From NCBI GenBank assembly GCA_964393845.1, contig CAYMUX010000001.1, positions 17,556 to 81,555 of the forward strand: a stretch of 64,000 nt of DNA, written 5' to 3'. This document shows positions 1 to 64,000 of this stretch, one piece after another. The position numbers and the translations under genes are program-made. Each line of letters opens with the position of its first letter. Within the stretch, counting starts at the first letter, position 1. The notes beneath the pieces were generated by a model. The model did no database searches. It was not told the origin of the DNA and saw nothing but the letters and a program-made list of their open reading frames with translations. The stretch is from an uncultured Nitrospiraceae bacterium. Lineage in GTDB: Bacteria > Nitrospirota > Thermodesulfovibrionia > UBA6902.

Positions 1-882
1 ATGCACTCTCCTTTCGAACTACTTACGGTCCCTCTGAAACAAGGCGGAGTATATCCTTTAGTTGAACCTGTGCTCGGCAGCTGCGGAATAGGTGTGGGTA
101 TAGAGTCGTATATGACGAAAGAGAGGTTGCAGGAAGATTTAGAGAATGGGTTATCAAGGATTTTGGAAAGAGCAAAAAATGAAAAGTATATGCCGCAGGG
201 CTGGTGGGCAACCATGGATCCTGATCTTGAAAAACTGAACTGGCCGGAGACACCGAACGTTGTTCGTTTTTTAAAGTATCCTCCTTACGTCCAGGTCAGA
301 TTTCATGGAAGAGACAAAAAATTCAATGATGATTCCCCTTCTGATCCTGGAATATTAGATTCTTTAAAACAAAGGTATGTTGAAAAAATTGGACGGCTGG
401 TTCAAGAGTACGGTTTGATGAAGTATTTTGAAGCGTATCGGCCTTATGAATTTTATAAGGCAGGACCTGTTAAAAAGGACGTTATAGATGCTGTGAGATC
501 TTCCGGACTCAAGTACATGTTTAGCAAGGCGGGATTCAACATGGACCCTCAATCACTATATATTGATAAAGATTTTATAGCCTTGAATTATACTTCAGGT
601 CAGTGGGACGGCTGGACCCCTTTTGAGACTGTTAACGATGTAACGGACTTGAAGAAATCGGAAAAGAGATTCCTCAAAGGAAATAAGCCCGGCTGGATCG
701 TGAGCACCATAGATTCCTGTTTATGGACATTCAGCGGTGAGTTCTGGAAAAGGGGCAGCAGGTTGTACGATATTGCCCGGTTTTGTGCAGATGGCGGAAA
801 TTCAAAAAAAATGATCAATGTAAAACCATATACGGTTGCCAGGTATGCAAGAATAATCGCTGATAAGGGAGGCTGTTATTAG
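1..882 (+). CDS. Hypothetical protein, 5' partial (runs off the window start); no family recognised
   Basis: Long uninterrupted + strand ORF of 293 codons starting at the window edge. Codon usage matches its neighbours. No diagnostic motif seen. Confidence 0.45.
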   Translation: MHSPFELLTVPLKQGGVYPLVEPVLGSCGIGVGIESYMTKERLQEDLENGLSRILERAKNEKYMPQGWWATMDPDLEKLNWPETPNVVRFLKYPPYVQVRFHGRDKKFNDDSPSDPGILDSLKQRYVEKIGRLVQEYGLMKYFEAYRPYEFYKAGPVKKDVIDAVRSSGLKYMFSKAGFNMDPQSLYIDKDFIALNYTSGQWDGWTPFETVNDVTDLKKSEKRFLKGNKPGWIVSTIDSCLWTFSGEFWKRGSRLYDIARFCADGGNSKKMINVKPYTVARYARIIADKGGCY

Positions 883-1057
883 TACGAATAATACACAAAA
901 AGCAAATCGGGATTATGATTGCTGGCTGCATTGGATTCCCACGTACAGATGTAACTTAAATTGTGTATATTGTTTTAGTAATCCCATAAAAAAAAGCTCC
1001 GAAATCTCCAGAATAGATACTTTTGCCATAACAAAAGCCCTCAATGAAACCAATAAA

Positions 1058-1867
1058 GTGTTTAGAATCAGTTTTACCGGCGGGGGGGAACCGTTTTTGA
1101 TACCAAATATGATCGAGGCCTGTGTTGAAATAACAAGAAATCACTTTATTGGTATTAACACCAACTTAACTTCAGGGAAGATTAAAGAATTTTCTGAAAA
1201 AATTAATCCCGAAAGAGTGTTATATATTCAGGCATCGTTACATATTAAAGAATTGGAAAGACTGAATTTGCTGGAAAAATATATACACAATTTCCAGTTA
1301 TGCAGAGTAAAGGGTTTCGATATAACAGCACATGTAGTAGCGTATCCGCCTCTTTTGGATGAAGTTGAAAAATACAAAGAATATTTTCAGGAAAAAGGAA
1401 TAAGCGTGAGATTGGACCCTTTTATCGGAGAGTACAACGGGAAAAAATATCCTGACTTCTACAGTGAGAAAGAAATTAAAATTTTGAGTCAAAGTGATAA
1501 AAATTCGACAACATATAAGCAGAAAGGGAAACTATGCAATGCCGGATACAATGTCGGCGTTGTGAACCCTTATGGATATATAAGCCCTTGTTTTAATATA
1601 TCCAGGTCTATCGGTAAGATACATGATAAAGTTAGATTCAATAAGAAACTTATTCGATGCCCTTTTAAATTTTGTAAATGTCCGCTGAATTTCCTCGACC
1701 CCTATCTTTATGAAAAAGGGAAAAAAGAAGCAGGCACAGATACTATGGCCCCGGTTTTTTTAATAAAGGACTTGTCTAGAGACTATATTAAGGAAGTAGT
1801 TATGAAACATCTGCCGGATGCTATACGCAAAAAAATCTTCAACTTCGCTGTAAGGCATGGCCTTTAA
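1058..1867 (+). CDS. Radical SAM protein with Cys-rich C-terminal (SPASM/twitch-like) region; the real start probably lies upstream near 878 (see findings)
   Basis: GGGEPFL motif immediately after the called GTG start. The CNLNCVYC (CxxxCxxC) 4Fe-4S/SAM motif is in the same frame upstream at about 941-964. C-terminal cysteines CPFKFCKCP. Confidence 0.7.
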   Translation: MFRISFTGGGEPFLIPNMIEACVEITRNHFIGINTNLTSGKIKEFSEKINPERVLYIQASLHIKELERLNLLEKYIHNFQLCRVKGFDITAHVVAYPPLLDEVEKYKEYFQEKGISVRLDPFIGEYNGKKYPDFYSEKEIKILSQSDKNSTTYKQKGKLCNAGYNVGVVNPYGYISPCFNISRSIGKIHDKVRFNKKLIRCPFKFCKCPLNFLDPYLYEKGKKEAGTDTMAPVFLIKDLSRDYIKEVVMKHLPDAIRKKIFNFAVRHGL

Positions 1868-3302
1868 ACTTCAGTCTTATATGTTACGTTTAACGAACAT
1901 GATATTTTTATTGAATAAATTTATTTTTTCACTGTTGCTTGTGTTTACGTTCTATATGATGTGCTTTGTCAGCAGTGTTAACGCTGCGACTCAAGTAATT
2001 GTTGATGAAAGTGTGACCCACCAGAGAATCGACGGGTTTGGCGGCGAAGCAGGAGCTTTACGTGATATTCAAAATATGTCAGCTATCCCTCAGAAAGAGG
2101 TACTGGACTTGCTGTATGATGTGAACAACGGCATAGGCTTAAGCATTGTTCGTGTATATATTTCACACGAGTTCGAGCTATCACCTGATGACTATGATAT
2201 AACAGTTCAAGATAAGGATGCGTGGTTATTAAACGAGGCAAAGAAGCGCGGGGTCACATATTATTTTGGCAGGGTCGGAAGCCCGCCTGCCTGGATGAAA
2301 ACTAATAATGATATCAATAATGGCGGCAGTCTCAAAGTCAGTTTTTACAATGATTTTGCTGAATTTCTCGCCCGCTGGGTAACAGATTTCAAGTCCCGAT
2401 ACAACATTGATATTTCTGCTGTATCACTGCAGAATGAGCCGGACCTTACAACTAAATATCGATCTTGCCGGTGGACCGGGCTCCAGTTTCACGATTTTCT
2501 GAAAAATAGTCTTAAGCCTGTCTGGGACCAGCAGGGCATACAAGCAAAAGTAATTGCAGCAGAACAGATGAAGTGGAGGGGCGATCTTATTAAGGCAACA
2601 CTTAAAGATCCTGCTACAGAGCCTATTCTTGATATCATTGCTGCTCATGGTTACTGGACGGCAACTCCTTTTCAATTGTCCAGTGCAAAGTCATCAAAAA
2701 AGCCGGTATGGCAAACCGAAGAGAATGGCAATTTTGGAACAGGCGCTCCCGCTGATCCAGGCATTGATGACGGGCTCTTCTGGGCAGAAAGGCTTCATAA
2801 ATGGATGACTATTGCCGGGATCAGTGCATGGAATTGGCATTGGCTGACCACCGGCAAGTCCTGGGGTAAAGATTGGGGCGCAAAGATAATCGAAATTGAC
2901 GGGGATACATATAGCTATGCCAGACGTTTGTGGACTATAGGTAACTTCAGCCGTTTTATTCGGCCTGGATACCTTCGAATTGACAGCACTCCAGAGCCTG
3001 CAATAGGAGTATTTACATCGGCCTATAAAGATCCTGCATCAGGCAACTTTGCAATAGTAGCAATCAATAAAAACAGTATTGAGCAAACATTAAATATCAG
3101 CCTCAACAATCTCACGACAAGCTCTGTGACGCCTTATGTTACGACTGATGCCTTGAACCTGGAGGCTTTCTCAAGCATTGCAGTTAATGGGAATGTATTT
3201 ACGGCTGTCCTTCCGGCAAAGAGTGTTACAACATTTACCGGATTGACATTAACAGGCACTGATGCCGTGCCGCCTGCTCCTCCTGCAGTGTCTAGTCAAT
3301 AA
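1857..3302 (+). CDS. Secreted glycoside hydrolase, GH30-like (clan GH-A)
   Basis: N-terminal hydrophobic signal peptide ending VNA-ATQ. IDGFGG motif and the LQNEP acid/base motif typical of GH30/GH5-clan enzymes. Confidence 0.6.
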   Translation: MAFKLQSYMLRLTNMIFLLNKFIFSLLLVFTFYMMCFVSSVNAATQVIVDESVTHQRIDGFGGEAGALRDIQNMSAIPQKEVLDLLYDVNNGIGLSIVRVYISHEFELSPDDYDITVQDKDAWLLNEAKKRGVTYYFGRVGSPPAWMKTNNDINNGGSLKVSFYNDFAEFLARWVTDFKSRYNIDISAVSLQNEPDLTTKYRSCRWTGLQFHDFLKNSLKPVWDQQGIQAKVIAAEQMKWRGDLIKATLKDPATEPILDIIAAHGYWTATPFQLSSAKSSKKPVWQTEENGNFGTGAPADPGIDDGLFWAERLHKWMTIAGISAWNWHWLTTGKSWGKDWGAKIIEIDGDTYSYARRLWTIGNFSRFIRPGYLRIDSTPEPAIGVFTSAYKDPASGNFAIVAINKNSIEQTLNISLNNLTTSSVTPYVTTDALNLEAFSSIAVNGNVFTAVLPAKSVTTFTGLTLTGTDAVPPAPPAVSSQ

Positions 3303-4483
3303 TGAATATCTGTTTTTTTTCTCAGGAATATCCTCCTGAAACTCATGTTGGCGGAATAGGGACCTATACATATAATATGGCCGGTGCCCTAGCCGGGCTT
3401 GGCCATACTGTCCATGTGATAGCATCGACGCAGAATTCTGATAATTCATATGAGGATAACGGCGTCCGGGTCCACAGGGTCAGGATTTACAAAATGAAAC
3501 TGAAAGAATTGGCGCTCTTTAGATATTCCTATGCAGTTGCGAAAAAAGTCTCTCAGATAAATTGCAGGTTTGATATTGTACAGTCGAGTGAATATGGGAG
3601 TGAAGCATTCTATCTTTCCCTGATGAAGAAGTGCCCGCTTGTCACGAGACTGGCCACTCCTTTTTTTCTGATAGAAGAGATGAACGGTAAAGTATTTTTG
3701 GGGCCCCGCCCACTCTTTAACTGGATGGAAAAAACACAGACCTTGCGGAGTGACGGTATCTTCACATCTACAAGGGCCATGGCAAATGCAGTTGTTGATA
3801 AATGGGGGATAGACCCTTCAGGAGTAGAGATAATACCAAACAGCGTAGACTTGTCGCGGGTGATAAAACTCGGGGAGAACAAACCGGCTCCGGACAATCT
3901 GGCTAATATGGATTATGTCTTATATTTCGGACGGCTTGAAGAGAGGAAAGGGGTCCATATCCTGACAGAGGCCCTTCTTTCTGTTTTTAATCAGTTTCCG
4001 AAACTCTATGCAGTGTTTGTCGGTTCCGACATCGGGTTTCGGGGTTTACCCATGAAAGAGTACATGACACGAAAATTGGGCGGCTATATAAGCCGGGTCA
4101 TTTTTTTCGAGAATTTACGACATGAAGACCTCTTCCCTATTGTTAATTCAGCCAGGATGGTGGTCCTGCCTTCTTTATGGGAGGCCTTTGGTTTTGTCTG
4201 TGTAGAGGCGATGGCCCTTGGGCGTCCTGTAGTTGCTTCTTCGGGTTCCGGGTTTGCCGAAATTATTGAAGATGGTATTTCCGGACATCTTGTTGAACCG
4301 GGGAAGAGCGGACTTCTTGCTGAAAAAATGATAAATGCCCTGAAGGACAAGGAAGGTCTCACCAGGATTTCTGAAGGGGCGAGAAAACGGGCACAGGACT
4401 TTGAAGTCTCAAAGGTGGCCTTAAGACTTTTGTCTTACTATGAAAAGACAAAGGACGAATGGCTGAAACAAAGAGGAAACTGA
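3302..4483 (+). CDS. Glycosyltransferase family 4 (GT-B retaining)
   Basis: N-terminal GGIGTY motif. C-terminal EAFGFVCVEAMALGRPVVAS ... GHLVEPG (the E-x7-E region). Confidence 0.85.
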   Translation: MNICFFSQEYPPETHVGGIGTYTYNMAGALAGLGHTVHVIASTQNSDNSYEDNGVRVHRVRIYKMKLKELALFRYSYAVAKKVSQINCRFDIVQSSEYGSEAFYLSLMKKCPLVTRLATPFFLIEEMNGKVFLGPRPLFNWMEKTQTLRSDGIFTSTRAMANAVVDKWGIDPSGVEIIPNSVDLSRVIKLGENKPAPDNLANMDYVLYFGRLEERKGVHILTEALLSVFNQFPKLYAVFVGSDIGFRGLPMKEYMTRKLGGYISRVIFFENLRHEDLFPIVNSARMVVLPSLWEAFGFVCVEAMALGRPVVASSGSGFAEIIEDGISGHLVEPGKSGLLAEKMINALKDKEGLTRISEGARKRAQDFEVSKVALRLLSYYEKTKDEWLKQRGN

Positions 4484-4492
4484 ATACTCTGA

Positions 4493-5209
4493 ATGGGGAA
4501 TAACGGCAGATCAAAAGACCCCGGGCTTAGCCGGGAAATATTTGTAACCGGAGAATATATTAAACACTTTAAACCGGAGGACAAACGGAACCCTTTTTCT
4601 AAAATTTATAAGCAGAAAAAAGAGGACACGATAAATCTCATTAACGGGTCTGAAGGTTCCAGGACTATTCTCGATATCGGCGGTGGAATGGGACGGCTCT
4701 CGCTGGATCTGGCCAGGTCGGACAGGAACGATGTTGTTCTCGTTGATATTTCAACGGACATGTTAAAGCTTGCAATAGAGCGTGCAGACAATTTGAATAA
4801 AATAAAATTAGTAAACTCTGACGCCCACTATCTCCCCTTTAAGGACAAGACGTTTGACTATGTGGTGGGGCTGGATCTGCTCTGTCATCTAAAGAGGCCT
4901 GAGTTGGCGCTGGCTGATTTTCATCGCGTCCTTAAAGACCAGGGAAGATTAATTATGGATTCTACAAACAGCAATCCCTTATGGACAATATTTTATCCCA
5001 GATATCTGGGGAAGAATCCCCTAACCTGGCTGAAGACAATAAAATTTCAGGGGGTATTGCCGGGGTGGGAGAAAATAGTCAGACATTATCCCAGAGATAA
5101 ATTTTTTTCTCTTTTAGAAAAGATGGATTTTGAGATAATGAAGAACTTGAATTACGGACCCAAAATATGCCCCAAGTGGCATCTGGCAGTGTCGAGGAAG
5201 GCAGGGTAA
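4493..5209 (+). CDS. Class I SAM-dependent methyltransferase
   Basis: ILDIGGGMGRL motif I, followed by VVLVDIS and DYVVGLDLLCHL motifs. Confidence 0.75.
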   Translation: MGNNGRSKDPGLSREIFVTGEYIKHFKPEDKRNPFSKIYKQKKEDTINLINGSEGSRTILDIGGGMGRLSLDLARSDRNDVVLVDISTDMLKLAIERADNLNKIKLVNSDAHYLPFKDKTFDYVVGLDLLCHLKRPELALADFHRVLKDQGRLIMDSTNSNPLWTIFYPRYLGKNPLTWLKTIKFQGVLPGWEKIVRHYPRDKFFSLLEKMDFEIMKNLNYGPKICPKWHLAVSRKAG

Positions 5210-6669
5210 TGAAGATCCTTTTATTAGATCCGCCGGGCAAGAATAAGGGGCTGAATACGGGCCTGGGTTATTTATCCGCTGTATTGAAGGACGACCATGA
5301 AGTCAGGGTGCTTGACCTGAATAACATTGATATCGGAATCTGCGGCGACCCAAATCCTGAACTGCCGGTCAAGAGTTTGGAAGAAAGGGTCATCCGTGCT
5401 GTGGAAGAATTTAGCCCTGACCTTTTTGGTATATCAGTAAAGACGTTTACAGCTGATATTGCAAGGCATATGTTTGATCTTGTAAAGGCTAAGCGGCAGA
5501 AAGTCATGACAATTGCAGGAGGCCCGCATATTACCCTGGACGGACTGAATTTTATTAAGGAAAGCAAAATTGATTTTGCTGTCCAGGGAGAAGGGGAATT
5601 TACAATAGTTGAGTTATGCAGAGCCATAAAAGAAAAAAGTGATTTAGGAAATATAAAGGGACTTATCTACTGGAAAAATGGAGAGGTAGCACAAAATCCC
5701 GAAAGCAGCAAAATAGATGATCTGGACGGCCTTCCTTTTCCATGTTACGACAACTTCAGTTCTGTTATTGATAATGGCGGACGTTTACCGGAATATCCTA
5801 TCCTGACAAGCAGAGGCTGTCCTTATAAGTGTACATACTGTTCCATGCCCAGGATTATGGGTAACAGGTGGCGTTATCGGTCGCCGGAAAACGTTGTTAA
5901 AGAACTTCAGCAGACAAAAGAGAAATACAAAAATACATGCTTCGCAGTTGTTGATGATAATTTCACCCTGAATTTAAAAAGGGTTGATAAGGTCTGTGAC
6001 CTTCTTATTTCAGAACGGCTTAATCTTGCATGGAACTGTCAGAATGGAATCCGCGCAGACAGGATTCATGAAGATTTGGCTGACAAAATGAAGCAGTCAG
6101 GATGCAGATATGTATGGATAGGCATTGAGAATGCTGACGAAGAAGTTTTTAATGCAATTAATAAAGGTGAAAAATTAGAAGACATAAAAACAGGAATCAA
6201 GCATCTTCAAAAGGCCGGAATCCGGGTCGGCGGCTTCTTTATTACAGGTTTGCCGTACAGTTCCAGAGAGGCGGATCTAAAGTCGGCCGATTTTGTCAGG
6301 GAAAATGGAATTGATGCATGGTGGTTTAATTTCATCCCCTATCCGCATACAGAAGCCTGGGACTGGGTACAGACAAATGGGAAAATACTTCGTTCTATCC
6401 AGGGAGCGCTCCAATACGGTTCAAACGATATTGATCCGGTTTTTGAGACAGATAATTATCCGAGAGATTCGAGGATAAAGACTTATAATGAAATACACAT
6501 CAGGTTGGGATATTTTGACAGGCTGGCCGATCCATCTTTAAGACAGTGCGACATGTGGTCAAGAGTATTTAAAAAAGTGCGTCCTTACGGTTTAAATGCA
6601 ACGGTTTCTCTTCTCATGTTTATATTGAAGTACAACATCAGATTGGCATTAAAAAAAATTCGCAAGTAA
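5209..6669 (+). CDS. Cobalamin (B12)-binding domain radical SAM enzyme
   Basis: N-terminal Rossmann-like B12-binding region (MKILLLDPP ... GISVKT ... IAGGPH) followed by SRGCPYKCTYCS (CxxxCxxC). Start set at MKIL, which overlaps the upstream stop (TAATG). Confidence 0.8.
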   Translation: MKILLLDPPGKNKGLNTGLGYLSAVLKDDHEVRVLDLNNIDIGICGDPNPELPVKSLEERVIRAVEEFSPDLFGISVKTFTADIARHMFDLVKAKRQKVMTIAGGPHITLDGLNFIKESKIDFAVQGEGEFTIVELCRAIKEKSDLGNIKGLIYWKNGEVAQNPESSKIDDLDGLPFPCYDNFSSVIDNGGRLPEYPILTSRGCPYKCTYCSMPRIMGNRWRYRSPENVVKELQQTKEKYKNTCFAVVDDNFTLNLKRVDKVCDLLISERLNLAWNCQNGIRADRIHEDLADKMKQSGCRYVWIGIENADEEVFNAINKGEKLEDIKTGIKHLQKAGIRVGGFFITGLPYSSREADLKSADFVRENGIDAWWFNFIPYPHTEAWDWVQTNGKILRSIQGALQYGSNDIDPVFETDNYPRDSRIKTYNEIHIRLGYFDRLADPSLRQCDMWSRVFKKVRPYGLNATVSLLMFILKYNIRLALKKIRK

Positions 6670-6706
6670 CCTGCGTAATTTAAGATTAGTCGGAATTCAT
6701 GGTCGA

Positions 6707-7309
6707 GTGTCAGGCTTTAATAGATTAAACAGAATGAATGTTTCTCAGATTGATCTCTTATCCAGTCCGGCAGTTAAGCATAAGTGGTTTTCTCAATTTA
6801 TGATACGAAAAGACAGATGGGAAGTCTTCTCCGGGACATGGGAATTAAAGTCATCCGATAGACTCATATATCTCAAAGAACCGGAAGTTGAAACCGGTGA
6901 AAACATAGCCGTGATAGGTTCACCCGAATGGAATAATTTAACTTTGCAGGTAAGGTTCAGCATACTGACAGATAGTATTAAGCCCCCGGAGGGCGGAGTA
7001 ATCATTTATGTTCTATTTAGAAATATAAGGAATTATTATTCTTATCATTTCTGTCTCTTCAAGAAGAAAGTAGAGTTGATAAAAAGATTCAGAGGTGTAT
7101 GGAGCACCTTAGCAGAACAGGACTATGATTTTGAATCCGGGAAGGATTATCGGGTCAGCATTGACGCTGATTCCGGAATTCACAGATTTCAAATAAACGG
7201 AACAAACCGGATGGAAATTCATGACGGTGATATTTTAAAGGGTTTTGTAGGGATAGGGATAAAATATTGTGACGCCGAGTTCAGAGAGGTTTCAGTTGAG
7301 CCACGGTAG
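6707..7309 (+). CDS. Hypothetical cytoplasmic protein, possible LamG/DUF1080-like jelly-roll
   Basis: 200-aa ORF with no signal peptide. Weak pattern resemblance to concanavalin-like DUF1080 folds. Confidence 0.35.
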   Translation: MSGFNRLNRMNVSQIDLLSSPAVKHKWFSQFMIRKDRWEVFSGTWELKSSDRLIYLKEPEVETGENIAVIGSPEWNNLTLQVRFSILTDSIKPPEGGVIIYVLFRNIRNYYSYHFCLFKKKVELIKRFRGVWSTLAEQDYDFESGKDYRVSIDADSGIHRFQINGTNRMEIHDGDILKGFVGIGIKYCDAEFREVSVEPR

Positions 7310-8735
7310 AAGAATATTAAGAAATACGACTTTTTTGACCGTAGGCGACAAATTCGGTTACCTCCTGCAGTTCGTGTTCTTCCTCTATTTTGCGCGTAAG
7401 TTCGGCGTAGTCCCAACAGGCGAATATTCTTTTGCTTTCTCCTTTACATATGTTTTCTCCGTGTTTGCTGATCTGGGCATTTCAATTTATCTTGTTCGTG
7501 AAATCGCCCGCGACCATTCAGACAGCAGAGAATTGTTTTATGATTGTCTCGTATTAAGGGCAATTTCAATTGTTATAATCTTTTTACTTGCCGCGGCTGT
7601 TCTTATATTGTTCTTTCAGGACAGCTCTATTCAGAAGTTAAGGGTCATAGGATATTTGGGTGTTTACTGGGTTTTTTTCAGTATAGCTGATGTATTTCTT
7701 GCAGAGTTAAACGGCTATCAAAGAATGGGCCGCGTTGCCCTTCTGGGAATATGGTTGAAATTATTAAACACGGCAGCAGGTCTGCTTTTGATATACCTCG
7801 GATTTAATTATGATGCGGTAATGATTGTATTTCCGATAAGCAGTCTGATATATCTCTTTACATGTATTCTGGTATCGTCTTATACATTAGGGCCTGTGCG
7901 GATAAAGTTCAGGAATCCGGCGTATTACAAAAATCTTTTGGGCGAATTAATGCCGTTTTTTTCGGCTCTGATACTGGTCGAAGTATTGTTTTGGCAGGAC
8001 GTATTGTTTTTGGGAATTATTAAAGATGACCAGGCGGTAGGTATATACTCATCTGGAACAAAGATAGCCGGCTTTATTCTTGGTGTGTCTTCATTTATAT
8101 ATATAGCAATCCTGCCCGTCTTATCCAAATTGTTCATAGAGTCCAAAGAAAAGCTGATAGAGACCTCGGAAACAATACTTCGATACCTTGTCCTGTTAAG
8201 TTTGCCGGTAGCCGTTGGATTGGCTGCAATCGCGGATAAAGTTGTCAGCCTCTTTTATTCCGATCTGTTTAAGGACGCGGGCATAGTTCTGAAGATTACA
8301 TGTTGGACAATAGTCGCAGGATTTATCCAGGCCATTTTCTCCGCTCTTTTAACTGCAATAGACCGGCAAAAGGAAAAAGTGGTTTTTATTGTGATTAACT
8401 TTGTAATCAGCACGATACTAAATATTATCTTCATATATTATTTTAATTTTATAGGAGCAGCTATTGTCAAAGTGCTTACTGCGGTAATTGGCTTGATTTC
8501 CTTTGTCTACCTTGTATCCAGGTATTTTATACTGCTTCCGATTATGAGACCATTTGTTAAGCCGTCAATTGCATGCATTGTCATGGCGGTTTTTATCCAT
8601 TTATTTTACAGTTGGGAATTAATATATTTGATACCTGTCTCAGGGTGCATCTACATTGTCTCATTGCTGTTATTTGGCGGTATTACAAAAGATGAAATCA
8701 GGATAATGAAGAGCTTTCTGCCCGGGACAACATAA
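7269..8735 (+). CDS. Wzx-like oligosaccharide flippase (MOP superfamily, polysaccharide biosynthesis protein)
   Basis: About 12 predicted TM helices. N-terminus LRNTTFLTVGDKFGYLLQFVFFLYFARKFG is typical of Polysacc_synt family proteins. GTG start is uncertain. Confidence 0.7.
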   Translation: MTPSSERFQLSHGRRILRNTTFLTVGDKFGYLLQFVFFLYFARKFGVVPTGEYSFAFSFTYVFSVFADLGISIYLVREIARDHSDSRELFYDCLVLRAISIVIIFLLAAAVLILFFQDSSIQKLRVIGYLGVYWVFFSIADVFLAELNGYQRMGRVALLGIWLKLLNTAAGLLLIYLGFNYDAVMIVFPISSLIYLFTCILVSSYTLGPVRIKFRNPAYYKNLLGELMPFFSALILVEVLFWQDVLFLGIIKDDQAVGIYSSGTKIAGFILGVSSFIYIAILPVLSKLFIESKEKLIETSETILRYLVLLSLPVAVGLAAIADKVVSLFYSDLFKDAGIVLKITCWTIVAGFIQAIFSALLTAIDRQKEKVVFIVINFVISTILNIIFIYYFNFIGAAIVKVLTAVIGLISFVYLVSRYFILLPIMRPFVKPSIACIVMAVFIHLFYSWELIYLIPVSGCIYIVSLLLFGGITKDEIRIMKSFLPGTT

Positions 8736-8743
8736 TAATATAG

Positions 8744-10429
8744 TTGCAGGGAAATAAATATTTGATTGATCTTATGAGCGTCGGGAATAAAAAAGTATCT
8801 ATCAGCCTTAAGGAGGCGCTATTTGTTCTATGTATAATTTTATTCGCCGGTATAATCCGTATCCCTTCCCTGACACAGCCTATAGGCCCCGATCAGGGTA
8901 TTATGTCTGTAATCGGCAAGGGCCTCCTGAATGGAGAACTCCCTTATAGAGATAACTGGGAGATGGCTTCACCGGCAATATTTTTCACCTATGCATTGAT
9001 GTTCAAGACATTCGGATTGTCGATGGCCGCAATCCCTGTTACTGATACATTAGTCTCCATGTTGACAACCTTATTGGTGTTTATGCTGGGCAGAACGGTT
9101 TGGGACAATAAGGTCGGCGGTGTCAGCGCGCTGCTCTATGCATTCTTTTCCAATGGCATTCGTATAGGCATGCATTCCGCAGGTGACACTGCATTTGGAA
9201 CATTCTGGTATATTGCTCAGAGGGAGTCTTTTATGGTGCCGCTTATAGCGGGGAGTTTTTATCTCATATATAAATCGGGAAACGGCTCAAGGAATCCATT
9301 GAAATTGATCCTGGCAGGCTTATTGTCCGGGCTGGCCTTTGTATATAAGTTTCCTGCCTTGCTGTTTTTTATGTGCATTATTTTGTACGTGAATGTGAGT
9401 TTTCTGTTCAATAAAGAACGGAAAACAGTTAAGCAGTTAGCAGGTGATAATTTGTCCCTGATATCGGGTTTTATCCTTGCCATTGTCCCCTTTGTTTTAT
9501 TTTTTGCTTCCAAGGGCGCGTTGAAAGATATGACTGATGTAATTTTCAAATACGTTTCCTCTGTCTACGGCCAGGTAGAGCATGATTATCTCGTAATGGC
9601 CAGAATCGGGTTTGAACATACCGTTTTTCTGGCTAAAGAAAATTTTGTGATCTGGTTATTGTGTTTCGCCTCATCAATTTATATTCTTTTAAACGACCGC
9701 AAAAAAGAAAATTTATTGATTGTGCTATGGGCTGCTGCATCTCTATTGTATGTGATCAGTCACAGAGAATTTTTCGGGTATCATTATCTGATTATTTTCC
9801 CCTCATTCTCGATATTGTCGGGCTACGGGATAGCAAAGATATTCGGGCAGGACTTCAATCTTCGCGGTTTCTTCTCAGGACAAACAGGCAAGGCAATGGT
9901 CGGTTTTATTTTAGCCGCCAACCTGCTTTTTTTTGCCACAATCAATCATATGCATTACACAAAGTTTTTCTATTATGTAACCGGTAAGATCTCTCAGGAT
10001 GAGTATTATCAATTCTTCAGTGCTTATCCTGATCACGACTATTCCTTTCCCGCTGATTATAAAGTGGCTCAATATATTAAAAGCCAAACGAAGCCTGACG
10101 ACATGATATATTCCCTCGGCGGAATTGAAAGCGTTATATACTTCCTGACCGACAGAAAATCACCTTCAAGATTCATCTTTTCATGGATTATATTGCAATA
10201 TGCTCACAGCAAGGTAGATATGGCCGCAGAATACAGGAAAGAGCTTCTGGCTGATTTAAAGGCAAAAACCCCAAAGTATATTATAACCGTCCGATCATTA
10301 GAGACCTTTAAGGAGTACGTTGATATTTATGCATTCATAAATAATAATTACCTCCTTGAAAAGACTTTCCCTGACGACAGGTTTGTATATGTTTACAGAC
10401 AACAGGGTGTAAGCAGGATTTCATCTTAA
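8744..10429 (+). CDS. GT-C fold membrane glycosyltransferase (ArnT/PMT, GT39/GT83-like)
   Basis: Polytopic N-terminal domain with a PYRDNWE loop motif. Large TM core plus C-terminal periplasmic domain. TTG start; an alternative ATG lies at 8774. Confidence 0.6.
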   Translation: MQGNKYLIDLMSVGNKKVSISLKEALFVLCIILFAGIIRIPSLTQPIGPDQGIMSVIGKGLLNGELPYRDNWEMASPAIFFTYALMFKTFGLSMAAIPVTDTLVSMLTTLLVFMLGRTVWDNKVGGVSALLYAFFSNGIRIGMHSAGDTAFGTFWYIAQRESFMVPLIAGSFYLIYKSGNGSRNPLKLILAGLLSGLAFVYKFPALLFFMCIILYVNVSFLFNKERKTVKQLAGDNLSLISGFILAIVPFVLFFASKGALKDMTDVIFKYVSSVYGQVEHDYLVMARIGFEHTVFLAKENFVIWLLCFASSIYILLNDRKKENLLIVLWAAASLLYVISHREFFGYHYLIIFPSFSILSGYGIAKIFGQDFNLRGFFSGQTGKAMVGFILAANLLFFATINHMHYTKFFYYVTGKISQDEYYQFFSAYPDHDYSFPADYKVAQYIKSQTKPDDMIYSLGGIESVIYFLTDRKSPSRFIFSWIILQYAHSKVDMAAEYRKELLADLKAKTPKYIITVRSLETFKEYVDIYAFINNNYLLEKTFPDDRFVYVYRQQGVSRISS

Positions 10430-10437
10430 AATATTAA

Positions 10438-12108
10438 ATGAACTCGCAACTCCAGATAAACATAACCGGTGAAAAATTCAGCGCCCGTGAGATATCTATT
10501 CTGTTTTTTATCCTGCTCTCGGTGTTTGTATTAAGATTTCCTTCTTTTCTCCAGCCATGGGGGGGAGACCAGGCGGTATATGGATATATTGCAAAGGAGA
10601 TGCTGGACGGCAAAGTGCCGTACCGGGATATGTATTCGAGTACGGGTTATGGAGTGTTTTTTGCTTATGCCGTGCTGTTAAAAATCTTCGGCAATAATAT
10701 GCTGGCCCTTCATTTAGGTGATTTTATAGCGTCAATTTTGACCGTTATAATTGTTTATTATCTGACCAGGCTGTTATATGGAAAGGAGTGCGCAATTATC
10801 GCAGGGATTATCGCGGCTTTATTCGGAAGCGGCCGGGCCTTCAGCGGTCTCTATGAGATGAAGGGCGCATGGGGAACATACTGGCAGTTGGCCCAGAGAG
10901 AAGTCTTTATGACACCGCTTATTGCAGCCGGTATCCTTCTTTCCTTACTGGCTGACCGGAACAGAAAATGGCATCTCTATTTCTGGGCCGGAGTATCTAT
11001 TGGTTTGGCGGTTGTTTTGAAAATTACTGCCGTTATTATGTTGCCGATTCTCATCTTATATATTGTCATGAGTGAATTCTTCAGCCATGACGGAGGTGGT
11101 TTCAGGTCTTCTCTGTATAAAACAGCAGGCTTGATTTTCGGGGCATTAGTAATTCAACTTCCGTTTCTTTATTACTTCTGGATACATGACAGCCTCTATA
11201 TAATGTACAAGGCTGTCTTTGTTCATACTTCGGTATATGCCAAGCTTTCCAGGGGATTGATGCTGGTCAATGCATTTGAAGGCAATACTTACGTAATGAG
11301 CGAGAACTTGGTGATGTGGGTATTTTCACTGGGTGCAATGTTGCATTTGCTGGCGCATGAAAGGAAGAGGGAAACCTTCCTTGTTTTGGCCTGGACTGTA
11401 GGCATACTGATAATGATATGGGGACAGGGGAAATTTTTTGGTTATCACTTTCTTTTAATTCTCGGACCATTGTCTGTATTAACGGGATATGGCATAAAGC
11501 AGTTTCTGAAGATGGAATCCAGCTGGAAGGACTCAATTATTGCCGCTCGTAATAATATGATTGCTATTGTGCTATGGGTCTTTTTAGCCGGCAGCCTTGT
11601 GGTTTTTTTAGGCAGCAATTATGACTACTATCGCTGGAATATCCAATACCTTACAGGGAAGATAACCAGGGACCAATATTATGAGGTATTTAATGAATTT
11701 CCACTGCATCTGTATTCTTTTCGTTCCGATTATGATGTAGTAAATTATCTGAAAATGCATGCTCAGCCGGGCGATTCCCTCCGTACGATTAATTGCGGAG
11801 GAGATACGATCATTCACTATCTTTCCGGGCTTCGCTCGGCAACAAGATTTACATCTACCTGGTACCTGTTTAATAAGGGGTTATATAATAATACTCTTTC
11901 GGACCAGTTGAGGGACGAATTTATCGAAGGGATAAGTAAGGAAAAGCCGGGATATATCCTGCTGGTTTACTATAATATGGAAGAATTTATGAGAGAATAT
12001 AACAGAGATGATTATGGTGATGTTGCAAGATTGATGGATTACATTAAAGACAATTATGTGGTGGAAAAGGCATTCCGGGACAGGCGCACATTGTATAGAA
12101 GGATATGA
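10438..12108 (+). CDS. GT-C fold membrane glycosyltransferase, tandem paralog of the preceding gene
   Basis: Collinear similarity to 8744-10429 (PYRD loop, YWQLAQRE/FMTPLIA block, FFGYH block). Confidence 0.6.
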   Translation: MNSQLQINITGEKFSAREISILFFILLSVFVLRFPSFLQPWGGDQAVYGYIAKEMLDGKVPYRDMYSSTGYGVFFAYAVLLKIFGNNMLALHLGDFIASILTVIIVYYLTRLLYGKECAIIAGIIAALFGSGRAFSGLYEMKGAWGTYWQLAQREVFMTPLIAAGILLSLLADRNRKWHLYFWAGVSIGLAVVLKITAVIMLPILILYIVMSEFFSHDGGGFRSSLYKTAGLIFGALVIQLPFLYYFWIHDSLYIMYKAVFVHTSVYAKLSRGLMLVNAFEGNTYVMSENLVMWVFSLGAMLHLLAHERKRETFLVLAWTVGILIMIWGQGKFFGYHFLLILGPLSVLTGYGIKQFLKMESSWKDSIIAARNNMIAIVLWVFLAGSLVVFLGSNYDYYRWNIQYLTGKITRDQYYEVFNEFPLHLYSFRSDYDVVNYLKMHAQPGDSLRTINCGGDTIIHYLSGLRSATRFTSTWYLFNKGLYNNTLSDQLRDEFIEGISKEKPGYILLVYYNMEEFMREYNRDDYGDVARLMDYIKDNYVVEKAFRDRRTLYRRI

Positions 12109-12761
12109 AAACATTTACTGCGGAAGATATTGAATCAATAAAGAGAGAAATCATTAAAATTTATTCTCAGGACTTTGTCAGCAAGATGTATACGTTATTA
12201 AGATTAAAACTTGCCCCCATGATTCAGATGATAAAATACGTGCCTGAGAAAGGGGACATCCTTGATCTTGGCTGTGGAAACGGTATCGTTGCAAATATCC
12301 TTTCCTTAGGCGCTCCTGAAAGAAAGGTATATGGAGTTGATCTGTCTGCCGGCAGAATAGAGGCAGCGAGCAGGATTTCCAGGGGGAACCCGAATCTGGA
12401 ATTTGTGGCAGGAGATGTGAACACAGTCCTTTTTGAAAGGTTTGAGATCGTCACCCTCATTGACTTGCTGCATCATATGCCTTTTAAGGAACAGGAGGTC
12501 CTGTTGAATAAAATTTATCGCAAACAGGATGAAGGGGATTTATTAATAATAAAGGATCTTGAAAAATCGCCTTATTGGAAGTATATATTTCATTATATCC
12601 AGGATTCCATTTCTTACAGAGGAAGACTATATTTCAGGAGCGCCGAAGATATGGAAGAGCTGTTGAAGAATACTGGATATCAGGTTGAAACAGTATCGCT
12701 TGCAAGCGGCTATCCACATCCTCATGTACTGTATAGATGTAAAAAAGGTCAAAGTAATTAA
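12105..12761 (+). CDS. Class I SAM-dependent methyltransferase
   Basis: ILDLGCGNGIV motif I. VYGVDLS motif II. Confidence 0.7.
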   Translation: MKTFTAEDIESIKREIIKIYSQDFVSKMYTLLRLKLAPMIQMIKYVPEKGDILDLGCGNGIVANILSLGAPERKVYGVDLSAGRIEAASRISRGNPNLEFVAGDVNTVLFERFEIVTLIDLLHHMPFKEQEVLLNKIYRKQDEGDLLIIKDLEKSPYWKYIFHYIQDSISYRGRLYFRSAEDMEELLKNTGYQVETVSLASGYPHPHVLYRCKKGQSN

Positions 12762-12815
12762 GATATAAATGTTGCCGGGAAATACCGAAAAATATAAAAG
12801 AGCAGGCATAGGATC

Positions 12816-13760
12816 ATGAATAATAAATTAATATCTGTTGTAGTGCCGGTTTTTAATGAAAGCGTGGTTATTGAGGCATCTTATCAGCGCATAAAGAATG
12901 TAATGAACTCGCTTGATCCAATGTCTTATGAGATAATTTTTATAGATGACGGCAGTAAGGATGATTCATATCAAAAAATGGTGCAGTTGGCAGATTTAGA
13001 TTCTAATGTCAGAGTTATTAAATTTTCAAGAAATTTCGGCCATCAGATTGCGATTACAGCGGGCATTGATTATGCGAAGGGAGATGCAGTCATATTAATT
13101 GACGCCGACCTTCAGGACCCGCCTGAAGTTATAAAGGAATTCATTGAAAAATGGGAAGAGGGTTATGATGTTGTGTACGGGGTCCGTGAAAGAAGAGACG
13201 GTGAAGGCAAAATGAAGCTTATTACCGCAGCATTGTTTTACAGGATATTAAGGAAGATCATTAAAATAGAAGTCCCTGTGGACACCGGCGATTTCAGACT
13301 GATGAGCCGGCGTGTAGTCGACAGGTTTAAAGAATTTAAGGAAAAAGACAGATTTGTAAGAGGGTTGGTCAGCTGGGTAGGGTTTAAACAGACAGGAGTG
13401 CTTTATAAAAGAGACAGGCGATTAGCAGGTGAAACAAAATATCCATACAGTAAAATGATCAAGTTTGCCATTGACGGAATTACTTCTTTTTCAAGTGTTC
13501 CGCTGCGGTTGGCTACATGGCTTGGGTACTTTACATCTTTTCTGGCTTTTTTATATTTATTAAGTGTTTTTATTCAGAAGGTCCTCGGGTTCACCGTCCA
13601 AGGATGGGCCACGATTATGGTCGGCATGTTGTTTCTGGGGGGCGTTCAATTAATCTGCCTGGGAATAATAGGGGAATATATCGGACGAATCTTTAATGAG
13701 ACAAAACAGAGGCCCATGTATGTGATAGAGGAGATATATTCTGCCGGAGTGAAGGAATGA
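12816..13760 (+). CDS. GT2 polyprenyl-phosphate sugar synthase (GtrB/ArnC/DPM1-like)
   Basis: VVVPVFNE ... IFIDDGSKDDS ... ILIDADLQDPPE motifs. Two C-terminal TM helices with a GIIGEYIGRIF tail. Confidence 0.8.
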   Translation: MNNKLISVVVPVFNESVVIEASYQRIKNVMNSLDPMSYEIIFIDDGSKDDSYQKMVQLADLDSNVRVIKFSRNFGHQIAITAGIDYAKGDAVILIDADLQDPPEVIKEFIEKWEEGYDVVYGVRERRDGEGKMKLITAALFYRILRKIIKIEVPVDTGDFRLMSRRVVDRFKEFKEKDRFVRGLVSWVGFKQTGVLYKRDRRLAGETKYPYSKMIKFAIDGITSFSSVPLRLATWLGYFTSFLAFLYLLSVFIQKVLGFTVQGWATIMVGMLFLGGVQLICLGIIGEYIGRIFNETKQRPMYVIEEIYSAGVKE

Positions 13761-15133
13761 AAAAGAATCTGTTCATAACAGGCGCCACCGGATTCATAGG
13801 CACGAATCTCCTCACAAAAATTAATCCGGAAGAATACGAAAATATTTACTGTCTCGGCAGAAAAGAAAACGACCTGATAAAACGGCTGTCCGGAAATCAT
13901 AATTTTAAATTTATTAAAGCTGATATATCCGAGCCGGAAAAATATGCGCAGTATTTAAATTCATCCGACATAGTACTCCACCTCGCAGCATTGACAGGGA
14001 AGGCTGAACCGGAAGAATATTTCAGGGTCAATAGTGAAGGCACCAGGAGTTTGCTGGGACAGTGTTTGAAGAGCCGCGTGCAGCAATTTATATTTATCAG
14101 TACGATTGCGGCTGATTTTACAAACATAGAGGGATACCACTATGCAAAATCCAAGATTGAAGCTGAAAAAAACGTACAGAGGAGCGGTATCCCATATACA
14201 ATTTTGAGACCTGCAATTGTCATAGGCAGAGGCGCTTCGATTTTAGTCAGTTTATTGAAACTGGCAAAGGCCCCGATTGTGCCGGTATTTGGAGACGGTT
14301 CAGCAAAGATACAACCAATTTACATCGATGATTTAGTAGCGTGCATCCTGAGTATTATAGGAAACAAGGCCATTGAAAACCAGACCTTGACAATCGCCGG
14401 ACCGGAGCAGATCACTATGGAAGAGTTCATTAAGGTTTTACATGACAGTTCATATAAAAAGAAATTCCGGTTGATCCATCTGCCGGTCGGCCCGATTAAG
14501 AAAGCTTTATTATTATTAGAAAAGAAATTTTTGGCTTATCTGCCCTTTACAGCAGGTCAACTTGCCTCATTTACGAATGACGGCATTACAGACAGTAATC
14601 TCTGTGCCGGCTTGACAGGTTTGAAGTTAAAGAACGTCCATGAAATGATAAGGCTGTCTGCTTCACAAGACGGGCAAGCCGGTGAAACTTCCGTGGACCT
14701 GGAGCTTGAATGCAGCGCGTTCACCAATTATCTGATAAATATCAATCCGGACAAATATATTATAGAAAAATATATACAAGGGCATAAGATCAGCAGTATT
14801 AATAAGGAGACCGACTTTTTCAATGCCTTATTGATTAAGGCAGCCAATAGAAATTCATTTCTGCTTAAACTGGCGGACGCATATACAAGTATTTTTTACA
14901 AGAGCGCAGTCCTGAGAAAAAAGCTGCTGCTTTTGCTTGCTATCATGGAATGCTGTCCATCCACTTATCATCACATCGATACAGTAAATAAAGGGTCCGC
15001 AATATCTCTGTATATGAGAATGGGGCAAAAGGCATTCCTCTTTTTGATGAGTCTTCTTGCATCAATGATAGTGTTTTTACCATTCAGGTTTTATTCATCC
15101 TTAAGAAACGGATCGAGGCAGCAGATTGAATAA
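13757..15133 (+). CDS. NAD-dependent epimerase/dehydratase (extended SDR) with a C-terminal extension of about 180 aa
   Basis: ITGATGFIGTNL Rossmann motif. YxxxK (YHYAKSK). Extra C-terminal region with a hydrophobic end. Confidence 0.7.
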   Translation: MKKNLFITGATGFIGTNLLTKINPEEYENIYCLGRKENDLIKRLSGNHNFKFIKADISEPEKYAQYLNSSDIVLHLAALTGKAEPEEYFRVNSEGTRSLLGQCLKSRVQQFIFISTIAADFTNIEGYHYAKSKIEAEKNVQRSGIPYTILRPAIVIGRGASILVSLLKLAKAPIVPVFGDGSAKIQPIYIDDLVACILSIIGNKAIENQTLTIAGPEQITMEEFIKVLHDSSYKKKFRLIHLPVGPIKKALLLLEKKFLAYLPFTAGQLASFTNDGITDSNLCAGLTGLKLKNVHEMIRLSASQDGQAGETSVDLELECSAFTNYLININPDKYIIEKYIQGHKISSINKETDFFNALLIKAANRNSFLLKLADAYTSIFYKSAVLRKKLLLLLAIMECCPSTYHHIDTVNKGSAISLYMRMGQKAFLFLMSLLASMIVFLPFRFYSSLRNGSRQQIE

Positions 15134-16743
15134 TGGATAAGATATTAATTGTAGGCTGCGGCGCAAGCGCCGTCCATTTTGCCTTGACTGTCCTGCAAAA
15201 GGGATATGAAGTTACCATGCTTGATGTGGGATACGAGAGGCCTGAGGTGATGTATCCGGGGAAGAGCATTGATGAGCTTAAGGAATGTCTGAAAGACCCT
15301 GTTGACTACTTTCTGGGCGGAAACTTTGAGTCTTTTATCCCTCCGGACTACGGAGCCGAGTATTACGGCTTTCCGCCGAATAAGAGTTATGTCTTACAAA
15401 AACCTCAACAGTTCAGTTTCACTTCTTCGGGTTTTGCGCCACTTTTCTCTTTTGCCCAGGGTGGACTTGCAGAGGTCTGGACCGGTGGTATTTATCCTCT
15501 TAATGACAGCGAACTTTCCGATTTCCCTCTTTCCTTTGGAGAAATGCTCCCCTATTACAATAAGGTTGCAGATCGTGTCGGCATAAACGGGGTAGAGGAC
15601 GATATGAGCATGTTTTTCCCCTGGCATGAAAATCTGATGGAACCGCTTAATACAGATAAGCATTCCAGCCTTCTCCTGTCAAGCTATAATCAGAAAAAAG
15701 CTTGTTTAAATAACACGCTTGGTTTTTACATGGGCCGTTCCAGGGTTGCGACACTGAGCCGTGACAAAGGAGAAAGAAAGGCGTGTTCATACAGCGGACG
15801 CTGTTTATGGGGATGCCCGATCGGGGCTTTATATACTCCTTCACTTACCTTGCAGGAGTGTAAGAAATACGGCACATTCAAATATGTTTCCGGTATGTAT
15901 GTCAGACATTTCAACTACGATAAACAAAACAATATCACCTCTGTGACGGCAGAGTCCGTCAAAGATTCCACGTTCCATGAGTTCCCCGTAGATAAACTGG
16001 TGTTAGGGGCCGGCACTGCCTCTTCATCAAAGATATTCCTGGAATCCCTTTTCAGAAAGACAGGAGAGATTTTTAAACTTAAGGGCCTCATGGACAACCG
16101 TCAGATTCTGGTCCCGTTTCTCAATCTGAAAATGATAGGCAAAGACTGTGATCGTGAAAGCTACCAATATCATCAGGTGGCCTTCGGCATCAAAACGGAA
16201 AATCCAAAAGAGCATATTCACGGACAGGTCACGACCTTAAAATCAGCATTGATACATCCGATCATACAGAGCTTCCCATTGGATTTAAAGACCTCAATCT
16301 TTACCTTCAGCATTATTCATTCAGCGTTAGGAGTAATAAACCTGAACTTTCATGACGTCCGCAGGGATGAGAACTATATATCTTTGAGTATTGATAAGTA
16401 CCCGCATCGTCCTGAATTGTTTATAAATTACAGGCCGGTCTCAGGAGAAAAGGCCTTAATGGATAATGCGATGAAAATAGTGGGAAAGGCATTCCTGAAA
16501 TTAGGCTGTGTAGTTGCGACAAAAATGGCTCATATACGTCCGATGGGCGCAAGCGTTCATTACGCAGGCACAATACCCATGTCGGAGAAGAAAGACACAT
16601 TTACAACTTCAAGGCATTGTCAGAGCCATGATTTCAATAATCTCTATTTCGTTGATGGAACGACCTTTCCTTTTTTGCCGGCCAAACAGTTGACCTTTAC
16701 GATGATGGCAAATGCCGTCCGTGTAGCTGACAAAGCGTTTTGA
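15133..16743 (+). CDS. GMC-family FAD-dependent oxidoreductase
   Basis: IVGCGASAVHFA FAD-binding fingerprint. C-terminal GMC block FVDGTTFP ... ANAVRVADKA. Confidence 0.7.
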   Translation: MDKILIVGCGASAVHFALTVLQKGYEVTMLDVGYERPEVMYPGKSIDELKECLKDPVDYFLGGNFESFIPPDYGAEYYGFPPNKSYVLQKPQQFSFTSSGFAPLFSFAQGGLAEVWTGGIYPLNDSELSDFPLSFGEMLPYYNKVADRVGINGVEDDMSMFFPWHENLMEPLNTDKHSSLLLSSYNQKKACLNNTLGFYMGRSRVATLSRDKGERKACSYSGRCLWGCPIGALYTPSLTLQECKKYGTFKYVSGMYVRHFNYDKQNNITSVTAESVKDSTFHEFPVDKLVLGAGTASSSKIFLESLFRKTGEIFKLKGLMDNRQILVPFLNLKMIGKDCDRESYQYHQVAFGIKTENPKEHIHGQVTTLKSALIHPIIQSFPLDLKTSIFTFSIIHSALGVINLNFHDVRRDENYISLSIDKYPHRPELFINYRPVSGEKALMDNAMKIVGKAFLKLGCVVATKMAHIRPMGASVHYAGTIPMSEKKDTFTTSRHCQSHDFNNLYFVDGTTFPFLPAKQLTFTMMANAVRVADKAF

Positions 16744-16756
16744 TTAAAACGCTCTT

Positions 16757-18391
16757 TTGATAATGAATAAGACTGAAGATAATTTGTCATTAAATCCATA
16801 TTCTTTTCATTTGACGCGAGAAGTATGGGGATTAATACTTATAGTGGCATGTTATCTTCTGGCAGGTATGATCGCTTTAAAATTCCATGCAATCCTCTCA
16901 GATTATGAAAGGGATGCAACCGAAATGCTTTTTGATGCAAAGAGAATATTGGCCGGAGAGGGTTATAACAGTGATTTCTGGCCGTTTGGGTACATGGCAA
17001 TGATTGCTTTTACAAAGCTCATCACCGACATAGATTTTTTTACATCTGCAAAATTAATTGCACTTTTTTCCGGAGCCGGAGTCTTAATTCTTACATATTT
17101 AATCGGCAAACAAGTATTTTCGGAAAAGATTGCTGTTTTGGCGGTGTTGATATTGGCAAGTAATCACTTTTTCTTTTCACATTCCTTTTTAGTTGAAATG
17201 GATATGCCGTTTACGTTGCTATTATTATTATCAATATACTTTCTTATAAAAGGAAATGAATGGAGAAATTTCCTCTTGTGCGGGGCATTTGCGGGAATAT
17301 CCTATATGGTGAAATACGGGGCATATGCTCTTTTCCCGGTAGTAGCAGTAGTTGCATTAATTAATATTACAGATAAAGGGATTGTTGATTCTTTGAAAAA
17401 AGTGATGATTTTCTTTGCAGCATTCTTTATCTTTTCATCGCCGTGGCTTATAAATAATACAATAAAAAACGGCAGCCCTTTTTATAGTAAACACTATGTT
17501 AATATCGCATGGGGAATGAATAGACCCCAGCTGATGCCTGACAAATATTGGGTGGAATATTTCAGACTTAATGAAGAGTATTCCTCTATGAAGGATGTCG
17601 TCGCTGACACAAAAAAATTTGTGGGAAATTGGTTAGGCAATATCAGGGGGCTTCCTATAAATATTTTCAACATACTATCTATTACGGGTATTTTTCTGCC
17701 GCTTGCTTTTCTTATGGCTTTTAAAGCTTTGGACAGACGAAGGTTAATTTTAATTTTGCTGACTCTGAGCTATGTAAGCCTGGTAACGATGGCCTATACC
17801 TGGAACAGATATCTGATACCATTAATGCCGGTACTATGTATATTTATTGCATTTTGCATTCATGAAATTTTACCGGAGTCTTTCAGCTTGAAAAAAATAA
17901 TTGAAAGACTTTCTTTTAATATCCCTTTCAGGATAATTATTGTTGCGATGCTGATCTTGTTCTCTGTTATAAAGTCCTTTGGCGTGGTGACTGAATTTAT
18001 GCGGAAGGAGCATATATACGAATGGAAAGTTGCGGGAGAATGGCTAAAGCCTAAATTAAAAAATGACGACTGGATCATGGTGCCTAAACCACAGGCAGCC
18101 TGGTTTGCCGGAACAGATAAATTTGTTAAATATCCTGCTGATGATTCTTTACCGCTTGAAGATGTGGTTAAGAAGCGTGAGCAAAACACTTTTTTCTTTT
18201 GGCAGGAAACTTTGACTACTAAAATAATAACGGATGTTGATTACCTTATTTATGATGAACGGTGGTGGAAATGGTTTCTGCCGTCCCTCATGTCAGAAAA
18301 TGGGCCGATAGTACCGGAGAATTTTTTACCTATATTTTCCACAAAAGGTGCAAAGACTCACATAATTATTTATAAAATTATCCATGAGTAA
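16757..18391 (+). CDS. GT-C fold membrane glycosyltransferase (ArnT/PMT-like)
   Basis: Polytopic membrane protein with an early loop (DAKRILAGEGYNSDFWPFGY) like PMT_2/ArnT enzymes. About 11 TM helices plus C-terminal soluble domain. Confidence 0.55.
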   Translation: MIMNKTEDNLSLNPYSFHLTREVWGLILIVACYLLAGMIALKFHAILSDYERDATEMLFDAKRILAGEGYNSDFWPFGYMAMIAFTKLITDIDFFTSAKLIALFSGAGVLILTYLIGKQVFSEKIAVLAVLILASNHFFFSHSFLVEMDMPFTLLLLLSIYFLIKGNEWRNFLLCGAFAGISYMVKYGAYALFPVVAVVALINITDKGIVDSLKKVMIFFAAFFIFSSPWLINNTIKNGSPFYSKHYVNIAWGMNRPQLMPDKYWVEYFRLNEEYSSMKDVVADTKKFVGNWLGNIRGLPINIFNILSITGIFLPLAFLMAFKALDRRRLILILLTLSYVSLVTMAYTWNRYLIPLMPVLCIFIAFCIHEILPESFSLKKIIERLSFNIPFRIIIVAMLILFSVIKSFGVVTEFMRKEHIYEWKVAGEWLKPKLKNDDWIMVPKPQAAWFAGTDKFVKYPADDSLPLEDVVKKREQNTFFFWQETLTTKIITDVDYLIYDERWWKWFLPSLMSENGPIVPENFLPIFSTKGAKTHIIIYKIIHE

Positions 18392-18437
18392 AATTTGACT
18401 GCTGACATATAACAATAAACATTAAGGAAAAAATATA

Positions 18438-20381
18438 ATGGGAATCAGCGATTTAAGAGAAAGAAGAATAATATTCTTGCTGTCAGCAGGGGTAATTACC
18501 GGTTCAATAATCGGGCTTATTACATCTTTTTATTTCATCCTGTCAAATCGGTATATCCAATATGAAATGTATAGAATAGCGGCTTTTGTTTTTCGAGAAA
18601 ATATGAATTACAGTATTCTCTTTACTCTTGTCGGATTTGCGGGATTGTATATGCTCTGGTTTCTGCTCGTAGAAAAAATAAAATTTAATAAAATAAAAGT
18701 TGAATATTTCTATAAATTGGTAATCGTTATTTCCTTTATATGTATAGTCACTGATTTATTACTTAGGGTATTCGTAGATATTCCTTTACTATACGGGCTA
18801 AAAGATTTATTAAGAATATCGCATCGGTTTCTGCTGGGGCCAATGACGTTCCAGAAATTATTAGATACGGTAAACTCATTTCTTACAGGTTACATTATTT
18901 TAATTTGCATTGGCGCTATTGCCGTTCCCATTATATATCGCTTGCTCAAGAGGTTACCAACGGAAAAATTATCAAACTGTGCACAAAAGAAATATTTTGC
19001 GCATTCAGCTCTTGTTTTAGGTGCTTTTATATTAGTTTTAAACTTGAGTATTGTTATCGATAGAAGGATAAATACTCAGGATGGACCAAATGTTATTTTT
19101 ATTGTTGTTGACGCCCTGCGGGCGGATCATATCAGTAATTATGGATACGACAGATTAACCAGCCCGAATATTGATAGCCTGATCAACGATGGAATAGTGT
19201 TTGAAAATGCTATTAGCCAAGGCAACATGACAACGCTTTCAATGCCTTCCATGTTTACGGGACTATATACATCGGATCACGGAGCTCATATGTTGCGAAA
19301 AATAGAAACCAGATTTGCTCCTGTAAGTGATAGATTCACTACTATCGCAGAAGTTTTTAATAATGCCGGTTATATTACACAGGCGGTATCATGTCAGCCG
19401 TGGGTTTCTCCTGAAACTGGCTATGGCCAGGGATTTGACAGCTTTGAAATAGTCAGCGATTCAAGTGATAACTTATCTGATCAGATAACTGTTGAAAGAG
19501 CGCTTGAATGGATAAATAAGAAATCAGGTAAGAAATTTTTTCTTTTCCTTAATCTAATGGGTCCACATACACCATATAATCCGCCGCCGCCATATGATAC
19601 CCTGTATTTCTCAGAATATAAAAATAAATCAAAATTGATTTCGGATTTGAATAATTTCTATTTGCAGCAGAATCACGGAGAATATTACAAATTATTAATG
19701 GATACTAAAGGGGAGAATATATCCAAAGACGAGTTGAATCAATTAATGTCTTTATATGACGGGAAAATAACCTACACCGACTATCAAATCGGCCGTTTGA
19801 TTGATAAGTTGAAAGCGTTGAATATTTATGACAATACCATGATAGTTTTGACTGCGGACCATGGAGAGGCCTTCCTTGAGCATGGTATGTTTTTACACGG
19901 CAGAAGTCTTTATAATGAAGAACTTCATGTTCCGCTTATTATGACTTATCCGAATAAATTACCAAAGGGAAGGAAAGTAAAAGATATCGTGGAACTTGTT
20001 GATATATTACCTACAATCGCAAGTGTCACAGGCATCCCTGTATCCGGAATAAAAATGCGTGGAGTATCTTTATATCCTATGACTGATAATTCTGATCGTT
20101 TTGTTTATAGCGAAGGGAGCGGTCGCGTGAAATACAGGACTGATAAATGGAGCCTTATTTGTGACAGCAGCGATTGGATTTGTGAGCTCTATGATTTGGA
20201 AAATGACCGCAGCGAATTAAATAACATAATAGAAAGCAATCATAATATTGCTTCTGAGATGAAAAAAGGACTTTTTAAAGTAGTTGATAATAAAATGTAT
20301 CCTTCGGTCAGCACTGTCAAGGCCAGGATAATCCCCGAGGAAACAGAGAAGACTTTAAAATCATTGGGCTATTTGCGATAG
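18438..20381 (+). CDS. Membrane-anchored sulfatase-fold (alkaline phosphatase superfamily) transferase with LtaS/EptA/OpgB-like architecture and a C-terminal LKSLGYLR tail
   Basis: About 5 N-terminal TM helices. PNVIFIVVDALRADH metal-binding block. TSPNIDSL. TADHGEAF ... HG. Nucleophile region TTLSMPSM (no C/S-x-P-x-R). Confidence 0.75.
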   Translation: MGISDLRERRIIFLLSAGVITGSIIGLITSFYFILSNRYIQYEMYRIAAFVFRENMNYSILFTLVGFAGLYMLWFLLVEKIKFNKIKVEYFYKLVIVISFICIVTDLLLRVFVDIPLLYGLKDLLRISHRFLLGPMTFQKLLDTVNSFLTGYIILICIGAIAVPIIYRLLKRLPTEKLSNCAQKKYFAHSALVLGAFILVLNLSIVIDRRINTQDGPNVIFIVVDALRADHISNYGYDRLTSPNIDSLINDGIVFENAISQGNMTTLSMPSMFTGLYTSDHGAHMLRKIETRFAPVSDRFTTIAEVFNNAGYITQAVSCQPWVSPETGYGQGFDSFEIVSDSSDNLSDQITVERALEWINKKSGKKFFLFLNLMGPHTPYNPPPPYDTLYFSEYKNKSKLISDLNNFYLQQNHGEYYKLLMDTKGENISKDELNQLMSLYDGKITYTDYQIGRLIDKLKALNIYDNTMIVLTADHGEAFLEHGMFLHGRSLYNEELHVPLIMTYPNKLPKGRKVKDIVELVDILPTIASVTGIPVSGIKMRGVSLYPMTDNSDRFVYSEGSGRVKYRTDKWSLICDSSDWICELYDLENDRSELNNIIESNHNIASEMKKGLFKVVDNKMYPSVSTVKARIIPEETEKTLKSLGYLR

Positions 20382-20385
20382 GATA

Positions 20386-22251
20386 TTGACATTGAAGAAA
20401 AAAATACCTGTCATTCTATTCCTGATAATCCTCTTTGCCCTTGCTCTGAGATTATACGGAATTAATTTTGATGTCCCCCATCCGGACGATTATATAACTG
20501 TTCAGGGGGCCATGTATTTTGGACCGGCGCACATTCCTCTCAACAGGTTTGGACTTTATGGTCTCTATGTATGGCCGGCATTTACCATGGTCTATATTCA
20601 ATCGGTCCTTTTTTCGCTGTATTTCCTTGTTGGAATGATATTGGGCATATTTCCGGATATAGAGAGTTTTAGAAATCTTTATCTTTCAGATCCATCAAGC
20701 TTTCATCTGATAGGCCGTATAATGAGTGTTTTATTTGGAATAAGTACTGTCTGGGTTTTATATTATCTGGGAAAAAGGTTATATAATCATAATGTCGGCT
20801 TGATGGCCGCACTTTTTCTTTCTGCAAGTTTTATTCACAGCTTCCATTCGCAATATATAAGGCCTGATATTCCTTCGACGTTTTTTTCTGTATTAGCGAT
20901 TTTGTATTGTCTCCTGATCCTGGAAAAAGGAGATTTGAAATTATATGTAATGGCAGGTGTTATGACAGGACTTGCTACAGCGACAAAATTTACATCAGCT
21001 GTTCTTATACTTCCGGTAATTGCAGCACATATTATGGCTGAAGGAAAAGAATTATCAAGCGATAAACATAAGACGAAGGCCAAAGAGCTGCTTCCTGTTA
21101 TCTTAATAATTTCCGGCGCTGTTATGTCGGCATTAAGCATGATGTTCATATTTAATTTAATTAGCCTGGATGGGGTACGCTTTTCTCCTCATGAAGAACT
21201 CAATCAAAAGGTCATTGTTTCCCTGAGGCTCTTAATAAAGGCCCTTGCCGTGCCGGGATTCTTTTTAATTATCGCGGGTGTTTTATGCAAGTGTTCAACT
21301 TCTGTAAGAAATATTACAGTTAACCTGTTGAGTAACAGAAAACTATTATTTAGTATGGCTGCCGCCTTTTTGAGTTTTATGGTTTTTGATCCTATTTTTT
21401 TCCTTGATATCAAAAATCAAATCCGGATATTTCTTACTGACGCTAATTACGGAGGCAAAAATGTCTATTTTATCGGCATAGAAAACCGGGGGTTTTTAGA
21501 TAATATCTGGTGGTATATTAAAGGGCCTATTAACTGGGGATCAGGGCTTCATATTGAGATCATGGCCGGACTTGGTCTATTGATTGTTCTAATCAGGAAA
21601 AGAAGAGAGGATTTGCTTGTCCTTTTGTTCCCGATGATCTTTCTTCTTGTTCTCGGGGCTGGTAAATATAAGTGGGAACGTTATGCAGTAACATTCATGC
21701 CTTTCGTAGCGTTATACGCCGCTTATTTTCTTTACTCTCTTACGGAGAAGATTTTTACATATAGAATGCAAGAGAACCAGAAGGCTGTTGTAACGGCATT
21801 CTTATCAATTATTCTTGTTTTGCCGATGACATACGATATCCTGCGCTATGATTACCTTCTTATCCATAAAGACACGAGGGTGACGGCCAAAGAGTGGGTG
21901 GAAAATAATATTGTTTACGGAAGCAAAATCGGGCAGGATGCATATACATGCGATCTTTCAGATGAAATCTACAAGATCACAAGAAAATATTCTTTAAGTG
22001 ATGTGCCTCTTAATTATTACATTGACAATAACTTTGAGTACTTGATAGTAAGTGATACACAATACAAGAGGTATATGGCGAACGCTTTGAAATATCCTGA
22101 AAACGTTAAGTTTTACACTTCACTTTTTTCGGAAGGAAAACTGATAAAAGAGATAGAGCCGGGAAATGATCTGTGGCCGAAACCCGATGAAAGGTTTTTA
22201 AAGTATCATATGCATGTTTCGCCTACAATAAAAATATATAAAATTAAATAA
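20386..22251 (+). CDS. GT-C-like polytopic membrane glycosyltransferase (PMT_2/DUF2723-like)
   Basis: N-terminal TM helix then a YGINFDVPHPDD loop. Many TM helices plus a C-terminal soluble domain. TTG start. Confidence 0.5.
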   Translation: MTLKKKIPVILFLIILFALALRLYGINFDVPHPDDYITVQGAMYFGPAHIPLNRFGLYGLYVWPAFTMVYIQSVLFSLYFLVGMILGIFPDIESFRNLYLSDPSSFHLIGRIMSVLFGISTVWVLYYLGKRLYNHNVGLMAALFLSASFIHSFHSQYIRPDIPSTFFSVLAILYCLLILEKGDLKLYVMAGVMTGLATATKFTSAVLILPVIAAHIMAEGKELSSDKHKTKAKELLPVILIISGAVMSALSMMFIFNLISLDGVRFSPHEELNQKVIVSLRLLIKALAVPGFFLIIAGVLCKCSTSVRNITVNLLSNRKLLFSMAAAFLSFMVFDPIFFLDIKNQIRIFLTDANYGGKNVYFIGIENRGFLDNIWWYIKGPINWGSGLHIEIMAGLGLLIVLIRKRREDLLVLLFPMIFLLVLGAGKYKWERYAVTFMPFVALYAAYFLYSLTEKIFTYRMQENQKAVVTAFLSIILVLPMTYDILRYDYLLIHKDTRVTAKEWVENNIVYGSKIGQDAYTCDLSDEIYKITRKYSLSDVPLNYYIDNNFEYLIVSDTQYKRYMANALKYPENVKFYTSLFSEGKLIKEIEPGNDLWPKPDERFLKYHMHVSPTIKIYKIK

Positions 22252-22269
22252 AAGTATAAGGAGACGACA

Positions 22270-23685
22270 ATGAAGTGTATATTAGCAATGCCGGCGTGGG
22301 ACCTTTCAGATTCCCACACCAAAGCCATGAGAAGTTCTGTTGCCGGAATATGGCCTCCGCCCGGACTGATGTCCATTGCAGCGGTCTTGAGAGAGGCGGG
22401 ACACGATGTTACTATTCTTGACGGTACCCTCCTTTCAGCAGAAGAGATATTGAAAGGCATCGACGATATTAAACCTGGGTTTCTGGGGATATCCTGTGTT
22501 TCTCTTATGTGGCCGAAGGCGAGGGACCTTGCGAAAGATGTGAAAGAAAAGCATCCTGATGTGTATATTGCGGTCGGCGGACCAGGCCCTTCTTATTTCC
22601 AGGAAAAGTGTTTTGAAGAATCCGGTGACATTGACGCGGTTTGCCTTAGAGAGGGAGAATATACCGCCAGGGAAATCGTGAAAAGACTGGAAAAGGGTGA
22701 AGGCATGGAGGGCTGCGAGGGGACGATAATAAGAACTAAAGAAGGGATCATACGCAATCCTGAAAGGCCCCTGATAGAGAATCTTGACGAGCTTCCACCT
22801 TATGCCCTTGATCTGCTTGATATGCATAAATATCGTCCGCCCGTGGGACATTACAGCAGGCTCCCTATCGCCCAGATGATGAGCGCGAGAGGGTGCCATC
22901 TCAAGTGCATATACTGCTACAGGGTAAACGGCAAGACCATACGGCTTAAATCAGCCAAAAACGTAGTGGATGAGATGGAGCACTATATCAAAAGATTCGG
23001 AGTAAGAGAGATAAAATTCTGGGATGATCTTTTCACATATGACAAACAAAGGGTCCTGGATATCTGCGATGAAATTAAAAAAAGAGGCCTTGATGTTACA
23101 TGGTTCTGTGCTTCGCGTGTGGACACAATCGATGAGATTATGCTGAAAAATATGGCTGAAGCCGGCTGCTGGTGTATTCTTTACGGCATTGAAACAGGGG
23201 TGCCCAAAAACCAGAAAACAATAAAGAAGAACCTGGACTTGTCGAGAGCGCAGGAGACTATACGGCTGACTCACAAATACGGGATAAAAACATTTGCCAC
23301 GTTTATACTGGGGATTCCCGGCGAAACTTACGAAGAGGGATTACAGACCATTGAATTCGCGAAGAAACTCGATCCTTTTTACGCCGAGTTCTTTACATTC
23401 ACTCCGTTCCCCGGATCGCCCGTATATGATGAAATCAGCAAACACGGAACGCTCAGCTCTAATCTTTCCGACATCGGCATGCACAGGATGGGCTTTGTCC
23501 CCTATTCCATGACCAGACAGCAGCTTGCCAAACTCTGCACGATGTCATACAGAAGCGTATACATGAGGCCGAAACATGTTTTGCGCATGCTTCTCAGCAT
23601 CAGGTCATGGCTGGAGCTGAAGAACATGTTCAGGGGGGCCGTGGGTATTTCAAACATGCTTTTCGGAAGACATACCTCTGAATAA
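22270..23685 (+). CDS. Cobalamin (B12)-binding domain radical SAM enzyme (second copy)
   Basis: B12-binding N-terminal region (AVLREAGHDVTILDG ... GISCVS ... VGGPG) then SARGCHLKCIYC (CxxxCxxC). Confidence 0.8.
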   Translation: MKCILAMPAWDLSDSHTKAMRSSVAGIWPPPGLMSIAAVLREAGHDVTILDGTLLSAEEILKGIDDIKPGFLGISCVSLMWPKARDLAKDVKEKHPDVYIAVGGPGPSYFQEKCFEESGDIDAVCLREGEYTAREIVKRLEKGEGMEGCEGTIIRTKEGIIRNPERPLIENLDELPPYALDLLDMHKYRPPVGHYSRLPIAQMMSARGCHLKCIYCYRVNGKTIRLKSAKNVVDEMEHYIKRFGVREIKFWDDLFTYDKQRVLDICDEIKKRGLDVTWFCASRVDTIDEIMLKNMAEAGCWCILYGIETGVPKNQKTIKKNLDLSRAQETIRLTHKYGIKTFATFILGIPGETYEEGLQTIEFAKKLDPFYAEFFTFTPFPGSPVYDEISKHGTLSSNLSDIGMHRMGFVPYSMTRQQLAKLCTMSYRSVYMRPKHVLRMLLSIRSWLELKNMFRGAVGISNMLFGRHTSE

Positions 23686-23695
23686 GGGATCAGAA

Positions 23696-24685
23696 ATGCC
23701 TGGACTGCCTTTTGTTTCAATAATTATTGCCTGCCGGAGCATAGATAAAGACACGTCGATATGCATCCGGGAATGCCTGGCGCTGGACTATCAGGATTTT
23801 GAGATTATCGTTCTGCCTGATCACAGTGAAATAGTGGATAAAGAAAATGTAGTAGTTATCCCTACAGGCGTTGTAAAACCTTCCATAAAGAGAAATCTTG
23901 GCATGATAAAAGCAAAGGGGGAGATTTTTGCCTTTATCGATGCTGATGCGTACCCGGAACGAGATTGGCTTAAAAAGGCTGTTCAGTATTTTATTTCTTC
24001 ACGGGATGTGGGGGCAGTCACAGGCCCGAATATCACTCCGCCTGAAGATAATTTCCGGCAGAAAGTCAGTGGTGATATCTTGAATTCCTATGTGGGCCTT
24101 GGCAAATTCAGCAGGCGTTATCAAATTACAAAAGGAGATTTTGAGACAAAGGATATTATGTCATGCAACTTTATTTTTTCAAGAAGCGTTGCAGAAACAC
24201 TCAACGGTTTTGATGTAACGCTCTTGACAGGCGAGGATTATAAACTGGGACTTGAGATATTAGCATTGGGCAAGAAAATAGTCTATTCTCCAGGCGTGTG
24301 TGTTTATCATCACAGGAGACCCGTATTCCTGCCCCATCTGAAGCAGATGTGGAATTACGGCAGAGATAAGGGAATATTGATGAGGGATTTTTTTTCCATA
24401 GATAAGACAGTATATTTTCTGCCTACAGCATTTATTACCTGGATACTGGGAGGCATGCCCGTGTCCTTTTTAGGACATGGGCATTTAAAGACGCTTTATC
24501 TTGTGACACTTTCCGGATATCTGACAGCTGTGCTTGTGTCAAGTCTGAGTATAGACGATAAAAAACGGTCTGCCTATGTATTTTGCGGCATATGTTTAAC
24601 TCATATAGTGTATGGCATAGCATTTGTTAAAGGCCTGATTGCCCGAAAAGATCCTGACAATCAATCTTCTAATAATAAGAAATGA
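23696..24685 (+). CDS. GT2 glycosyltransferase with C-terminal TM helices
   Basis: VSIIIACRS ... FEIIVLPD ... FIDADAYP motifs. C-terminal hydrophobic segments. Confidence 0.7.
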   Translation: MPGLPFVSIIIACRSIDKDTSICIRECLALDYQDFEIIVLPDHSEIVDKENVVVIPTGVVKPSIKRNLGMIKAKGEIFAFIDADAYPERDWLKKAVQYFISSRDVGAVTGPNITPPEDNFRQKVSGDILNSYVGLGKFSRRYQITKGDFETKDIMSCNFIFSRSVAETLNGFDVTLLTGEDYKLGLEILALGKKIVYSPGVCVYHHRRPVFLPHLKQMWNYGRDKGILMRDFFSIDKTVYFLPTAFITWILGGMPVSFLGHGHLKTLYLVTLSGYLTAVLVSSLSIDDKKRSAYVFCGICLTHIVYGIAFVKGLIARKDPDNQSSNNKK

Positions 24686-25455
24686 TTATGGAGTATGAGA
24701 CAATGGAAAATTCACCTTTCGTATCTTTAGTTATTCCGACTTACAATGAGGAAAAAAGGCTCAAGGACAGCCTGATATCGATACAAAAATACATTGGAGA
24801 AAAACCTTATTCCGTTGAGATAATTGTAGTGGATGACGGCAGCATAGATGAAACCATATCAGTTGCCAGAGAATGCCTGAACGGAAATTGCAGACATTCC
24901 ATATTGACTTCTTCAAGAAACGGAGGCAAGGGTTACGCTGTAAAAAAAGGAATCCTGAATGCAAAAGGGAAATACATTGTTTTTATGGATGCGGATTTGT
25001 CCACTCCGATAAAAGAACTGGACAGGTTCTTGAAAATACTAGAGGAGGGATGTGATGTTGTAATAGGTACCAGGAAAAACAGGGAGGCAAGCGTTATGAA
25101 GAGACAGCCTCTGTACCGGGAATTATTAGGCAAAGGTTTTACCTTCTTGTCGAATATGCTGCTGGTGGAAGGGGTCTCGGATTTTACTTGCGGATTTAAG
25201 GGATTTAAGAAAGAGGCGGGCCAGGACATATTTCGAAGACAGTTAATACAAAATTGGAGCTTTGATGCGGAAATATTGTTTTTAGCAAAAAAGCTTGGAT
25301 ATAAAATAAAAGAGATCCCTGTTACCTGGTTTGATGCAGAAGGATCAAAAGTAAGGTTATCGAGAGACATTATAGGTTCATTAAATGGTATTCTGCGAAT
25401 CAGACTCAATTATGTATTTGGGATTTACGGGTTGAGGGAAAGAGGTAATAAATAA
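24682..25455 (+). CDS. GT2 dolichyl/polyprenyl-phosphate hexose synthase (DPM1-like)
   Basis: VSLVIPTYNEE ... IIVVDDGSIDET ... IVFMDADLSTP. No TM tail (soluble DPM1-type). Confidence 0.8.
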   Translation: MIMEYETMENSPFVSLVIPTYNEEKRLKDSLISIQKYIGEKPYSVEIIVVDDGSIDETISVARECLNGNCRHSILTSSRNGGKGYAVKKGILNAKGKYIVFMDADLSTPIKELDRFLKILEEGCDVVIGTRKNREASVMKRQPLYRELLGKGFTFLSNMLLVEGVSDFTCGFKGFKKEAGQDIFRRQLIQNWSFDAEILFLAKKLGYKIKEIPVTWFDAEGSKVRLSRDIIGSLNGILRIRLNYVFGIYGLRERGNK

Positions 25456-25481
25456 TGTCACGCTATAGGATAGGGGATTAA

Positions 25482-26231
25482 ATGAGAGAAGAGTTTTATG
25501 ATGAATTTTCAACGCTGGTAAATTGGCACTGGTGGTATATAGGCCGTAAGAAAATAGTACTGAAACAAATAGAAAAATACTTTAACACGGAAGGGGCAAA
25601 TATCCTGGATATAGGATGCGGGCCCGGTGGCATGTTAAATGACTTACAAGCCTGTGGAAAAGTGTTTGGAATAGACAGCAGTTTCAAGACCATAAAATTA
25701 TGCAGAGAAAAGGGTTACTTAAATACCTGTAATTCTAATGTGGAAAATCTGCCGTTTGAAGATTCTTCTTTTTCGGCGGTTTTAATGCTGGATGTGCTTG
25801 AGCATGTTAATAATGATAAAGATGTCCTTAATGAAGCGGTACGAGTATGTAAGCCGGGAGGGCTTATACTTCTTACCGTACCTGCGTTCCGGTTTCTATG
25901 GGGTAATATAGATATTGTTACCCATCACAAAAGAAGATATACGATCAATGATCTGAAAATGCTGATGGGAACAAGCGGGGTACGCATTGTAAAGGCGTCG
26001 TACTTTAATTTTTTCTTGTTTCCCTTTATTGCCGCCGTTAGAATTATGGAAAGATTTATGTTCAAGAAATTTCAGGGTGAAGCGCCGGTTAAATCCGATT
26101 TTGCATTCAACAAACCCGGAATTATCAATCAACTGTTGACCGCAGTCTTTGCGGTTGAATCCAAACTGCTTTCCTCATTTAATTTCCCTGTCGGAGTATC
26201 TATAATTTTCTTATTGAAAAAAGCAGCGTGA
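25482..26231 (+). CDS. Class I SAM-dependent methyltransferase
   Basis: ILDIGCGPGGML motif I. VFGIDSS motif II. LMLDVLEHV. Confidence 0.75.
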   Translation: MREEFYDEFSTLVNWHWWYIGRKKIVLKQIEKYFNTEGANILDIGCGPGGMLNDLQACGKVFGIDSSFKTIKLCREKGYLNTCNSNVENLPFEDSSFSAVLMLDVLEHVNNDKDVLNEAVRVCKPGGLILLTVPAFRFLWGNIDIVTHHKRRYTINDLKMLMGTSGVRIVKASYFNFFLFPFIAAVRIMERFMFKKFQGEAPVKSDFAFNKPGIINQLLTAVFAVESKLLSSFNFPVGVSIIFLLKKAA

Positions 26232-27688
26232 ATCATTATATGTCCATACAATACTACCTTGTCAAGGCTGTTAATTCCATGGTTTCAGGTATCATGAGGC
26301 AGATGATAATTAATTCGGAAAAGTACTGTCTTCTGACGGTCATTTCCCTGACGATGATCATAGTTACTGCCGGGTGCCGTGTTTCCGAAAGAAATAAGAA
26401 TTCTGCTGCTACAGAAGGGCTCCGGCCTGTCGTTATTGATGACAGAAACATTGTCGGAGATCATGTAACCACCCGTCCACATAACCGAAAAGTTATATAT
26501 CATGCCGCCGGCGGTTACTGGTATGTTTTTTATGGACATGGCGGTAAAGATCCTGACGGCAAACATCGGGTATCATGGCGCTCGTCGAAAGACGGGATAA
26601 ACTGGTCGGAACGTTATACAGCTTTTGAAGGAGGTTCTCATTCCAGCTCTCTGGATGTTATGGCTACTGATGACAAAATCACAGCATTGATTTTTCGTCC
26701 TGATTACTATCGTGAGCGTGCCAATGTTCCCGAAGAGCGAAACGGAATACTCTGGTTTAAGCGTCAAGACCATGATTTCTATTTGCCTTATGAAATTAGT
26801 CAATATTATATGAGTGAAGGTGACTTAATACCAGGGCCTGTCTATCCGGTTATGGGCGGTACTTCATATGAGGGATTAGTCCATTATGGCTCTTTGACAC
26901 AAGACTCGGATGGATTTTTCTGGGTTGGGGGGCGCATGGAAAGGCACTTGGAAAAAGAACCTTTCGAAGCATGGGTGAGCCGCTCAAGTAAAGCAAACGA
27001 TATATCAAAATGGGAGCCGCATATTATGCTTTATCGTGCTGCTGCGCGCGGCACGGTTGCAGTTCAGGTCGTTGCGCTGGATGGCGGAAAAATCTTTGCC
27101 GTGATCTACTCAAAATCTGATGTGAAGATTTTCGGTTCTTTATACGATCCAAAAACCGGCAGATGGGAAAAACCGTATGTAATTACAGAAGGCAATGCAG
27201 AGAGTAAACGGGCAGTTGCAGCTTTTGATCCCGGGACTAATCGTCTGCACCTCGTTTATATTGATAACTCAGGAGCGCTAAGACATAAAATCTTATCGCA
27301 CCCTTATGAGGGAGATGATTGGTCGCCAAAAGCAGGGAACGGAAGTCCGGGTTTCTTAATTGATTCAAATGTCGTTACAAAAATAAAAGCGGGTAATGAT
27401 ATTTCTCTTTCTGTTGATACCTCAAAAGTTCCGGCCCACTTAGTTGTGGCCTATCAAAAAGAAACTCCCCATTATCGCATACGTTGGTATGACGGTAAGG
27501 AATGGGGAACAGGGGAGTTTCAAATCGGGATACAGGAACCAGACCGTTATACTGATGAGATCAGCTTGATTAGAGACTATTCTGATCAATTGGGCCTGAT
27601 TTATTATGTTAAACCTGATATGAAGCGGAAAGGTGAAGTACACTTTTTGAAGATTCCGAAAGATATTTTTCAGGACAATAAAAATTAG
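26228..27688 (+). CDS. Secreted or lipoprotein beta-propeller-like protein (BNR/Asp-box-like repeats), function unknown
   Basis: N-terminal hydrophobic segment ending in a TAGC lipobox-like site. Repeated SxDGxxW-like motifs (SSKDGINWS). Likely true start at ATG 26240. Confidence 0.4.
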   Translation: MNHYMSIQYYLVKAVNSMVSGIMRQMIINSEKYCLLTVISLTMIIVTAGCRVSERNKNSAATEGLRPVVIDDRNIVGDHVTTRPHNRKVIYHAAGGYWYVFYGHGGKDPDGKHRVSWRSSKDGINWSERYTAFEGGSHSSSLDVMATDDKITALIFRPDYYRERANVPEERNGILWFKRQDHDFYLPYEISQYYMSEGDLIPGPVYPVMGGTSYEGLVHYGSLTQDSDGFFWVGGRMERHLEKEPFEAWVSRSSKANDISKWEPHIMLYRAAARGTVAVQVVALDGGKIFAVIYSKSDVKIFGSLYDPKTGRWEKPYVITEGNAESKRAVAAFDPGTNRLHLVYIDNSGALRHKILSHPYEGDDWSPKAGNGSPGFLIDSNVVTKIKAGNDISLSVDTSKVPAHLVVAYQKETPHYRIRWYDGKEWGTGEFQIGIQEPDRYTDEISLIRDYSDQLGLIYYVKPDMKRKGEVHFLKIPKDIFQDNKN

Positions 27689-27735
27689 TTTGAATAAGGC
27701 AGAAACTTCATTAATTATGCTTTCAGGAGGATATA

Positions 27736-29892
27736 ATGGGAATAAAGACCGGTTCCAGTTCAAGTTATTATAAGGATATCATTAAGTCGGTTGTAATTTG
27801 GACTTTGTGTATCTCCCTTTTTGAATCTTTTAAAATTACAATCAGCACTTCGGTGCGTTATATAGCGCCGTGGGATGTGTTTGTGATTTCTGTTGCCCTT
27901 TTCTTCACTTATTTGGTTATATGGGCGGCAGTCATGTTTCCGGCAGCTTTTTTGCTGAAGTCGTTTTTACAAAAAAGAGATATGTCTGAAGGAAGTCTGA
28001 CGACTATTTATTGCTCCGTAGCGCTGTTTTTGTATGAATTATTCTGGATTGTATATAAGTCCGCTTATGAAGGATTAACAAACACTTCCTACGGGGTGTT
28101 TTTTCCGTTGGCTCAATTAGTCCTTGCCGGTGTTATCGCATACGCTGTATTTCAACTTGCAGAGTTTCTCAGGAATAAGGGGCATCTGAAGCAGTTAGGG
28201 CTTAAATTATTCAGTTTATGGTTGACTGTCTTAGCTTACATGATGTTGAACATTTATTTGAAGTCATCCTTTGAACAGGGATTTAACTCGCTGTATTCTG
28301 TTTCACTCTTTGTATTATTTCTGGTGGTTTATAAAATATTGGTTGCCTTATTCAGAAAAGTCAGACTGAAATCTACCATGTCTGTTTTACTCCTGATTGT
28401 CACAAGAATAAAACTTTTTATAATCATCTCAGTTTCAGCAGCGCTTCTGTTTGGTTTTGCCTATTACGGCATGGCAAAAAAGACCGACATATCCTCAAGT
28501 CCTAATATCTTATTTATTTCAATCGATACCTTAAGGGCCGACCATCTCTCCTGTTACAGTGAAATCAAGGGGAAGACTTCACCTAACATTGACAGGATTG
28601 CTCAGAGCGGATATATATTTTCTAATGCGTATTCACCAACTACATGGACCCTTCCCGGACATGCTTCAATGATGACGGGTTTATTTCCTTCTTCCCATAA
28701 AGCGGACAGGAGCCTTCACCAGACATTAAGCCGTCCTGTAGATCCACTGTCTCCCTCTGTACTGACTCTTGCAGAAATCTTAAGAGAGAAAGGGTATCTG
28801 ACGGCCGGTATTATCAGCAACCCTTTCGTTTCCCGTTCATTCGGCATGGACCAGGGTTTCGAGTTTTATGATGATCAGGTGGATCTCTTCGAAGACGTGC
28901 GGTATTTATCATTGAAAGATGAATCAATGCTCTTTAAGCTTATCGAGATACTGAAGATAATTGATACAAACGATTATGATGGGGAGAGAAGAGTTGTGGA
29001 GGTAAATGAAAAGGCCTTCAGATGGCTTAACGATAACAAGGACAAGAAAGAACCCTTTTTTCTGTTTCTACACTACAATGAACCTCACTATAAATATGAA
29101 CCGCCGTCTCCATATAACAAAAACAGCGGCGGACGGGAGTTGCCTTATTTTGATGACATAGCGAGATTGAATAAAGGAGAATTTACTCTTAGTTCTTCAA
29201 GTCTAAAGGATATGCTGGATCTTTACGATGGAGAGATAACCTATCTGGACCATTACCTGGGATTGCTTTTTAATAAGCTTGATGATTGGCAGCTTCTAGA
29301 AAATACGGTTTTGATAATCACATCAGATCATGGAGAGAGTTTTAACGAGCATGAAGTATGGCAGCATGGAAACAGTTTATATGAAGAGCAGATTCGCGTA
29401 CCATTAATTATCCTCTATCCCAAATTAAAACCTGACGGCGTTATTAATAAAGATATTGTGCAAACTGTTGATTTGATGCCGACCGTTCTGGATCTTCTGA
29501 ACATCCCTGTCCCTGGAAATGTTCAGGGAAGAAGTCTTGTTCCCCTTCTAAAAGGAGAGACGGAACGCAACTTCAATCTCGCCTTTGCGGAAATTCGTCC
29601 GGACATTAACTGGAAGGCCCAAAACCCGAAATATGGAATTGGCATGAGAGCAGTGATTTATAAAGAGTGGAAGTATATTCAATCTGATGACGGAAAAGAA
29701 GAACTTTATAATTTAAGTGATGACCATAACGAAAATATTAATTTGATTCACAAAGAAAAAGAAAAAGCGGATGAAATTCGTAAAATATTAAACTCATGGT
29801 CAAGTGCCGTCACTCTTAATAATGGTGAAAAGCAGGAGAAAATAGACAGCGGCAGGCTGGAACAATTACGCTCGCTCGGGTATCTGAAGTAG
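27736..29892 (+). CDS. Membrane-anchored sulfatase-fold transferase (LtaS/OpgB-like) with C-terminal LRSLGYLK tail
   Basis: Multi-TM N-terminus. NILFISIDTLRADH. TSPNIDRIA. Nucleophile region WTLPGHASMMTG (Thr, His in place of Arg). TSDHGESF. Confidence 0.75.
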   Translation: MGIKTGSSSSYYKDIIKSVVIWTLCISLFESFKITISTSVRYIAPWDVFVISVALFFTYLVIWAAVMFPAAFLLKSFLQKRDMSEGSLTTIYCSVALFLYELFWIVYKSAYEGLTNTSYGVFFPLAQLVLAGVIAYAVFQLAEFLRNKGHLKQLGLKLFSLWLTVLAYMMLNIYLKSSFEQGFNSLYSVSLFVLFLVVYKILVALFRKVRLKSTMSVLLLIVTRIKLFIIISVSAALLFGFAYYGMAKKTDISSSPNILFISIDTLRADHLSCYSEIKGKTSPNIDRIAQSGYIFSNAYSPTTWTLPGHASMMTGLFPSSHKADRSLHQTLSRPVDPLSPSVLTLAEILREKGYLTAGIISNPFVSRSFGMDQGFEFYDDQVDLFEDVRYLSLKDESMLFKLIEILKIIDTNDYDGERRVVEVNEKAFRWLNDNKDKKEPFFLFLHYNEPHYKYEPPSPYNKNSGGRELPYFDDIARLNKGEFTLSSSSLKDMLDLYDGEITYLDHYLGLLFNKLDDWQLLENTVLIITSDHGESFNEHEVWQHGNSLYEEQIRVPLIILYPKLKPDGVINKDIVQTVDLMPTVLDLLNIPVPGNVQGRSLVPLLKGETERNFNLAFAEIRPDINWKAQNPKYGIGMRAVIYKEWKYIQSDDGKEELYNLSDDHNENINLIHKEKEKADEIRKILNSWSSAVTLNNGEKQEKIDSGRLEQLRSLGYLK

Positions 29893-29948
29893 GAATTAAT
29901 ACAAAGTCCTTTATTATTCATTATCATATCAACAACGGTTTAATAGCA

Positions 29949-32039
29949 TTGATTAATACAAGCAACGTAAATGAGAAAAGATATATAAGAGATATAGTCT
30001 TATTATTTTTTATTACCTTTACCATTTATTATTATGCCCTGATCAGTTTTTTTGTGGCTGAAGACCTGGTATGGATTTCACTTTTTAATCAAGTTGGTCT
30101 TAAGGATTTTTTTAAACTATATACACCGTTATCAAAGATCCCGGAGCAAGGCCCGGAGGCATTTATCAGGATTGTGACTATTGGTTTATGGGCATTTGAT
30201 TTCAATGTCTGGGGGCAAAATCCTTTTGGTTATCATTTGACTAATGTCAGTCTTCATTTTATAAATTCAGCTCTGCTTTATTTTATCGTTTATAAAAGCT
30301 CTGGGAACAGGTCTCTCGGCTTGTCCTCAGCTGTTCTTTTTTCAATTTTTCCCGGCAATGTCGAAGCAGTTGCGTGGATATGTGGAAGATTTGATGTTTT
30401 CAGCATATTTTTCTACCTATCTTCTCTTCTTCTCTTCATCATGTTTATTAGAGAAAAGAAAAGAATATTCTATTTTGTTTCTCTAACTGCAGCTTGCTTA
30501 GCTATATTGAGTAAAGAAATTGCTTATACTATTCCCTTCTCTATAATTTTATGGGATAGTTTTTTTGGGAGAGAATTCCGTAATGAAAAGATTCGTCAGC
30601 GGCTGTACTGGTATCTTCCATATTTCATGATGATGATTATCGCCCTTATCTGGCGCCTCTTTATTTTTAACGATGTGGGAGGTTATGGGGATGCAACAGG
30701 GAAATCGCTTCAGTTAACGAGTTACTTTAATAGATGGATTCTTGAGGGTCTGCTTATTAATTTCCCTTTAAGACTTATAGCGCCTTTTAATTATCAGGCA
30801 AATCAGACATATTGGTGGTATTTAGTAATAATTTTTTTAGCGTTCTTCGGTATTTTAATATTCTCAGCTTTCTTAAAAAAGAACATTCCAAAGGGACTTA
30901 TATTTTCTATATTGTTTATCTTTGTATCTATTTCTCCGGTATATAATATGTTGAATGGCGTAAGCCGTAATCTTCAGAGTTCCCGATTTCTATATCTGCC
31001 CTCTGCAGGATTTTGCATGGCTGTCAGTTACTTAATATTTCATGCTTTTAATGATACCCGTCTGCAAAAGAAACTAAAAACTGCCTCATTTGTTTTTTTA
31101 ATCGTAATTTATTCAATCACTGCTTTTCAGAACATAAAAATCTGGCATGAGTCATCTGATCTAGTCAGAGAAGTAACGGTCCAGGTCAAGAAACTCCATC
31201 CTTCCGTATCCGGGGATGCGCAGTTATTTTATCTTTTGCCATATGACATAAAAGGCTGGGTAATACCATTTAGCCCTGGTACCAGGGAGGTTACTTCATA
31301 TGCTTACAACTATTGGAAACCTAAAGGCTCATATGAAAATCTAAAAGAGAATGGTAATTTTAGCGCGTATTCTAAAGCATTCATAGATCAATATGTCAGG
31401 AACTATCCATTTGCCTCAACCATGTTATTAAACTATAACAATAAGACGAGAAATGAAACAATGAACAGGAAAATCCACGTTTCCAAGCTGTTAAAACATA
31501 TAAATCCTGACTCAAAAAATTATTTTTTATTATGGGATAAAGAAGAGCGCAGGCTTATAGACATTAGCGAAGAGTTTATGAATAACTTTACATCAAGGAC
31601 ACCCGTGCAGATTGATCATTATTCGATTCTGGATATGAATAATTTTGTCTACTGGAATATAGAATCTTTAAATGTAGAGAATGATAAAAATAATTTAAAA
31701 ATAATGTCAAACGGCAAAGGTATAAAACTGTCACGGTCCTTTCAAAATATTAATCCTCTGGATTTTGAGGAGATTGAAATAAAGGCCGGCGGCCATAGTA
31801 ATGGAAGAAAGCTTACAGCAATATTATCGTGGAATCAAACCAGGCCTGACAATTTATATGATAAGAAAGAATATCAGTTTGAGATTGTTATGGACAATGA
31901 ATTGAGAAGTTATCGGTTTAATTTAATAGATAATCTGGATTGGGCATTTGAAACAAATATCAGGGATATTGTTCTATCAACGAGCGATTTCGATGGGAAT
32001 TTGAGTATAGAGTGGATCAGGTTTAATAATAATATATGA
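29949..32039 (+). CDS. TMTC/DUF1736-like GT-C membrane glycosyltransferase
   Basis: NPFGYHLTNVSLHFINSALLYF ... PGNVEAVAWICGRFDV block characteristic of the DUF1736/PMT_2 region of TMTC-type O-mannosyltransferases. About 10 TM helices plus a C-terminal soluble domain of about 300 aa. TTG start. Confidence 0.55.
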   Translation: MINTSNVNEKRYIRDIVLLFFITFTIYYYALISFFVAEDLVWISLFNQVGLKDFFKLYTPLSKIPEQGPEAFIRIVTIGLWAFDFNVWGQNPFGYHLTNVSLHFINSALLYFIVYKSSGNRSLGLSSAVLFSIFPGNVEAVAWICGRFDVFSIFFYLSSLLLFIMFIREKKRIFYFVSLTAACLAILSKEIAYTIPFSIILWDSFFGREFRNEKIRQRLYWYLPYFMMMIIALIWRLFIFNDVGGYGDATGKSLQLTSYFNRWILEGLLINFPLRLIAPFNYQANQTYWWYLVIIFLAFFGILIFSAFLKKNIPKGLIFSILFIFVSISPVYNMLNGVSRNLQSSRFLYLPSAGFCMAVSYLIFHAFNDTRLQKKLKTASFVFLIVIYSITAFQNIKIWHESSDLVREVTVQVKKLHPSVSGDAQLFYLLPYDIKGWVIPFSPGTREVTSYAYNYWKPKGSYENLKENGNFSAYSKAFIDQYVRNYPFASTMLLNYNNKTRNETMNRKIHVSKLLKHINPDSKNYFLLWDKEERRLIDISEEFMNNFTSRTPVQIDHYSILDMNNFVYWNIESLNVENDKNNLKIMSNGKGIKLSRSFQNINPLDFEEIEIKAGGHSNGRKLTAILSWNQTRPDNLYDKKEYQFEIVMDNELRSYRFNLIDNLDWAFETNIRDIVLSTSDFDGNLSIEWIRFNNNI

Positions 32040-33925
32040 TGACACTAGATATAGAAAAAGAAAAATCAGGAAAAGATATTATTACAGCCATTACTATTGG
32101 TTTGATACTGGGCGTTTGTTTAGGAATCCTGGGTAGCTTTATCTCAATTTATTCTAACCGTTATTTTGAACAGGAAATGTATAAATTGATGCTGGATACA
32201 GTAGTATTTAATATTAATCTCAGTAGCGGATTTACTGTTTTTGTGTTCATGATGGCTGTTATTATTAAAATTTATTTTAAGAAAGATTTTCTCCAAAGAA
32301 GCGCTGTTACTTTTATAATTTTGAACCTGATATTCTTTCTCATTTTACATTATATAAAATCGGCGGAATTTCCCGACTTCATAGGAAACAGCAGCAATTT
32401 AGCTTATATGCTTATGGTTCCAATTCTTTCTTTGATAACTCTGTTAATTATATTGCTGATTCCCAGACTGATAGAGTATTTGGAGAATAAGAATATTCCA
32501 TCCATACGCTTCTCTCGCGTAAGGTGTATCGTAGTAGCAGCAACGTCTATTATATTAATAAACAGTTTTTATTATTTTATTCATTATAAGCAGAGGGAAC
32601 AGTGGCCGAATATTATTTTTATAAATATTGATACATTGAGGGCGGATCATTTAAGCGCATATGGATATTTCAGGGAAACAAGCCCGAATATAGATAGTTT
32701 TTCCACTCAGGGTGTATTATTTGAAAATACGGTAGTCGAAGCCCCTTTTACGATGGTTTCGGTTGCTTCACTATTTACTTCCCAATATCCATATACGCAC
32801 GGTGTCAGAGATCATCCGGACGTCAGAAATCATACATTAAATAAACAGAGTCTGACACTTGCCGAAGTACTGAATAATGCAGGATATGTTACTGCGGGTA
32901 TTACAGCCAACTCTCTTATTTCTCCCCAAAAGGGGTACGACCAGGGCTTTAATGTATATAAATATGCGGATATTGCCTCGGATGTCAATAATAAAAGTAT
33001 TAAATGGTTAAATAAGAACTTTCAAAAAAAGTTCTTCCTCTATATCCACTATATTGATCCTCACCTTGCATATGCTCCTCCCAATGAACATATTCAAACT
33101 TTTGATAAGGATTATGAAGGTGAGTTTAAATACAGCTTCCAAAGACCGATCAAGGATAAAATATTCGTTAGCGATCTGTCGGAAAGAGACTTTAATCATG
33201 CTATAGCCCTCTATGATGAGGAAATAAAATACACGGATTCTCAGATCGGGATTTTGCTTGTCAAGATAAAAGAATTGGGAATTTTCGATAATTCAATTAT
33301 TATTATCACTGCAGACCACGGAGAGAGCCTTGGGGAACATGGTGTTTATTTTGCGCATGATTTTTATTTATATGACCCAATGGTAAGAGTCCCTTTAATT
33401 ATCAAATTTCCGAATAACCAATATAAAAATAAAAAAATTAATGATGTAGTTCGAGTGATAGATATTATGCCCTCAATTTTGGATATTGCTCATATATCCA
33501 GTGCAAATATATATCAAGGGGTAAGTTTAGTGCCGACGATCAGTGAGGGGAAAAAAATGAATTTCTACGCTTATGCGGAATCATGCTCTTATAGACCTAA
33601 TTATGGATTTACTATTCCTATGGAGCAGCAGCGCTTTTACCTGCCCGGTATAAAGGGGAAAACAAGAATGGTGAGAAACGGAAAATGGAAACTAATCTAT
33701 ATCCCCGGGCGTACAGGAAGATTATTTGAACTTTATAATATTGAAGAGGACCCACATGAATTAAACAATATTTTAGATAATCACCCGGAAACCTTTCAGC
33801 AGTTAAAGCAGAATCTATTTGAATTTCTTGAAAAGGACACGCTGGAGTACGAAGATTACATTAACCCTAAAAAAATTGATCGGGGCACATTGGATGTTCT
33901 TAAGTCATTGGGTTACATAAAATAA
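32036..33925 (+). CDS. Membrane-anchored sulfatase-fold transferase with C-terminal LKSLGYIK tail
   Basis: Multi-TM N-terminus. NIIFINIDTLRADH. TSPNIDSF. Nucleophile region FTMVSVASLFTS. TADHGESLGEHG. Confidence 0.75.
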   Translation: MMTLDIEKEKSGKDIITAITIGLILGVCLGILGSFISIYSNRYFEQEMYKLMLDTVVFNINLSSGFTVFVFMMAVIIKIYFKKDFLQRSAVTFIILNLIFFLILHYIKSAEFPDFIGNSSNLAYMLMVPILSLITLLIILLIPRLIEYLENKNIPSIRFSRVRCIVVAATSIILINSFYYFIHYKQREQWPNIIFINIDTLRADHLSAYGYFRETSPNIDSFSTQGVLFENTVVEAPFTMVSVASLFTSQYPYTHGVRDHPDVRNHTLNKQSLTLAEVLNNAGYVTAGITANSLISPQKGYDQGFNVYKYADIASDVNNKSIKWLNKNFQKKFFLYIHYIDPHLAYAPPNEHIQTFDKDYEGEFKYSFQRPIKDKIFVSDLSERDFNHAIALYDEEIKYTDSQIGILLVKIKELGIFDNSIIIITADHGESLGEHGVYFAHDFYLYDPMVRVPLIIKFPNNQYKNKKINDVVRVIDIMPSILDIAHISSANIYQGVSLVPTISEGKKMNFYAYAESCSYRPNYGFTIPMEQQRFYLPGIKGKTRMVRNGKWKLIYIPGRTGRLFELYNIEEDPHELNNILDNHPETFQQLKQNLFEFLEKDTLEYEDYINPKKIDRGTLDVLKSLGYIK

Positions 33926-34054
33926 TATATGGATTAATATCATGCCCCTGATAAACAAAGACACATTATTCTCCATCTCATAATTGCATATGTCCCACTG
34001 TTTGAAATAAGAGAGGCTGAAGATACCTGCTTAATTCGGTAATATCGAGTCAAT

Positions 34055-36172
34055 ATGAAACATATAAGCCATAGATTGCTGTGCGGATTGGTATTGGGAG
34101 TTATATATTATTTGGCTGAAGTAATATGGAATTTATCATTCGACAGACTTAATGTTGATGTTGTTCCGCTGATGACTGCCTTATTGATATATGCTGCCGG
34201 CTTCGGCCTTTTGGGTTTAATCGGAACCACAGGACTTGAATTGGTTTTCGGTTTAAAGGAGAAGATTGATAATTTCAGAGCCATTCAATGCGCGTGGATA
34301 ACCACTGCTATCGCAAATGCTTTTTTCGGAGGTAGTTACCTGATATTCAAGGTCTTCTTCTTTTCCTCCGGAATAAATAAAATCATTATCATTACAGTAC
34401 TGAGCTGTCTCACGGCGGTTTCATGTTACTTGCTTTACTATCTGATTAATAAATTTTTTATTAAAAAAGCAGACTATTTTAAGACAGTTCATTATTCCAC
34501 TCTTCTTTCGGCCAATATTTTTATGCTGATGGCCATTAAAGTGAATCTTGAATTAAGGACCCCTCCCTGGTCTTCCGGTAATCTGTTCCGGGATTTTATT
34601 ATATTACTTGTGAGTTCGGCTATAGGCGGGGTATGTTTTTTAATCTTAAGAAGTTTCGCAAAGGGGATGCCAAAACTACGGTTAAGCTTAATAATAATCA
34701 TAATGGTATCTGCTGGAATTGTTATATATTCTCTTTATGGTAAAGTTACAAATAATAAATCTATTGGCAGACAGGCTGATAAAATCTTGTCTAAGAATGT
34801 CAGTCCAGTCACTCCTGTTATCTTGATTACTTTAGATACATTGCGTGCTGACCACCTGGGTGTTTACGGATATGGGAGAGAAACGAGCCCGAATATTGAC
34901 AGGTTTGCCAAGGACGGGGTGCTTTGGGAAAATGCAATCGTTCAAGTTCCTCTGACGCGACCTTCTCATTTCTCCATACTATCCGGGAGATATCCTTCAT
35001 CTCATGGTTTGCTTGATAACTTCAGTGCGACACCTGAAAATGTACCATTATTGTCTAATATTTTGGGAGTAAACGGCTATGAGACGGCAGCATTTGTCAG
35101 CGCCGCTGTTTTAAATTCGAGCTTTAATACAAAGCTTGGGTTCCAGGTGTATTCCGACCGGATTGAAAATGTTGTTTTCGATAACAGCTTTTTGCTGGTT
35201 TTCAGTTTAAGAAAGATAGAGGTCATTAGCCGGATAAAGGCCGAGAACAGCGCCAGTGAGACTAATAAAAAGGTTTTTACATGGTTAAAAGAAAATGAGA
35301 AAGGTCCCTTTTTCATGTGGGTGCATTACTTTGATCCTCACACTCCTTATAGTCCTGATCCATCTTTCAGAAAAATGTTCACTGATAGCGATTATGACAT
35401 ACAGAAATATTATAGCTACGAGTGGGAGAAGGAGAATTACGACAGCGTGCAGAAAAAAGTGCATATTGACGAAAAAATTACTCACTATGCTGTTGCTCTG
35501 TATGATGCAGAAATTAGAACTTTAGATAATGAATTGGGCAGTTTGTTTAATCAATTAAAGGAGTTGAAACTGTATGAAAGAAGCTTGATTATATTAACCG
35601 CAGATCATGGAGAGAGTTTTGATCACGGATATTATTTTGATCATGGGGACCGACTCTATGAGGGGCTGATCCGGGTACCTCTAATCATAAAGTTCCCCAA
35701 AGAAAAATGGCAGGGTAAGACAATAGAGACACAGGTTAAGTCCATTGATATTGCCCCGACGATTATAGAATATCTATCTTTAAAACATTCTGAAAAAATG
35801 GATGGTAAAAGTATGATCTCACAGGCCTCAAATAATGATAATAATTTACCGGTGGAGACGAGTTACGCCTATTCTCAAACCCCTTATCAGGGATTTTTCT
35901 ATTACAAGGCAAAAGAACTGCAATCTATCAGGAGCAACAAATGGAAGTACATTTATGATGTCAGGACAGGGGCGCCGGAACTTTACGATATTAATTCTGA
36001 CCCCGGTGAACAAAATAATTTTGCTTCTTCCCGGCCGGATATCCTGAAGGAATTCAATTCAGAGTTGTTAAACTTTACTAATAGTATTAATAAAGATAAC
36101 GGCAGATCGAAAACTATAGAGATAGATAGTACAACAAAGGACCAGTTGAAAAGCCTCGGTTATATTAAATGA
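34055..36172 (+). CDS. Membrane-anchored sulfatase-fold transferase with C-terminal LKSLGYIK tail
   Basis: Multi-TM N-terminus. ILITLDTLRADH. TSPNIDRFA. Nucleophile region PLTRPSHFSILSG (T-x-P-x-H). TADHGESF. Confidence 0.75.
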   Translation: MKHISHRLLCGLVLGVIYYLAEVIWNLSFDRLNVDVVPLMTALLIYAAGFGLLGLIGTTGLELVFGLKEKIDNFRAIQCAWITTAIANAFFGGSYLIFKVFFFSSGINKIIIITVLSCLTAVSCYLLYYLINKFFIKKADYFKTVHYSTLLSANIFMLMAIKVNLELRTPPWSSGNLFRDFIILLVSSAIGGVCFLILRSFAKGMPKLRLSLIIIIMVSAGIVIYSLYGKVTNNKSIGRQADKILSKNVSPVTPVILITLDTLRADHLGVYGYGRETSPNIDRFAKDGVLWENAIVQVPLTRPSHFSILSGRYPSSHGLLDNFSATPENVPLLSNILGVNGYETAAFVSAAVLNSSFNTKLGFQVYSDRIENVVFDNSFLLVFSLRKIEVISRIKAENSASETNKKVFTWLKENEKGPFFMWVHYFDPHTPYSPDPSFRKMFTDSDYDIQKYYSYEWEKENYDSVQKKVHIDEKITHYAVALYDAEIRTLDNELGSLFNQLKELKLYERSLIILTADHGESFDHGYYFDHGDRLYEGLIRVPLIIKFPKEKWQGKTIETQVKSIDIAPTIIEYLSLKHSEKMDGKSMISQASNNDNNLPVETSYAYSQTPYQGFFYYKAKELQSIRSNKWKYIYDVRTGAPELYDINSDPGEQNNFASSRPDILKEFNSELLNFTNSINKDNGRSKTIEIDSTTKDQLKSLGYIK

Positions 36173-36227
36173 CATCATACGATCAGCAGTTTTTCTTTAT
36201 GATCGTAAATCGAAAGCAGTGAAATAG

Positions 36228-38390
36228 ATGAAATTAGAGAAATTGAGCTTCAGAAAAAATTTGTACTCCGGTGCAATACATGGTGCAGTCGCCTGGATAA
36301 TTTACGGGATAGTGGAATGTTTATTTTCGACTATCTTGCCATGGCTGACCAAACCTCATTATGACTATATTCCAATGCACTGGGGTTTTGCGTTTTTATT
36401 GTTATTCGTGATTTATCCCCTTATCGGTTCAATCCTGGGAGGATTATTGGCATTAGTTTTATCTAAAGCAGGGGGGAAGGTCAATTTTCTTCGGGAAAAT
36501 CACATTGAAGGTTTATATCAGTCGGCGGCGGTATTAACGGTCGTTTTGGTATTTTCCGTAAACCTTATCATTCAATTACCCTTAGATGACCTTTCTGTGC
36601 TGCTTGCTTTGTTAATGGCCGTCATATTTACAGTCGCGATTATAATGAGCTTACTCTCGAATAATAATTTCAAGAAGCTTCGATTCCTAACGAATCCCTG
36701 GGTCACGAGTTTATCACTGATCGGATTGCTCTGGGTAAGCAAGGAATTATTGAGAGACCATTCTGTTACCTTCAAAGCTGTTGTAGTCCCGGTTTATCTA
36801 TTTATATGCTTTTTTGTTTCATCTTTAATTCAGAAAAAGATTAATGCGAAAGGATTTAGAGAATCTTCAGACAAAAAGCCTGCAATATCAATCAGCTATT
36901 TTGCCTTCCTCATGGCTGCTTCATTAATACTTATTTGTACAAGTTTAATTATGATCCAGAGCCCTATCAGGACAAAGTGGAGTGTTAAATCGTCCCATAA
37001 AGATCGAGAACGTCCTAACGTAATATTGATATCCATGGATACAGTACGTGCAGACCATCTCTCTTTATACGGATACGAAAGGGACACGACTCCGAATCTC
37101 AAAAAGTTTGCGGAAGAGGCTACCTTATATACCCATGCAGTATCTTCAGGGGACATGACCTTAACTTCTCATGCGTCTATTTTTACTGGTATGTATGCAA
37201 GACAGCATGGAGCACATCGTGAGCCGCCTGATTATGTGGCTGGCCGGCCGTTAGATGAAAAGTTTCATACACTGGCGGAAAAACTGTCTGAAAACGGCTA
37301 TCTTACAATAGGAGTTGTATCAAATTACTCTTATCTTGGAAAGGGTTTTTATCTTGATCAGGGATTCAACTATTACGATTATCGGACACAGGTTCCGTTT
37401 ATTGGAAGAGCACATCAATATTATCTCAGACAAAATATTCGTGAAGCCGCGAAATATTATGCCCCTCCTTCCCTGTATGAGGAAACGCGCTCTGCGGAAG
37501 ACATAAATAATGAAGTTTTCAAGCTCGTTGATAAAGTAAAAAAAGAGAATGCTCCGTTCTTCCTTTTTGTCAATTACATGGACGCACACTGGCCATATAT
37601 CCCCCCTCCTCCGTTCGATTCTTTGTACCCGGGCAAGAAAGGGGTTTTTACTTTATCCCATTATCTGCGACTTAAAAAACAAGTTATGAATTTTGAGCGC
37701 AATATTACAGAGGAAGAACAGCGCCATCTGATATCGCAATATGACGGTGGTATTGCTTACATCGACTTTCAAATCAGAGAATTATGTCAGCGACTGAAAG
37801 AAGCAGGTTTATATCAGAACTCTATCATAATTATTACGTCAGACCATGGTGAGGCTTTTGGGGACAGGAATTTGATGGAACACGGGGTGTCCGTATATCA
37901 GGACCTTGTTTATGTGCCCCTGATTATCAAATATCCGTACCAGAAAAATAACAAAGTAATTGATGAACCTGTCAGTGTTACCGATATTATGCCGACTGTC
38001 CTGGAAGTCCTTGGATACAAAATACCTGAAGACGTCCAGGGAAATAGTTTGTTGAGTAATTCACGCGAAAGGTCATTAAGTGTTGTGAGCGAATCATTTT
38101 TTAAAGAAAAAGGGATCAGGTATAACTCAAGATTTGACCGTATTGAACGTGCAATATATTCCGGCTCTCTTAAATATATCAGTTCCACAACAGGAAAAAG
38201 GGAGCTTTACGATCTTCTTAAGGACCCTAAAGAGAGGGAAAACATATACAATTCTGATAGCAGCATATCTAAGGATTTTGAGAACAGACTTAACCAATGG
38301 CTTGAAATGAATGTTTATAAAGCCGGATCAACCACGGAATTAAAACAAGAAGTTATTGATCGCCTTAAGACATTGGGTTATATCCAGTGA
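36228..38390 (+). CDS. Membrane-anchored sulfatase-fold transferase with C-terminal LKTLGYIQ tail
   Basis: Multi-TM N-terminus. NVILISMDTVRADH. TTPNLKKFA. Nucleophile region DMTLTSHASIFTG. TSDHGEAF. Confidence 0.75.
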   Translation: MKLEKLSFRKNLYSGAIHGAVAWIIYGIVECLFSTILPWLTKPHYDYIPMHWGFAFLLLFVIYPLIGSILGGLLALVLSKAGGKVNFLRENHIEGLYQSAAVLTVVLVFSVNLIIQLPLDDLSVLLALLMAVIFTVAIIMSLLSNNNFKKLRFLTNPWVTSLSLIGLLWVSKELLRDHSVTFKAVVVPVYLFICFFVSSLIQKKINAKGFRESSDKKPAISISYFAFLMAASLILICTSLIMIQSPIRTKWSVKSSHKDRERPNVILISMDTVRADHLSLYGYERDTTPNLKKFAEEATLYTHAVSSGDMTLTSHASIFTGMYARQHGAHREPPDYVAGRPLDEKFHTLAEKLSENGYLTIGVVSNYSYLGKGFYLDQGFNYYDYRTQVPFIGRAHQYYLRQNIREAAKYYAPPSLYEETRSAEDINNEVFKLVDKVKKENAPFFLFVNYMDAHWPYIPPPPFDSLYPGKKGVFTLSHYLRLKKQVMNFERNITEEEQRHLISQYDGGIAYIDFQIRELCQRLKEAGLYQNSIIIITSDHGEAFGDRNLMEHGVSVYQDLVYVPLIIKYPYQKNNKVIDEPVSVTDIMPTVLEVLGYKIPEDVQGNSLLSNSRERSLSVVSESFFKEKGIRYNSRFDRIERAIYSGSLKYISSTTGKRELYDLLKDPKERENIYNSDSSISKDFENRLNQWLEMNVYKAGSTTELKQEVIDRLKTLGYIQ

Positions 38391-38462
38391 TGTTATCTGT
38401 GCGGACATTGATATGGTCAGGCAGTTTTTGCTTCGGGTTTTCCTCCTCTATGAAAGTTCTTC

Positions 38463-40526
38463 ATGACAGCTAAAAAATCTTTCATTTTACTCCAGCGAAT
38501 AATTTTTGTTTCATTTACATTAATATTCCTGAAAGTCGCTTTTTATAAATGGGATGGATATTCCTTTTATATGCGGTTTACAGATTTTCTGCCTGACCTG
38601 TCATTATCATTCATATTGTGGACAATCCCAGGCGTTTTTATTGCCTTTTTCTTATGGCTCATCGCATATGGAATTCACAAAACAATAAAAAGCGTTCCGC
38701 TTGAATACTCGATTGCCTGGATTATTATTATTATTATATTAACTGCAATCAGGCACATTTTCTTTGTTGACAGATTTAATAATAGCTTGACTGGTCTAAA
38801 TGATTTCACAACTTTGTTGATAAGCGGCATTTTATCAGGAGTTATTGTTTTCTTAATCAATAAACATACCGAAGCATTTCTCTCCGGGGTAAATACTCGC
38901 ATAACTCCTTTGGTCTGGCTTTTTGCTGTATTATTGGTAATTGCGTTGCCTTGCTCCGGATGGAGTGTCTTCAGAAAAGAACCTCCAACAGATAAGTACT
39001 TTAAGGATGACAGCGCTCATGCTTCTGGTCTCAATAAAAAAAGTCCCAATATAATTCTGGTAACATGGGATGCTTTAACTGCACTAGATATGGATTTGTA
39101 TGGATATGATAGACCTACCACGCCTTTTCTGTCTGAATGGGCCAAAGATGCGGTTGTATTTAAGCGGGCTTATTCTGCATCCAACTGGACAGTACCAGCC
39201 TCTATGAGTTTAATGACCGGACAAAGGGTCTGGACGCATAAGGTGTGGTATGATGCTTTAAATTCTCCAGTCAAAAATTATGCGAACAATTTACCTCATA
39301 TTTTGAAGGAAAACGGATACAATATTTATGGTTTAGTCCAGAATCCTCATGCTCACCCCGATACTTTAGGGATAGGACCAAATTTTTTAACAAAAGATCA
39401 TGCAACTAAATTTAATAAATTTTTAATCAGAGGTGAGTTTCATAGTATTAAAAAGTTTTTTGAAAAGAGGCCTATCATTATTAAATTTATGAAGAAATAC
39501 CCTTTTATATTTATTATGAAGAATGTTAAAAACCTGACTGAAAGAACTAATATGAAACAGTTTAAAAGTAATTTCATTGAAAGCGAAAAGAGAATCCAGA
39601 ATCAGCAATTAATTCAAAATACCGATGACAATCCCCGGAATGCGTATCCTCCGAAATTGGTCTATAATCGGTTTTTAAGATACATTTCATCTGGAAGTCA
39701 AAGGGCTGATGATAAACAGCTGCACAAACCTTTTTTTGCATGGCTTCATCTTTATCCTCCCCACGAGCCGTATCTTCCCCCGGAATCATACAGAGGTATA
39801 TTCGGTGGAGAAAGCAGTAAACCCGCTGATCTGAAATATACAGATGCGCCGGAAGACTTTGAGTATAAGCCTGAAGATCAACCGAGAGTAGATGCGTTAA
39901 GAAAGCGTTATGATGAATTCATATTATATTCGGACGAACAATTCAGGATTTTCATAAAGAGCCTCTCAAGAAAGATGGATTTATCCAACACGATAATTAT
40001 TTTCTCCGCAGATCATGGAGAAAGTTTCTCTCATGGGTATAAGGGGCATGTCGGTGATTATCTTTTTGAACAACTTGTTCATGTGCCGTTAATAATCAAA
40101 ATTCCAGGTGAAATTCCCGGTAAAGTAATAAATATGCCTGTTGAGCAGATAGACATTGCCCCGACTATTCTTGACCTGGCGGGTATTGCTGTTCCCCCCT
40201 GGATGGAAGGAAGATCTTTGTATCCCTTGATTGAAGGCAAATCACTGGAGCCCCGGCCCCTATTTTCAATGCAGCTTATTAAGAATCGATCCTTTGGTCA
40301 GCCGATTTCTACGGGTACTATATCGATATGGTATGGAGACTATAAGCTTATTTATTACTTAAAAAATAAAAAATCACTGCTCTTTAACCTCAGAGCTGAT
40401 CCTGAAGAAATACAAAATATATTTAACGATGAACCCGAGACAGCGAACAGGCTTTTGAAATTAATAGAAGTCAATCTTTCAGGCGCTAATAATAAGATTA
40501 CACAGTTCATTGAATATAATAATTAG
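38463..40526 (+). CDS. Divergent membrane-anchored sulfatase-fold protein (metal site altered, no LGY tail)
   Basis: Multi-TM N-terminus. NIILVTWDALTALDMD replaces the DTLRADH block. TTPFL. NWTVPASMSLMTG. SADHGESF. Ends ...FIEYNN. Confidence 0.65.
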   Translation: MTAKKSFILLQRIIFVSFTLIFLKVAFYKWDGYSFYMRFTDFLPDLSLSFILWTIPGVFIAFFLWLIAYGIHKTIKSVPLEYSIAWIIIIIILTAIRHIFFVDRFNNSLTGLNDFTTLLISGILSGVIVFLINKHTEAFLSGVNTRITPLVWLFAVLLVIALPCSGWSVFRKEPPTDKYFKDDSAHASGLNKKSPNIILVTWDALTALDMDLYGYDRPTTPFLSEWAKDAVVFKRAYSASNWTVPASMSLMTGQRVWTHKVWYDALNSPVKNYANNLPHILKENGYNIYGLVQNPHAHPDTLGIGPNFLTKDHATKFNKFLIRGEFHSIKKFFEKRPIIIKFMKKYPFIFIMKNVKNLTERTNMKQFKSNFIESEKRIQNQQLIQNTDDNPRNAYPPKLVYNRFLRYISSGSQRADDKQLHKPFFAWLHLYPPHEPYLPPESYRGIFGGESSKPADLKYTDAPEDFEYKPEDQPRVDALRKRYDEFILYSDEQFRIFIKSLSRKMDLSNTIIIFSADHGESFSHGYKGHVGDYLFEQLVHVPLIIKIPGEIPGKVINMPVEQIDIAPTILDLAGIAVPPWMEGRSLYPLIEGKSLEPRPLFSMQLIKNRSFGQPISTGTISIWYGDYKLIYYLKNKKSLLFNLRADPEEIQNIFNDEPETANRLLKLIEVNLSGANNKITQFIEYNN

Positions 40527-40557
40527 GGTAAATCGATTGGCAGGAAGATAATCAATC

Positions 40558-41502
40558 ATGTCATTAAATAATTCTCAAAACATTGATTTAGTCATTCCAA
40601 TATTTAACGAGAAAAAAAATATACAACCATTAATTGATTACACGATATCAACATTGTCACCTGTGTTCAAACAGATAAATTTTATCCTTATAGACGATGG
40701 CAGCACTGACGATACTGAAACTATAATACAGCAGTTAAAAATACAGGGCTCCGGTATTAAACTGAAGTATATTAAATTATCTAAAAATCATGGTAAAGAT
40801 TTGGCAATTAAATGTGGTTTAGATAACTCTTTCTCTCTCTTGTGTGCCATTATCGATGGGGATTTCCAACATCCTCCTGATAAGATCATAGAAGCCGTTG
40901 AAAAAATTAAAGAAGGTTTTAATATTGTAAATATTGAAAAAAGAGAATATGTTGTCGGGTCTAAACATAAAAGGATTGGATCATTTTTTTTCCATAAATT
41001 AATAAATTTGCTCAGTGGAAATGCGATGCCTTTGTCAGACTTCAAGCTGCTTGATATTAAAGCAGTCAATATAATTAAAGAATTTAAAGAAGTTAATTAT
41101 TTTAATCGGGGTATAGTAAATTTGATAGGGCTAAAATCCGCTAACATTACTTATGTGCCTAATAAAAGAACATTCGGAACGTCTAAATATTCTCTGAATA
41201 AATTAATTGGATTAGCTATTGATAGTTTAATTTCCGTGTCTGTCAGGCCTTTAAGAGTGTCTATCTATTTTGGTTTGGTAATGTCGATTGTTAGTTTTAT
41301 TTATGGCCTTTACATTCTCATTGAGAAAATATTCCTGGGGCAGCCTATAGCGGGTTTTGCTACTTTAGGAGCGGCATTGTTTTTTTTGGGGGGGATTCAA
41401 TTGTTATTTCTGGGTATCATCGGTGAATATATCGGCAAGACATTTATGGAATCAAAAAAGAGACCGCAATATATTATCGATTATATAAAAGATGTCAGAT
41501 AA
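40558..41502 (+). CDS. GT2 polyprenyl-phosphate sugar synthase (GtrB/ArnC-like), second copy
   Basis: LVIPIFNE ... ILIDDGSTDDT ... IIDGDFQHPP. C-terminal TM pair and GIIGEYIGKTF tail. Confidence 0.8.
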   Translation: MSLNNSQNIDLVIPIFNEKKNIQPLIDYTISTLSPVFKQINFILIDDGSTDDTETIIQQLKIQGSGIKLKYIKLSKNHGKDLAIKCGLDNSFSLLCAIIDGDFQHPPDKIIEAVEKIKEGFNIVNIEKREYVVGSKHKRIGSFFFHKLINLLSGNAMPLSDFKLLDIKAVNIIKEFKEVNYFNRGIVNLIGLKSANITYVPNKRTFGTSKYSLNKLIGLAIDSLISVSVRPLRVSIYFGLVMSIVSFIYGLYILIEKIFLGQPIAGFATLGAALFFLGGIQLLFLGIIGEYIGKTFMESKKRPQYIIDYIKDVR

Positions 41503-41520
41503 ATATCGTTTTGTAATACT

Positions 41521-42360
41521 ATGAAAATAATTATCATAAATGCTGATGATTTTGGATTATGCGAATCTGTCAATAAAGGCATATTAGAATGCCTTCATCA
41601 CGGCATCGTAAGTGATCTGTCTTTTATGATAAATCATCAGGAATTTGAACATTCGAATAACATGTTAAGACAATCAGGAATCATGAAAGTCGGTTTTCAT
41701 CTTAATCTAACGGTTGGGAAATCCGTTTTAGGTGAGAAATCAAAATTTGTAAATAAAAAAGGATATTATCTGGATTTTAAAAGGCTATTTGTAAGAACAT
41801 TGATTAACAAAATTAACATTGAAAATATATATAACGAAATCAAAGCACAAATGAATTTGTTAATTAGTCATGGATATAAAATTACCCATATAGATTCTCA
41901 CCAAAATATTCATCTTTTGCCGTCTATAATGAAGACTCTGATGCAGTTAAATAAAGAATTTGGTCTAAATGTTCCTATTCGCATGCCATATGGCAGCTTA
42001 GATAATATTCTGCGTGCCGGACACAGGAATCTGTTTAGAATAGCCATATTAAATTTATTGACAGCCTATTGCTGTTTTCGAACGGGATACGATCCGAATA
42101 TAAGGGTAGTCGGGATTGATTTATTTAATAATGCCGACATAATTAACTCATTTGATGAGATGTCTAAAATAATAAGAAAAAGTTCATTTGAGATATATGA
42201 AATACCTGTTCATCCAGGTTACCCATCCAATAAGTTGCTGGAATATGATTGGTATTGTGATCAAAGATTAAGGGAATTGGATTTATTGAAGGATAAAACC
42301 GTCTTACCAAAGATGAAAGATTTCAGGATTACAAGTTTCAACGAGTTGTGCTGCGATTAA
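41521..42360 (+). CDS. YdjC/ChbG-family carbohydrate deacetylase
   Basis: MKIIIINADDFGLCESVNKGILECLHHGIVSDLSFM N-terminal signature of the YdjC-like family. Confidence 0.65.
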   Translation: MKIIIINADDFGLCESVNKGILECLHHGIVSDLSFMINHQEFEHSNNMLRQSGIMKVGFHLNLTVGKSVLGEKSKFVNKKGYYLDFKRLFVRTLINKINIENIYNEIKAQMNLLISHGYKITHIDSHQNIHLLPSIMKTLMQLNKEFGLNVPIRMPYGSLDNILRAGHRNLFRIAILNLLTAYCCFRTGYDPNIRVVGIDLFNNADIINSFDEMSKIIRKSSFEIYEIPVHPGYPSNKLLEYDWYCDQRLRELDLLKDKTVLPKMKDFRITSFNELCCD

Positions 42361-42396
42361 CAGCGATTCATATTCAAATTCTTAGATAGATATGCC

Positions 42397-43710
42397 ATGA
42401 AGATGAGAATAAACATTATCGGCGCAGGGATCACCGGTCTGTCGGCTGCTTACATTCTTACAAAGCAGGGGCATAGCGTAAATATATTTGATCATGCTTG
42501 TGAAGTAGGCGGGCTTTCGGGTTATTTCCCTGTGGAAGGGACTTATCTGGAGAAGTATTATCACCATATCTTTTCCGGCCATCATGAACTTATAGCTCTC
42601 ATGAAGGAGCTGGGACTGGAAAAGTCTGTATTTTTCCAAAAAACAAAAATGGGGTTCTACTATGAGGGAAGCATATATCCCTTTGCTTCTGCAAAAGACC
42701 TTTTAAGCTTTGCTCCCCTGAAGATCAGGGACAGGGTGCGCCTGGGACTGAGTTCTTTGATGATGATGAGTATCAGTGACTGGCGGACTATGGAAAAGAA
42801 AAGCGCACTTGAATGGCTTCGTGTTTATTCCGGTAATGAGTCCTGCAGGATCGTCTGGGAACCTCTCCTGAAAATGAAGTTTGGTAATTATTATGACCGG
42901 ATATCTGCCGCGTGGCTCTGGAACCGTGTAGTAGACAGAAAAAAAACGAAAGGGAACAGCGATGAAAAAGATGCATTGGGATATGTCCGGGGAGGCTACA
43001 AGATATTATTTGATGCATTATTAGAAAAAGTAAAATCTCAAGGTGGAGTAATCCAAATGAATACGCCGGTTGATGAAATTCTAATTACGGATGGAAAGAG
43101 CGCAGGGATCAGATCATCTGATAAAATTTATTCGGCAGACGCTGTCCTGGCAACGATTTCGGTCCCGACTTTTCTTGAAATGACGTCGCAGTTGCCGGAA
43201 GAATATGTTAAACGCATTTCTTCTGTAAGCTATCAGAATTCAGTATGCGTTATCTTGAAATTAAAAAAGAGTCTGAGCGATTACTACTGGATTAATATCA
43301 GCGACCCGGACAGTCCGTTTGTGGGCATTATCGAACATACAAAACTTGTACCGCCTGAAAATTACGGCAACTTTAATCTTGTCTATCTAACAAAATATAC
43401 CTCTTCTAAAGATGAGATGTATTCAAAACCTGACGAAGAGATATATGAAATATTCATTACTCAGTTGAAGCGGATATTCCCTGATGTTAATAATGATGAC
43501 ATTATGAAATACTGGGTTTTCAGGGACCGGTACAGCCAGCCGATTTTTGTTAAGAACTATAGTAAGATTATGCCCGAAATTGCTACTCCTATCAGGAATC
43601 TTTATCTTTTGAATACCAGCCAGTTATATCCTGAGAGCAGGTGTCTGAATTCAAGTATTATGAAATCAAAAGAAGCTGTAAAAGAGATTTTACGTAACAA
43701 TGCGAAATAG
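42397..43710 (+). CDS. FAD/NAD(P)-binding oxidoreductase (amine-oxidase/desaturase-like fold)
   Basis: INIIGAGITGLSAAYIL ... FDHACEVGGL dinucleotide-binding fingerprint. Confidence 0.6.
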   Translation: MKMRINIIGAGITGLSAAYILTKQGHSVNIFDHACEVGGLSGYFPVEGTYLEKYYHHIFSGHHELIALMKELGLEKSVFFQKTKMGFYYEGSIYPFASAKDLLSFAPLKIRDRVRLGLSSLMMMSISDWRTMEKKSALEWLRVYSGNESCRIVWEPLLKMKFGNYYDRISAAWLWNRVVDRKKTKGNSDEKDALGYVRGGYKILFDALLEKVKSQGGVIQMNTPVDEILITDGKSAGIRSSDKIYSADAVLATISVPTFLEMTSQLPEEYVKRISSVSYQNSVCVILKLKKSLSDYYWINISDPDSPFVGIIEHTKLVPPENYGNFNLVYLTKYTSSKDEMYSKPDEEIYEIFITQLKRIFPDVNNDDIMKYWVFRDRYSQPIFVKNYSKIMPEIATPIRNLYLLNTSQLYPESRCLNSSIMKSKEAVKEILRNNAK

Positions 43711-44794
43711 AGATATTCAAACAGGAGATTTGAGTATGGATCGTACCGGCTTTTTTGGAAAACTTCCAACAGCATCTATACCAATCATGATCTGTTTTGC
43801 CATACCTTCTTTTTTACTCATAAGCGCTTATCTCTATATGACTGTCTTTTATCATAAGCTCTGGCTTTTTAATACCGTTGTTCATGAGAATGGAAAATAT
43901 ACACTTCTGGAGGTGATTTTTTATTTCAAACACTTCAATTGGGAGATGCCGATAAAGATTCTATATGCTGTTTTTATCGTAGGGACTTTTTATTACTACG
44001 GGAATCCTTTAGAAACTAAAAGAAAGGTTCTTGCGCGGAGTAATTCTTCAAAGTGGATTTTGATCAGTCTTGTTTCTGTCCTGACTATAATGTCCGTAAC
44101 CACTATCTCAAACGTTATTCAGGATGGTTTCAAGGAAACGGTTCTCGGCTTCTTCCAGTACAAGACCACTGATGCAAGGCCCCCTGAATTCGGTTCTCAC
44201 TGGAGGAATCATTTCCTCAGCAATATTGTCCTTTTTTCAGTCACGGCTGTTGTTATAATGCTTTACCGGTTGATATTTTGTAACGGGATGTGGGAGAGGA
44301 GGAAATTTTATTATCTTCTCCCGTTCTCGATTGCGTTATTTGTCTGCCTTACTTTTATTTACGGATTTACCATGGACCCATTTATTAATCCCAGCTACCT
44401 TGGACATCAATTAAGGGAGATATTCGGGACCGACCTGCCGATCACTATGCTTCTGGCAACAGGACTTTTAATATATATGGAGGGAAAGTTTGATTCGAGA
44501 AAAGAGATTAATGAAATAATGAAGAAAGAAAAGGGCATAATAATCCGGCATCTTTCTGTCCTTATTATTCCGGCGGTTCTGCCGACGGTTTATTTGATTT
44601 TGAAGGTATTATCTCTTGATGTGTCGGGTGAAATAGCAAATATCGGAAGAACTGCAAACTGGTCAGTCCTTGATCTGTTTGCCTGGCACTTTTTTGAACA
44701 TTCACTTGATTATATCCTGGTATGTTCTCTTGTATGTTTTCTCTATCTACTGACTTTAAAGAAGGAATTGAGGCGGACAATAATTGAAAAATAA
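43700..44794 (+). CDS. Hypothetical polytopic membrane protein
   Basis: About 8 hydrophobic segments. No recognised catalytic motif. Start uncertain (an alternative ATG lies at 43736). Confidence 0.45.
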   Translation: MRNRDIQTGDLSMDRTGFFGKLPTASIPIMICFAIPSFLLISAYLYMTVFYHKLWLFNTVVHENGKYTLLEVIFYFKHFNWEMPIKILYAVFIVGTFYYYGNPLETKRKVLARSNSSKWILISLVSVLTIMSVTTISNVIQDGFKETVLGFFQYKTTDARPPEFGSHWRNHFLSNIVLFSVTAVVIMLYRLIFCNGMWERRKFYYLLPFSIALFVCLTFIYGFTMDPFINPSYLGHQLREIFGTDLPITMLLATGLLIYMEGKFDSRKEINEIMKKEKGIIIRHLSVLIIPAVLPTVYLILKVLSLDVSGEIANIGRTANWSVLDLFAWHFFEHSLDYILVCSLVCFLYLLTLKKELRRTIIEK

Positions 44795-45716
44795 CCTGGT
44801 AACGATCTTAAAAGTCCTCGTATCCGGTGTCCTTCTATACCTGATTTCTAAAGAAATTGACTGGAGCCAGTTAATCGTTTCCATAAAGCAGGGACGATTC
44901 ATTTATCTGTTTATCGGGATAATTTTAGGATGCGGATTTAACGTGGTAAAATTTATCAAGTGGCATTATCTGATAAGGACAGGAGACCATAATTATTCAT
45001 TTCTAGATGGAGTAAAATCTTACATGATCGGCAATAGCCTGGGCTTGATCACGCCTATGCGCGCCGGCGACCTCGGCAGGGCCCTGTATTTTCATGTGGA
45101 CGACCGTCCCAGGATCATAGGGCTTACGGTCATGGACAGATTTACCGAGCTTGTTGCTGTTCTGGCTCTCTCTATCGGAGGATGTTTTGTCCTTCTGAAT
45201 AAAGGAGTGGGAATGATCGTCGTATCGCTTGCCTTCTTTGGTATTTTATCGCTTTATGCTGCCGGGTTCCTCCATGGGATAGTTAAAAGAATTATTCCGG
45301 ATGGAAGGATTGGCGGGAAAATAATAAAATTGATGGATATCTTAAGATTACTGGACAAAAATACTGTATCTATTGTTCTGCTACTTTCATTTGTCGCATT
45401 TGTGTTGTGTATTATACAGTTCTACTTTCTCATAATTGCATTCGAGAAAATATCATTGTCATCCGTGTTTCTGGCTACCCCATTAGTGACACTCTCTTCG
45501 ATACTCCCTGTGAGTATTATGGGGCTTGGGGTCCGGGAAGGAATTTCAATTGTCCTTCTTGCAAAATTCAATATATCTGCTGCAACGGCTGTCTCCGCGG
45601 CTTTTCTTTTTTTCCTGATAAATAATGTTTCAATAAGCGGTATTGGAATTTATTATCTGTCAAAGGTTAGAATAAAAACTCAAACTCAAGAGGCAAACTG
45701 TGAATTTAAGATTTAA
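44784..45716 (+). CDS. Flippase-like / lysylphosphatidylglycerol-synthase-TM-region family membrane protein
   Basis: LVSGVLLYLISKEIDW ... NSLGLITPMRAGDLGRALYF, typical of the PF03706-type flippase-like domain. About 8 TM helices. Confidence 0.55.
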   Translation: MKNNLVTILKVLVSGVLLYLISKEIDWSQLIVSIKQGRFIYLFIGIILGCGFNVVKFIKWHYLIRTGDHNYSFLDGVKSYMIGNSLGLITPMRAGDLGRALYFHVDDRPRIIGLTVMDRFTELVAVLALSIGGCFVLLNKGVGMIVVSLAFFGILSLYAAGFLHGIVKRIIPDGRIGGKIIKLMDILRLLDKNTVSIVLLLSFVAFVLCIIQFYFLIIAFEKISLSSVFLATPLVTLSSILPVSIMGLGVREGISIVLLAKFNISAATAVSAAFLFFLINNVSISGIGIYYLSKVRIKTQTQEANCEFKI

Positions 45717-47817
45717 TCGATTTTTAAATATAAAAAGACATCTGCTTACAGGTATCCTTGCTTTATTTCTGATATGCTGCGCAGATTATGCCTTTGCATA
45801 TATCGGTCCCGGTGCGGGCTTTGCACTGGTAACATCGTTTTTTGTAATATTTGTTTCTCTAATTATCGCTTTCGTTTCATTCCTCATATGGCCGTTCCGG
45901 CATATCAGGTGGATGTTTTTAAGGAAAAAACGAGACAGAAAAACGGATGTCAAAAAAGTGGTTGTATTAGGTCTTGATGGTATGGATCCCTGTATTGCCG
46001 AAAAATTTATGGCAGAAGGGAAACTGCCGAATTTTCAGAAGCTGAAAGACACAGGATGCTTTTCGAGACTTCGCACAACATTCCCCGCTGTGTCGCCGGT
46101 CGCATGGTCTTCATTTGCAACGTCTGTCTACCCTGGGAAACATAATATCTTTGATTTCCTCACTCCGAACAGAAACTATTATATAGCCGATTTATCTTCC
46201 GTTCATATAGGCACGGTAAAACGCAATCTGAAAATTGGTAAATACAAGATACCCTTGGGAAAGCCGGAGATCAAACTGCACCGGAAGAGTCAAACTTTCT
46301 GGAAGGTGCTGGGTGAATACGGGATTTTCAGTACGATCTTGAGAGTGCCTATAACGTTCCCGCCGGAAAAATTTTTCGGCAATTGCCTTTCCGCAATGTG
46401 CATTCCCGACCTGAAAGGAACGCAAGGTTCTTTTACTTACTATACGTCTGACTCAAAACAAACAGGCGAGATGTACGAAGGCGAAAGAATCTTCGTAGAA
46501 AATAATAACGGAACAATTACAAGTTATTTCCCCGGTCCGGCCAATCCTATATTGATAGAGGAAGCGCCGTTAAGAATCCCCTTTAAAGTGGAAGTGAAAG
46601 ATCCCGACAACGCGGTCCTGCATCTCCCTGATCAAAAAATAAAATTGAGGCGCGGACATTACTCCGACTGGATCAAGCTGCGTTATAACTTAGGCCTGGG
46701 CATGAAAATATCAGGCATTGCAAGGGTATTGATTAAATCTTTTCAGCCGCACTTTTCAATGTACGTAACTCCGATTAATATCGATCCGGAAAAGCCCGTT
46801 CTTCCCATTTCTCATCCCGGTATATTTTCGGTGTACCAGGCCAAGCTGCATGGAAGTTTTTCTACGCTCGGACTTTCCGAAGATACATGGGCCCTTAACG
46901 AACGAATTATAGATGAGGATGATTTTATTAAACAGGCTTACGATATTCATGAAGAGCGGGAAAAGATGTTTATGCATGCGTTGAAGAGTACCAGCCAGGG
47001 ACTTGTAGTCTCTGTTTTCGATATAACGGACCGCATGCAGCATATGTTTATCCGGTTCCTGTATGATGACCATCCTGCCGTCAAGGACGCAGATGTCAAG
47101 AAGTACAGGAATGTAGTTGAGGACCTCTATGTTAATATGGACAAGCTTCTGGAAAAAACGCTGAGTTCTCTGGACGATGATACGGTCTTATTCGTTATCT
47201 CAGATCATGGCTTTAAACCTTTCATGTGGGGTTTTCACGTAAATTCCTGGTTACACAAAGAGGGCTATATGGTCTTGAAATCGGGAGACGAGAGCAAAGC
47301 CTGGTTTGAAAATGTCGACTGGAGCAAAACAAGGGCTTATTGCCTCGGAATGGCAGGCATCTATATTAATATCAAAGGCCGCGAAGCTAAGGGGATCGTT
47401 GCCAGGGATGGTGAAGAAGCTGAATTAAGAAAAGAAATTAAAGAAAAACTTGTCAAATTTATAAACCCGGCGACAAATCAGCCTGTGCTGAATGATGTCT
47501 TCGATTCAAAAGAGATTTTTTCAGGCCCGTATAAAGAAAACGCCCCTGATCTGATCCTGGGATACAACGAAGGGTACAGGGTTTCCTGGGATGCTGCGAT
47601 AGGAAAGGTCACAAAAGATATTATTGAGGATAACACAAAGAGCTGGAGCGCCGACCACTGCATTGACCCGCGATTGGTGCCGGGGGTGCTTTTTTCAAAC
47701 AGAAAAATTAATTCCGACAGCCCGTCAATCGTTGATATGGGCGCAACCATTTTAAACCTTTTCGGTATCAACCCACCGGCTTATATGGACGGAAAGAATA
47801 TTTTAGAGGAAAAATGA
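45700..47817 (+). CDS. Membrane-anchored type I phosphodiesterase/nucleotide pyrophosphatase-fold (alkaline phosphatase superfamily) protein
   Basis: Two N-terminal TM helices. VVLGLDGMDP. TTFPAVSPVAWSSFATSVYPGKHNIFDF (NPP-like Thr nucleophile block T-F-P ... TG-x-YP-x-HGI). ISDHGF. Confidence 0.7.
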   Translation: MNLRFNRFLNIKRHLLTGILALFLICCADYAFAYIGPGAGFALVTSFFVIFVSLIIAFVSFLIWPFRHIRWMFLRKKRDRKTDVKKVVVLGLDGMDPCIAEKFMAEGKLPNFQKLKDTGCFSRLRTTFPAVSPVAWSSFATSVYPGKHNIFDFLTPNRNYYIADLSSVHIGTVKRNLKIGKYKIPLGKPEIKLHRKSQTFWKVLGEYGIFSTILRVPITFPPEKFFGNCLSAMCIPDLKGTQGSFTYYTSDSKQTGEMYEGERIFVENNNGTITSYFPGPANPILIEEAPLRIPFKVEVKDPDNAVLHLPDQKIKLRRGHYSDWIKLRYNLGLGMKISGIARVLIKSFQPHFSMYVTPINIDPEKPVLPISHPGIFSVYQAKLHGSFSTLGLSEDTWALNERIIDEDDFIKQAYDIHEEREKMFMHALKSTSQGLVVSVFDITDRMQHMFIRFLYDDHPAVKDADVKKYRNVVEDLYVNMDKLLEKTLSSLDDDTVLFVISDHGFKPFMWGFHVNSWLHKEGYMVLKSGDESKAWFENVDWSKTRAYCLGMAGIYINIKGREAKGIVARDGEEAELRKEIKEKLVKFINPATNQPVLNDVFDSKEIFSGPYKENAPDLILGYNEGYRVSWDAAIGKVTKDIIEDNTKSWSADHCIDPRLVPGVLFSNRKINSDSPSIVDMGATILNLFGINPPAYMDGKNILEEK

Positions 47818-49760
47818 AAAATAACTTTTTTACTTCAGGCCTGATATTTATTTTAATAATAATTTCTTTTACCGCTGCTGTTGCAGGGGACAAGAAATTT
47901 ATCATACTCGGGATTGATGGTATGGATTACACCATGTTGAGCGAGATGATAGAACGGGGTGAAATGCCCAATTTTGCAAAATTCAGGGAGTCAGGGGATT
48001 TTAAGCCGCTTTTAAGCAGCATCCCGCCACAAAGCCCGGTCGCCTGGTCGAATTTTATCACAGGGATGGACCCCGGCGGACATGGTATTTTTGATTTTAT
48101 TCACAGAACGCCCGAAGATCTTCTTCCTTACCTTTCTACTTCAAAAACCGAATCACCGTCAAAAGTTCTTTCTATCGGGAAATACCGGATACCTTTAAAA
48201 AGCGAAGAGATAAAATTATTGAGAAAAGGGAAACCTTTCTGGGATATTCTTGAAGAACACGGGGTCCCTACAACGATTATTTCAATTCCCGCGAATTTTC
48301 CGTCAATCAAAAGCGCCGGACGCTCTCTGTCCGGGATGGGAACACCGGATATCCTGGGCTCTTATGGCTCATTCACCTATTTAACATCGGACCCGAAGGA
48401 CAGAGACAAAAAGGTAACCGGCGGCGTAATACATTCAGTTGAAGTCAGAGACAATCAGGTCGATAGTTTTATTCCGGGACCGGCTAATACACTTGTCGAG
48501 GGCAGGCCTTCAACGCGAATTGACGTTAAGACGTATATTGATCCGGAGAACAGTGTTGCAAAAATTGTGGTCAACGGTAACGATATCCTGTTATCCAAAG
48601 GGGAATGGAGCGAGTTTGTCCGGATCAAATTTGAGATGATACCCCATATAGTCAGTGTTTCAGGGATCGTCCGGTTTTATTTAAAAGAAGTCCATCCTTA
48701 TTTTAAACTCTATATTTCCCCGGTCAATATTGATCCCTCTGATCCTGCCATGCCGATTTCAAACCCCGAAGATTATGCAAAAGAATTATATAAGAACATC
48801 GGCTTTTTTTATACTCAGGGGATATCGGAAGATACAAAGGCGCTTGATAACGGCATCTTGTCGGAGGATGAATTTCTGCAGCAGGCCCAGGTCGTGCTGA
48901 GAGACAGGCTGAAGATTCTTGATTATGAATTGAAGAGGTTTAAAAAGGGGCTGCTCTTTTTTTATATTTCTACTATAGATACGAGCAGTCACATGTTCTG
49001 GCGATATATTGCAAAGGACCATCCTGACTATAACACCGAGGAGTACAAAAAATACCGGAATGTCATGTATGACCTCTATAAGAGAATGGACGTTATTCTG
49101 GCCGATGTCCTTAAGCGCGTTGATGATAATACTGTTGTCATGATCATGTCGGACCACGGGTTCGCGGATTTTCAATGGCAGGTGAACATTAATTCATGGC
49201 TGGCAAAAGAAGGGTATATAGCAATGCTGCCCGACTGGACGCCTGAACAGGAATATTTTGAATCAGTGAAATGGTCCGGGACAAAGGCGTATGCGCTCGG
49301 CATCAACGGATTATATATCAATCTCAGAGACCGGGAACTGCACGGCATAGTCGGCCCCGGCAGCGAATATAAAAATCTTGTCGATGAAATAGCTTCAAAA
49401 CTGGAAGCGATGACAGACCCGAAAACCGGAAAGCGGGTCATAAGACAAGCGTTTAAAAAGGATGAGGCATATCATGGTTCCTCCATGGATAACGCTCCGG
49501 ACATAGTCGTCGGTTTTTACCGCGGCTATCGTTCCTCTGATGAAAGCGCGCTCGGTCAGTTTTCCAGAGATATCATAATCGAAAATACAAGAAAATGGGG
49601 CAGTGATCATTGCATGGATTACCGCGAGGTCCCGGGGATTGTTCTTGTAAATAAAAAAATAACTCTGAAAGAACCGGAGCTTTATGATATTGCGCCCACA
49701 ATTCTTAAAGAGTTCGGTATCGATCCTTTACCGGAAATGGTTGGGAAATCCATCTATTAG
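47814..49760 (+). CDS. Membrane-anchored type I phosphodiesterase/NPP-fold protein, tandem paralog
   Basis: Signal/anchor. FIILGIDGMDY. PPQSPVAWSNFITGMDPGGHGIFDF. MSDHGF. Confidence 0.7.
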   Translation: MKNNFFTSGLIFILIIISFTAAVAGDKKFIILGIDGMDYTMLSEMIERGEMPNFAKFRESGDFKPLLSSIPPQSPVAWSNFITGMDPGGHGIFDFIHRTPEDLLPYLSTSKTESPSKVLSIGKYRIPLKSEEIKLLRKGKPFWDILEEHGVPTTIISIPANFPSIKSAGRSLSGMGTPDILGSYGSFTYLTSDPKDRDKKVTGGVIHSVEVRDNQVDSFIPGPANTLVEGRPSTRIDVKTYIDPENSVAKIVVNGNDILLSKGEWSEFVRIKFEMIPHIVSVSGIVRFYLKEVHPYFKLYISPVNIDPSDPAMPISNPEDYAKELYKNIGFFYTQGISEDTKALDNGILSEDEFLQQAQVVLRDRLKILDYELKRFKKGLLFFYISTIDTSSHMFWRYIAKDHPDYNTEEYKKYRNVMYDLYKRMDVILADVLKRVDDNTVVMIMSDHGFADFQWQVNINSWLAKEGYIAMLPDWTPEQEYFESVKWSGTKAYALGINGLYINLRDRELHGIVGPGSEYKNLVDEIASKLEAMTDPKTGKRVIRQAFKKDEAYHGSSMDNAPDIVVGFYRGYRSSDESALGQFSRDIIIENTRKWGSDHCMDYREVPGIVLVNKKITLKEPELYDIAPTILKEFGIDPLPEMVGKSIY

Positions 49761-49776
49761 TTTGTGAGGAGGTCAT

Positions 49777-49968
49777 GTGTTTGGTCCAAAAATAAAACTC
49801 TCAAAAGATTTATATGAAAAGGTAAAACAGCTCGCTGAACTCTCCGGTTATTCATCCGTTGATGAATTTGTTGTGCATGTCCTGGAGAAAGAGATAACAA
49901 AGATCAATCAGGATGACGATGAAGAAAAAGTCAAAGAGCGTCTAAAAGGTCTGGGGTATATTTCATAA
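49777..49968 (+). CDS. Small ribbon-helix-helix-like protein (63 aa) ending in the LKGLGYIS tail shared with the sulfatase-fold paralogs
   Basis: KIKLSKDLYEKVKQLAELSGYSSVDEFVVHVLEKEI resembles a CopG/ParD-type RHH (beta strand plus two helices). C-terminal ERLKGLGYIS. Confidence 0.5.
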   Translation: MFGPKIKLSKDLYEKVKQLAELSGYSSVDEFVVHVLEKEITKINQDDDEEKVKERLKGLGYIS

Positions 49969-49970
49969 TC

Positions 49971-50795
49971 ATGGCACTTATTTTTAATATTATTAACGGT
50001 ATCTTCAGAGTACTGTTCTATCCCTTCGAGAATTTAAATCCGGCATGGGGAATGATATGGATATCTTCAGTGGCCGGTGTCCTAATGCTGATAATTTTCC
50101 GTTTTACATCAAACCAGGAGGGGATCAAAAAGTCGAAAGCAAAAGTAAGCGCCTATATACTTGAGATGCGGCTGTTCAACCATGATCTCGGGAAGATGCT
50201 TGCATCCCTTGGAAGGACCTTATGGGCAAACATGGTGTATCTTCGTTTCATGCTTGTCCCTCTCGGCTTTATTATTATTCCTGTGTTGATAGTTTTAATC
50301 CAAACAAGTTACCGATATGAAAACCGTCCTTTGCAGCCTGGTGAAGCGGTAATAGTCAAGGCCATATTGAAAAAGGATTTTTCCGTTGTCGATACCCCTG
50401 TAGAGTTAAAGGCCCCGGACGGGGTCGTTGTCGAGACGGGCGCATTAAGGATCGCATCTCTGAATGAAGTAGACTGGCGTATAAGTTCTCAGAAAGCAGG
50501 GAATTACGAACTTATCTTTCATGTAAATGGTAAGAAATACAGCAAGAGTCTTCATGCAGAAGAGGGACTGCCCGTTCTCAGTATAGAGAGGGCAGGTTCA
50601 TCATTTGCTTCACTGCTTTTAAATCATTCCGAACCGAGGCTTCAGGATGACTCTCCTTTTATTTCTTTACATGTTTCATATCCTGACAGGGCGTTAAAGA
50701 TAATAGGATTTGAGCTCCATTGGATTATCTGGTTTTGTATCTTCTCGGTAATTTTCAGTTTTGCCTTTAAAGGTATTTTCAAGGTAGAACTGTAA
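49971..50795 (+). CDS. Hypothetical membrane protein
   Basis: 3-4 hydrophobic segments and a soluble domain of about 120 aa. No recognisable motif. Confidence 0.45.
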   Translation: MALIFNIINGIFRVLFYPFENLNPAWGMIWISSVAGVLMLIIFRFTSNQEGIKKSKAKVSAYILEMRLFNHDLGKMLASLGRTLWANMVYLRFMLVPLGFIIIPVLIVLIQTSYRYENRPLQPGEAVIVKAILKKDFSVVDTPVELKAPDGVVVETGALRIASLNEVDWRISSQKAGNYELIFHVNGKKYSKSLHAEEGLPVLSIERAGSSFASLLLNHSEPRLQDDSPFISLHVSYPDRALKIIGFELHWIIWFCIFSVIFSFAFKGIFKVEL

Positions 50796-50864
50796 GCTTT
50801 TGCGTTAATCTATCTAATTCGGTTTAAAGCAATCTTCATCAAAAAGGGCTCAGGCAAAAATATT

Positions 50865-51824
50865 ATGGACTTGTCGATTGTTGTTCCATTGTATAACGAA
50901 TATGAAAGTGTCGGGGAGCTTTATTGGAAGATTAAATCCGAGCTTCAAAAGCTTTCTCTAACATATGAGATCATTTTTATAGATGACGGATCAACAGACG
51001 GGACATGGGACGTTGTTGAAAAATTGAAAGCTGACAATCCCGAATTAAAGGGAATTAAATTCAGACACAATTGCGGCCAAACAAGCGCAATGGTGGCCGG
51101 ATTTAATTATGCATCAGGCAAAATAATCGTCACGCTGGACGGAGACCTGCAGAACGACCCATCCGATATTTCCGTGTTACTGGAGAAAATAAAAGAAGGC
51201 TATGATATAGTGAGCGGCTGGCGCAGAGACAGGAAAGATCATTTTTCAAGGGTCTTGCCGTCAAGGATTGCTAATGCCTTTATCTCAGTAGCAACCGGGG
51301 TGAAATTGCATGATTACGGCTGCACTCTCAAGGCCTACCGCGCCGAATGTATCAAACAGCTCCATGCATACGGAGAGATGCACAGGTTTTTCCCGGCCCT
51401 TGCCAGTATGACCGGTGCAAGGGTCACCGAGATCCCTGTTAAACATCATACAAGGAAGCACGGCGAATCAAAATACGGATTTGAACGCATCTTCAAGGTG
51501 TTCAGCGATATTCTGGCCATGAGCCTGATTATCAGGTTTTCATCCACTCCGCTAAAGGGTTTTGTTTATTGCGCTATCCCGTTTCTGTTCCTGACATTTT
51601 GTTTTGGACTGATGGGATGTTTGGCTGTCCTTTTGGACTTTACCAAGGGGAAAGACACCATTTTTTTTATTGCAACTGCTTTGAGCGGGATGGGGGCCAT
51701 ACATCTTATTACACTCGGAGTTATAGGGGAACTGGTGGTCAGTACCAGCGACCTGACCCACACACAACTTCCTGAGACGACCAAGAAAACAATCACTATC
51801 GATGATGACCGCGAGACAAAATAA
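50865..51824 (+). CDS. GT2 polyprenyl-phosphate sugar synthase (GtrB/ArnC-like), third copy
   Basis: IVVPLYNE ... IFIDDGSTDGT ... VTLDGDLQNDP. C-terminal TM pair and GVIGELV tail. Confidence 0.8.
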   Translation: MDLSIVVPLYNEYESVGELYWKIKSELQKLSLTYEIIFIDDGSTDGTWDVVEKLKADNPELKGIKFRHNCGQTSAMVAGFNYASGKIIVTLDGDLQNDPSDISVLLEKIKEGYDIVSGWRRDRKDHFSRVLPSRIANAFISVATGVKLHDYGCTLKAYRAECIKQLHAYGEMHRFFPALASMTGARVTEIPVKHHTRKHGESKYGFERIFKVFSDILAMSLIIRFSSTPLKGFVYCAIPFLFLTFCFGLMGCLAVLLDFTKGKDTIFFIATALSGMGAIHLITLGVIGELVVSTSDLTHTQLPETTKKTITIDDDRETK

Positions 51825-52773
51825 TTATACTTTAAAGTATTCGGTTATTTTTCTCCTCGAAGACCAGAATAAGGATGTCCTGCGTTTTATGAAGGATATG
51901 TATGATCTTTTTTCTTCAAGACCTGACTCATTTGAAATGATCATCATTGCAAACGGCACAGGAGGTTTTATAAGAAATATGCTGATGGGAGATCCCGTAT
52001 TTGCCGGCAAGATCAAGGCCCTGGAAATGAGCAATAAGGCATCTCAGGCCGTATGTCTTAAATCCATACTGAATGAGTGTAAAGGTGAATTCTTTGTAGT
52101 ATCCGGTTCATATCAGCAATTAATGCCGGAATCATATGGAAAACTTCTCGACAGCGTAGATGATGACACGGATATTGTAAGTCCATGGAGACAGCACAGG
52201 TTTGACCCTTCCATTTACAAGATGCAGTCAAGCGTATTTAATGCACTGGTAAGATGGATTACCGGATTTAATATGCATGATCTGAGTTGTAATGTGAGAA
52301 TATTCCGGCGTGAGGTGCTTGAGCGAACTGATTTGTACGGTAATATGTACCGTTTTCTTCCCATCTTTTCAGCGCTGAAGGGATTCAAAAACAGGGAAGT
52401 TAAATGCGAGCATTTCAAGGAACACGGTGAGCCTCGTAAGGCCCGGGCAGGCTTTTATCATTTATCAATTTATTTAAGCAGGATAATCGATGTTTTTACC
52501 CTTTACTTCAATACATCTTTTACAAAGAAACCGTTGAGATTTTTCAGTTCCATAGGAATTGTTTCCATTGTGATAAGCATAGTCATTAATTGCATACTCT
52601 TTCTTCAAAAAATATTTTATGGCCAGAATATGGCGCTCCGCCCAATATTCATATTGGCTATTTTCCTGTTAGTCGTAGGGGTACAATCTGCCGGTATGGG
52701 TTTACTTGGAGAGATCATTGCATTTACACATGGACGCCGCAAGAAGGAATATATCATAGAGAAGATAATATAG
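51802..52773 (+). CDS. GT2-like paralog with degenerate active-site motifs (probable pseudo-enzyme or divergent)
   Basis: Same length and C-terminal TM pair as the neighbouring GtrB-like gene. The DDG and DxD positions read IIANGTGG and VVSGSYQ. Confidence 0.5.
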   Translation: MMTARQNNYTLKYSVIFLLEDQNKDVLRFMKDMYDLFSSRPDSFEMIIIANGTGGFIRNMLMGDPVFAGKIKALEMSNKASQAVCLKSILNECKGEFFVVSGSYQQLMPESYGKLLDSVDDDTDIVSPWRQHRFDPSIYKMQSSVFNALVRWITGFNMHDLSCNVRIFRREVLERTDLYGNMYRFLPIFSALKGFKNREVKCEHFKEHGEPRKARAGFYHLSIYLSRIIDVFTLYFNTSFTKKPLRFFSSIGIVSIVISIVINCILFLQKIFYGQNMALRPIFILAIFLLVVGVQSAGMGLLGEIIAFTHGRRKKEYIIEKII

Positions 52774-52810
52774 ACGACTGAGGACCCTGAAATAGTATCC
52801 TTTTATCATT

Positions 52811-54448
52811 ATGCTCAATTCTGAACAGACAAATATGAATTTGAAATATCATATGCTTTTTGCCTTCATATTAATATCGGCGGTTGCATTGAGGATTATT
52901 TATTACATGGGGCCCTCCGGTGCCGACGATATGATCTACTTTTCCGTTGTGGAGAAATTATTATCAAATCAGGATGTAGGGACAGCCATAAGCTCGTCAA
53001 CGCATTGGGGTGTAAGGCTTGGCATGGTCCTGCCTGTCTGGGCGGCTATGAAGGTATTCGGCATTTCGGAGTTTTCATCATATTTATTCCCGCTGATTAC
53101 GTCGGCAGGCATATTGGTTTTTGTTTACATTGCAGGTTTGAGACTATTCAATCTTCCGGTGGCACTGTTGTCTTCACTGACTTTTGCCCTGCTGCCGCAA
53201 GATATATATTTGTCTACCGTTATGTATCCGGACGGGCCTGTCGTTCTTTTCAGTGCACTGTTTATTTACTTGTTCTATAAATTGTCGGGAAATAAAGAAG
53301 CAGATGTCAAACAATCAATAATTGCGGGGGTTATTCTCGGTCTTGCTTATTTCATTCGTGAAACTGCTTTGATATTACTGATTACAATACCGATACTTTT
53401 TTTCCATGCGCCGAACAAGAAGCATTTTTTCAGGACAGCGTTTTTTATTTTAACAGGTCTGTTGATTGCAATTGCTTTTGAGATGCTTGTTTTCTGGTTG
53501 CTGACCGGTGATCCCCTTACCAGGTGGGAAATCCTCCTGGGCAAAACAAAAGTCCTTGAACCGCGAGCGTTTACTGTTTACAGTCATGGCAATGTAAAGT
53601 CCGGAAGTTTGATAAGTAAATATTTGTTCGATCCGTTCTTTGTGATCTTCGCTACTCACTGGATATCTCCTCTGATGGTTATAGTAGCGGCTGGAGTTGT
53701 TATTCTACAGATGACCCGAAAAGAGAATTACAAGTTCTTCTCTTTGAAGAAAGGTCATTTTTTATGGCTGTTTATTTTAACGTTTATTACATTGGCTTTT
53801 TATTCTTTCGGGCCTATATATGGTTTTGCCGTGCCGTTAAAAAGGGACGTAAGATATTACCATACCATAACTCCACTGGCATCCTTGCTGTCGGGGGTTA
53901 TTGTCTATGAATTCCTGGTCCAAAAAGGCGTCAAGAGACTTATAGGTTATTCAATGATACTCTTTTATATCCTTGCATCTTCCATTTGTTTAGGGAGCAT
54001 AGTAAACAAGAATGTTCATGGCCTGGACCTGATTGAGGAATTTATTTCCCGAAATCCTGCGGAGAATTACATTATGCCGGTTATGTTGAAAAAGACGCTT
54101 CAATTCAAGAGGGGGGCTGATTTTGAGGATAATAAGATTATTACATATGATTACGACATTCGAAAAAAAATGGAACAGCAATTAAACACCCTCTTAATGG
54201 ACGTCCGTAAAGAAGGCGCGGTCCAATATATTTTTGTCATCCCAAAGATACATGAAATCCAGACTAAATTTAGGAGACAAATTAACTGGCCTATGGAAAA
54301 AATGAGACTTGTTAATGTAATGACTACAGCTCCGGGCCTCAGCTGCCGGATTATAAAATCAAACGACGTATTATTTAAAGTAACGCCGGACGCGATCAAA
54401 TCAAAGATATGCTATACCGCCGACGTTTATGTGTACCAGCTTAGATGA
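52811..54448 (+). CDS. GT-C fold membrane glycosyltransferase (ArnT/PMT-like)
   Basis: Polytopic. An early loop GPSGADDMIYFSVVEKL. About 11 TM helices plus a C-terminal soluble domain. Confidence 0.55.
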   Translation: MLNSEQTNMNLKYHMLFAFILISAVALRIIYYMGPSGADDMIYFSVVEKLLSNQDVGTAISSSTHWGVRLGMVLPVWAAMKVFGISEFSSYLFPLITSAGILVFVYIAGLRLFNLPVALLSSLTFALLPQDIYLSTVMYPDGPVVLFSALFIYLFYKLSGNKEADVKQSIIAGVILGLAYFIRETALILLITIPILFFHAPNKKHFFRTAFFILTGLLIAIAFEMLVFWLLTGDPLTRWEILLGKTKVLEPRAFTVYSHGNVKSGSLISKYLFDPFFVIFATHWISPLMVIVAAGVVILQMTRKENYKFFSLKKGHFLWLFILTFITLAFYSFGPIYGFAVPLKRDVRYYHTITPLASLLSGVIVYEFLVQKGVKRLIGYSMILFYILASSICLGSIVNKNVHGLDLIEEFISRNPAENYIMPVMLKKTLQFKRGADFEDNKIITYDYDIRKKMEQQLNTLLMDVRKEGAVQYIFVIPKIHEIQTKFRRQINWPMEKMRLVNVMTTAPGLSCRIIKSNDVLFKVTPDAIKSKICYTADVYVYQLR

Positions 54449-55290
54449 GAGACTGGAATATCTCAAACTATCTGACAATCGATGTGGAAGATTACTATCA
54501 TGTTTCAGCGTTTGAACGGGTAGTCGGACACAAGAATTGGGACAGCTATGATTCAAGGGTAGAGGTGAATACGAAAGTCATCCTTGATATTCTCGATTCT
54601 TTTGAGGTGAAGGCCACATTTTTTGTGCTCGGCTGGATTGCCCGGAGGTTTCCGAATTTAGTTAAGGATATTTACGGCAGGGGGCATGAAATAGGCTGTC
54701 ACAGCTATTATCATCGTCTCATATACAACCTCTCTCCCGAAGAATTCATGAAGGACACAAAAAAAGCCAAGGATGTCCTGGAGCAGATTACCGGCAGACC
54801 GGTTTCAGGCTACCGGGCCCCGAGCTACTCTATCATTAAGGAGACGTTGTGGGCGCTGGATATTCTGGAAGAACTTGGGTTTAAGTATGATTCAAGCATC
54901 TTCCCGATATTTCATGACCGCTACGGGATTTTTAATTCGCCGAGATTTCAATATAAACTTCCTGACAATAACTTGATGGAATACCCCATTACTACCTCCG
55001 CTTTTTTAGGTCTGAAGATTCCGGTTTCAGGCGGCGGGTATTTTCGGCTGTTACCATACAATCTGACCAGAATGTTTTTAGGCAGGATAAATCAAAAAGA
55101 GAAGCAGCCATTTGTTTTTTACCTGCATCCCTGGGAAATAGACCCGGAGCAACCGAGGATAGACGGGTTGAGTGTCCTTTCGAAATTCAGACATTATAAT
55201 AATCTCAATAGAGCTTCAGGGCGCTTCAAGAGATTGCTTAAAGATTTTAAGTTTGCTCCCATTAATCACTCAATGAATAATTCAGTATAA
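54445..55290 (+). CDS. Polysaccharide deacetylase, PEP-CTERM-locus subfamily (NodB-like with DUF3473-type C-terminus)
   Basis: LTIDVEDYYHVSAFE ... VKATFFVLGWIA ... GHEIGCHSYYH ... GYRAPSYSI ... GGGYFRLLPY ... FYLHPWEIDPEQPR is near-collinear with the exosortase-locus deacetylase family. Confidence 0.85.
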   Translation: MRDWNISNYLTIDVEDYYHVSAFERVVGHKNWDSYDSRVEVNTKVILDILDSFEVKATFFVLGWIARRFPNLVKDIYGRGHEIGCHSYYHRLIYNLSPEEFMKDTKKAKDVLEQITGRPVSGYRAPSYSIIKETLWALDILEELGFKYDSSIFPIFHDRYGIFNSPRFQYKLPDNNLMEYPITTSAFLGLKIPVSGGGYFRLLPYNLTRMFLGRINQKEKQPFVFYLHPWEIDPEQPRIDGLSVLSKFRHYNNLNRASGRFKRLLKDFKFAPINHSMNNSV

Positions 55291-56340
55291 ATGATTATTA
55301 GATTGGCCAATGAGGAAGATAAAAATAATTGGGATGAGTATGTTTACAGCCATCCTGACGCATCCCCCTGTCATCTCTATGCATGGAGAATGACGGTTGA
55401 GAATGCTTATGGCCACAGGGCTTATTATCTGCTGGCGGAAGAGGGCGGTCAGATAACGGGTGTATTACCGTTAATTTATTTAAAACTGCCTTTTATTTCC
55501 GGACAGCTTGTTTCTTTGCCGTTTTGTGATGCAGGCGATTCATTAACCAGAGATGAATACACAAAGGAAAAACTGATACTGGAAGCAGTTTCTTTGGCCC
55601 AAAAATTGAAAGCGAAATATATTGAGCTGAGAAGCAGGGTTTATACATCGTCTTTTGAGTATTTAAAATTTCCGGTAAGCATACAATCACACAAGGTAAG
55701 AATGGTTCTGGAACTTCCTCAATCGTCCGATCTATTATGGGATAGTTTCAAATCGAAACTGCGAAGCCAACTCAGAAAGGCTGAAAAAAATAGTTTAGAA
55801 TTCAAATGGGGTTCTCTTGATAATCTTGAGGACTTCTATGTTGTATTCAGCCGGAACATGAGGGACCTCGGTTCGCCGGTCCATTCAAGGGAATGGTTTT
55901 ATGCTGTTTTGACGTATTACGGAAAAAATATTCGGATGGGTTTGATTTATTACAATAGACAGCTGATCGGAGTCGGCATCATATTAATTATGAATAATAT
56001 GATTTCAATTCCCTGGGCATCAACATTGCGGGACTGCAATAAACTTTCTCCGAATATGCTTCTTTACTGGAATTTCCTGAAATTTGCTTCCGACAGCGGT
56101 TATGCAATATTTGATTTCGGACGTTCTACCCCGAATGAGGGCACTTATCAGTTCAAGGCTCAATGGGGCGCAAAACCGGTCCCTCTCCACTGGCATTACA
56201 TATTAATAAATAATAAGGAGCTGAACTTTGATACGCACAGTTCTGCAAAAAGAGAAAAGATAGCGCGTCTGTGGCAAAGTCTCCCGCTTAAAATGGCTAA
56301 TTATATAGGGCCGGCTATAAGGAAACACATAAGTTTATGA
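55291..56340 (+). CDS. FemAB-like (GNAT-fold) PEP-CTERM system-associated protein
   Basis: Position directly after the PEP-CTERM-subfamily deacetylase. HLYAWRMTVENAYGH ... LPFCDAGD ... FDFGRS motifs of the FemAB-related family. Confidence 0.8.
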   Translation: MIIRLANEEDKNNWDEYVYSHPDASPCHLYAWRMTVENAYGHRAYYLLAEEGGQITGVLPLIYLKLPFISGQLVSLPFCDAGDSLTRDEYTKEKLILEAVSLAQKLKAKYIELRSRVYTSSFEYLKFPVSIQSHKVRMVLELPQSSDLLWDSFKSKLRSQLRKAEKNSLEFKWGSLDNLEDFYVVFSRNMRDLGSPVHSREWFYAVLTYYGKNIRMGLIYYNRQLIGVGIILIMNNMISIPWASTLRDCNKLSPNMLLYWNFLKFASDSGYAIFDFGRSTPNEGTYQFKAQWGAKPVPLHWHYILINNKELNFDTHSSAKREKIARLWQSLPLKMANYIGPAIRKHISL

Positions 56341-58769
56341 CAGCATTTCTTGAAATTGCAGCATTTTTGATGCTTTTTATCCTTTTATATATTTACATAG
56401 GATATCCCCTTCTCTTATTTCTCTTAAGATATATACTCCCTGAAAAGAAAGTCGACAAAAAGGAAATCTTTCCGGAAGTTTCAATTTTGATATCCTGTTT
56501 TAATGAAGAAGCTGTTATCCGTGAAAAACTGAAAAATGCCCTGGCAATCGAGTATCCGAAAGACAAATTCGAAATCATTGTTGTATCAGATGCTTCAACC
56601 GATCATACAGATGAGATAGTGAGGGAATATGAAAAACAGGGAGTGCGTTTAATCAGGCAAAATGAGAACCTTGGAAAGACCTCCGGATTAAATCTTGCAG
56701 TTCCTCAGGCAAAGGGTGAGATAATAGTTTTTTCTGACGCAAATGCCATGTATATGCCGGATGCCGTCAGCAAGCTGGTACGTAATTTTAATGATGAAAA
56801 AATCGGCTATGTCGTGGGAGAGGCGAGGTACAGGGATATAAATATAACTGCCGCAGCCAAGAGCGAATCTACTTATTGGAAGTTTGAGATATTGCTTAAG
56901 AAAATGGAAAGCCATATTCATTCTGTTGTAGGAGGCGACGGGGCCATATATGCTATTCGCCGCGGACTATATGAAAAGATGCTGGATACCGACATCAACG
57001 ACTTTGTTAATCCTCTTCAAATAATATTAAAGGGATACCGGGGTATTTACGAAACAGAGGCTGTCTGCTATGAAGAGTCATCGGGAGAATTTAAAAAAGA
57101 ATTCAACCGGAAGATCAGGATTATAAACCGCAGCTTCAGCGGTCTTATGCGTATGAAGGCTGTATTGAATCCAATTAAGACAGGCTTTTTCAGCCTGGGT
57201 ATTATCTCCCATAAACTTCTGCGCTGGTTTGCTCCTGTCTTTCTTATTGTTTTTGTAGTTTTCTGCCTTGCCCTCTCCTTGTTCAATGTAGTTATATTTC
57301 AGTGGAGTGCATTGCTGCTCGTGATATTTTTTATATTCTCATATATAGGTTATTTATTCTCAGAACAGGATAATGTCTGGCTGTTTTTTTATTATCCTTA
57401 TTATTTTGCACTGGTAAGCACAGCTTCTCTAATAGGCTTGCACAAGAGCTTTAAAGGGGAAATTCAAACAACATGGAGTCCGTCAAGAATTACTGTTAAA
57501 GAACATAGAGAAGACTATAGCTCTGCAAAAAGCGTAATTCATGTTTTGGCATTTATTCTAGTATGGTTTTTCGTTAGGACAATGGGAGCATTTGTTAATA
57601 ATCCTGTTCTCCCCGATAAAATATTTTTCTGGGCAATAGTAGTGTTAATCAGCTATGTTTATTTCGGGTATCCTCTGGCTTTGAAACTCCTTACTAAATA
57701 TTACCAAAAACCCGTACTGAGCGATGAAATAACGCCTGACGTATCTTTACTTGTCTGTGCATACAATGAAGAAGATGTAATCAGGGAAAAGATTGAAAAC
57801 AGTTTCGCACTTGATTATCCGCCTGACAAATTGAAAATTGTAATCGCCTCGGACGGCTCAACTGACAGAACGGACGGCATAGTGCGGCAATATGAAAGTG
57901 AAAGACTGATATTAATGAGTTATCCTGAGCGGAGAGGGAAGATGTCTGTCATCAATGACACGGTTTCAAGGCTCAATAGTGAAATTATTATCTTCTCGGA
58001 TGCCAATACTATGTATCAGAAAGACGCAGTCAGGAAACTGGTCCGAAACTTTAATGATCCGTCAGTAGGCGGAGTCAGCGCCGACGTGATCCTTCATAAT
58101 GAAGAAGCAACTTACGGCAGGTCGGAATCTCTATATTATCTTTATGAACGCTGGATCCAGAAAAAAGAATCGGAATTCGGCTCCATAATAGGCGCGGACG
58201 GCGGTATGTATGCCATCAGGAGAAGTCTGTTCGTCCCTCCCTCGAATAATATAATTCTCGATGATTTCGTAATCTCAATGAATGTGGTTCTGAGCGGACA
58301 TCGGCTGGTTTATGAGAAGGAGGCCATCGGACATGAGAGAAGCTCAAGCTCGTCAAAAACGGAATTTTTGCGCAAATCAAGGGTCATTGCAGGGGCCATT
58401 CAATCGGTCATGCAGAAAGAAGGGGTTCCATCGATTAAACATAAGGGCGTTTTTTTCTGTTATGTTTCTCATAAACATCTCCGCTGGATGATCCCGATAA
58501 TCCTCATATTCTTATATCTTGTAAATCTTCGCCTGTGTTATGTATCAGGAGAATTTATCTACCTGGCGTCATTTTCAGTGCAGACGTTATTTTATCTGTT
58601 GGCAGTCTTAGATATGTTTATTTCAAAAAAATATAAATTTAGGTTAACCTCGATCCCGTTCTATTTCTGCATGGTTAATACTGCAGCACTATACGGGATT
58701 TATAAGGGATTATTTAAGAAGCAGCCTGTCAAGTGGCGGAAATTCAGCCGGGGAATGGAAACGGCTTGA
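56337..58769 (+). CDS. Fused tandem GT2 synthase (two complete TM-GT2-TM modules in one 810-aa polypeptide)
   Basis: Module 1: GYPLLLFLL ... VSILISCFNEE ... IIVVSDASTDHT ... IVFSDANAMY. Module 2: GYPLALKLL ... VSLLVCAYNEE ... IVIASDGSTDRT ... IIFSDANTMY. Each module is followed by TM helices. Confidence 0.75.
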   Translation: MTAFLEIAAFLMLFILLYIYIGYPLLLFLLRYILPEKKVDKKEIFPEVSILISCFNEEAVIREKLKNALAIEYPKDKFEIIVVSDASTDHTDEIVREYEKQGVRLIRQNENLGKTSGLNLAVPQAKGEIIVFSDANAMYMPDAVSKLVRNFNDEKIGYVVGEARYRDINITAAAKSESTYWKFEILLKKMESHIHSVVGGDGAIYAIRRGLYEKMLDTDINDFVNPLQIILKGYRGIYETEAVCYEESSGEFKKEFNRKIRIINRSFSGLMRMKAVLNPIKTGFFSLGIISHKLLRWFAPVFLIVFVVFCLALSLFNVVIFQWSALLLVIFFIFSYIGYLFSEQDNVWLFFYYPYYFALVSTASLIGLHKSFKGEIQTTWSPSRITVKEHREDYSSAKSVIHVLAFILVWFFVRTMGAFVNNPVLPDKIFFWAIVVLISYVYFGYPLALKLLTKYYQKPVLSDEITPDVSLLVCAYNEEDVIREKIENSFALDYPPDKLKIVIASDGSTDRTDGIVRQYESERLILMSYPERRGKMSVINDTVSRLNSEIIIFSDANTMYQKDAVRKLVRNFNDPSVGGVSADVILHNEEATYGRSESLYYLYERWIQKKESEFGSIIGADGGMYAIRRSLFVPPSNNIILDDFVISMNVVLSGHRLVYEKEAIGHERSSSSSKTEFLRKSRVIAGAIQSVMQKEGVPSIKHKGVFFCYVSHKHLRWMIPIILIFLYLVNLRLCYVSGEFIYLASFSVQTLFYLLAVLDMFISKKYKFRLTSIPFYFCMVNTAALYGIYKGLFKKQPVKWRKFSRGMETA

Positions 58770-58790
58770 TCATTAATCTGACGGAGACAC

Positions 58791-59768
58791 TTGTTGGCTG
58801 ACAGAGTCTGGATAAGCTGGAACGAGCAGAGGCGCAATGCAGGATTAGCTGCAGCAGTCAATGCTAAATTATATATGACTGACAGGGATTCCCCAAGATG
58901 GAGGCGTCTTATAACGGAATTCAATGAGTCCCGGAAAATTATAAAAAGGGATAAACCATCGATTTGTTTTACAATGAATCCGTCGATATTCTCAAGCTGG
59001 TGGTTGTCGCTACTCGCTAAAGTCTACCGGTTTCGTCTGGTCACAGACCTCCATACTCCTAATATAGAGCTCAAGGGCGTCAAAAAAAAAATATTTCAGG
59101 TGTTTTTCAATTCAGGGATTAGAAACTCAGATGTAGTTATTGTAACTAATGACGTGTACCGGCAATCCATTTTACCTCTTAATCCAAACATCGTCATTAT
59201 CCCGGACCCTCTGCCGGTATTGCATATGTCACAGAAAGATGCCGGTAATAAATATCGCAGGAAAGACAAAAAAATGCAGATTCTTTTCATATGTTCTTTT
59301 GATCCGGATGAACCGGTCAATGAAGTCCTGGCTATTGATCCTGAAATAGATGATTTTGAGATATTGGTGACAGGAAACTGGAAGAAGATGTTTGCGGTTA
59401 TCCCTGTTGCGAAGAATATCCATTTCATGGGCTTTGTTCCTAAAGATGAATATGATAAGCTGCTTTTTTCCGTTGACGGCATTATGGTATTAACCGGTGG
59501 AGAAGGCTGCCTCTGCTGCGGAGCTTATGAAGCCTTTTCTGCAGGGAAACCGGTAATTTTATCGCTGACTAAAACCCTGCAGGGATTTTTCGGGGATGCT
59601 CCGATTTATGCAAAAAACTCTTCGGAATCAATTTTATCCGCACTGAAGAAACTTAAAGATGAAAAAGAAGAAAGAGCAAAGATGGTCATAAGAGAACGCG
59701 ATGTGCTGAATATTAAATTTAAGAAAGGCATTGCGGATCTTGAGAAAGCGCTTGCAGGGATTGCATGA
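58791..59768 (+). CDS. Short GT-B glycosyltransferase (GT4/GT1-like C-terminal domain)
   Basis: GEGCLCCGAYEAFSAGKPVILS matches the GT4 C-terminal nucleotide-sugar-binding helix. Start uncertain (TTG 58791 or ATG 58875). Confidence 0.5.
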   Translation: MLADRVWISWNEQRRNAGLAAAVNAKLYMTDRDSPRWRRLITEFNESRKIIKRDKPSICFTMNPSIFSSWWLSLLAKVYRFRLVTDLHTPNIELKGVKKKIFQVFFNSGIRNSDVVIVTNDVYRQSILPLNPNIVIIPDPLPVLHMSQKDAGNKYRRKDKKMQILFICSFDPDEPVNEVLAIDPEIDDFEILVTGNWKKMFAVIPVAKNIHFMGFVPKDEYDKLLFSVDGIMVLTGGEGCLCCGAYEAFSAGKPVILSLTKTLQGFFGDAPIYAKNSSESILSALKKLKDEKEERAKMVIRERDVLNIKFKKGIADLEKALAGIA

Positions 59769-60712
59769 GAGGTAACGATTTATATCTCATTGTGAGTATT
59801 GATGTTGAAGAGGACATGCCTGACTGGAAGATAGAGCCCGCCACTACGATCCGCAATCTCGAAGGCATACCACGTCTTCAGGAATTATTTGAGAAGTATA
59901 ATATACGTCCGACTTATTTACTGAATTATGCCTTTGCCTCCAATGAAAAAGCCGTTAAATATTTTAACGGCATCAGCAATAAGTGTGAGATCGGAGCTCA
60001 TATGCACCCGTGGAATACCCCGCCTTTAACTGCGGAAGAATCGACTAAGAACGATTACCCGAGTAATTTGCCGTATGAAAGGCAATATGAAAAGATCAAA
60101 ACGGTGACAGATGAATTGACAAAAGCCTTCAAAAAGTCTCCAACTTCTTACCGCGCCGGCAGATTTGGCTTTAATGATGACACGAAGGACATGCTTATTC
60201 GTCTGGGATATCTTGTGGATTCCAGTATTTCCCCTATGGTTTCGTGGAAAAAGGATAAGGGCCCTTCCTTCCTTAATTACAGGGCAAAACCGTTTTGGAT
60301 GGGTAATTCAGGATCTAAAATATTGGAAGTGCCTGTGACCATAGGGCTGAGCAGGAACCTTCCCGGATTACTTGAAAAGATATATTTACGTCTTCCGAGA
60401 GTTACCAGGATACGGGGTCTTTTGAGTAAAGATCACCTGAATTTATTGGACCTTTTCTGGCTTTATCCGGCTCTTTTTTCAGAAAAGGACATGATAGCGC
60501 TCGTAGATGTAATGATAAAAAAACCGGTAAATGTGTTTAACGTTTTTTTTCATTCAAGCGAGATAAAGACAGGAGAATCCATTTATACCAGGACAGAGAA
60601 TGAGTTGAAGGAATACTATAGACGTCTTGATTTATTTTTTGATTATGCCGTTAATGAGAAAGAGATGAAAAGCATCACTTTATCCGAATACAGAAATCAT
60701 CATGTTGAATAG
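59765..60712 (+). CDS. Polysaccharide deacetylase-like / WalW-like beta-alpha-barrel protein
   Basis: LIVSIDVEEDMPDW ... CEIGAHMHPWNTPP, reminiscent of divergent NodB-fold deacetylases. Confidence 0.5.
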   Translation: MRGNDLYLIVSIDVEEDMPDWKIEPATTIRNLEGIPRLQELFEKYNIRPTYLLNYAFASNEKAVKYFNGISNKCEIGAHMHPWNTPPLTAEESTKNDYPSNLPYERQYEKIKTVTDELTKAFKKSPTSYRAGRFGFNDDTKDMLIRLGYLVDSSISPMVSWKKDKGPSFLNYRAKPFWMGNSGSKILEVPVTIGLSRNLPGLLEKIYLRLPRVTRIRGLLSKDHLNLLDLFWLYPALFSEKDMIALVDVMIKKPVNVFNVFFHSSEIKTGESIYTRTENELKEYYRRLDLFFDYAVNEKEMKSITLSEYRNHHVE

Positions 60713-60742
60713 CGACATGCAGTTCATAGTTTTGGAGGTAAG

Positions 60743-62425
60743 ATGAATATATTGGGAATATCGGCCCTGGATACGGATTGCACAGCGGCTTTAATTCAGG
60801 GAGATAAAGTAACTTTTAGCGCGGGTGAGGAAAGGTTTTCGAGGATCAAGCAGCACGCAGGCTTTCCGCACAAGAGCATAGAATTCATTTTGAACAGGTC
60901 CGGCCTTGGTCCTGAGGACATCGATATTGTCGCATATCCTTTTTTCCCCTGGTATAAGGAAGCGTTTCTGATATCTAAAGGGTATATCCAGAACAACCTT
61001 TTCAATATCTTTAAGCACGATGATCTGAAATCAAAGTTCTATCATTTTGCTTATTATACGAGGTTTTGCAAGCAAGCATTTCTGGACCACAGGAAATTCC
61101 ATATGGACCTCACTCAAAGCCTTCAGAGGTTAGGCTTGGGGAATAAACTTAGAAGAGTTGAGCACCATCTTTCTCACGCCGCATCTGCTTTCTATACTTC
61201 AGGATTTAACGAGGCGCTTATTGTAACCTTTGACGCGTATGGGAGCGAGCTGGCGGGCAGTATCAGCCTTGGCTCGCCTGAAGGTATAAAGAGGGTATTG
61301 GATATAAAGTACCCTCATTCTCTTGGTCTGTTCTATTCCCAGGTAACTGAGGCATTGGGTTTTACTCCGACAAGACATGAGGGTAAGATAGTCGGTCTCG
61401 CCTCTTACGGAAACCCCTCTGTCCTGTTTGATGATGTTTATAAGCGGTTTAACGGCGCTGGCTCATCTTTTTCATATATTTCCGGACTCAACATGAAATT
61501 CTGCAGGCAGTTGGCAAAGAAGTATTCAAGAGAAGATGTTGCTGCCGCATATCAGGCAGTATTGGAGAGGGTAGTAGTGGACATGGTCTCCTCATATTTA
61601 AAGAAATACGGACAAAAGAATGTTGTCCTGGCTGGCGGAGTAACGGCCAATGTAAAACTCAATCAGAGAGTTTTTGAAATAGACGGGGTGGAGAATATAT
61701 TTATATATCCCAATATGGGTGACGGTGGCACTGGCGCAGGAGCAGCGCTGTATTGTGCTTCAGAATTGAACGAAAAGATTATACCGTATGAGCTTGAAAA
61801 TGTTTATTTTGGCCCTTCTTTCTCGGATGAGGAAATCAAAGCCGCGCTTGATAAGGAAAACCTGCGATATTCATTCTCCAGAGAGATTGAAAAAGAGACC
61901 GCGATTCTGATATCACAGGGGAAAGTCGTAGCGAGATTTAACGGAGCCATGGAATACGGACCGAGGGCATTGGGGAACAGATCGGTTTTGTATCACGCGA
62001 AAGACCCCGCTGTTAATGACTGGCTGAATAAGAGGCTTGGACGCACTGAATTCATGCCTTTTGCGCCGGCAACGCTTTATGAATTCCGGGAGCAGTGCTA
62101 CAAAAACATTCAGGGAGCGGAACATGCCGCTACATTCATGACTATCACGTTTGACTGTACTGACTTCATGAAGAAGGTTTCGCCTGCCGCGGTACATGTT
62201 GACGGGACTGCCAGACCCCAACTGGTGCGAAGAGACATAAATTCCAGCTATTACGACATTATCAGTGAATACCACAAATTGACCGGAATACCCAGCGTTA
62301 TCAACACTAGTTTCAATATGCATGAGGAGCCGATTGTCTGCACTCCGTATGATGCCATTAGGGCATTCAAACTGGGCAAGCTGGATTATCTGGCAATTGG
62401 CAGTTACATGGTCAAAGGCGAATAA
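60743..62425 (+). CDS. NodU/CmcH-family carbamoyltransferase
   Basis: MNILGISALDTDCTAALIQGDKVTFSAGEERFSRIKQHAGFP (ASKHA-like N-terminal domain) and the C-terminal YrdC/Kae1-like region of O-carbamoyltransferases. Confidence 0.85.
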   Translation: MNILGISALDTDCTAALIQGDKVTFSAGEERFSRIKQHAGFPHKSIEFILNRSGLGPEDIDIVAYPFFPWYKEAFLISKGYIQNNLFNIFKHDDLKSKFYHFAYYTRFCKQAFLDHRKFHMDLTQSLQRLGLGNKLRRVEHHLSHAASAFYTSGFNEALIVTFDAYGSELAGSISLGSPEGIKRVLDIKYPHSLGLFYSQVTEALGFTPTRHEGKIVGLASYGNPSVLFDDVYKRFNGAGSSFSYISGLNMKFCRQLAKKYSREDVAAAYQAVLERVVVDMVSSYLKKYGQKNVVLAGGVTANVKLNQRVFEIDGVENIFIYPNMGDGGTGAGAALYCASELNEKIIPYELENVYFGPSFSDEEIKAALDKENLRYSFSREIEKETAILISQGKVVARFNGAMEYGPRALGNRSVLYHAKDPAVNDWLNKRLGRTEFMPFAPATLYEFREQCYKNIQGAEHAATFMTITFDCTDFMKKVSPAAVHVDGTARPQLVRRDINSSYYDIISEYHKLTGIPSVINTSFNMHEEPIVCTPYDAIRAFKLGKLDYLAIGSYMVKGE

Positions 62426-62455
62426 GTTACGAGAGGGCTGAATTGAATTCCGAGG

Positions 62456-63946
62456 TTGAGCAGATTGCAGGATATAGGAAGTAAAACCAAAGACAGCCTC
62501 ATATGGAATACTTCTCTGAAACTTGGCTTTCAGGTCTTCAGGTTTGCAATCTCGATCGTAATTGCGCGCATACTCGATCCTAGGGATTTCGGCATAATGG
62601 GAATCGCATCCATGATCATATTATATTCCGATAACCTCACGAGTCTCGGTCTGAACCGGTCATTGATCCGCAATAAAGAGATCAGCGATATGCACGTCAA
62701 TACGGTTTTCACCATCAATTTCAGTATATCCCTGCTGTTCACCAGCATAATTGTGATATTTTCACAGCGCATTGCAGACTTCTTCAATATGCCGGAATTG
62801 AGAAGTGTGATGTTATCTTTATCATGCATATTCATTATAAGCACTTTCTACCAGATACCACTGACCCTAATGAGAAGGCAACTCGATTTCAGGATCGTCG
62901 CTCTGGCCGAACTTTACCGCGGTATAGCGCAGTCGTTGATAACTTTAATTTTAGCTGTGCAGGGACTGAAATACTGGTCTCTCGTGAGCGGCTTTATTTC
63001 ATCCTATATTCTCGCCCTCATTTATGTTCTTATTAAAGTGAAATGGAAGCCGGAGTTCGGCTTTAAGAAAGCTGCCCTGAAAGACGTTTTCAGTTTTGGC
63101 ATATGGAATTTCATGAGGGTACAGATTTCCCAGGTCAATGAATTCGCCGACAAGTTTATAATCGGCAAATTTCTTGGCGCGGACCTCCTGGGTTTTTATG
63201 ACAAGGCTTATTCGACTGTTTCAATGCAGAAAGGTAGTTTTACCGCTCAGATCAGTTCGGTAATGTTCTCTTCTTTCAGCAGGCTCCAGTCCGAAACTGG
63301 CGAGGTGATAAGAAAATATCTTAAAAAGACCCTTTCAGTGACGTCGCTAATAACGTTTCCGCTCAATATCTGTCTGTTTGCTTTAGGAGAGCATTTTGTA
63401 ACACTGCTGCTTGGACCTAAATGGGAGCCCATGATACCCGTGCTGAGAGTCATGTCGATAGCCTATATTTTTTATACTATAAGCGACATGTGTTCAAATA
63501 TTAACATATGCATGGGGAGTTATGTGAAGCAAACTGTGCGGGAAGGATGCTGTAATATCATTTTGGTAATCCTTAGTCTGGTTGCGGTCAATTACGGTAT
63601 TGAATACGTTGCATTTACGGTCCTGGGCATTTACGCTCTGATCTTTTTCATGACCTTTCAACTCACGAAAGAAGTGATAGAGATGACATGGAAAGATCTG
63701 GTGGAAAGCCTTATGCCTGCCTCGATCGGATCGGTCCTGATGCTGGCCGTTATCAGTATATTAAAAAGATATATAATTCAAGAAACTAATTTAGCTAATT
63801 TTGTAATGTTGCTTGTATCAGGGGGGAGTATTTACGGTGTTGCTGTTCTTTTCCCCAGGTATCCATTGATTGAGGAATACAGGTATTCCATGATTTCCCA
63901 TGTGAAAAATATATTCAGCAAAGGTTCAGCGCTGTCCAAGGATTAG
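62456..63946 (+). CDS. Wzx-like oligosaccharide flippase (second MOP-family transporter)
   Basis: About 12 TM helices. LIWNTSLKLGFQVFRFAISIVIARIL N-terminus typical of Polysacc_synt proteins. TTG start. Confidence 0.7.
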   Translation: MSRLQDIGSKTKDSLIWNTSLKLGFQVFRFAISIVIARILDPRDFGIMGIASMIILYSDNLTSLGLNRSLIRNKEISDMHVNTVFTINFSISLLFTSIIVIFSQRIADFFNMPELRSVMLSLSCIFIISTFYQIPLTLMRRQLDFRIVALAELYRGIAQSLITLILAVQGLKYWSLVSGFISSYILALIYVLIKVKWKPEFGFKKAALKDVFSFGIWNFMRVQISQVNEFADKFIIGKFLGADLLGFYDKAYSTVSMQKGSFTAQISSVMFSSFSRLQSETGEVIRKYLKKTLSVTSLITFPLNICLFALGEHFVTLLLGPKWEPMIPVLRVMSIAYIFYTISDMCSNINICMGSYVKQTVREGCCNIILVILSLVAVNYGIEYVAFTVLGIYALIFFMTFQLTKEVIEMTWKDLVESLMPASIGSVLMLAVISILKRYIIQETNLANFVMLLVSGGSIYGVAVLFPRYPLIEEYRYSMISHVKNIFSKGSALSKD

Positions 63947-64000
63947 CGGTTACTCTAATATGCCATTGACTGCAATCGTTTTCATCATTATTTTTATTGC

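Follow-up and report, generated by a model that had tools for sequence, protein, structure and literature searches.

The radical SAM gene near the 5' end of the window (the whole stretch of 64,000 nucleotides that was analysed) most probably starts at an ATT codon at position 878, as judged from comparison of sequences. A strong Shine-Dalgarno (SD) sequence would drive this initiation, which is probably linked to the end of translation of the upstream gene. Such a rare start, preceded by a strong SD, was the leading one of two readings proposed in the first-pass annotation, and it is favoured here by the conservation of the SD, the spacing and the ATT in three of three sequences, by the coding-type N-terminus, and by the alignment of the ATT with the initial methionine of homologs.

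Reading frame and candidate start codons

The frame of the radical SAM gene is open over positions 857–1867 and is bounded on its 5' side by an in-frame TAA. It contains no in-frame ATG, GTG, or TTG until GTG 1058, the start called earlier; of the 46 ORFs of the window, none has a start-less open stretch on its 5' side longer than these 201 nt. The open frame from 857 and the lack of such codons before 1058, both stated in the first-pass annotation, were confirmed in the sequence, as were the statements placing a strong SD at 865–872, an in-frame ATT 5 nt further at 878, and the upstream stop at 880–882. Its claim that the cluster motif lies upstream of GTG 1058 also stands, although the segment cited for it, 941–964, covers TYRCNLNC, and the motif itself, CNLNCVYC, occupies 950–973. 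Two independent relatives of the gene were available for comparison, L002, a MAG obtained from mine water in Africa, and L051, the Logan assembly of SRR22387929 (91–94% protein identity, dS 0.2–0.5). The features of the 5' region are as follows.

1..882, forward strand: 3' part (293 codons) of the upstream gene, which belongs to an uncharacterised family of about 680 aa; stop TAG at 880–882
854..856, forward strand: TAA stop, 5' limit of the radical SAM frame; TAA TAG at the equivalent site in L002 and L051
865..872, forward strand: Shine-Dalgarno sequence AAGGGAGG, core GGAGG at 868–872, within the unconstrained tail of the upstream gene
873..877, forward strand: 5-nt spacer from SD to start; CTGTT in the window, CCATC in L002, TTATT in L051
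878..880, forward strand: proposed ATT initiation codon; same codon in 3/3 assemblies
878..1867, forward strand: full radical SAM coding sequence as proposed, 329 codons and stop TAA at 1865–1867
926..928, forward strand: CTG (Leu17), rival near-cognate start; TTG in L002; no SD at a usable distance
1058..1060, forward strand: GTG (Val61), first canonical in-frame codon and mechanical ORF start; called start of Logan in L051
1097..1099, forward strand: TTG (Leu74 of GGEPFL), start of the 256-aa NCBI protein P0001; CTG in L051

Each of the downstream canonical candidates, GTG 1058, TTG 1097, and ATG 1109, is missing from one relative. GTG 1058 is not conserved, since it is GTC in L002, and ATG 1109 is replaced by ATT among the two relatives. 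The near-cognate codons CTG 860 and ATA 863, located upstream of ATT 878, are also not kept in them. The lengths given by gene callers for the enzyme in the three assemblies are 256, 269, or 313 residues, with the two shorter calls lacking the catalytic cluster motif. The iron-sulfur motif is cut off by gene finders because ATT is not accepted as a start, and, since the called protein is devoid of this motif, the precomputed Pfam domain column does not include the radical SAM domain.

Scanning of metagenome contigs with the protein returned no more close relatives, nor did a degenerate DNA pattern for DYDCWLHW, built to avoid a bias toward ATT, reveal any in such contigs. The known close set thus comprises the window, L002, and L051.

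Conservation of the SD-ATT-TAG junction

The sequence AAGGGAGG, of which the 64 kb contain a single exact copy, is kept in both L002 and L051, together with the 5-nt spacer and the ATT overlapping the upstream TAG. The last T of ATT is the first base of that stop codon, so that ATTAG forms a 5-nt overlap. Only two other full GGAGG SDs are present in the window; they precede the starts at 27736 and 60743 by 5 nt and 4 nt. The spacer is fixed in length, with four of its five positions variable. In the three independent sequences (window, L002, and L051), none of the 11 positions of the SD and ATT varies, compared to 9 of 13 in the immediate flanks and spacer (Fisher p = 6e-4). With just three related sequences and a dS of ~0.2–0.5, it is statistically unremarkable for the three bases of ATT, considered alone, to be identical by descent. 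A scan for promoters and terminators showed no excess.

An obvious candidate for the cause of the conserved SD, namely the KGG that it encodes in the tail of the upstream protein, had to be rejected. The conserved core of that protein ends at ARYARII and is followed by a variable tail of 2–10 aa; KGG is not conserved among the 92 homologs of the family, and thus constraint on the upstream protein cannot explain the conservation of the SD. The notion that the upstream stop forbids an ATG at position 878 likewise amounts to a weak constraint, because an ATG would only lengthen an unconstrained tail, by 12 codons in L002 and by three in each of the two other sequences.

The N-terminal region

For codons 17–60, dN/dS is 0.07 in all three pairwise comparisons (dS 0.4–1.1), which reflects the same purifying selection as in the part from 1058 on (0.08–0.15) and in the whole gene (0.08–0.16) and argues that the N-terminal stretch is translated. 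In codons 2–16, taken alone, synonymous sites are too scarce for coding selection to be demonstrated.

A search for homologs of the radical SAM protein returned 196 sequences. The start in this family, judged from 48 genomic loci and 120 proteins, is almost always ATG and lies 15–26 codons before the first cysteine; ATT 878 lies 24 codons before it and is aligned with the N-terminal methionine of the homologs. Orthologs carry the N-terminal CxxxCxxC, contrary to one outcome that had been named in advance as refuting the proposal. In the family motif YDxWLxW, compared across 25 homologs, Tyr13 is invariant and Asp14 is present in at least 90%. Residues 11–20 (YDCWLHWIP) are predicted with a pLDDT of 91 in an AlphaFold2 model and begin a strand at 15–19. 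Since this segment is confidently folded and Tyr13 is invariant, the start must be located upstream of approximately codon 13. Other N-terminally truncated family members in databases, considered as further non-canonical starts, proved to be ordinary cases: L052, a distant member, has a frameshift in an A9 run, whereas in-frame ATG and GTG starts had been overlooked by the gene caller in L053 and L054.

These observations bear on a start at codon 17 (CTG 926 in the window and L051, TTG in L002), which would yield a protein shorter by 16 residues with the CxxxCxxC motif retained. TTG is a canonical codon and might serve as such in L002, CTG is a near-cognate about as strong as ATT (10.1101/063800), and there is no measurable synonymous excess in codons 2–16. 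However, no SD is found within 5–9 nt of codon 17, the nearest G-rich run being GGGA at 909–912, 13 nt away, and CTG and TTG are synonymous at a nearly invariant leucine. Tyr13 and Asp14 precede codon 17 and are preserved in all three sequences, residues 11–20 are part of the folded core of the model, and the conserved SD and ATT would be left without an explanation. A start at codon 17 thus appears unlikely.

Alternative readings of the junction

The first-pass annotation had also raised the possibility of a +1 frameshift joining the two genes. In this case, ribosomes would pause at TAG within TAT-TAG (877–882), and the internal SD would force them into the frame of the radical SAM gene, with a shift like that of prfB (RF2) yielding a fusion protein. 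The layout does resemble prfB in that an internal SD and an in-frame stop precede an ORF in the +1 frame. The SD, the stop, and the relationship of the frames are kept in all three sequences, and the conserved footprint of SD and ATTAG would be expected under such a frameshift as well as under initiation and cannot by itself tell one from the other. Additionally, the P-site codons, UAU and CAU, are both NAU and read by wobble.

The details of the site nevertheless disfavour a frameshift. After a +1 shift the P-site tRNA, be it tRNA-Tyr or tRNA-His, would face AUU, with which it cannot re-pair, and the sequences differ in their P-site codon, which is either TAT or CAT. In prfB the SD is 3 nt from the P-site codon; here the distance is 4 nt, whereas the 5 nt separating the SD from ATT agree with the distance from SD to start in the window's other GGAGG genes. 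Folding of the RNA over 840–940 gave no significant structure (z = -0.73), and neither a recoding element nor any other element of Rfam was found over 500–1500. The homologs are stand-alone proteins of about 290–350 aa, and an N-terminal fusion is present in 0 of 120 of them, their methionine being aligned with the ATT. Finally, a homolog of the upstream protein is adjacent to the radical SAM family in 0 of 48 other loci, and where the upstream gene has its closest relatives, the radical SAM gene is simply missing. A programmed frameshift at TAT-TAG is therefore judged very improbable. The same low rating applies to a variant in which an SD, a 4-nt gap, NAU, and UAG would constitute a prfB-like +1 recoding site operating without re-pairing, possibly alongside initiation at ATT. 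If recoding did take place, the glycan-operon protein of ~680 aa would be fused to a radical SAM domain, and both free and tethered enzyme would be produced from a single junction.

Initiation at another nearby near-cognate codon has equally slim chances. ACG 884 is kept in all three sequences, and in the relatives a further candidate is found at 875, as L051 reads ATT ATT over 875–880 and L002 reads ATC ATT. ACG, however, initiates more weakly than ATT in E. coli (10.1101/063800) and is located here 11 nt from the SD. Position 875, at just 2 nt from the SD, has GTT in the window. No near-cognate codon but ATT 878 combines conservation with optimal spacing.

The reading of the gene as a pseudogene that recently lost its ATG, or of the ATT as an assembly or sequencing error, with no full-length enzyme made, could draw on the canonical starts of every other family member examined, on the origin of the sequences in metagenome assemblies, and on the A-run frameshift of the distant L052, but it is highly improbable, and comparison of the sequences largely refutes it: the identical ATT and an intact frame of 329 codons occur in three assemblies that are independent and stem from different samples, the two others show neither an indel nor a variant restoring an ATG, which had been suggested as a possible outcome, and dN/dS is 0.07–0.17 over the N-terminal stretch and the rest, with dS up to 0.5 or more.

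Radical SAM domain and C-terminal cysteines

The following features of the protein, numbered from ATT 878, are discussed below.

950..973, forward strand: CxxxCxxC (CNLNCVYC; Cys25, Cys29, Cys32), radical SAM [4Fe-4S] cluster motif
1079..1093, forward strand: GGGEP motif (Gly68–Pro72), glycine-rich SAM-binding element; Gly70, Glu71, and Pro72 invariant, Gly69 nearly so
1535..1681, forward strand: C-terminal Cys220, Cys238, Cys261, and Cys266 (with Cys268), putative auxiliary Fe-S cluster site

When read from 878, the protein matches Pfam Radical_SAM (PF04055) with 37.7 bits (cut-off 29.5); when read from 1058, it gives no match to this family. Wherever its sequence matches a solved structure, the match extends through profile positions ~7–117. 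In 25 homologs, Cys29 and Cys32 are invariant and Cys25 is present in at least 90%. The AlphaFold2 model of the protein read from 878 has a mean pLDDT of 82.9 and consists of alternating strands and helices, in keeping with a partial TIM barrel. Foldseek matched it to radical SAM structures, the best of which are SPASM/twitch enzymes (E 1e-9 to 1e-7, TM about 0.5).

The C-terminal part, in which CPFKFCKCP is encoded at 1658–1684, had been described as a SPASM/twitch-like site for an auxiliary cluster. Cys220, Gly233, Cys238, Cys261, and Cys266 are invariant in the 25 homologs, and Cys220-x12-Gly233-x4-Cys238 satisfies the first half-motif of SPASM/twitch domains, CX9-15GX4C. The four invariant cysteines, this half-motif, and the nearest folds support the description in part. 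On the other hand, the full seven-cysteine SPASM motif (CX2CX5CX3C) is absent, with only Cys261-x4-Cys266-x-Cys268 present, and there is no match to Pfam SPASM at E ≤ 0.01. Matches to NCBIfam are all far below cut-off, the best being the STM4011 family (54 bits; cut-off 200). The pattern of C-terminal cysteines is consistent with a twitch-like site for one auxiliary cluster at most, and not with a full SPASM motif.

Operon setting and proposed mode of initiation

The upstream protein, 686 aa long in its full-length ortholog in L002, has no match in Pfam or NCBIfam. The radical SAM gene is a horizontally acquired one, inserted at a variable position of a large glycan (polysaccharide) operon. 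Gene overlaps in the window include nine of 4 nt and two of 1 nt.

Near-cognate start codons are read as fMet by the initiator tRNA. In the proposed mechanism, AAGGGAGG, which lies 5 nt upstream, where the preceding gene encodes its dispensable C-terminal tail, would promote initiation at ATT 878, which would be read as fMet, leading to translation of 878–1867. Because the last base of ATT is the first base of TAG, ribosomes that end the upstream protein would be released directly on the SD and start. Re-initiation at ATT by terminating ribosomes, that is, translational coupling, is thus probable, beside initiation de novo. We infer both the coupling to upstream termination and the use of ATT, not of another near-cognate, as the codon. 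The expression of the radical SAM enzyme would be expected to be low relative to its operon neighbours and possibly sensitive to IF3. If the ATT is selectively maintained, it may represent a simple way to hold a radical-generating enzyme at a low level and to tie it to the translation of its upstream neighbour.

Comparison with known systems

With SPASM/twitch enzymes (anSME, CteB, SkfB, BtrN, MoaA, and EpeE/YydG), the protein shares the N-terminal CxxxCxxC, the GGEP motif, and the C-terminal Cx12Gx4C followed by further invariant cysteines. The identity to them is only 15–21%, however, and four to five C-terminal cysteines are found here vs. seven. The setting is a polysaccharide operon and not a peptide-maturation cluster.

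At the level of the junction, the likeness to prfB consists of an internal SD shortly before an in-frame stop, with the downstream ORF in the +1 frame. The junction differs in having no slippery site of the CUU-U type and a variable P-site codon, in a spacing that is off by 1 nt, and in a downstream protein with stand-alone homologs. Translationally coupled pairs of overlapping genes, which rely on termination and re-initiation at overlaps such as ATGA or TAATG (PMC6728339, PMC12548453), share with it the co-direction of the genes, the overlap of stop and start, and an SD inside the upstream coding sequence. In turn, the 5-nt overlap seen here (AUUAG) belongs to a class that canonical starts cannot form, since they end in G and stop codons begin with U.

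The closest parallels to the proposed ATT start are the known AUU starts of infC and pcnB in E. coli (bioRxiv 10.1101/063800) and of ebpA in Enterococcus faecalis, where the annotated downstream canonical start was wrong (PMC4447247). Common to these genes and the one described here are an AUU start with an SD, a proposed one in the present case, and an essential N-terminal domain that lies upstream of every canonical in-frame start. A low translation efficiency is expected as well, initiation at AUU reaching roughly 1–15% of the AUG level (10.1101/063800; PMC3592434). The radical SAM gene also resembles infC in directly following the stop of an upstream cistron, although stop and start are 3 nt apart in infC, whereas the ATT shares one base with the stop here (ATTAG). 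Additionally, infC senses its own product, and no such autoregulatory logic is known for the radical SAM gene. The protein family is different too, the present case being a radical SAM enzyme of a glycan operon with a start proposed from its sequence. Initiation at the rare codon ATT is already known from infC, pcnB, ebpA, and further genes; the present gene adds one more example, with no change in the general picture. A conserved SD, a near-cognate codon, and a domain seemingly missing upstream together make up a signature by which such genes can be recovered.

Start region and frame of the radical SAM gene

The gene stays open in its reading frame well upstream of its called start. The first-pass annotation had claimed that this frame, a strong Shine-Dalgarno (SD) sequence, an ATT codon and the CxxxCxxC motif all lie ahead of the called start, and all were confirmed in the sequence.

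Features of the start region of the radical SAM gene
1058-1867, + strand, called ORF from GTG 1058 to TAA 1867; the same frame is closed on its 5' side by TAA 854-856, the nearest upstream stop
950-973, + strand, CxxxCxxC motif, encoded upstream of GTG 1058
865-872, + strand, SD sequence AAGGGAGG, present as a single exact copy across 64 kb
878-880, + strand, ATT, 5 nt downstream of the SD

The 67 codons at 857-1057 include no ATG, GTG or TTG in this frame and encode a segment containing NRDYDCWLHWIPTYRCNLNCVYCFSNP; at 201 nt, this start-less open stretch is the longest found before any of the 46 ORFs of the window. The second-longest, 120 nt (29829-29948), precedes a PMT_2 gene called from TTG 29949. 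The final T of the ATT is also the first base of the TAG (880-882) that ends the upstream ORF. A full GGAGG SD is found in just two other genes of the window, 5 nt and 4 nt before ATG, at 27736 and 60743, so the 5-nt spacing between SD and ATT conforms to local practice. The protein read from 878 matches Pfam Radical_SAM at 37.7 bits against a cut-off of 29.5, the match beginning at profile position 2, whereas the protein read from 1058 has no Pfam match. All matches to solved structures in a sequence search extend through the N-terminal 117 profile positions.

Comparison with the radical SAM family

Among 5.8 billion proteins searched, 196 homologs were found, nearly all of them stand-alone proteins of 280-350 aa with the conserved motif YDAWLHW...CNLNCxYC. 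Comparison of ortholog N-termini, which the first-pass annotation had proposed, shows the cluster motif to be present and preceded by a Met 15-26 residues ahead of the first Cys; in the complete members of 48 family loci this position is encoded by ATG, rarely by GTG or TTG. Since the few truncated database entries have ordinary causes (a frameshift in a run of A, or starts overlooked by the gene caller), a canonical start is missing only in the lineage of the window itself. ATT 878 shares an alignment column with the Met of several homologs. With residues numbered from this codon, Y13, C29 and C32 are invariant, and D14, L17, W19 and C25 nearly so.

The AlphaFold2 model (pLDDT 82.9, pTM 0.81) has its first strand at residues 15-19 and disorder confined to residues 1-9, with a pLDDT of 91 for residues 11-20. 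Because Y13/D14 is conserved family-wide and residues 11-20 are well modelled, the start must lie between 857 and about 911. Among the near-cognate codons of this interval, only ATT 878 combines conservation with the right distance from the SD.

Several family loci depart from the common pattern. On contigs of Asgard and other archaeal MAGs (L001, L003, L004, L007), the family occurs as two to four tandem paralogs, and in one archaeal paralog (P0002) Ser replaces the first cluster Cys (RSNLNCLWCC). In a distant member (L052, ~1380-1500, JGI 3300041085), the gene is broken by a frameshift in an A9 homopolymer directly after CxxxCxxC; this may be a sequencing error, or the gene may be a true pseudogene.

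Conservation in close relatives

At the protein level, the window is 91-94% identical to two independent sequences: L002 (DYJL01000003.1), a contig of a MAG from African mine water, and L051, a Logan assembly of run SRR22387929. Both retain AAGGGAGG, the 5-nt spacer, the ATT and the TAG overlap, while the spacer itself reads CTGTT, CCATC or TTATT in the three sequences and the bases 5' of the SD also vary. Variable positions number 0 of 11 in the SD and ATT, compared with 9 of 13 in adjacent positions (Fisher p = 6e-4). The conserved core of the upstream protein ends at ARYARII and is followed by a variable tail of 2-10 residues; the SD lies within this tail, so that its nucleotide conservation is left unexplained by the upstream protein. 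None of the canonical candidates downstream is conserved: L002 has GTC for GTG 1058 and ATT for ATG 1109, and L051 has CTG for TTG 1097, the start used by NCBI. The annotated products in the three assemblies are three different truncations, of 256, 269 and 313 aa.

The 329-codon frame is unbroken in all three sequences. For codons 17-60, dN/dS (Nei-Gojobori) is 0.07 in each of the three pairwise comparisons, at dS of 0.4-1.1, and from 1058 onward it is 0.08-0.15; codons 2-16 hold too few synonymous sites for a separate test. Initiation at ATT 878 is thus the best-supported reading of these sequences, and the rare ATT start behind a strong SD, the main proposal of the first-pass annotation, is supported by the SD, spacing and ATT kept in three sequences, the coding selection on the N-terminus and the position of ATT on the Met column.

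The L002 MAG is labelled Nitrospira japonica. Its 7-kb stretch has a G+C content of 44% (33-45% in the window), whereas that of cultured Nitrospira is much higher, so the label may be unreliable.

Alternative readings of the junction

A start at codon 17 (CTG; TTG in L002) is improbable, as it has no SD, would remove invariant residues, and does not account for the SD/ATT footprint. The first-pass annotation had offered as its alternative a +1 frameshift joining both ORFs. Such a shift, of the prfB kind, would also account for the conserved SD and ATTAG, but the P-site codon (TAT or CAT) varies and is unable to re-pair with ATT, radical SAM homologs are never fused, and the two genes were only recently juxtaposed; furthermore, RNA structure is insignificant (z = -0.73) and no Rfam element was found. 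We consider this reading very improbable. The chance that another near-cognate codon serves as the start is similarly slight, with the upstream candidates CTG 860 and ATA 863 also lost in the relatives. A pseudogene or artefact is highly improbable, sequencing error and gene decay being ruled out as the main explanation by the low dN/dS and the frame intact in three sequences.

Operon context and the variable slot

All 46 large ORFs of the window are on the + strand and nearly abut one another, making up a single giant cluster for the biosynthesis and modification of glycans. Its genes include about seven GT2 paralogs, a GT4, several PMT_2/GT-C transferases, a Wzx-type flippase, an epimerase, SAM methyltransferases, sulfatase-family enzymes, two B12-binding radical SAM enzymes and a GH30-like hydrolase. 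This context suggests that the radical SAM enzyme may modify a sugar or glycan.

Six paralogs of 630-720 aa with a Sulfatase / type I phosphodiesterase domain (18438-20381 and 27736-40526) share 28-34% mutual identity; those at 27736 and 32036-40526 are nearly tandem, with one PMT_2 gene (29949) intervening. A Phosphodiest domain is present in two more genes (45700-47817 and 47814-49760), which are 40% identical to each other, and the whole set resembles an array of LtaS/EptA-like transferases.

Within the window, the upstream gene (1-882) covers only the C-terminal part of its product, an uncharacterised protein of ~680 aa from a well-conserved family that matches no Pfam or NCBIfam model and has 92 homologs in many phyla, including Thermodesulfobacteriota, Acidobacteriota, Aminicenantes, Chloroflexi and an Asgard archaeon. 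The four relatives examined (L055-L058) have the operon order GT2-GT2-[680 aa]-GT4-methyltransferase-B12 radical SAM. In three of them (L055-L057, 71-74% identity), the GT4, methyltransferase and B12 radical SAM genes that lie further downstream in the window come directly after the upstream gene.

Upstream gene and variable slot
945-3005 in L002, upstream ~680-aa gene
878-3302 in the window, slot between the 680-aa and GT4 genes, with the radical SAM and GH30-like genes, as in L002
2118-3209 in L051, the same slot, with the radical SAM gene alone
L055-L057, the same slot, empty, with the small radical SAM gene missing
L058, the same slot, with a glycoside-hydrolase-like gene

At none of 48 other loci of the radical SAM family does the upstream protein stand beside it, and the nearest other radical SAM homologs are archaeal, with only 57% identity, those of Omnitrophota being lower still. 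Given the variability of the slot and the distance of these homologs, the gene appears to have been inserted into a variable slot in this lineage only.

Taken as its longest ORF, the B12 radical SAM gene begins at ATG 5167 and shares 43 nt with the methyltransferase gene before it; from ATG 5209 (MKILLLDPPG), stop and start would overlap by 1 nt. Since this gene begins right behind the methyltransferase gene in L055 and L056, 5209 is probably its real start.

C-terminal cysteines and fold

C220, G233, C238, C261 and C266 are invariant in the family. The SPASM/twitch-like site claimed in the first-pass annotation stands in part: C220-x12-G233-x4-C238 matches the first half-motif, and Foldseek ranks CteB, MoaA, anSME, SkfB, EpeE, SuiB, BtrN and PqqE highest (E 1e-9 to 1e-7, TM ~0.5), whereas the second, 7-Cys SPASM motif is absent and Pfam SPASM gives no match. 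All NCBIfam matches fall far under threshold, the best being the STM4011 family (54 bits vs 200). A twitch-like protein with one putative auxiliary cluster is a fair description.

Proposed mechanism of initiation

Initiator tRNA would start translation at ATT 878, promoted by the strong SD, and the stop/start overlap would release ribosomes ending at TAG onto the initiation site. Such termination-reinitiation coupling is well documented in overlapping gene pairs (PMC6728339, PMC12548453); eleven junctions of the ATGA or TAATG type occur in the window. Canonical starts permit only 1-nt and 4-nt overlaps (PMC3592434), and the 5-nt ATTAG overlap requires a start codon ending in T. The overlap constrains the start codon only weakly, since an ATG at 878 would merely lengthen the unconstrained upstream tail (3 to 12 codons). 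In E. coli, AUU initiation reached about 1-2% of AUG in one reporter set and was 6-8 times below AUG in another (10.1101/063800; PMC3592434), so the enzyme is probably made at a low level.

The stop/start overlap is neat, and the consequence for annotation is clear. ATT initiation in this gene would add a further, conserved case to a phenomenon already known, rather than a new kind of system.

Follow-up and report, generated by a model that had tools for sequence, protein, structure and literature searches.

Two uncharacterised families of cobalamin-type radical SAM enzymes in glycan-assembly modules of an uncultured Nitrospiraceae bacterium, with a predicted role in sugar modification

Two genes from an uncultured anaerobic Nitrospiraceae bacterium (GCA_964393845.1), here called rSAM1 and rSAM2, encode proteins with an N-terminal B12-binding domain followed by a radical SAM core. 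They are additional members of a known superfamily, found in an uncharacterised glycan setting. We favour, with a probability of about 0.55, the reading that both are soluble cytoplasmic cobalamin-type radical SAM enzymes of two separate uncharacterised families, each fixed in a glycan-assembly module and carrying out radical chemistry on sugar intermediates. The superfamily is very large and mostly uncharacterised, and the glycan role is a prediction. The stretch of DNA analysed, referred to as the window, is 64 kb long, and rSAM1 and rSAM2 lie within a giant cell-envelope sugar-polymer locus. The relevant genes are listed here; L numbers denote related loci.

878..1867, + strand: radical SAM gene of small size (329 aa); the product carries CxxxCxxC and GGGEP motifs and is Cys-rich at its C-terminus (PF04055, 37.7 bits)
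1857..3302, + strand: glycoside hydrolase, GH30/GH59-like, with a single hydrophobic segment at the N-terminus (orthologue in L008)
3302..4483, + strand: GT4 glycosyltransferase, first gene of the rSAM1 module (orthologues at 56-91% identity upstream of the methyltransferase and rSAM1 in L008, L009 and L091/L092)
4493..5209, + strand: class I SAM methyltransferase, UbiE-like, directly upstream of rSAM1 (orthologues at 48-90% identity adjoining rSAM1 in L008, L009, L091/L092 and L093)
5209..6669, + strand: rSAM1, B12-binding domain and radical SAM core, a tight uncharacterised family (Pfam, NCBIfam, AlphaFold, homologue alignment)
6707..7309, + strand: carbohydrate-binding β-sandwich protein of ~200 aa, CBM66-like or GH59 lectin-like, dedicated partner of rSAM1 (profile match, synteny, fusion)
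7269..8735, + strand: Wzx-type flippase (conserved in L008, L009, L010, L091 and L093)
8744..12108, + strand: two GT-C (PMT_2, ArnT-like) membrane glycosyltransferases, 8744-10429 and 10438-12108 (orthologues in L003, L008, L009, L010 and L091)
12105-12761, + strand: class I methyltransferase, the third in the window (domain match)
12816-13760, + strand: polyprenyl-phosphate glycosyltransferase of the PgfS/ArnC type, with two TM helices at the C-terminus (domain and TM prediction)
20386..22251, + strand: glycosyltransferase of the GT-C (PMT_2) type, opening the rSAM2 module (orthologues at 48-56% identity directly upstream of rSAM2 in L001-L004)
22270..23685, + strand: rSAM2, B12-binding domain and radical SAM core, a second distinct uncharacterised family (Pfam, NCBIfam, AlphaFold, homologue alignment)
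23696..25455, + strand: two GT2 genes (orthologues at 66-68% identity 3' of rSAM2 in L001-L004)
23696-24685, + strand: the first of these, MftF-like with one C-terminal TM (annotation within the rSAM2 module)
24682-25455, + strand: the second, of the DPM1-like polyprenyl/dolichyl-phosphate hexose transferase type (annotation within the rSAM2 module)
25482..26231, + strand: class I SAM methyltransferase, unconserved beside rSAM2 in relatives (no match in L001-L005)

A reading made from the sequence alone had placed two such genes at 5209-6669 and 22270-23685, each joining a B12-binding Rossmann domain to a CxxxCxxC radical SAM core. Both genes are present there, on the + strand, and Pfam and confident AlphaFold models agree on the architecture. 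The rSAM1 product (486 aa) matches PF02310 at 59 bits (residues 29-150 of a 500-aa ORF) and PF04055 at 89 bits, and that of rSAM2 (471 aa) at 86 and 77.5 bits, all above the Pfam cutoffs of 32.1 and 29.5. The cluster motifs are C204-PYK-C208-TY-C211 in rSAM1 and C209-HLK-C213-IY-C216 in rSAM2, their cysteines being invariant in 54 and 62 homologues respectively. The rSAM1 start at 5209 (MKILLLDPPG) overlaps the upstream TAA and matches the homologue consensus; a longer start at 5167, given by the ORF lister, is at odds with that consensus. The models (pLDDT 94.2 and 93.3, pTM 0.90 and 0.91 for rSAM1 and rSAM2) show a β-α Rossmann domain at the N-terminus and, after it, a partial TIM barrel, and no TM segment is predicted in either protein. 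At only 27% identity to each other, the two represent different families.

The best PDB matches of both models are B12-radical-SAM structures, including TokK, OxsB, TsrM, MgmA and CysS, together with AprD4, which is among the top three for rSAM1. In the cobalamin domain, rSAM1 has AGGPH, the same as in TokK, and rSAM2 has VGGPGP; each is accompanied by (G)EGE, and these motifs are near-invariant among the 54 and 62 homologues. The motifs are indirect support for base-off cobalamin binding and use, which is predicted for both enzymes. In solved structures, radical methylation goes along with certain hydrophobic residues of the pocket, such as TokK W76 and W215 (PMC12931638). This correlate rests on only about seven structures, and by it rSAM1 is methylase-like at both positions, with F80 at that of W76 (F/Y in 50 of 54 homologues) and M213 at that of W215 (M/V/L in 53 of 54), while rSAM2 is so at the first, with L79 (L/M/F in 52 of 62). 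Two positions past the third cluster Cys, where a hydrophobic residue stands in radical methylases, rSAM2 shows conserved K/R/Q instead; this position, between cobalamin and cluster, is Arg in OxsB and Glu in TsrM. Since only one of its two pocket residues is methylase-like, rSAM2 may catalyse methylation, rearrangement or dehydration.

The gene neighbourhoods bear out the earlier view of the locus as one for glycan assembly, with glycosyltransferase, Wzx and GT-C genes as neighbours. The rSAM1 module has the order GT4, class I methyltransferase, rSAM1, small binding protein, Wzx, GT-C, and is found at 49-91% identity in L008, L009, L091/L092, L093 and L094, and in a variant order in L010. The small binding protein adjoins rSAM1 in L008, L009, L010 and L094, and 8 of its 14 homologues lie on contigs equal in size to those bearing rSAM1 orthologues. 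Its profile matches the levanase carbohydrate-binding module (4b1m) over the full length (E 4e-6); it has neither a signal peptide nor a TM segment, and its homologues begin at the Met encoded at 6734. Natural fusions join GT2 to rSAM1 (P0233) and an rSAM1 relative to the binding module (P0214), which ties rSAM1 to carbohydrate substrates. Among distant rSAM1 relatives (27-41% identity), only 20 of 53 have glycosyltransferase genes nearby. Further fusions occur in the related loci: in L003 one protein combines GT2 and methyltransferase, the latter half being 46% identical to the product of 12105-12761, and L093 carries a GT2-rSAM/SPASM fusion. Both are cases, in loci of this kind, of a tailoring enzyme coupled to a GT2 step.

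The rSAM2 module (GT-C, rSAM2, GT2, GT2) is kept in L001-L004 at 74-82% identity. In L005 the rSAM2 relative is 47% identical and still adjoined by GT2 and PMT_2 genes; farther relatives (42-43% identity) lie outside glycan loci. The GT2s around the rSAM genes are of the polyprenyl-phosphate synthase type. A class I methyltransferase does lie near each enzyme, as had been pointed out, but the pairing is conserved only for rSAM1 (4493-5209), the gene at 25482-26231 being absent beside rSAM2 orthologues in L001-L005. Both neighbourhoods are found again in uncultured members of the Nitrospirota, Thermodesulfobacteriota, Chloroflexota and further groups. The description of such enzymes as rare in EPS loci fits the characterised literature, a search of which found no report of a B12 radical SAM enzyme from EPS loci, but not nature, where both families recur in the glycan modules of many uncultured anaerobes. 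Within the window, neither a cobalamin riboswitch nor a cobalamin gene was found.

The sequence-only reading had also counted a third, small radical SAM gene at the start of the window. The gene is real but lies at 878-1867, and ORF 1-882 has no radical SAM signature. The frame of ORF 1058-1867 is open further upstream, where it encodes RC-NLN-C-VY-C with no ATG, GTG or TTG in this part. An ATT at 878 overlaps the preceding TAG and has a GGGAGG box 5 nt upstream; with this start the product passes the Pfam Radical_SAM cutoff, and both ATT and Shine-Dalgarno box are kept in the 90%-identical relative in L008. The ATT is probably the start codon. Against the STM4011 family the product scores 54 bits, under the cutoff of 200. 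No further radical SAM matches occur in the other window ORFs of at least 100 aa.

NCBIfam was the only curated library against which the two enzymes were scanned, and neither reaches the cutoff of any of its families. HpnJ (TIGR03471) scores best for both, at 160.8 bits for rSAM1 and 210.4 for rSAM2 against an equivalog cutoff of 577.6, followed by ApyD, BchE and PhpK in an order that differs between the two. BchE (TIGR02026) gives 131 and 174 bits (cutoff 481) and the AprD4 family (NF033070) 66.7 and 116.1 (cutoff 500). No Fom3 or GenK model is among the best 25 families for either enzyme, and the Fom3/GenK-type kinship proposed earlier is not borne out. That reading had allowed that the homologues might cluster with lipid or tetrapyrrole pathways; the close homologues lie in glycan contexts, and the HpnJ and BchE scores are far under cutoff. 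No window gene matches the hopanoid genes shc (squalene-hopene cyclase), hpnH or hpnG in Pfam or NCBIfam, the hopanoid look-alikes being only generic (GT2, YdjC, amine oxidase, LPG_synthase_TM), and the window holds no bacteriochlorophyll genes. The JGI label 'anaerobic Mg-protoporphyrin cyclase' on homologues is a similarity-based name. Besides the distant relatives outside glycan loci, the conserved K/R/Q of rSAM2, the small number of structures behind the pocket correlate and the lack of a cobalamin riboswitch or gene in the window, further points stand against our main reading: neither family has a characterised member or a known product, the best curated families include the non-methylases HpnJ and BchE, and the best solved match of rSAM2, AprD4, is a cobalamin-independent sugar dehydratase.

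On a less likely reading, the radical reaction that one or both enzymes (above all rSAM2) perform on a sugar is something other than methylation: a ring contraction of the HpnJ/OxsB type, yielding a cyclitol or carbasugar, a 1,2-diol dehydration of the AprD4 type, leading to a deoxy sugar, an oxidation or an epimerisation. HpnJ tops the curated families for both, but its scores and those of AprD4 are far under cutoff (578 and 500), and HpnJ groups with the methylases Fom3 and MoeK5, the latter described only as a C-methylase of moenomycin A, in similarity networks (PMC9204698), so that a match to HpnJ cannot tell one type of reaction from another. Both sequence (E 2.4e-27) and structure place AprD4 first among the solved proteins that match rSAM2, yet no conserved AprD3-like reductase adjoins rSAM2. 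The locus does contain a GT2 and YdjC pair of the HpnI/HpnK type (40558-42360); the YdjC gene is however 18 kb away and not conserved beside rSAM2 orthologues. The OxsB-like basic residue favours such a reaction for rSAM2, whereas the pocket of rSAM1 argues against it. Both models have AprD4 among their top structural matches, and this likeness also raises the idea of N-terminal domains reduced to vestigial Rossmann folds without cobalamin, as in AprD4 and ArsL, in what would be ordinary radical SAM enzymes. AprD4 does not bind cobalamin, and cobalamin-free proteins of this kind fall inside the B12-radical-SAM similarity network (PMC12931638); moreover a Pfam B12-binding match is no proof of binding. 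We nevertheless consider this improbable. The sequence-only reading had left room for the B12-binding fold being missing, but it is found in both models, with PF02310 scores of about two to nearly three times the cutoff, and GGP and EGE are kept, where AprD4 has YTSIRSP and PESIS. The B12 domains also align with TokK, CysS and OxsB, while the alignments of rSAM1 and of the rSAM2 profile with AprD4 are significant over the radical SAM core only; a single-sequence alignment of rSAM2 with AprD4 does extend into the N-terminal domain.

A further reading, which we also consider improbable, takes the lipid part as the substrate, whether this is the polyprenyl carrier or an anchor in the membrane. 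Precedents are HpnP and HpnR, which methylate hopanoids, and the ladderane/tetraether lipid enzymes. rSAM1 and rSAM2 score moderately against HpnR (74 and 106 bits) and, at 103 and 100 bits, against a lipid enzyme of the ladderane type; the locus encodes a flavoprotein resembling phytoene desaturase/HpnE (42397-43710) along with many membrane enzymes, and an amine-oxidase gene lies near the rSAM2 relatives in L005 and L007. There is however little room for a lipid substrate when the dedicated partner of rSAM1 is CBM-like and fused to a relative in P0214, when P0233 joins rSAM1 to a glycosyltransferase, when the window has no squalene/hopene cyclase, fatty-acid or isoprenoid synthase genes, and when neither enzyme has a membrane segment.

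For our preferred reading, radical chemistry on sugar intermediates, we propose the following mechanism. The [4Fe-4S] cluster on CxxxCxxC would reductively cleave SAM to a 5'-deoxyadenosyl radical, which would take H from an unactivated carbon of the sugar intermediate, most likely a lipid-carrier-linked sugar or oligosaccharide at the cytoplasmic face. In rSAM1, the substrate radical would most likely be quenched by the methyl of methylcobalamin to give a C-methyl (branched) sugar; the carbohydrate would be held by the CBM66-like partner, and a conventional O- or N-methylation would fall to the class I methyltransferase encoded next to rSAM1. The position of rSAM2 between a GT-C and the DPM1-like GT2 suggests that it probably edits a polyprenyl-phosphate sugar donor. 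The modified unit would be flipped by Wzx or a flippase-like protein and then transferred by the neighbouring GT-C enzymes. The C-methylated sugars suggested earlier are a plausible inference, reasonable for rSAM1 and one of several possibilities for rSAM2.

To our knowledge, all characterised sugar-acting cobalamin radical SAM enzymes come from antibiotic or hopanoid side-chain pathways, and we know of none from the assembly of a cell-envelope polysaccharide or glycoconjugate. As a speculation that we ourselves hold doubtful, primary envelope-glycan assembly may use radical SAM/cobalamin chemistry to rewrite lipid-carrier-linked sugars before export, giving C-methyl or even carbocyclic sugars installed periplasmically by GT-C; rSAM1 and its private binding module would then be a new two-component system for sugar C-H functionalisation, widespread in uncultured anaerobes. 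Because both families are conserved, with fixed partners, across several phyla of uncultured anaerobes, standard annotation may be missing C-methyl, deoxy or carbocyclic modifications. These could alter surface properties and phage or immune recognition, and affect the reading of environmental carbohydrate biomarkers. The natural fusions are a concrete guide to the choice of substrates in vitro.

Among known systems, HpnJ shares the two-domain architecture, and its proposed substrate, a lipid-linked amino sugar (bacteriohopanetetrol glucosamine), resembles that proposed here; the conserved neighbours of rSAM1 and rSAM2 are GT4, GT2, GT-C and Wzx genes rather than hpn genes. Of the solved structures, that of AprD4 (PDB 6FD2), the radical SAM 1,2-diol dehydratase of apramycin biosynthesis, comes nearest to rSAM2 (Foldseek E 1.5e-26, TM 0.74-0.77); AprD4 acts on a sugar ring, but lacks cobalamin and the two motifs. 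OxsB (PDB 5UL4), a cobalamin radical SAM enzyme of ring contraction, has a B12 domain that aligns with that of rSAM2, with EGEYT in common, and likewise a basic residue two positions past the third cluster Cys; it differs in its extra N-terminal and helix-bundle domains, its nucleotide substrate and an identity of ~17%. The cobalamin-dependent radical SAM C-methyltransferases TokK and CysS (PDB 7KDY, 9N1B) are the top sequence matches for the rSAM1 B12 domain, F80 corresponding to the lower-axial W76 of TokK, but they are only 16-19% identical to the models, carry large additional domains at the C-terminus, and have carbapenem or pantetheinylated small molecules, rather than glycans, as their substrates. 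The class B methylases GenK, GenD1, Fms7 and MoeK5, compared by description only, belong to actinomycete antibiotic pathways, unlike rSAM1 and rSAM2 in their envelope-glycan loci with Wzx and GT-C; they provide the precedent for cobalamin radical SAM C-methylation on sugar carbons, and the substrate of MoeK5 in moenomycin biosynthesis is a lipid-linked sugar.

The sequence-only reading had picked out two class B radical SAM genes in the window, here called rSAM1 (5209–6669, + strand, 486 aa) and rSAM2 (22270–23685, + strand, 471 aa). Both are real: each scores over the Pfam cutoffs for the B12-binding and Radical_SAM families, and each carries the CxxxCxxC motif. Across 53 homologues, the N-terminal consensus agrees with an rSAM1 start at 5209, and this start overlaps the stop codon of the methyltransferase gene just upstream. 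Looking up the exact sequences of both proteins gave no match; one database entry (P0242) gives rSAM1 the longer 5167 start, with 500 aa. Both proteins are soluble. They are only 27% identical to each other, and are therefore not recent duplicates. AlphaFold models generated from the family alignments are confident (pLDDT 93–94, pTM 0.90–0.91), and in Foldseek comparisons both group with the solved structures of B12 radical SAM enzymes (TsrM, MgmA/QCMT, CysS, TokK, OxsB) and with AprD4.

No NCBIfam model has its curated cutoff reached by either protein. The top match for both is HpnJ, at 161 bits for rSAM1 and 210 bits for rSAM2 against a cutoff of 578, followed by PhpK, BchE, ApyD and Sden_1168; the AprD4 model gives 67 and 116 bits respectively. 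Membership of the HpnJ, BchE, AprD4 or PhpK families is ruled out by these scores, all of which lie under the curated cutoffs. In published similarity networks (PMC9204698), HpnJ shares a cluster with two methylases, Fom3 and MoeK5, and an HpnJ-like neighbourhood is therefore uninformative on methylase versus non-methylase activity. The tight rSAM1 family comprises about 100 clusters at 55–91% identity, from metagenome bins of Nitrospirota, Thermodesulfobacteriota, Aminicenantes, Acidobacteriota and Chloroflexota, with weaker archaeal relatives. rSAM2 has a few close relatives (69–95%) and then more than 1000 at 40–50% identity. The nearest named relatives of the window are Nitrospirota and Thermodesulfobacteriota. 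Both enzymes show the testable features that define the superfamily of cobalamin radical SAM enzymes, and are outside every curated family.

A Pfam B12-binding match alone is not decisive, because AprD4 and ArsL, for all their related Rossmann domains, bind no cobalamin (PMC12931638), and the best solved match of rSAM2 is AprD4. Residue-level alignments show that the glycine-rich strand end is kept, as AGGPH in rSAM1 (the same as in TokK) and VGGPGP in rSAM2, and that both proteins have the (G)EGE motif common to TokK, CysS and OxsB, whereas AprD4 has YTSIRSP and PESIS in these places. The GGP and (G)EGE positions are invariant or nearly so across 54 rSAM1-family and 62 rSAM2-family sequences. 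The rSAM2 family profile aligns significantly with AprD4 over the radical SAM core only (the single rSAM2 sequence aligns from residue 27); against OxsB, TokK and CysS the alignment runs through the B12 domain. Cobalamin binding by both enzymes is likely on these sequence grounds, since the B12-domain motifs are kept, near-invariant and lost in AprD4.

Pfam and NCBIfam scans of the window genes identify an unusually large glycoconjugate-assembly locus. All family-supported ORFs of at least 100 aa within the window lie on the + strand, in one unbroken run of some 46 genes, with a GC content near 0.40 and a cumulative GC skew that climbs steadily. An Rfam scan of the window found no cobalamin riboswitch and no RNA family of any kind.

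Components of the glycoconjugate-assembly locus (Pfam/NCBIfam)
8744–12108, 16757–18391, 20386–22251, 29949–32039, 52811–54448, + strand: seven GT-C (PMT_2, ArnT-like) membrane glycosyltransferases
at 12816, 40558, 50865, 51802, + strand: four PgfS/ArnC-type polyprenyl-phosphate GT2 enzymes, each with a pair of C-terminal TM helices
window, + strand: additional GT2 and GT4 enzymes
window, + strand: two Wzx-type flippases
4493–5209, 12105–12761, 25482–26231, + strand: three class I methyltransferases
window, + strand: six membrane-anchored ‘Sulfatase’ family proteins
window, + strand: two alkaline-phosphatase-family proteins
window, + strand: SDR and GMC-oxidoreductase pair, YdjC deacetylase, polysaccharide deacetylases, FemAB-like protein, carbamoyltransferase

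‘Polysaccharide locus’, the label given from sequence alone, is a fair one, but the stress is really on lipid-carrier-linked donors and periplasmic transfer. Seven GT-C enzymes and four PgfS/ArnC-type GT2s in one co-directional 64-kb string form an exceptionally dense periplasmic glycosylation set. Between 12816 and 18391 there are, in a row, a polyprenyl-phosphate-type GT2, a 458-aa SDR with a C-terminal hydrophobic segment, a GMC-type flavoprotein and a GT-C, an order kept in two relatives' loci (L003 and L008). An oxidase and reductase pair beside a lipid-sugar synthase recalls, by analogy, the DprE1/DprE2-type epimerisation of a lipid-linked sugar. The order at 40558–45716 is a PgfS/ArnC-like GT2, a YdjC deacetylase, a PRK07233/HpnE-like flavin amine-oxidase (490 bits, over its cutoff), a 6-TM protein with no family and a flippase-like LPG_synthase_TM protein. 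Again by analogy, this resembles a pathway in the style of ArnC/ArnD or HpnI/HpnK that leads to a lipid-linked amino sugar. In L005 and L007, too, an amine-oxidase gene is found near the rSAM2 relative. At 54445–56340, a polysaccharide deacetylase with DUF3473 is followed by a FemAB-like acyltransferase, a pair typically found in exopolysaccharide loci associated with PEP-CTERM and exosortase; on that basis, the window may end, in its 3′ third, with an EPS system of its own next to the GT-C-rich part.

The six ‘Sulfatase’ paralogues (629–720 aa, at 18438–20381 and 27736–40526, five of them almost in tandem) have about five N-terminal TM helices and a Sulfatase/alkaline-phosphatase domain. The C/SxPxR formylglycine motif is absent from all six, and the aligned nucleophile position is Thr, as in LtaS/EptA-type transferases. 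They are therefore assigned as LtaS/EptA-like phospho-group transferases and not as sulfatases; six in a single locus is an unusual number. The small radical SAM protein (878–1867) is for the same reason ruled out as their anaerobic sulfatase-maturing enzyme. This last gene had been reported at the window start. It exists, but was misplaced: ORF 1–882 has no radical SAM signature, and the gene occupies the frame of 1058–1867, which is open upstream and there encodes RCNLNCVYC. Inspection of the reading frame found no ATG, GTG or TTG upstream of the CxxxCxxC motif. A GGGAGG box lies 5 nt ahead of an ATT at 878, which overlaps the upstream TAG (ATTAG), and the protein read from 878 scores above the Pfam Radical_SAM cutoff. 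Both box and overlap are conserved in a 90%-identical relative (L008 5590–5720), which points to translational coupling and a rare ATT start. Gene callers cut the gene short, to 256 aa in L008.

The same kind of module surrounds rSAM1 in every long contig examined from its tight family. The sample behind these context statistics is about seven independent rSAM1 loci and five rSAM2 loci.

Loci of rSAM1 orthologues (identity to rSAM1)
L008 (91%): collinear with window 1–16743
L094 (74%): small protein immediately 3′ of rSAM1
L009 (64%), L091 and L092 (55%): GT4, UbiE-like methyltransferase and rSAM1 kept, with Wzx and GT-C genes nearby
L010 (55%): methyltransferase, GT2, rSAM1, small protein
L093 (49%): methyltransferase, rSAM1, small ORF and Wzx kept

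A metagenome scan with rSAM1 gave one locus only, L094. A genome-contig profile scan with the rSAM1 alignment gave only distant relatives (27–41% identity) among the matches listed, and so says little on the tight family; among those matches, 20 of the 53 long loci contain glycosyltransferase genes.

A small protein is encoded directly downstream of rSAM1 (6707–7309, + strand, about 200 aa). It matches no Pfam family and has no signal peptide or TM segment; P0247, on the same 100,089-bp NCBI metagenome contig as P0242, is 100% identical to it. A profile of its family (14 members) aligns along its full length with the carbohydrate-binding module of a Bacillus levanase (E 4e-6; PDB 4B1M, 4AZZ, 4B1L), a CBM66 module. 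Half of the 14 members also weakly match the galactocerebrosidase lectin domain. From matching contig sizes, we infer that eight partner homologues lie on the same contigs as rSAM1 orthologues. In L093, the partner match from tblastn at 2449–3009 is opposite in strand to the 163-aa gene called there, and one reading is wrong. Two fusions were also found, of an rSAM1 relative to the CBM-like module (P0214) and of a GT2 domain to an rSAM1 relative (P0233). Together, the two fusions make a much stronger case for a carbohydrate substrate of rSAM1 than does locus membership. The P0233 GT2 domain cannot be paired with any particular GT2 of the window, its similarity being weak (32% over 93 aa to 24682–25455). 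It is worth adding that a GH30/GH59-like hydrolase (1857–3302) is followed, five genes on, by 6707–7309 as a stand-alone GH59 C-terminal lectin-like domain; by analogy, this hints at something like a split galactocerebrosidase-type enzyme, and at a glycolipid-like substrate.

For rSAM2, four loci (L001–L004, 74–82% identity) have the order of the window, GT-C, rSAM2, GT2 (about 325 aa), GT2 (about 256 aa), with orthologous neighbours at 48–68% identity; the short GT2 resembles dolichyl/polyprenyl-phosphate hexose transferases. In L005 (47%), GT2, PMT_2 and more radical SAM genes still adjoin the rSAM2 relative. At 42–43% identity the gene context is different, which limits the glycan inference to the close clade. 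The proposed pairing of a methyltransferase with rSAM2 does not hold in the relatives' loci, where 25482–26231 has no counterpart beside the orthologues. Matching contig sizes and source labels suggest that rSAM1 and rSAM2 orthologues appear together in two relatives, on contigs of 71.5 kb (P0005, P0165) and 45 kb (P0002, P0177). Further radical SAM genes were seen in L091 (three SPASM-type genes beside the rSAM orthologue, at 9602–13243 and 17426 onward), L093 (a GT2–radical SAM/SPASM fusion, 4567–6798) and L005 (a plain and another B12-type radical SAM, 10634–13266). Among these uncultured anaerobes, glycan loci rich in radical SAM genes seem to recur.

As to the reaction, a structural review links two cofactor-pocket positions to radical methylation (PMC12931638). 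The residue under the corrin (W76 in TokK) is F80 in rSAM1 (F/Y in 50 of 54 sequences) and L79 in rSAM2 (L/M/F in 52 of 62). The other position lies between cobalamin and cluster, two residues past the third Cys: TokK and CysS have W there, MgmA has V, TsrM has E and OxsB has R. In rSAM1 it is occupied by M213 (M/V/L in 53 of 54), but the 62 rSAM2-family sequences all have K, R or Q. Since both of its positions fit methylases, rSAM1 looks like a radical C-methyltransferase, with a probability of roughly one in two, the correlates being weak and coming from about seven structures. The rSAM2 residues are ambiguous as to reaction type, and rSAM2 may be a non-methylase. The neighbours of both enzymes would handle lipid-carrier-linked sugars, from synthesis or use on the cytoplasmic face through flipping to transfer by GT-C enzymes. 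Tailoring domains are fused to GT2 in related loci, as GT2–methyltransferase (L003), GT2–rSAM/SPASM (L093) and GT2–rSAM1 (P0233). In the most economical model, the two enzymes would act on a sugar that has joined its carrier, or is about to, and functionalise one of its unactivated carbons.

A literature search found no relevant paper on B12 radical SAM enzymes in O-antigen, envelope polysaccharide or polyprenyl contexts. To our knowledge, the sugar-directed precedents (GenK, GenD1, Fms7, MoeK5, AprD4, HpnJ) all come from antibiotic or hopanoid pathways. Most of the huge superfamily of cobalamin radical SAM enzymes is uncharacterised, so that new subfamilies in a new pathway context are to be expected, and are not startling. 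Of the new points, two stand most firmly, the CBM-like protein as a dedicated partner of rSAM1 and the fusions; they make the question of the enzyme's substrate experimentally tractable.

Follow-up and report, generated by a model that had tools for sequence, protein, structure and literature searches.

A polysaccharide locus of the XrtA/PEP-CTERM type carrying six GT-C glycosyltransferases and lipid-linked donor synthases that most likely decorate an exported sugar polymer

Introduction

Three-component extracytoplasmic glycosylation is represented by GtrA/GtrB/Gtr*, CsbB/GtcA/YfhO, the Csd systems and C. youngae ORF15/ORF12. A GtrB/ArnC-type GT-A enzyme with a C-terminal pair of transmembrane (TM) helices makes the undecaprenyl-phosphate (Und-P) sugar, the sugar is then moved to its extracytoplasmic acceptor by a PMT_2-type GT-C whose C-terminal domain is periplasmic, and an auxiliary cytoplasmic epimerase may alter the lipid-linked donor (PMC11127046, PMC8035078). 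There is precedent for epimerising lipid-linked donors before a GT-C uses them, and for GT-Cs whose C-terminal domain binds glycans (PMC11127046). Characterised PMT_2-type GT-Cs act mostly on polymers (LTA, WTA, rhamnan, SCWP), and a review of three-component systems lists one to three pairs per genome (PMC8035078).

Related arrangements are known from three further settings. In S. pyogenes, GacI/GacJ/GacK/GacL provide an Und-P-GlcNAc synthase, a Wzx-type flippase and a PMT_2 GT-C for polysaccharide side chains, after which GacH, a TM-anchored sulfatase-fold protein, adds glycerol phosphate (10.1101/180810, 10.1101/337519). The lipid A amino-sugar pathways ArnC/ArnD/ArnT, FlmF2/NaxD/FlmK and LgmA/LgmC/LgmB combine an ArnC/GtrB-like synthase, YdjC- or NodB-family deacylation of the lipid-linked amino sugar (NaxD deacetylates Und-P-GalNAc) and GT-C transfer (PMC11279074). 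Finally, DprE1/DprE2 epimerise decaprenyl-P-ribose to feed GT-C arabinosyltransferases, with flavoprotein oxidase, SDR reductase, lipid-P-sugar synthase and GT-Cs encoded together.

Results

The window analysed here is a 64-kb stretch of DNA from an uncultured Nitrospirota-type bacterium, across which 46 genes lie co-directionally, packed in an operon-like manner. It is a polysaccharide locus of the XrtA/PEP-CTERM type that carries six GT-Cs and donor synthases (Table 1; genes are named by their first nucleotide). All eleven GT-C and synthase ORFs listed in a first-pass annotation coincide exactly with mechanical ORFs on the plus strand, and its description of the set as unusually large holds, six GT-Cs in one locus exceeding the range of the review (PMC8035078). 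Overlaps of 1-4 nt tie a synthase or GT-C to its neighbour (12816/13757, 13757/15133, 23696/24682, 29949/32036 and 52811/54445), the start of 24682 overlapping the stop of the GT2 gene 23696 and the stop of 52811 overlapping the start of the XrtA-system deacetylase gene by 4 nt. The other cluster genes are of EPS type: two Wzx, GT4s, GT2s, deacetylases, one carbamoyltransferase and the XrtA markers. The PEP-CTERM markers noted earlier are genuine, both scoring above cut-off. The backbone pathway is not visible in the window, which encodes no priming transferase, Wzy, Wza/Wzc or exosortase. Orthologues of five GT-Cs, two GtrBs and three TM-sulfatase-fold genes in a related MAG gave dN/dS values of 0.04-0.20, which argues that the genes are real and under purifying selection.

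Table 1 Features of the locus and the matches on which their assignment rests.
Feature	Coordinates	Strand	Evidence
Wzx-type flippase, directly upstream of the 8744/10438 GT-C pair	7269..8735	+	Polysacc_synt 99.8 bits; 12 TM
GT-C glycosyltransferase 1, 561 aa, paralogue of 10438	8744..10429	+	PMT_2 27.7 bits; PDQ; dN/dS 0.10
GT-C glycosyltransferase 2, 556 aa	10438..12108	+	PMT_2 47.5 bits; 8 TM; dN/dS 0.20
SAM methyltransferase; start overlaps GT-C 2 stop by 4 nt	12105..12761	+	Pfam
GtrB-type polyprenyl-phosphate hexosyltransferase, donor synthase A	12816..13760	+	5EKP, E 3e-96; TM pair 243-285; full-length PgfS/ArnC NCBIfam alignments
SDR epimerase/reductase fused to ~150-aa C-terminal piece	13757..15133	+	Pfam Epimerase 87 bits
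GMC-family flavoprotein sugar dehydrogenase with Cys-rich motif	15133..16743	+	GMC_oxred_C; 6A2U profile match
GT-C glycosyltransferase 3, 544 aa	16757..18391	+	PMT_2 54.1 bits, PMT 34.7 bits; 10 TM; dN/dS 0.12
TM-anchored sulfatase-fold protein, 5 N-terminal TM helices, Thr at nucleophile position	18438..20381	+	
GT-C glycosyltransferase 4, 621 aa, PDDY motif	20386..22251	+	PMT_2 68.9 bits; 11 TM; weak Agl23/STT3 similarity
B12-binding radical SAM enzyme, probable C-methylase or other tailoring enzyme	22270..23685	+	Pfam
GT2 with C-terminal hydrophobic region, not GtrB-type	23696..24685	+	Pfam; weak NCBIfam MftF/AglG-like matches
DPM1/PpgS-type GT2 without TM, candidate donor synthase B	24682..25455	+	5MLZ, E 3e-19
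TM-anchored sulfatase-fold protein	27736..29892	+	
GT-C glycosyltransferase 5, 696 aa, AED motif	29949..32039	+	PMT_2 25.4 bits; homologues; AF2, Foldseek
Four further TM-anchored sulfatase-fold paralogues	32036-33925, 34055-36172, 36228-38390, 38463-40526	+	
GtrB-type polyprenyl-phosphate glycosyltransferase, donor synthase C	40558..41502	+	5EKP, E 2e-54; TM pair
YdjC-family deacetylase adjoining synthase C, NaxD/LgmC-like position	41521..42360	+	YdjC 156.8 bits
FAD oxidoreductase, PRK07233 type	42397..43710	+	490 bits vs cut-off 252
Polytopic protein, unknown family	43700..44794	+	Two relatives fused to GT87 (GT-C) domain
LPG_synthase_TM / flippase-like domain protein	44784..45716	+	Pfam 125 bits; TIGR00374 above cut-off
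ArnC-type polyprenyl-phosphate glycosyltransferase, donor synthase D	50865..51824	+	9HWJ, E 4e-50; TM pair
Conserved DXD-less ArnC paralogue with TM pair	51802..52773	+	ArnC alignment; tandem arrangement in L006-L008
GT-C glycosyltransferase 6, 545 aa	52811..54448	+	PMT_2 51.9 bits; ADD motif
XrtA-system polysaccharide deacetylase and FemAB-family protein (PEP-CTERM locus markers)	54445..56340	+	TIGR03006 395 bits, TIGR03019 298 bits

Five of the six GT-Cs pass the Pfam PMT_2 cut-off of 26.1 bits, 29949 lies 0.7 bit under it, and 16757 additionally passes PMT (PF02366). None of the six matched a Wzy or WaaL model, in agreement with the earlier assignment of these polytopic proteins as GT-C. 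A hydropathy scan gave 5-11 TM segments per protein (at least eight in four of them, five in 8744 and seven in 29949); the final segment ends at around residue 390-486 and is followed by a soluble C-terminal domain of 130-300 aa. All six have K/R ahead of TM1, and the topology check for first-loop acidic motifs found one right behind TM1 in each (PDQ, GDQ, DYERD, PDDY, AED and ADD). Divergence among them is very high, with 8744 and 10438 forming the single pair alignable over its full length (30% identity over 547 aa, E 2e-81), which fits different specificities better than gene dosage.

Judged by its predicted structure, 29949 is a GT-C despite its sub-cut-off PMT_2 score: the TM domain of the AF2 model has a pLDDT above 90, and its best 27 Foldseek matches in the PDB are all GT-Cs, including STT3, AglB, ArnT (5F15), DPY19 and Pmt4. 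The protein had been called TMTC/DUF1736-like. Its nearest relatives are indeed bacterial TMTC-like GT-C+TPR proteins, some with DUF1736, but 29949 itself has no Pfam match to TPR or DUF1736. Its C-terminal domain of 280 aa is lineage-specific, and only three database sequences carry it.

The synthases 12816, 40558 and 50865 each have intact DDG and DXD motifs and two C-terminal TM helices, and they match GtrB (12816 and 40558, the latter with DDG/DGD) or ArnC (50865, with DDG and DGD) over their full length. The fourth, 24682, is a 257-aa protein devoid of TM helices. Among solved structures it is closest to a Dol-P-Man synthase, and Dol-P-hexose transferase and PpgS models were matched nearly full length with scores below cut-off. 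By sequence, this candidate donor synthase is inseparable from an ordinary soluble GT2. The earlier description of the GT2s as GtrB/ArnC/DPM1-like stood, four of the five being GtrB/ArnC-type with a C-terminal TM pair and 24682 DPM1-type. The count of four to five synthases stood in part: four are predicted to be catalytically competent, whereas the fifth, 51802, is a DXD-less paralogue. PgfS was the best NCBIfam model for 12816 and 40558 (316 and 205 bits, well short of the 500-bit cut-off), and given the GtrB match of 12816, this similarity is generic.

Although 51802 had been read as a degenerate copy, it belongs to a conserved family. The C-terminal TM pair is retained in a full-length alignment with ArnC (E 2e-20), but ANG replaces DDG and GSYQQ replaces DXDLQ. 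Spread across phyla at 50-60% identity, the family counts at least 364 proteins. All of them have lost DDG and DXD, and their genes always lie downstream of an intact ArnC-like gene in XrtA/PEP-CTERM loci. Rather than a decaying duplicate, 51802 is a member of this family and probably partners 50865 without being catalytic itself. Three other XrtA loci carry the ArnC-like pair with no GT-C within 10 kb; the pair may therefore not feed 52811, and GT-Cs are not a core XrtA feature.

Potential donor-tailoring enzymes (SDR and GMC; YdjC) lie beside the synthases, a feature on which the first-pass annotation was silent. The GtrB, SDR and GMC flavoprotein cassette was also found in 83 other contigs. 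The GMC gene is immediately preceded by the SDR gene in 54 of 58 loci, and in 27 of 37 a GtrB/DPM1-like GT2 gene lies at most 3 kb upstream. The C-terminal piece of 13757 contains one hydrophobic helix and is an ORF of its own in many other loci (split or fused forms in L009-L011). Against the PDB, the 15133 profile matched FAD-GDH 6A2U best (E 3e-17, Cys-rich motif aligned), fructose dehydrogenase 7W2J being another top solved relative. Both 13757 and 15133 could alternatively act on nucleotide sugars rather than lipid-linked ones. We found no description of a GMC flavoprotein and SDR tailoring pair in three-component systems in the literature searched. The B12-binding radical SAM enzyme 22270 shares 93% aa identity with its counterpart in the relative.

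Six TM-anchored sulfatase-fold proteins with Thr at the nucleophile position, not mentioned in the earlier annotation, are encoded among the GT-C and synthase genes. By sequence, their catalytic domains resemble true S1 sulfatases more than EptA/LtaS/GacH, with weak EptA/MCR similarity around the nucleophile. In the related MAG, 18438 has no counterpart and a GDSL-like gene takes the place of 32036; such differences between relatives fit optional decoration steps. Among the candidate flippases, 7269 may export repeat units or lipid-P-sugar, as suggested by the GacK precedent (PMC8035078), and 44784 is a candidate lipid-P-sugar flippase. GT-C membership was not detectable for 43700.

Discussion

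The GT-Cs and donor synthases most likely decorate an exported sugar polymer. We assign a probability of about 60% to at least four three-component systems being stacked in an XrtA-type EPS operon for this purpose. On the cytoplasmic face, the GT-A enzymes 12816, 40558, 50865 and 24682 would load NDP-sugars onto undecaprenyl phosphate, 50865 working with its DXD-less partner 51802, and some donors would be tailored while lipid-linked. The 12816 product may be oxidised by the FAD/Fe-S-type GMC protein 15133 and reduced by the SDR 13757, so that the sugar is epimerised overall or becomes a keto/deoxy sugar, in a hexose counterpart of DprE1/DprE2. The 40558 product would turn into a cationic amino sugar through N-deacetylation by YdjC 41521, in the manner of FlmF2/NaxD, and methyl groups could be added by methyltransferases and B12-radical-SAM enzymes. 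After flipping, for which Wzx-like 7269, flippase-like 44784 and 43700 are candidates, each of the six divergent GT-Cs would add one sugar at a specific glycan position in the periplasm, and the six sulfatase-fold proteins would then attach phospho-substituents, as GacH follows GacI/GacL (10.1101/180810, 10.1101/337519). Identities, folds, motifs, topology, synteny and conservation are observed directly, and from them we infer the donor chemistry, the flippase assignments, the step order and, above all, a glycan acceptor; sequence alone is compatible with glycan, protein and lipid acceptors alike.

Alternatively, as the first-pass annotation speculated, some or all GT-Cs would use Und-P-sugar donors to O-glycosylate secreted proteins, whether of PEP-CTERM type or other proteins of the envelope, resembling bacterial Pmt, streptococcal Pgf/GtrB and eukaryotic TMTC/PMT. 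PgfS, the best model for 12816 and 40558, belongs to a streptococcal protein-glycosylation system, but its similarity here is generic. XrtA markers lie directly downstream, 52811 even overlapping the deacetylase gene, yet the 64-kb window contains neither a PEP-CTERM ORF nor an exosortase, and in three XrtA loci the ArnC-like pair occurs without a GT-C. A GtrB-dependent protein O-glycosylation pathway is outlined for streptococci in PMC12041528, 16757 exceeds the PMT cut-off, and 29949 is nearest to TMTC-like proteins, whose eukaryotic members are protein O-mannosyltransferases (PMC7801869). However, the TPR domain expected to bind protein substrates is missing from 29949, and a protein acceptor does not follow from PMT_2 membership (PMC8035078). 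On balance, we consider protein glycosylation unlikely.

With six GT-Cs for four predicted active synthases, several GT-Cs may share one donor, as Aft/Emb share DPA, and could use lipid-monophosphate donors to assemble long side chains or a glycan chain in the periplasm, as with mycobacterial Emb/Aft arabinan. An oxidase/reductase pair adjoins a synthase, as with DprE1/E2 (PMC11127046), and EmbB and AftA are among the weaker fold matches of 29949. This appears improbable, as the top fold matches are STT3, ArnT and PMT rather than Emb/Aft, the GT-Cs have 545-696 aa compared with ~1000 aa for the Emb type, and two Wzx with several cytoplasmic GT2/GT4 are typical of a Wzx/Wzy repeat-unit pathway. 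Modification of LPS (lipid A/core) as by ArnC/ArnD/ArnT, LgmABC or FlmF2/NaxD/FlmK, with a coincidental EPS context, is very improbable. ArnC is the closest match of 50865, the order of ArnC-like, GT-C and NodB-family deacetylase genes (50865-55290) recalls ArnC/ArnT/ArnD, the deacetylase matches ArnD weakly (22.5 bits), GtrB-like plus YdjC is a known lipid A GalN pathway (PMC11279074), and the TM-sulfatase-fold proteins weakly resemble EptA/MCR. But the deacetylase, at 395 bits, belongs to the XrtA system at equivalog level, all 64 kb form a single co-directional EPS-type cluster, six GT-Cs and six EptA-like proteins far outnumber the modifiable lipid A sites, and genes for lipid A or core biosynthesis are absent.

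Viewed as stacked glycan-decorating systems, the locus shares synthase, GT-C and possible donor tailoring with the three-component systems. It differs in combining six GT-Cs and four or five synthases in one operon instead of one to three dispersed pairs, in having no GtrA-family flippase, in synthases that are not strictly 1:1 adjacent to GT-Cs and in a tailoring pair composed of GMC flavoprotein and SDR. As in the Gac system, GT-Cs and TM-anchored sulfatase-fold genes are interleaved; unlike that Gram-positive wall rhamnan cluster, the present locus is of diderm XrtA-type EPS character, has six copies of each enzyme type, encodes sulfatase-fold catalytic domains nearer S1 sulfatases than LtaS/GacH and pairs a synthase with a full-length DXD-less paralogue rather than a small GacJ-like protein. 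The sets 40558+41521 and 50865+52811+54445 reproduce those of the lipid A pathways, but in an EPS/XrtA context, with no GT-C adjacent to the YdjC module and with an additional FAD oxidoreductase, flippase-like protein and unknown polytopic protein. With TMTC1-4 and bacterial TMTC-like proteins, 29949 shares the acidic pair behind TM1, GYHLTN, an ERFLYLPS-type loop and an ArnT-like GT-C fold (PMC7801869), its own C-terminal domain standing in place of TPR repeats and DUF1736. Compared with DprE1, a VAO-type enzyme, 15133 is a GMC-family protein akin to FAD-GDH/fructose dehydrogenase with a Cys-rich motif, and its synthase is GtrB-type with an NDP-hexose donor rather than PRPP-dependent and UbiA-type. 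The logic common to both would be oxidation of a lipid-linked sugar followed by its reduction, a candidate activity in this locus.

Gene content and relatives of the cluster

A total of 46 ORFs of ≥150 aa tile the + strand of the 64-kb window (GC ~0.40), mostly with gaps of <60 nt between them and with many stop/start overlaps of 1-4 nt. When all ORFs were scanned against Pfam and NCBIfam, they emerged as a single giant polysaccharide-type cluster. Besides the enzymes treated below (named by ORF start), it holds GT4 and GT2 transferases, a carbamoyltransferase, deacetylases, three SAM methyltransferases and two B12-radical-SAM enzymes; no Rfam family or tRNA was found in the window. The genome-contig scan gave one related genome only, the MAG contig DYJL01000003.1, which is the nearest in the GTDB species set. 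Its syntenic locus has a GC of 0.40-0.42 and shares 61-93% amino acid identity with the window. Other homologues are labeled Nitrospirae, Thermodesulfovibrionia or Thermodesulfobacteriota, and based on locus GC and these labels the source was called Nitrospirota-like.

Features of the cluster on the + strand (single numbers are ORF starts)
Feature	Position	Strand	Remark
ORF, no family or weak assignment	1-882	+	
ORF, no family or weak assignment	1058-1867	+	~ C-terminal part of STM4011-type radical SAM proteins
ORF, no family or weak assignment	6707-7309	+	
Wzx-type flippase	7269	+	
GT-C	8744	+	
GT-C	10438	+	
GtrB-type synthase	12816	+	
SDR	13757	+	
GMC flavoprotein	15133	+	cassette spans 12816-16743
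GT-C	16757	+	
Sulfatase-fold paralogue	18438-20381	+	TM-anchored
GT-C	20386	+	
DPM1-type GT2	24682	+	
Methyltransferase	25482-26231	+	
BNR-like protein	26228-27688	+	486 aa
Sulfatase-fold paralogue	27736-29892	+	TM-anchored
GT-C	29949	+	
Sulfatase-fold paralogue	32036-33925	+	TM-anchored
Sulfatase-fold paralogue	34055-36172	+	TM-anchored
Sulfatase-fold paralogue	36228-38390	+	TM-anchored
Sulfatase-fold paralogue	38463-40526	+	TM-anchored
GtrB-type synthase	40558	+	module spans 40558-45716
YdjC deacetylase	41521	+	
Polytopic protein	43700-44794	+	no family assignment
LPG_synthase_TM protein	44784	+	flippase-like
Phosphodiest/alkaline-phosphatase superfamily	45700-47817	+	705 aa
Phosphodiest/alkaline-phosphatase superfamily	47814-49760	+	648 aa
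ORF, no family or weak assignment	49971-50795	+	three hydrophobic segments; after largest intergenic gap (210 nt)
ArnC-type synthase	50865	+	
DXD-less ArnC paralogue	51802	+	
GT-C	52811	+	
Wzx-type flippase	62456	+	

A rearranged version of this multi-GT-C arrangement was found on a 61-kb metagenome contig (Ga0209536_100000534), in the order GT-C, rSAM, GT-C, MTase, GtrB, SDR, GMC, GT-C, GT-C, BNR-like, TM-sulfatase-fold, GT2. Its GMC protein is 74% identical to that of the window, and the architecture recurs in a wider clade.

Six distinct GT-C glycosyltransferases

The six GT-C genes proposed in the first-pass annotation coincide exactly with ORFs. Five exceeded the curated PMT_2 cut-off, 8744 narrowly, and 16757 passed the PMT model as well; 29949 fell short by 0.7 bit (25.4 vs 26.1 bits). 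A hydropathy scan counted 5-11 TM segments per protein (≥8 in four of the six, seven in 29949 and five in 8744), with the TM regions ending near residue 390-486 and followed by a soluble C-terminal domain of 130-300 aa. Basic residues (K/R) precede TM1 in all six, consistent with an inside N-terminus, and putative first-loop acidic motifs (PDQ, GDQ, DYERD, PDDY, AED, ADD) follow TM1 at a distance of no more than ~15 residues. The alternative that the polytopic proteins are Wzy or WaaL enzymes was rejected, as none has any such resemblance. Apart from the pair 8744/10438, which are paralogues over their full length (E 2e-81), the six can hardly be aligned to one another; they represent old, separate lineages and not recent duplicates. 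Purifying selection (dN/dS 0.10-0.20) acts on the five that have orthologues in the related MAG. Judging from their family and the co-encoded synthases, all six would use a polyprenyl-phosphate-linked sugar donor.

The earlier description of 29949 as TMTC/DUF1736-like holds for part of the protein. We collected its homologues, aligned 92 of them and predicted the structure with AF2. The TM domain (residues 1-420) was modeled confidently (pLDDT mostly >90) and the C-terminal 280 aa were not; the 27 best Foldseek matches of the model in the PDB were all GT-C enzymes (STT3, AglB, ArnT, DPY19, Pmt4, PglB). The TM domain is TMTC-like, and homologues carry TPR repeats and in some cases PF08409. In contrast to the TMTC family, 29949 itself has neither C-terminal TPR repeats nor a Pfam-recognized DUF1736 loop, and PMT_2 is its only Pfam match at E ≤ 0.01. 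Searching the PDB with the single sequences of 29949 and 20386 gave nothing useful, and a profile search with the 29949 homologue alignment was swamped by TPR proteins matching the homologue C-termini, which made it uninformative on the TM domain.

Within 20386-25455, a stretch that includes a B12-radical-SAM enzyme and is directly followed by a methyltransferase, weak matches to archaeal Agl models were seen for 20386 (Agl23/STT3), the GT2 23696 (AglG) and 24682 (AglJ / Dol-P-hexose transferase). All lie far below cut-off and give a faint hint that these genes might build a lipid-monophosphate-linked disaccharide.

Donor synthases and a conserved DXD-less paralogue

Full-length alignments relate 12816 to the solved Synechocystis GtrB (E 3e-96), 40558 to GtrB (2e-54) and 50865 to ArnC (4e-50). 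These three and 24682 carry the DDG and DXD motifs. The alternative that the GT2s are ordinary nucleotide-sugar transferases lacking a C-terminal TM pair was set aside for four of the five (12816, 40558, 50865 and 51802, which all have the pair); 24682 is a 257-aa protein with no TM helix. The best solved relative of 24682 is Dol-P-Man synthase, and nearly the whole of 24682 can be aligned to the Dol-P-hexose transferase and PpgS models; 'DPM1-like' is a fair label for this putative synthase.

The remaining GT2, 51802, had been taken for a degenerate copy. Its alignment with ArnC covers the full length and includes the TM pair, with ANG in place of DDG and GSYQQ in place of DXDLQ. Both substitutions are universal in an alignment of 18 relatives, and the database holds at least 364 relatives (50-60% identical) from Nitrospirae, Desulfobacterales and other lineages. 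On three unrelated contigs (L006-L008), a 51802-type gene directly follows an intact 50865 orthologue (62-70% identical) within canonical XrtA loci, which in L006 comprise Bac_transf, Poly_export, GNVR, kinase and ATPase genes and in L008 DUF3473, FemAB, Exosortase_EpsH and EpsI. We therefore rejected a pseudogene and assign 51802 to a conserved DXD-less paralogue family encoded in tandem with the active gene. Most plausibly, it would be the non-catalytic subunit of a hetero-oligomeric synthase; the matched GtrB and ArnC structures are tetramers.

No GT-C was found within 10 kb of the ArnC-like pair in any of these three XrtA loci, so the pair appears to be a feature of XrtA systems and not a specific partner of 52811. 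A literature search found no description of such a pair. XrtA/PEP-CTERM systems may carry a predicted hetero-oligomeric synthase, active plus DXD-less, as a core component. If true, the lipid-linked (amino)sugar that it makes could be the long-postulated modifier of EPS or PEP-CTERM proteins.

A GT2-SDR-GMC cassette

Upstream of GT-C 16757, the GtrB-type gene 12816 overlaps SDR 13757, which in turn overlaps GMC flavoprotein 15133. The GMC family has at least 1748 matches (52-76% identical over all 536 residues) and is spread over many environmental contigs; three gene contexts plus 80 metagenome loci amount to at least 83 cassettes. An SDR-like ORF lies directly upstream of the GMC gene in 54 of 58 loci with enough sequence, and 27 of 37 have a GtrB- or DPM1-like GT2 no more than 3 kb upstream; in many cassette loci the C-terminal ~150 aa of 13757 form a separate small ORF. 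A GT-C next to the cassette is only partly shown for other loci, where the large polytopic neighbors (L009-L011) mostly have no Pfam match or a sub-threshold PMT_2 match.

The best PDB matches of the GMC family profile were FAD-glucose dehydrogenase (6A2U/8HDD) and fructose dehydrogenase. The motif RKAC..GRCLWGCP.GALY aligned to RPTCCGNNNCMPICPIGAMY, a segment that presumably binds the 3Fe-4S cluster of FAD-glucose dehydrogenase. Six cysteines are invariant in the family (C218, C224, C228, C243, C459, C496), the first three of which align with the Cys-rich motif of 6A2U. Neither 13757 nor 15133 has a signal peptide.

In the simplest reading, 15133 and 13757 would oxidize and then reduce the sugar made by 12816 while it is lipid-linked; they may instead act on a nucleotide sugar. 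By analogy, the cassette may convert a polyprenyl-P-hexose into another lipid-linked sugar before GT-C transfer. This proposed oxidation-reduction logic is shared with DprE1/DprE2, to which the cassette would be a hexose counterpart with an unrelated oxidase: DprE1 has a VAO/PCMH FAD-binding fold, whereas 15133 belongs to the GMC family and shows no DprE1 homology, so the likeness is one of analogy only. The SDR ORF13 of Citrobacter youngae works by a comparable lipid-linked donor logic (PMC11127046). No description of the GT2-SDR-GMC cassette was found in a literature search. Donor tailoring by the cassette ahead of GT-C transfer, together with an active/DXD-less ArnC-like synthase in XrtA systems, would make two undescribed features, a joint proposal that we offer tentatively and at well below even odds.

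Divergence of 12816-15133 from the related MAG (L004 4423-6737) is mosaic. While dS is 0.3-0.9 for most genes, it reaches 1.9 for 12816 and is saturated for 13757, which has 61% amino acid identity vs 81-93% for its neighbors; this suggests that recombination has exchanged the donor module.

Phospho-transferase-like proteins and the YdjC module

Missing from the enzyme list of the first-pass annotation are six sulfatase-fold proteins interleaved in the locus. They are paralogues of 630-720 aa (26-34% identical) with 5-6 N-terminal TM helices. Where true sulfatases carry the formylglycine Cys/Ser, all six have an invariant Thr, and neither P nor R of the C-x-P-x-R motif is conserved; they therefore cannot be fGly (S1) sulfatases, and this function was rejected. 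In architecture and nucleophile position they resemble EptA, LtaS and GacH, and they are likely transferases of phospho-substituents. Their genes alternate with those of GT-Cs (16757, 18438, 20386 and 27736, 29949, 32036), which mirrors streptococcal decoration by GacL and then GacH (10.1101/180810, 10.1101/337519). The related MAG lacks two of the six copies.

Two further N-terminally anchored paralogues, 45700 and 47814, are 40% identical to each other; in L010, their orthologue (38% identical) adjoins a TM-sulfatase-fold orthologue and a GMC cassette. The BNR-like protein has a single TM anchor at its N-terminus and a weak similarity to BNR / beta-propeller lectins; it is encoded between a methyltransferase and a sulfatase-fold gene and is 81% conserved in the related MAG. 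In the periplasm it may bind or trim glycans.

The YdjC protein 41521 (156.8 bits) starts 18 nt after GtrB-like 40558, as in NaxD/LgmC-type systems, where a YdjC-family enzyme accompanies a GtrB/ArnC-like synthase. NaxD deacetylates Und-P-GalNAc before GT-C transfer (PMC11279074), and the pair matches this route as a putative activity. A PRK07233-type FAD oxidoreductase, polytopic 43700 and the LPG_synthase_TM protein follow. About 292 relatives of 43700 were found; two of them (P0388, P0481) carry the domain as a fusion, after a GT87 (GT-C) domain, a hint that its function is connected with GT-C enzymes. A seventh GT-C was rejected for 43700 (hhalign probability of 1.5% against the TMTC-like TM alignment), and its AF2 model, made with no alignment, was discarded (pLDDT 44).

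Glycan or protein as acceptor

The suspected PEP-CTERM-associated markers were borne out at equivalog level by TIGR03006 (395 bits; cut-off 276) and TIGR03019 (298 bits; cut-off 260). Neither an exosortase gene nor a PEP-CTERM substrate ORF was found within the 64-kb window; such genes may lie beyond it. We favor decoration of a glycan, the exported EPS, by the GT-Cs, with a probability of roughly 0.6. The entire window context is that of EPS assembly, PMT_2 GT-Cs of known function mostly act on polymers (PMC8035078), such enzymes can bear C-terminal glycan-binding domains (PMC11127046), and the sulfatase-fold partners fit polymer decoration.

Glycosylation of proteins by at least one GT-C, the speculation of the first-pass annotation, appears unlikely. 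It draws on the TMTC-like TM domain of 29949 (PMC7801869), on the PMT match of 16757 and on the adjacent XrtA markers, but 29949 has lost the TPR domain, the window encodes no PEP-CTERM protein or exosortase, and the other XrtA loci examined manage without GT-Cs. That the GT-Cs build a periplasmic chain is less probable still, and we give modification of LPS by these modules the smallest chance.

Comparison with known systems

The locus breaks no new ground in kind, since every enzyme class in it is already known and the proposed mechanism follows an established three-component scheme. Its scale is unusual, with six GT-Cs, four active synthases and six EptA-like proteins gathered in a single operon, and so are the accompanying units. 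Two of these are portable, namely the GT2-SDR-GMC cassette, with its at least 83 metagenomic loci, and the active/DXD-less ArnC-like pair, which is conserved across XrtA loci. Each could extend what is known of the chemistry of lipid-linked sugar donors and also offers a practical way into the question of which molecules XrtA/PEP-CTERM systems attach, and to what.

Most known cases of extracytoplasmic glycosylation from Und-P-sugars concern O-antigen serotype conversion, the decoration of teichoic acid and rhamnan, the modification of lipid A or mycobacterial arabinan, and they usually involve one to three enzyme pairs. As a benchmark for GT-C number, a review table lists 1-3 pairs per genome (PMC8035078). 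The locus would represent the same glycosylation logic multiplied, with donor tailoring and phospho-transfer-type enzymes added, in the EPS operon of an environmental diderm, and its polymer is predicted to be unusually heavily branched and charged.
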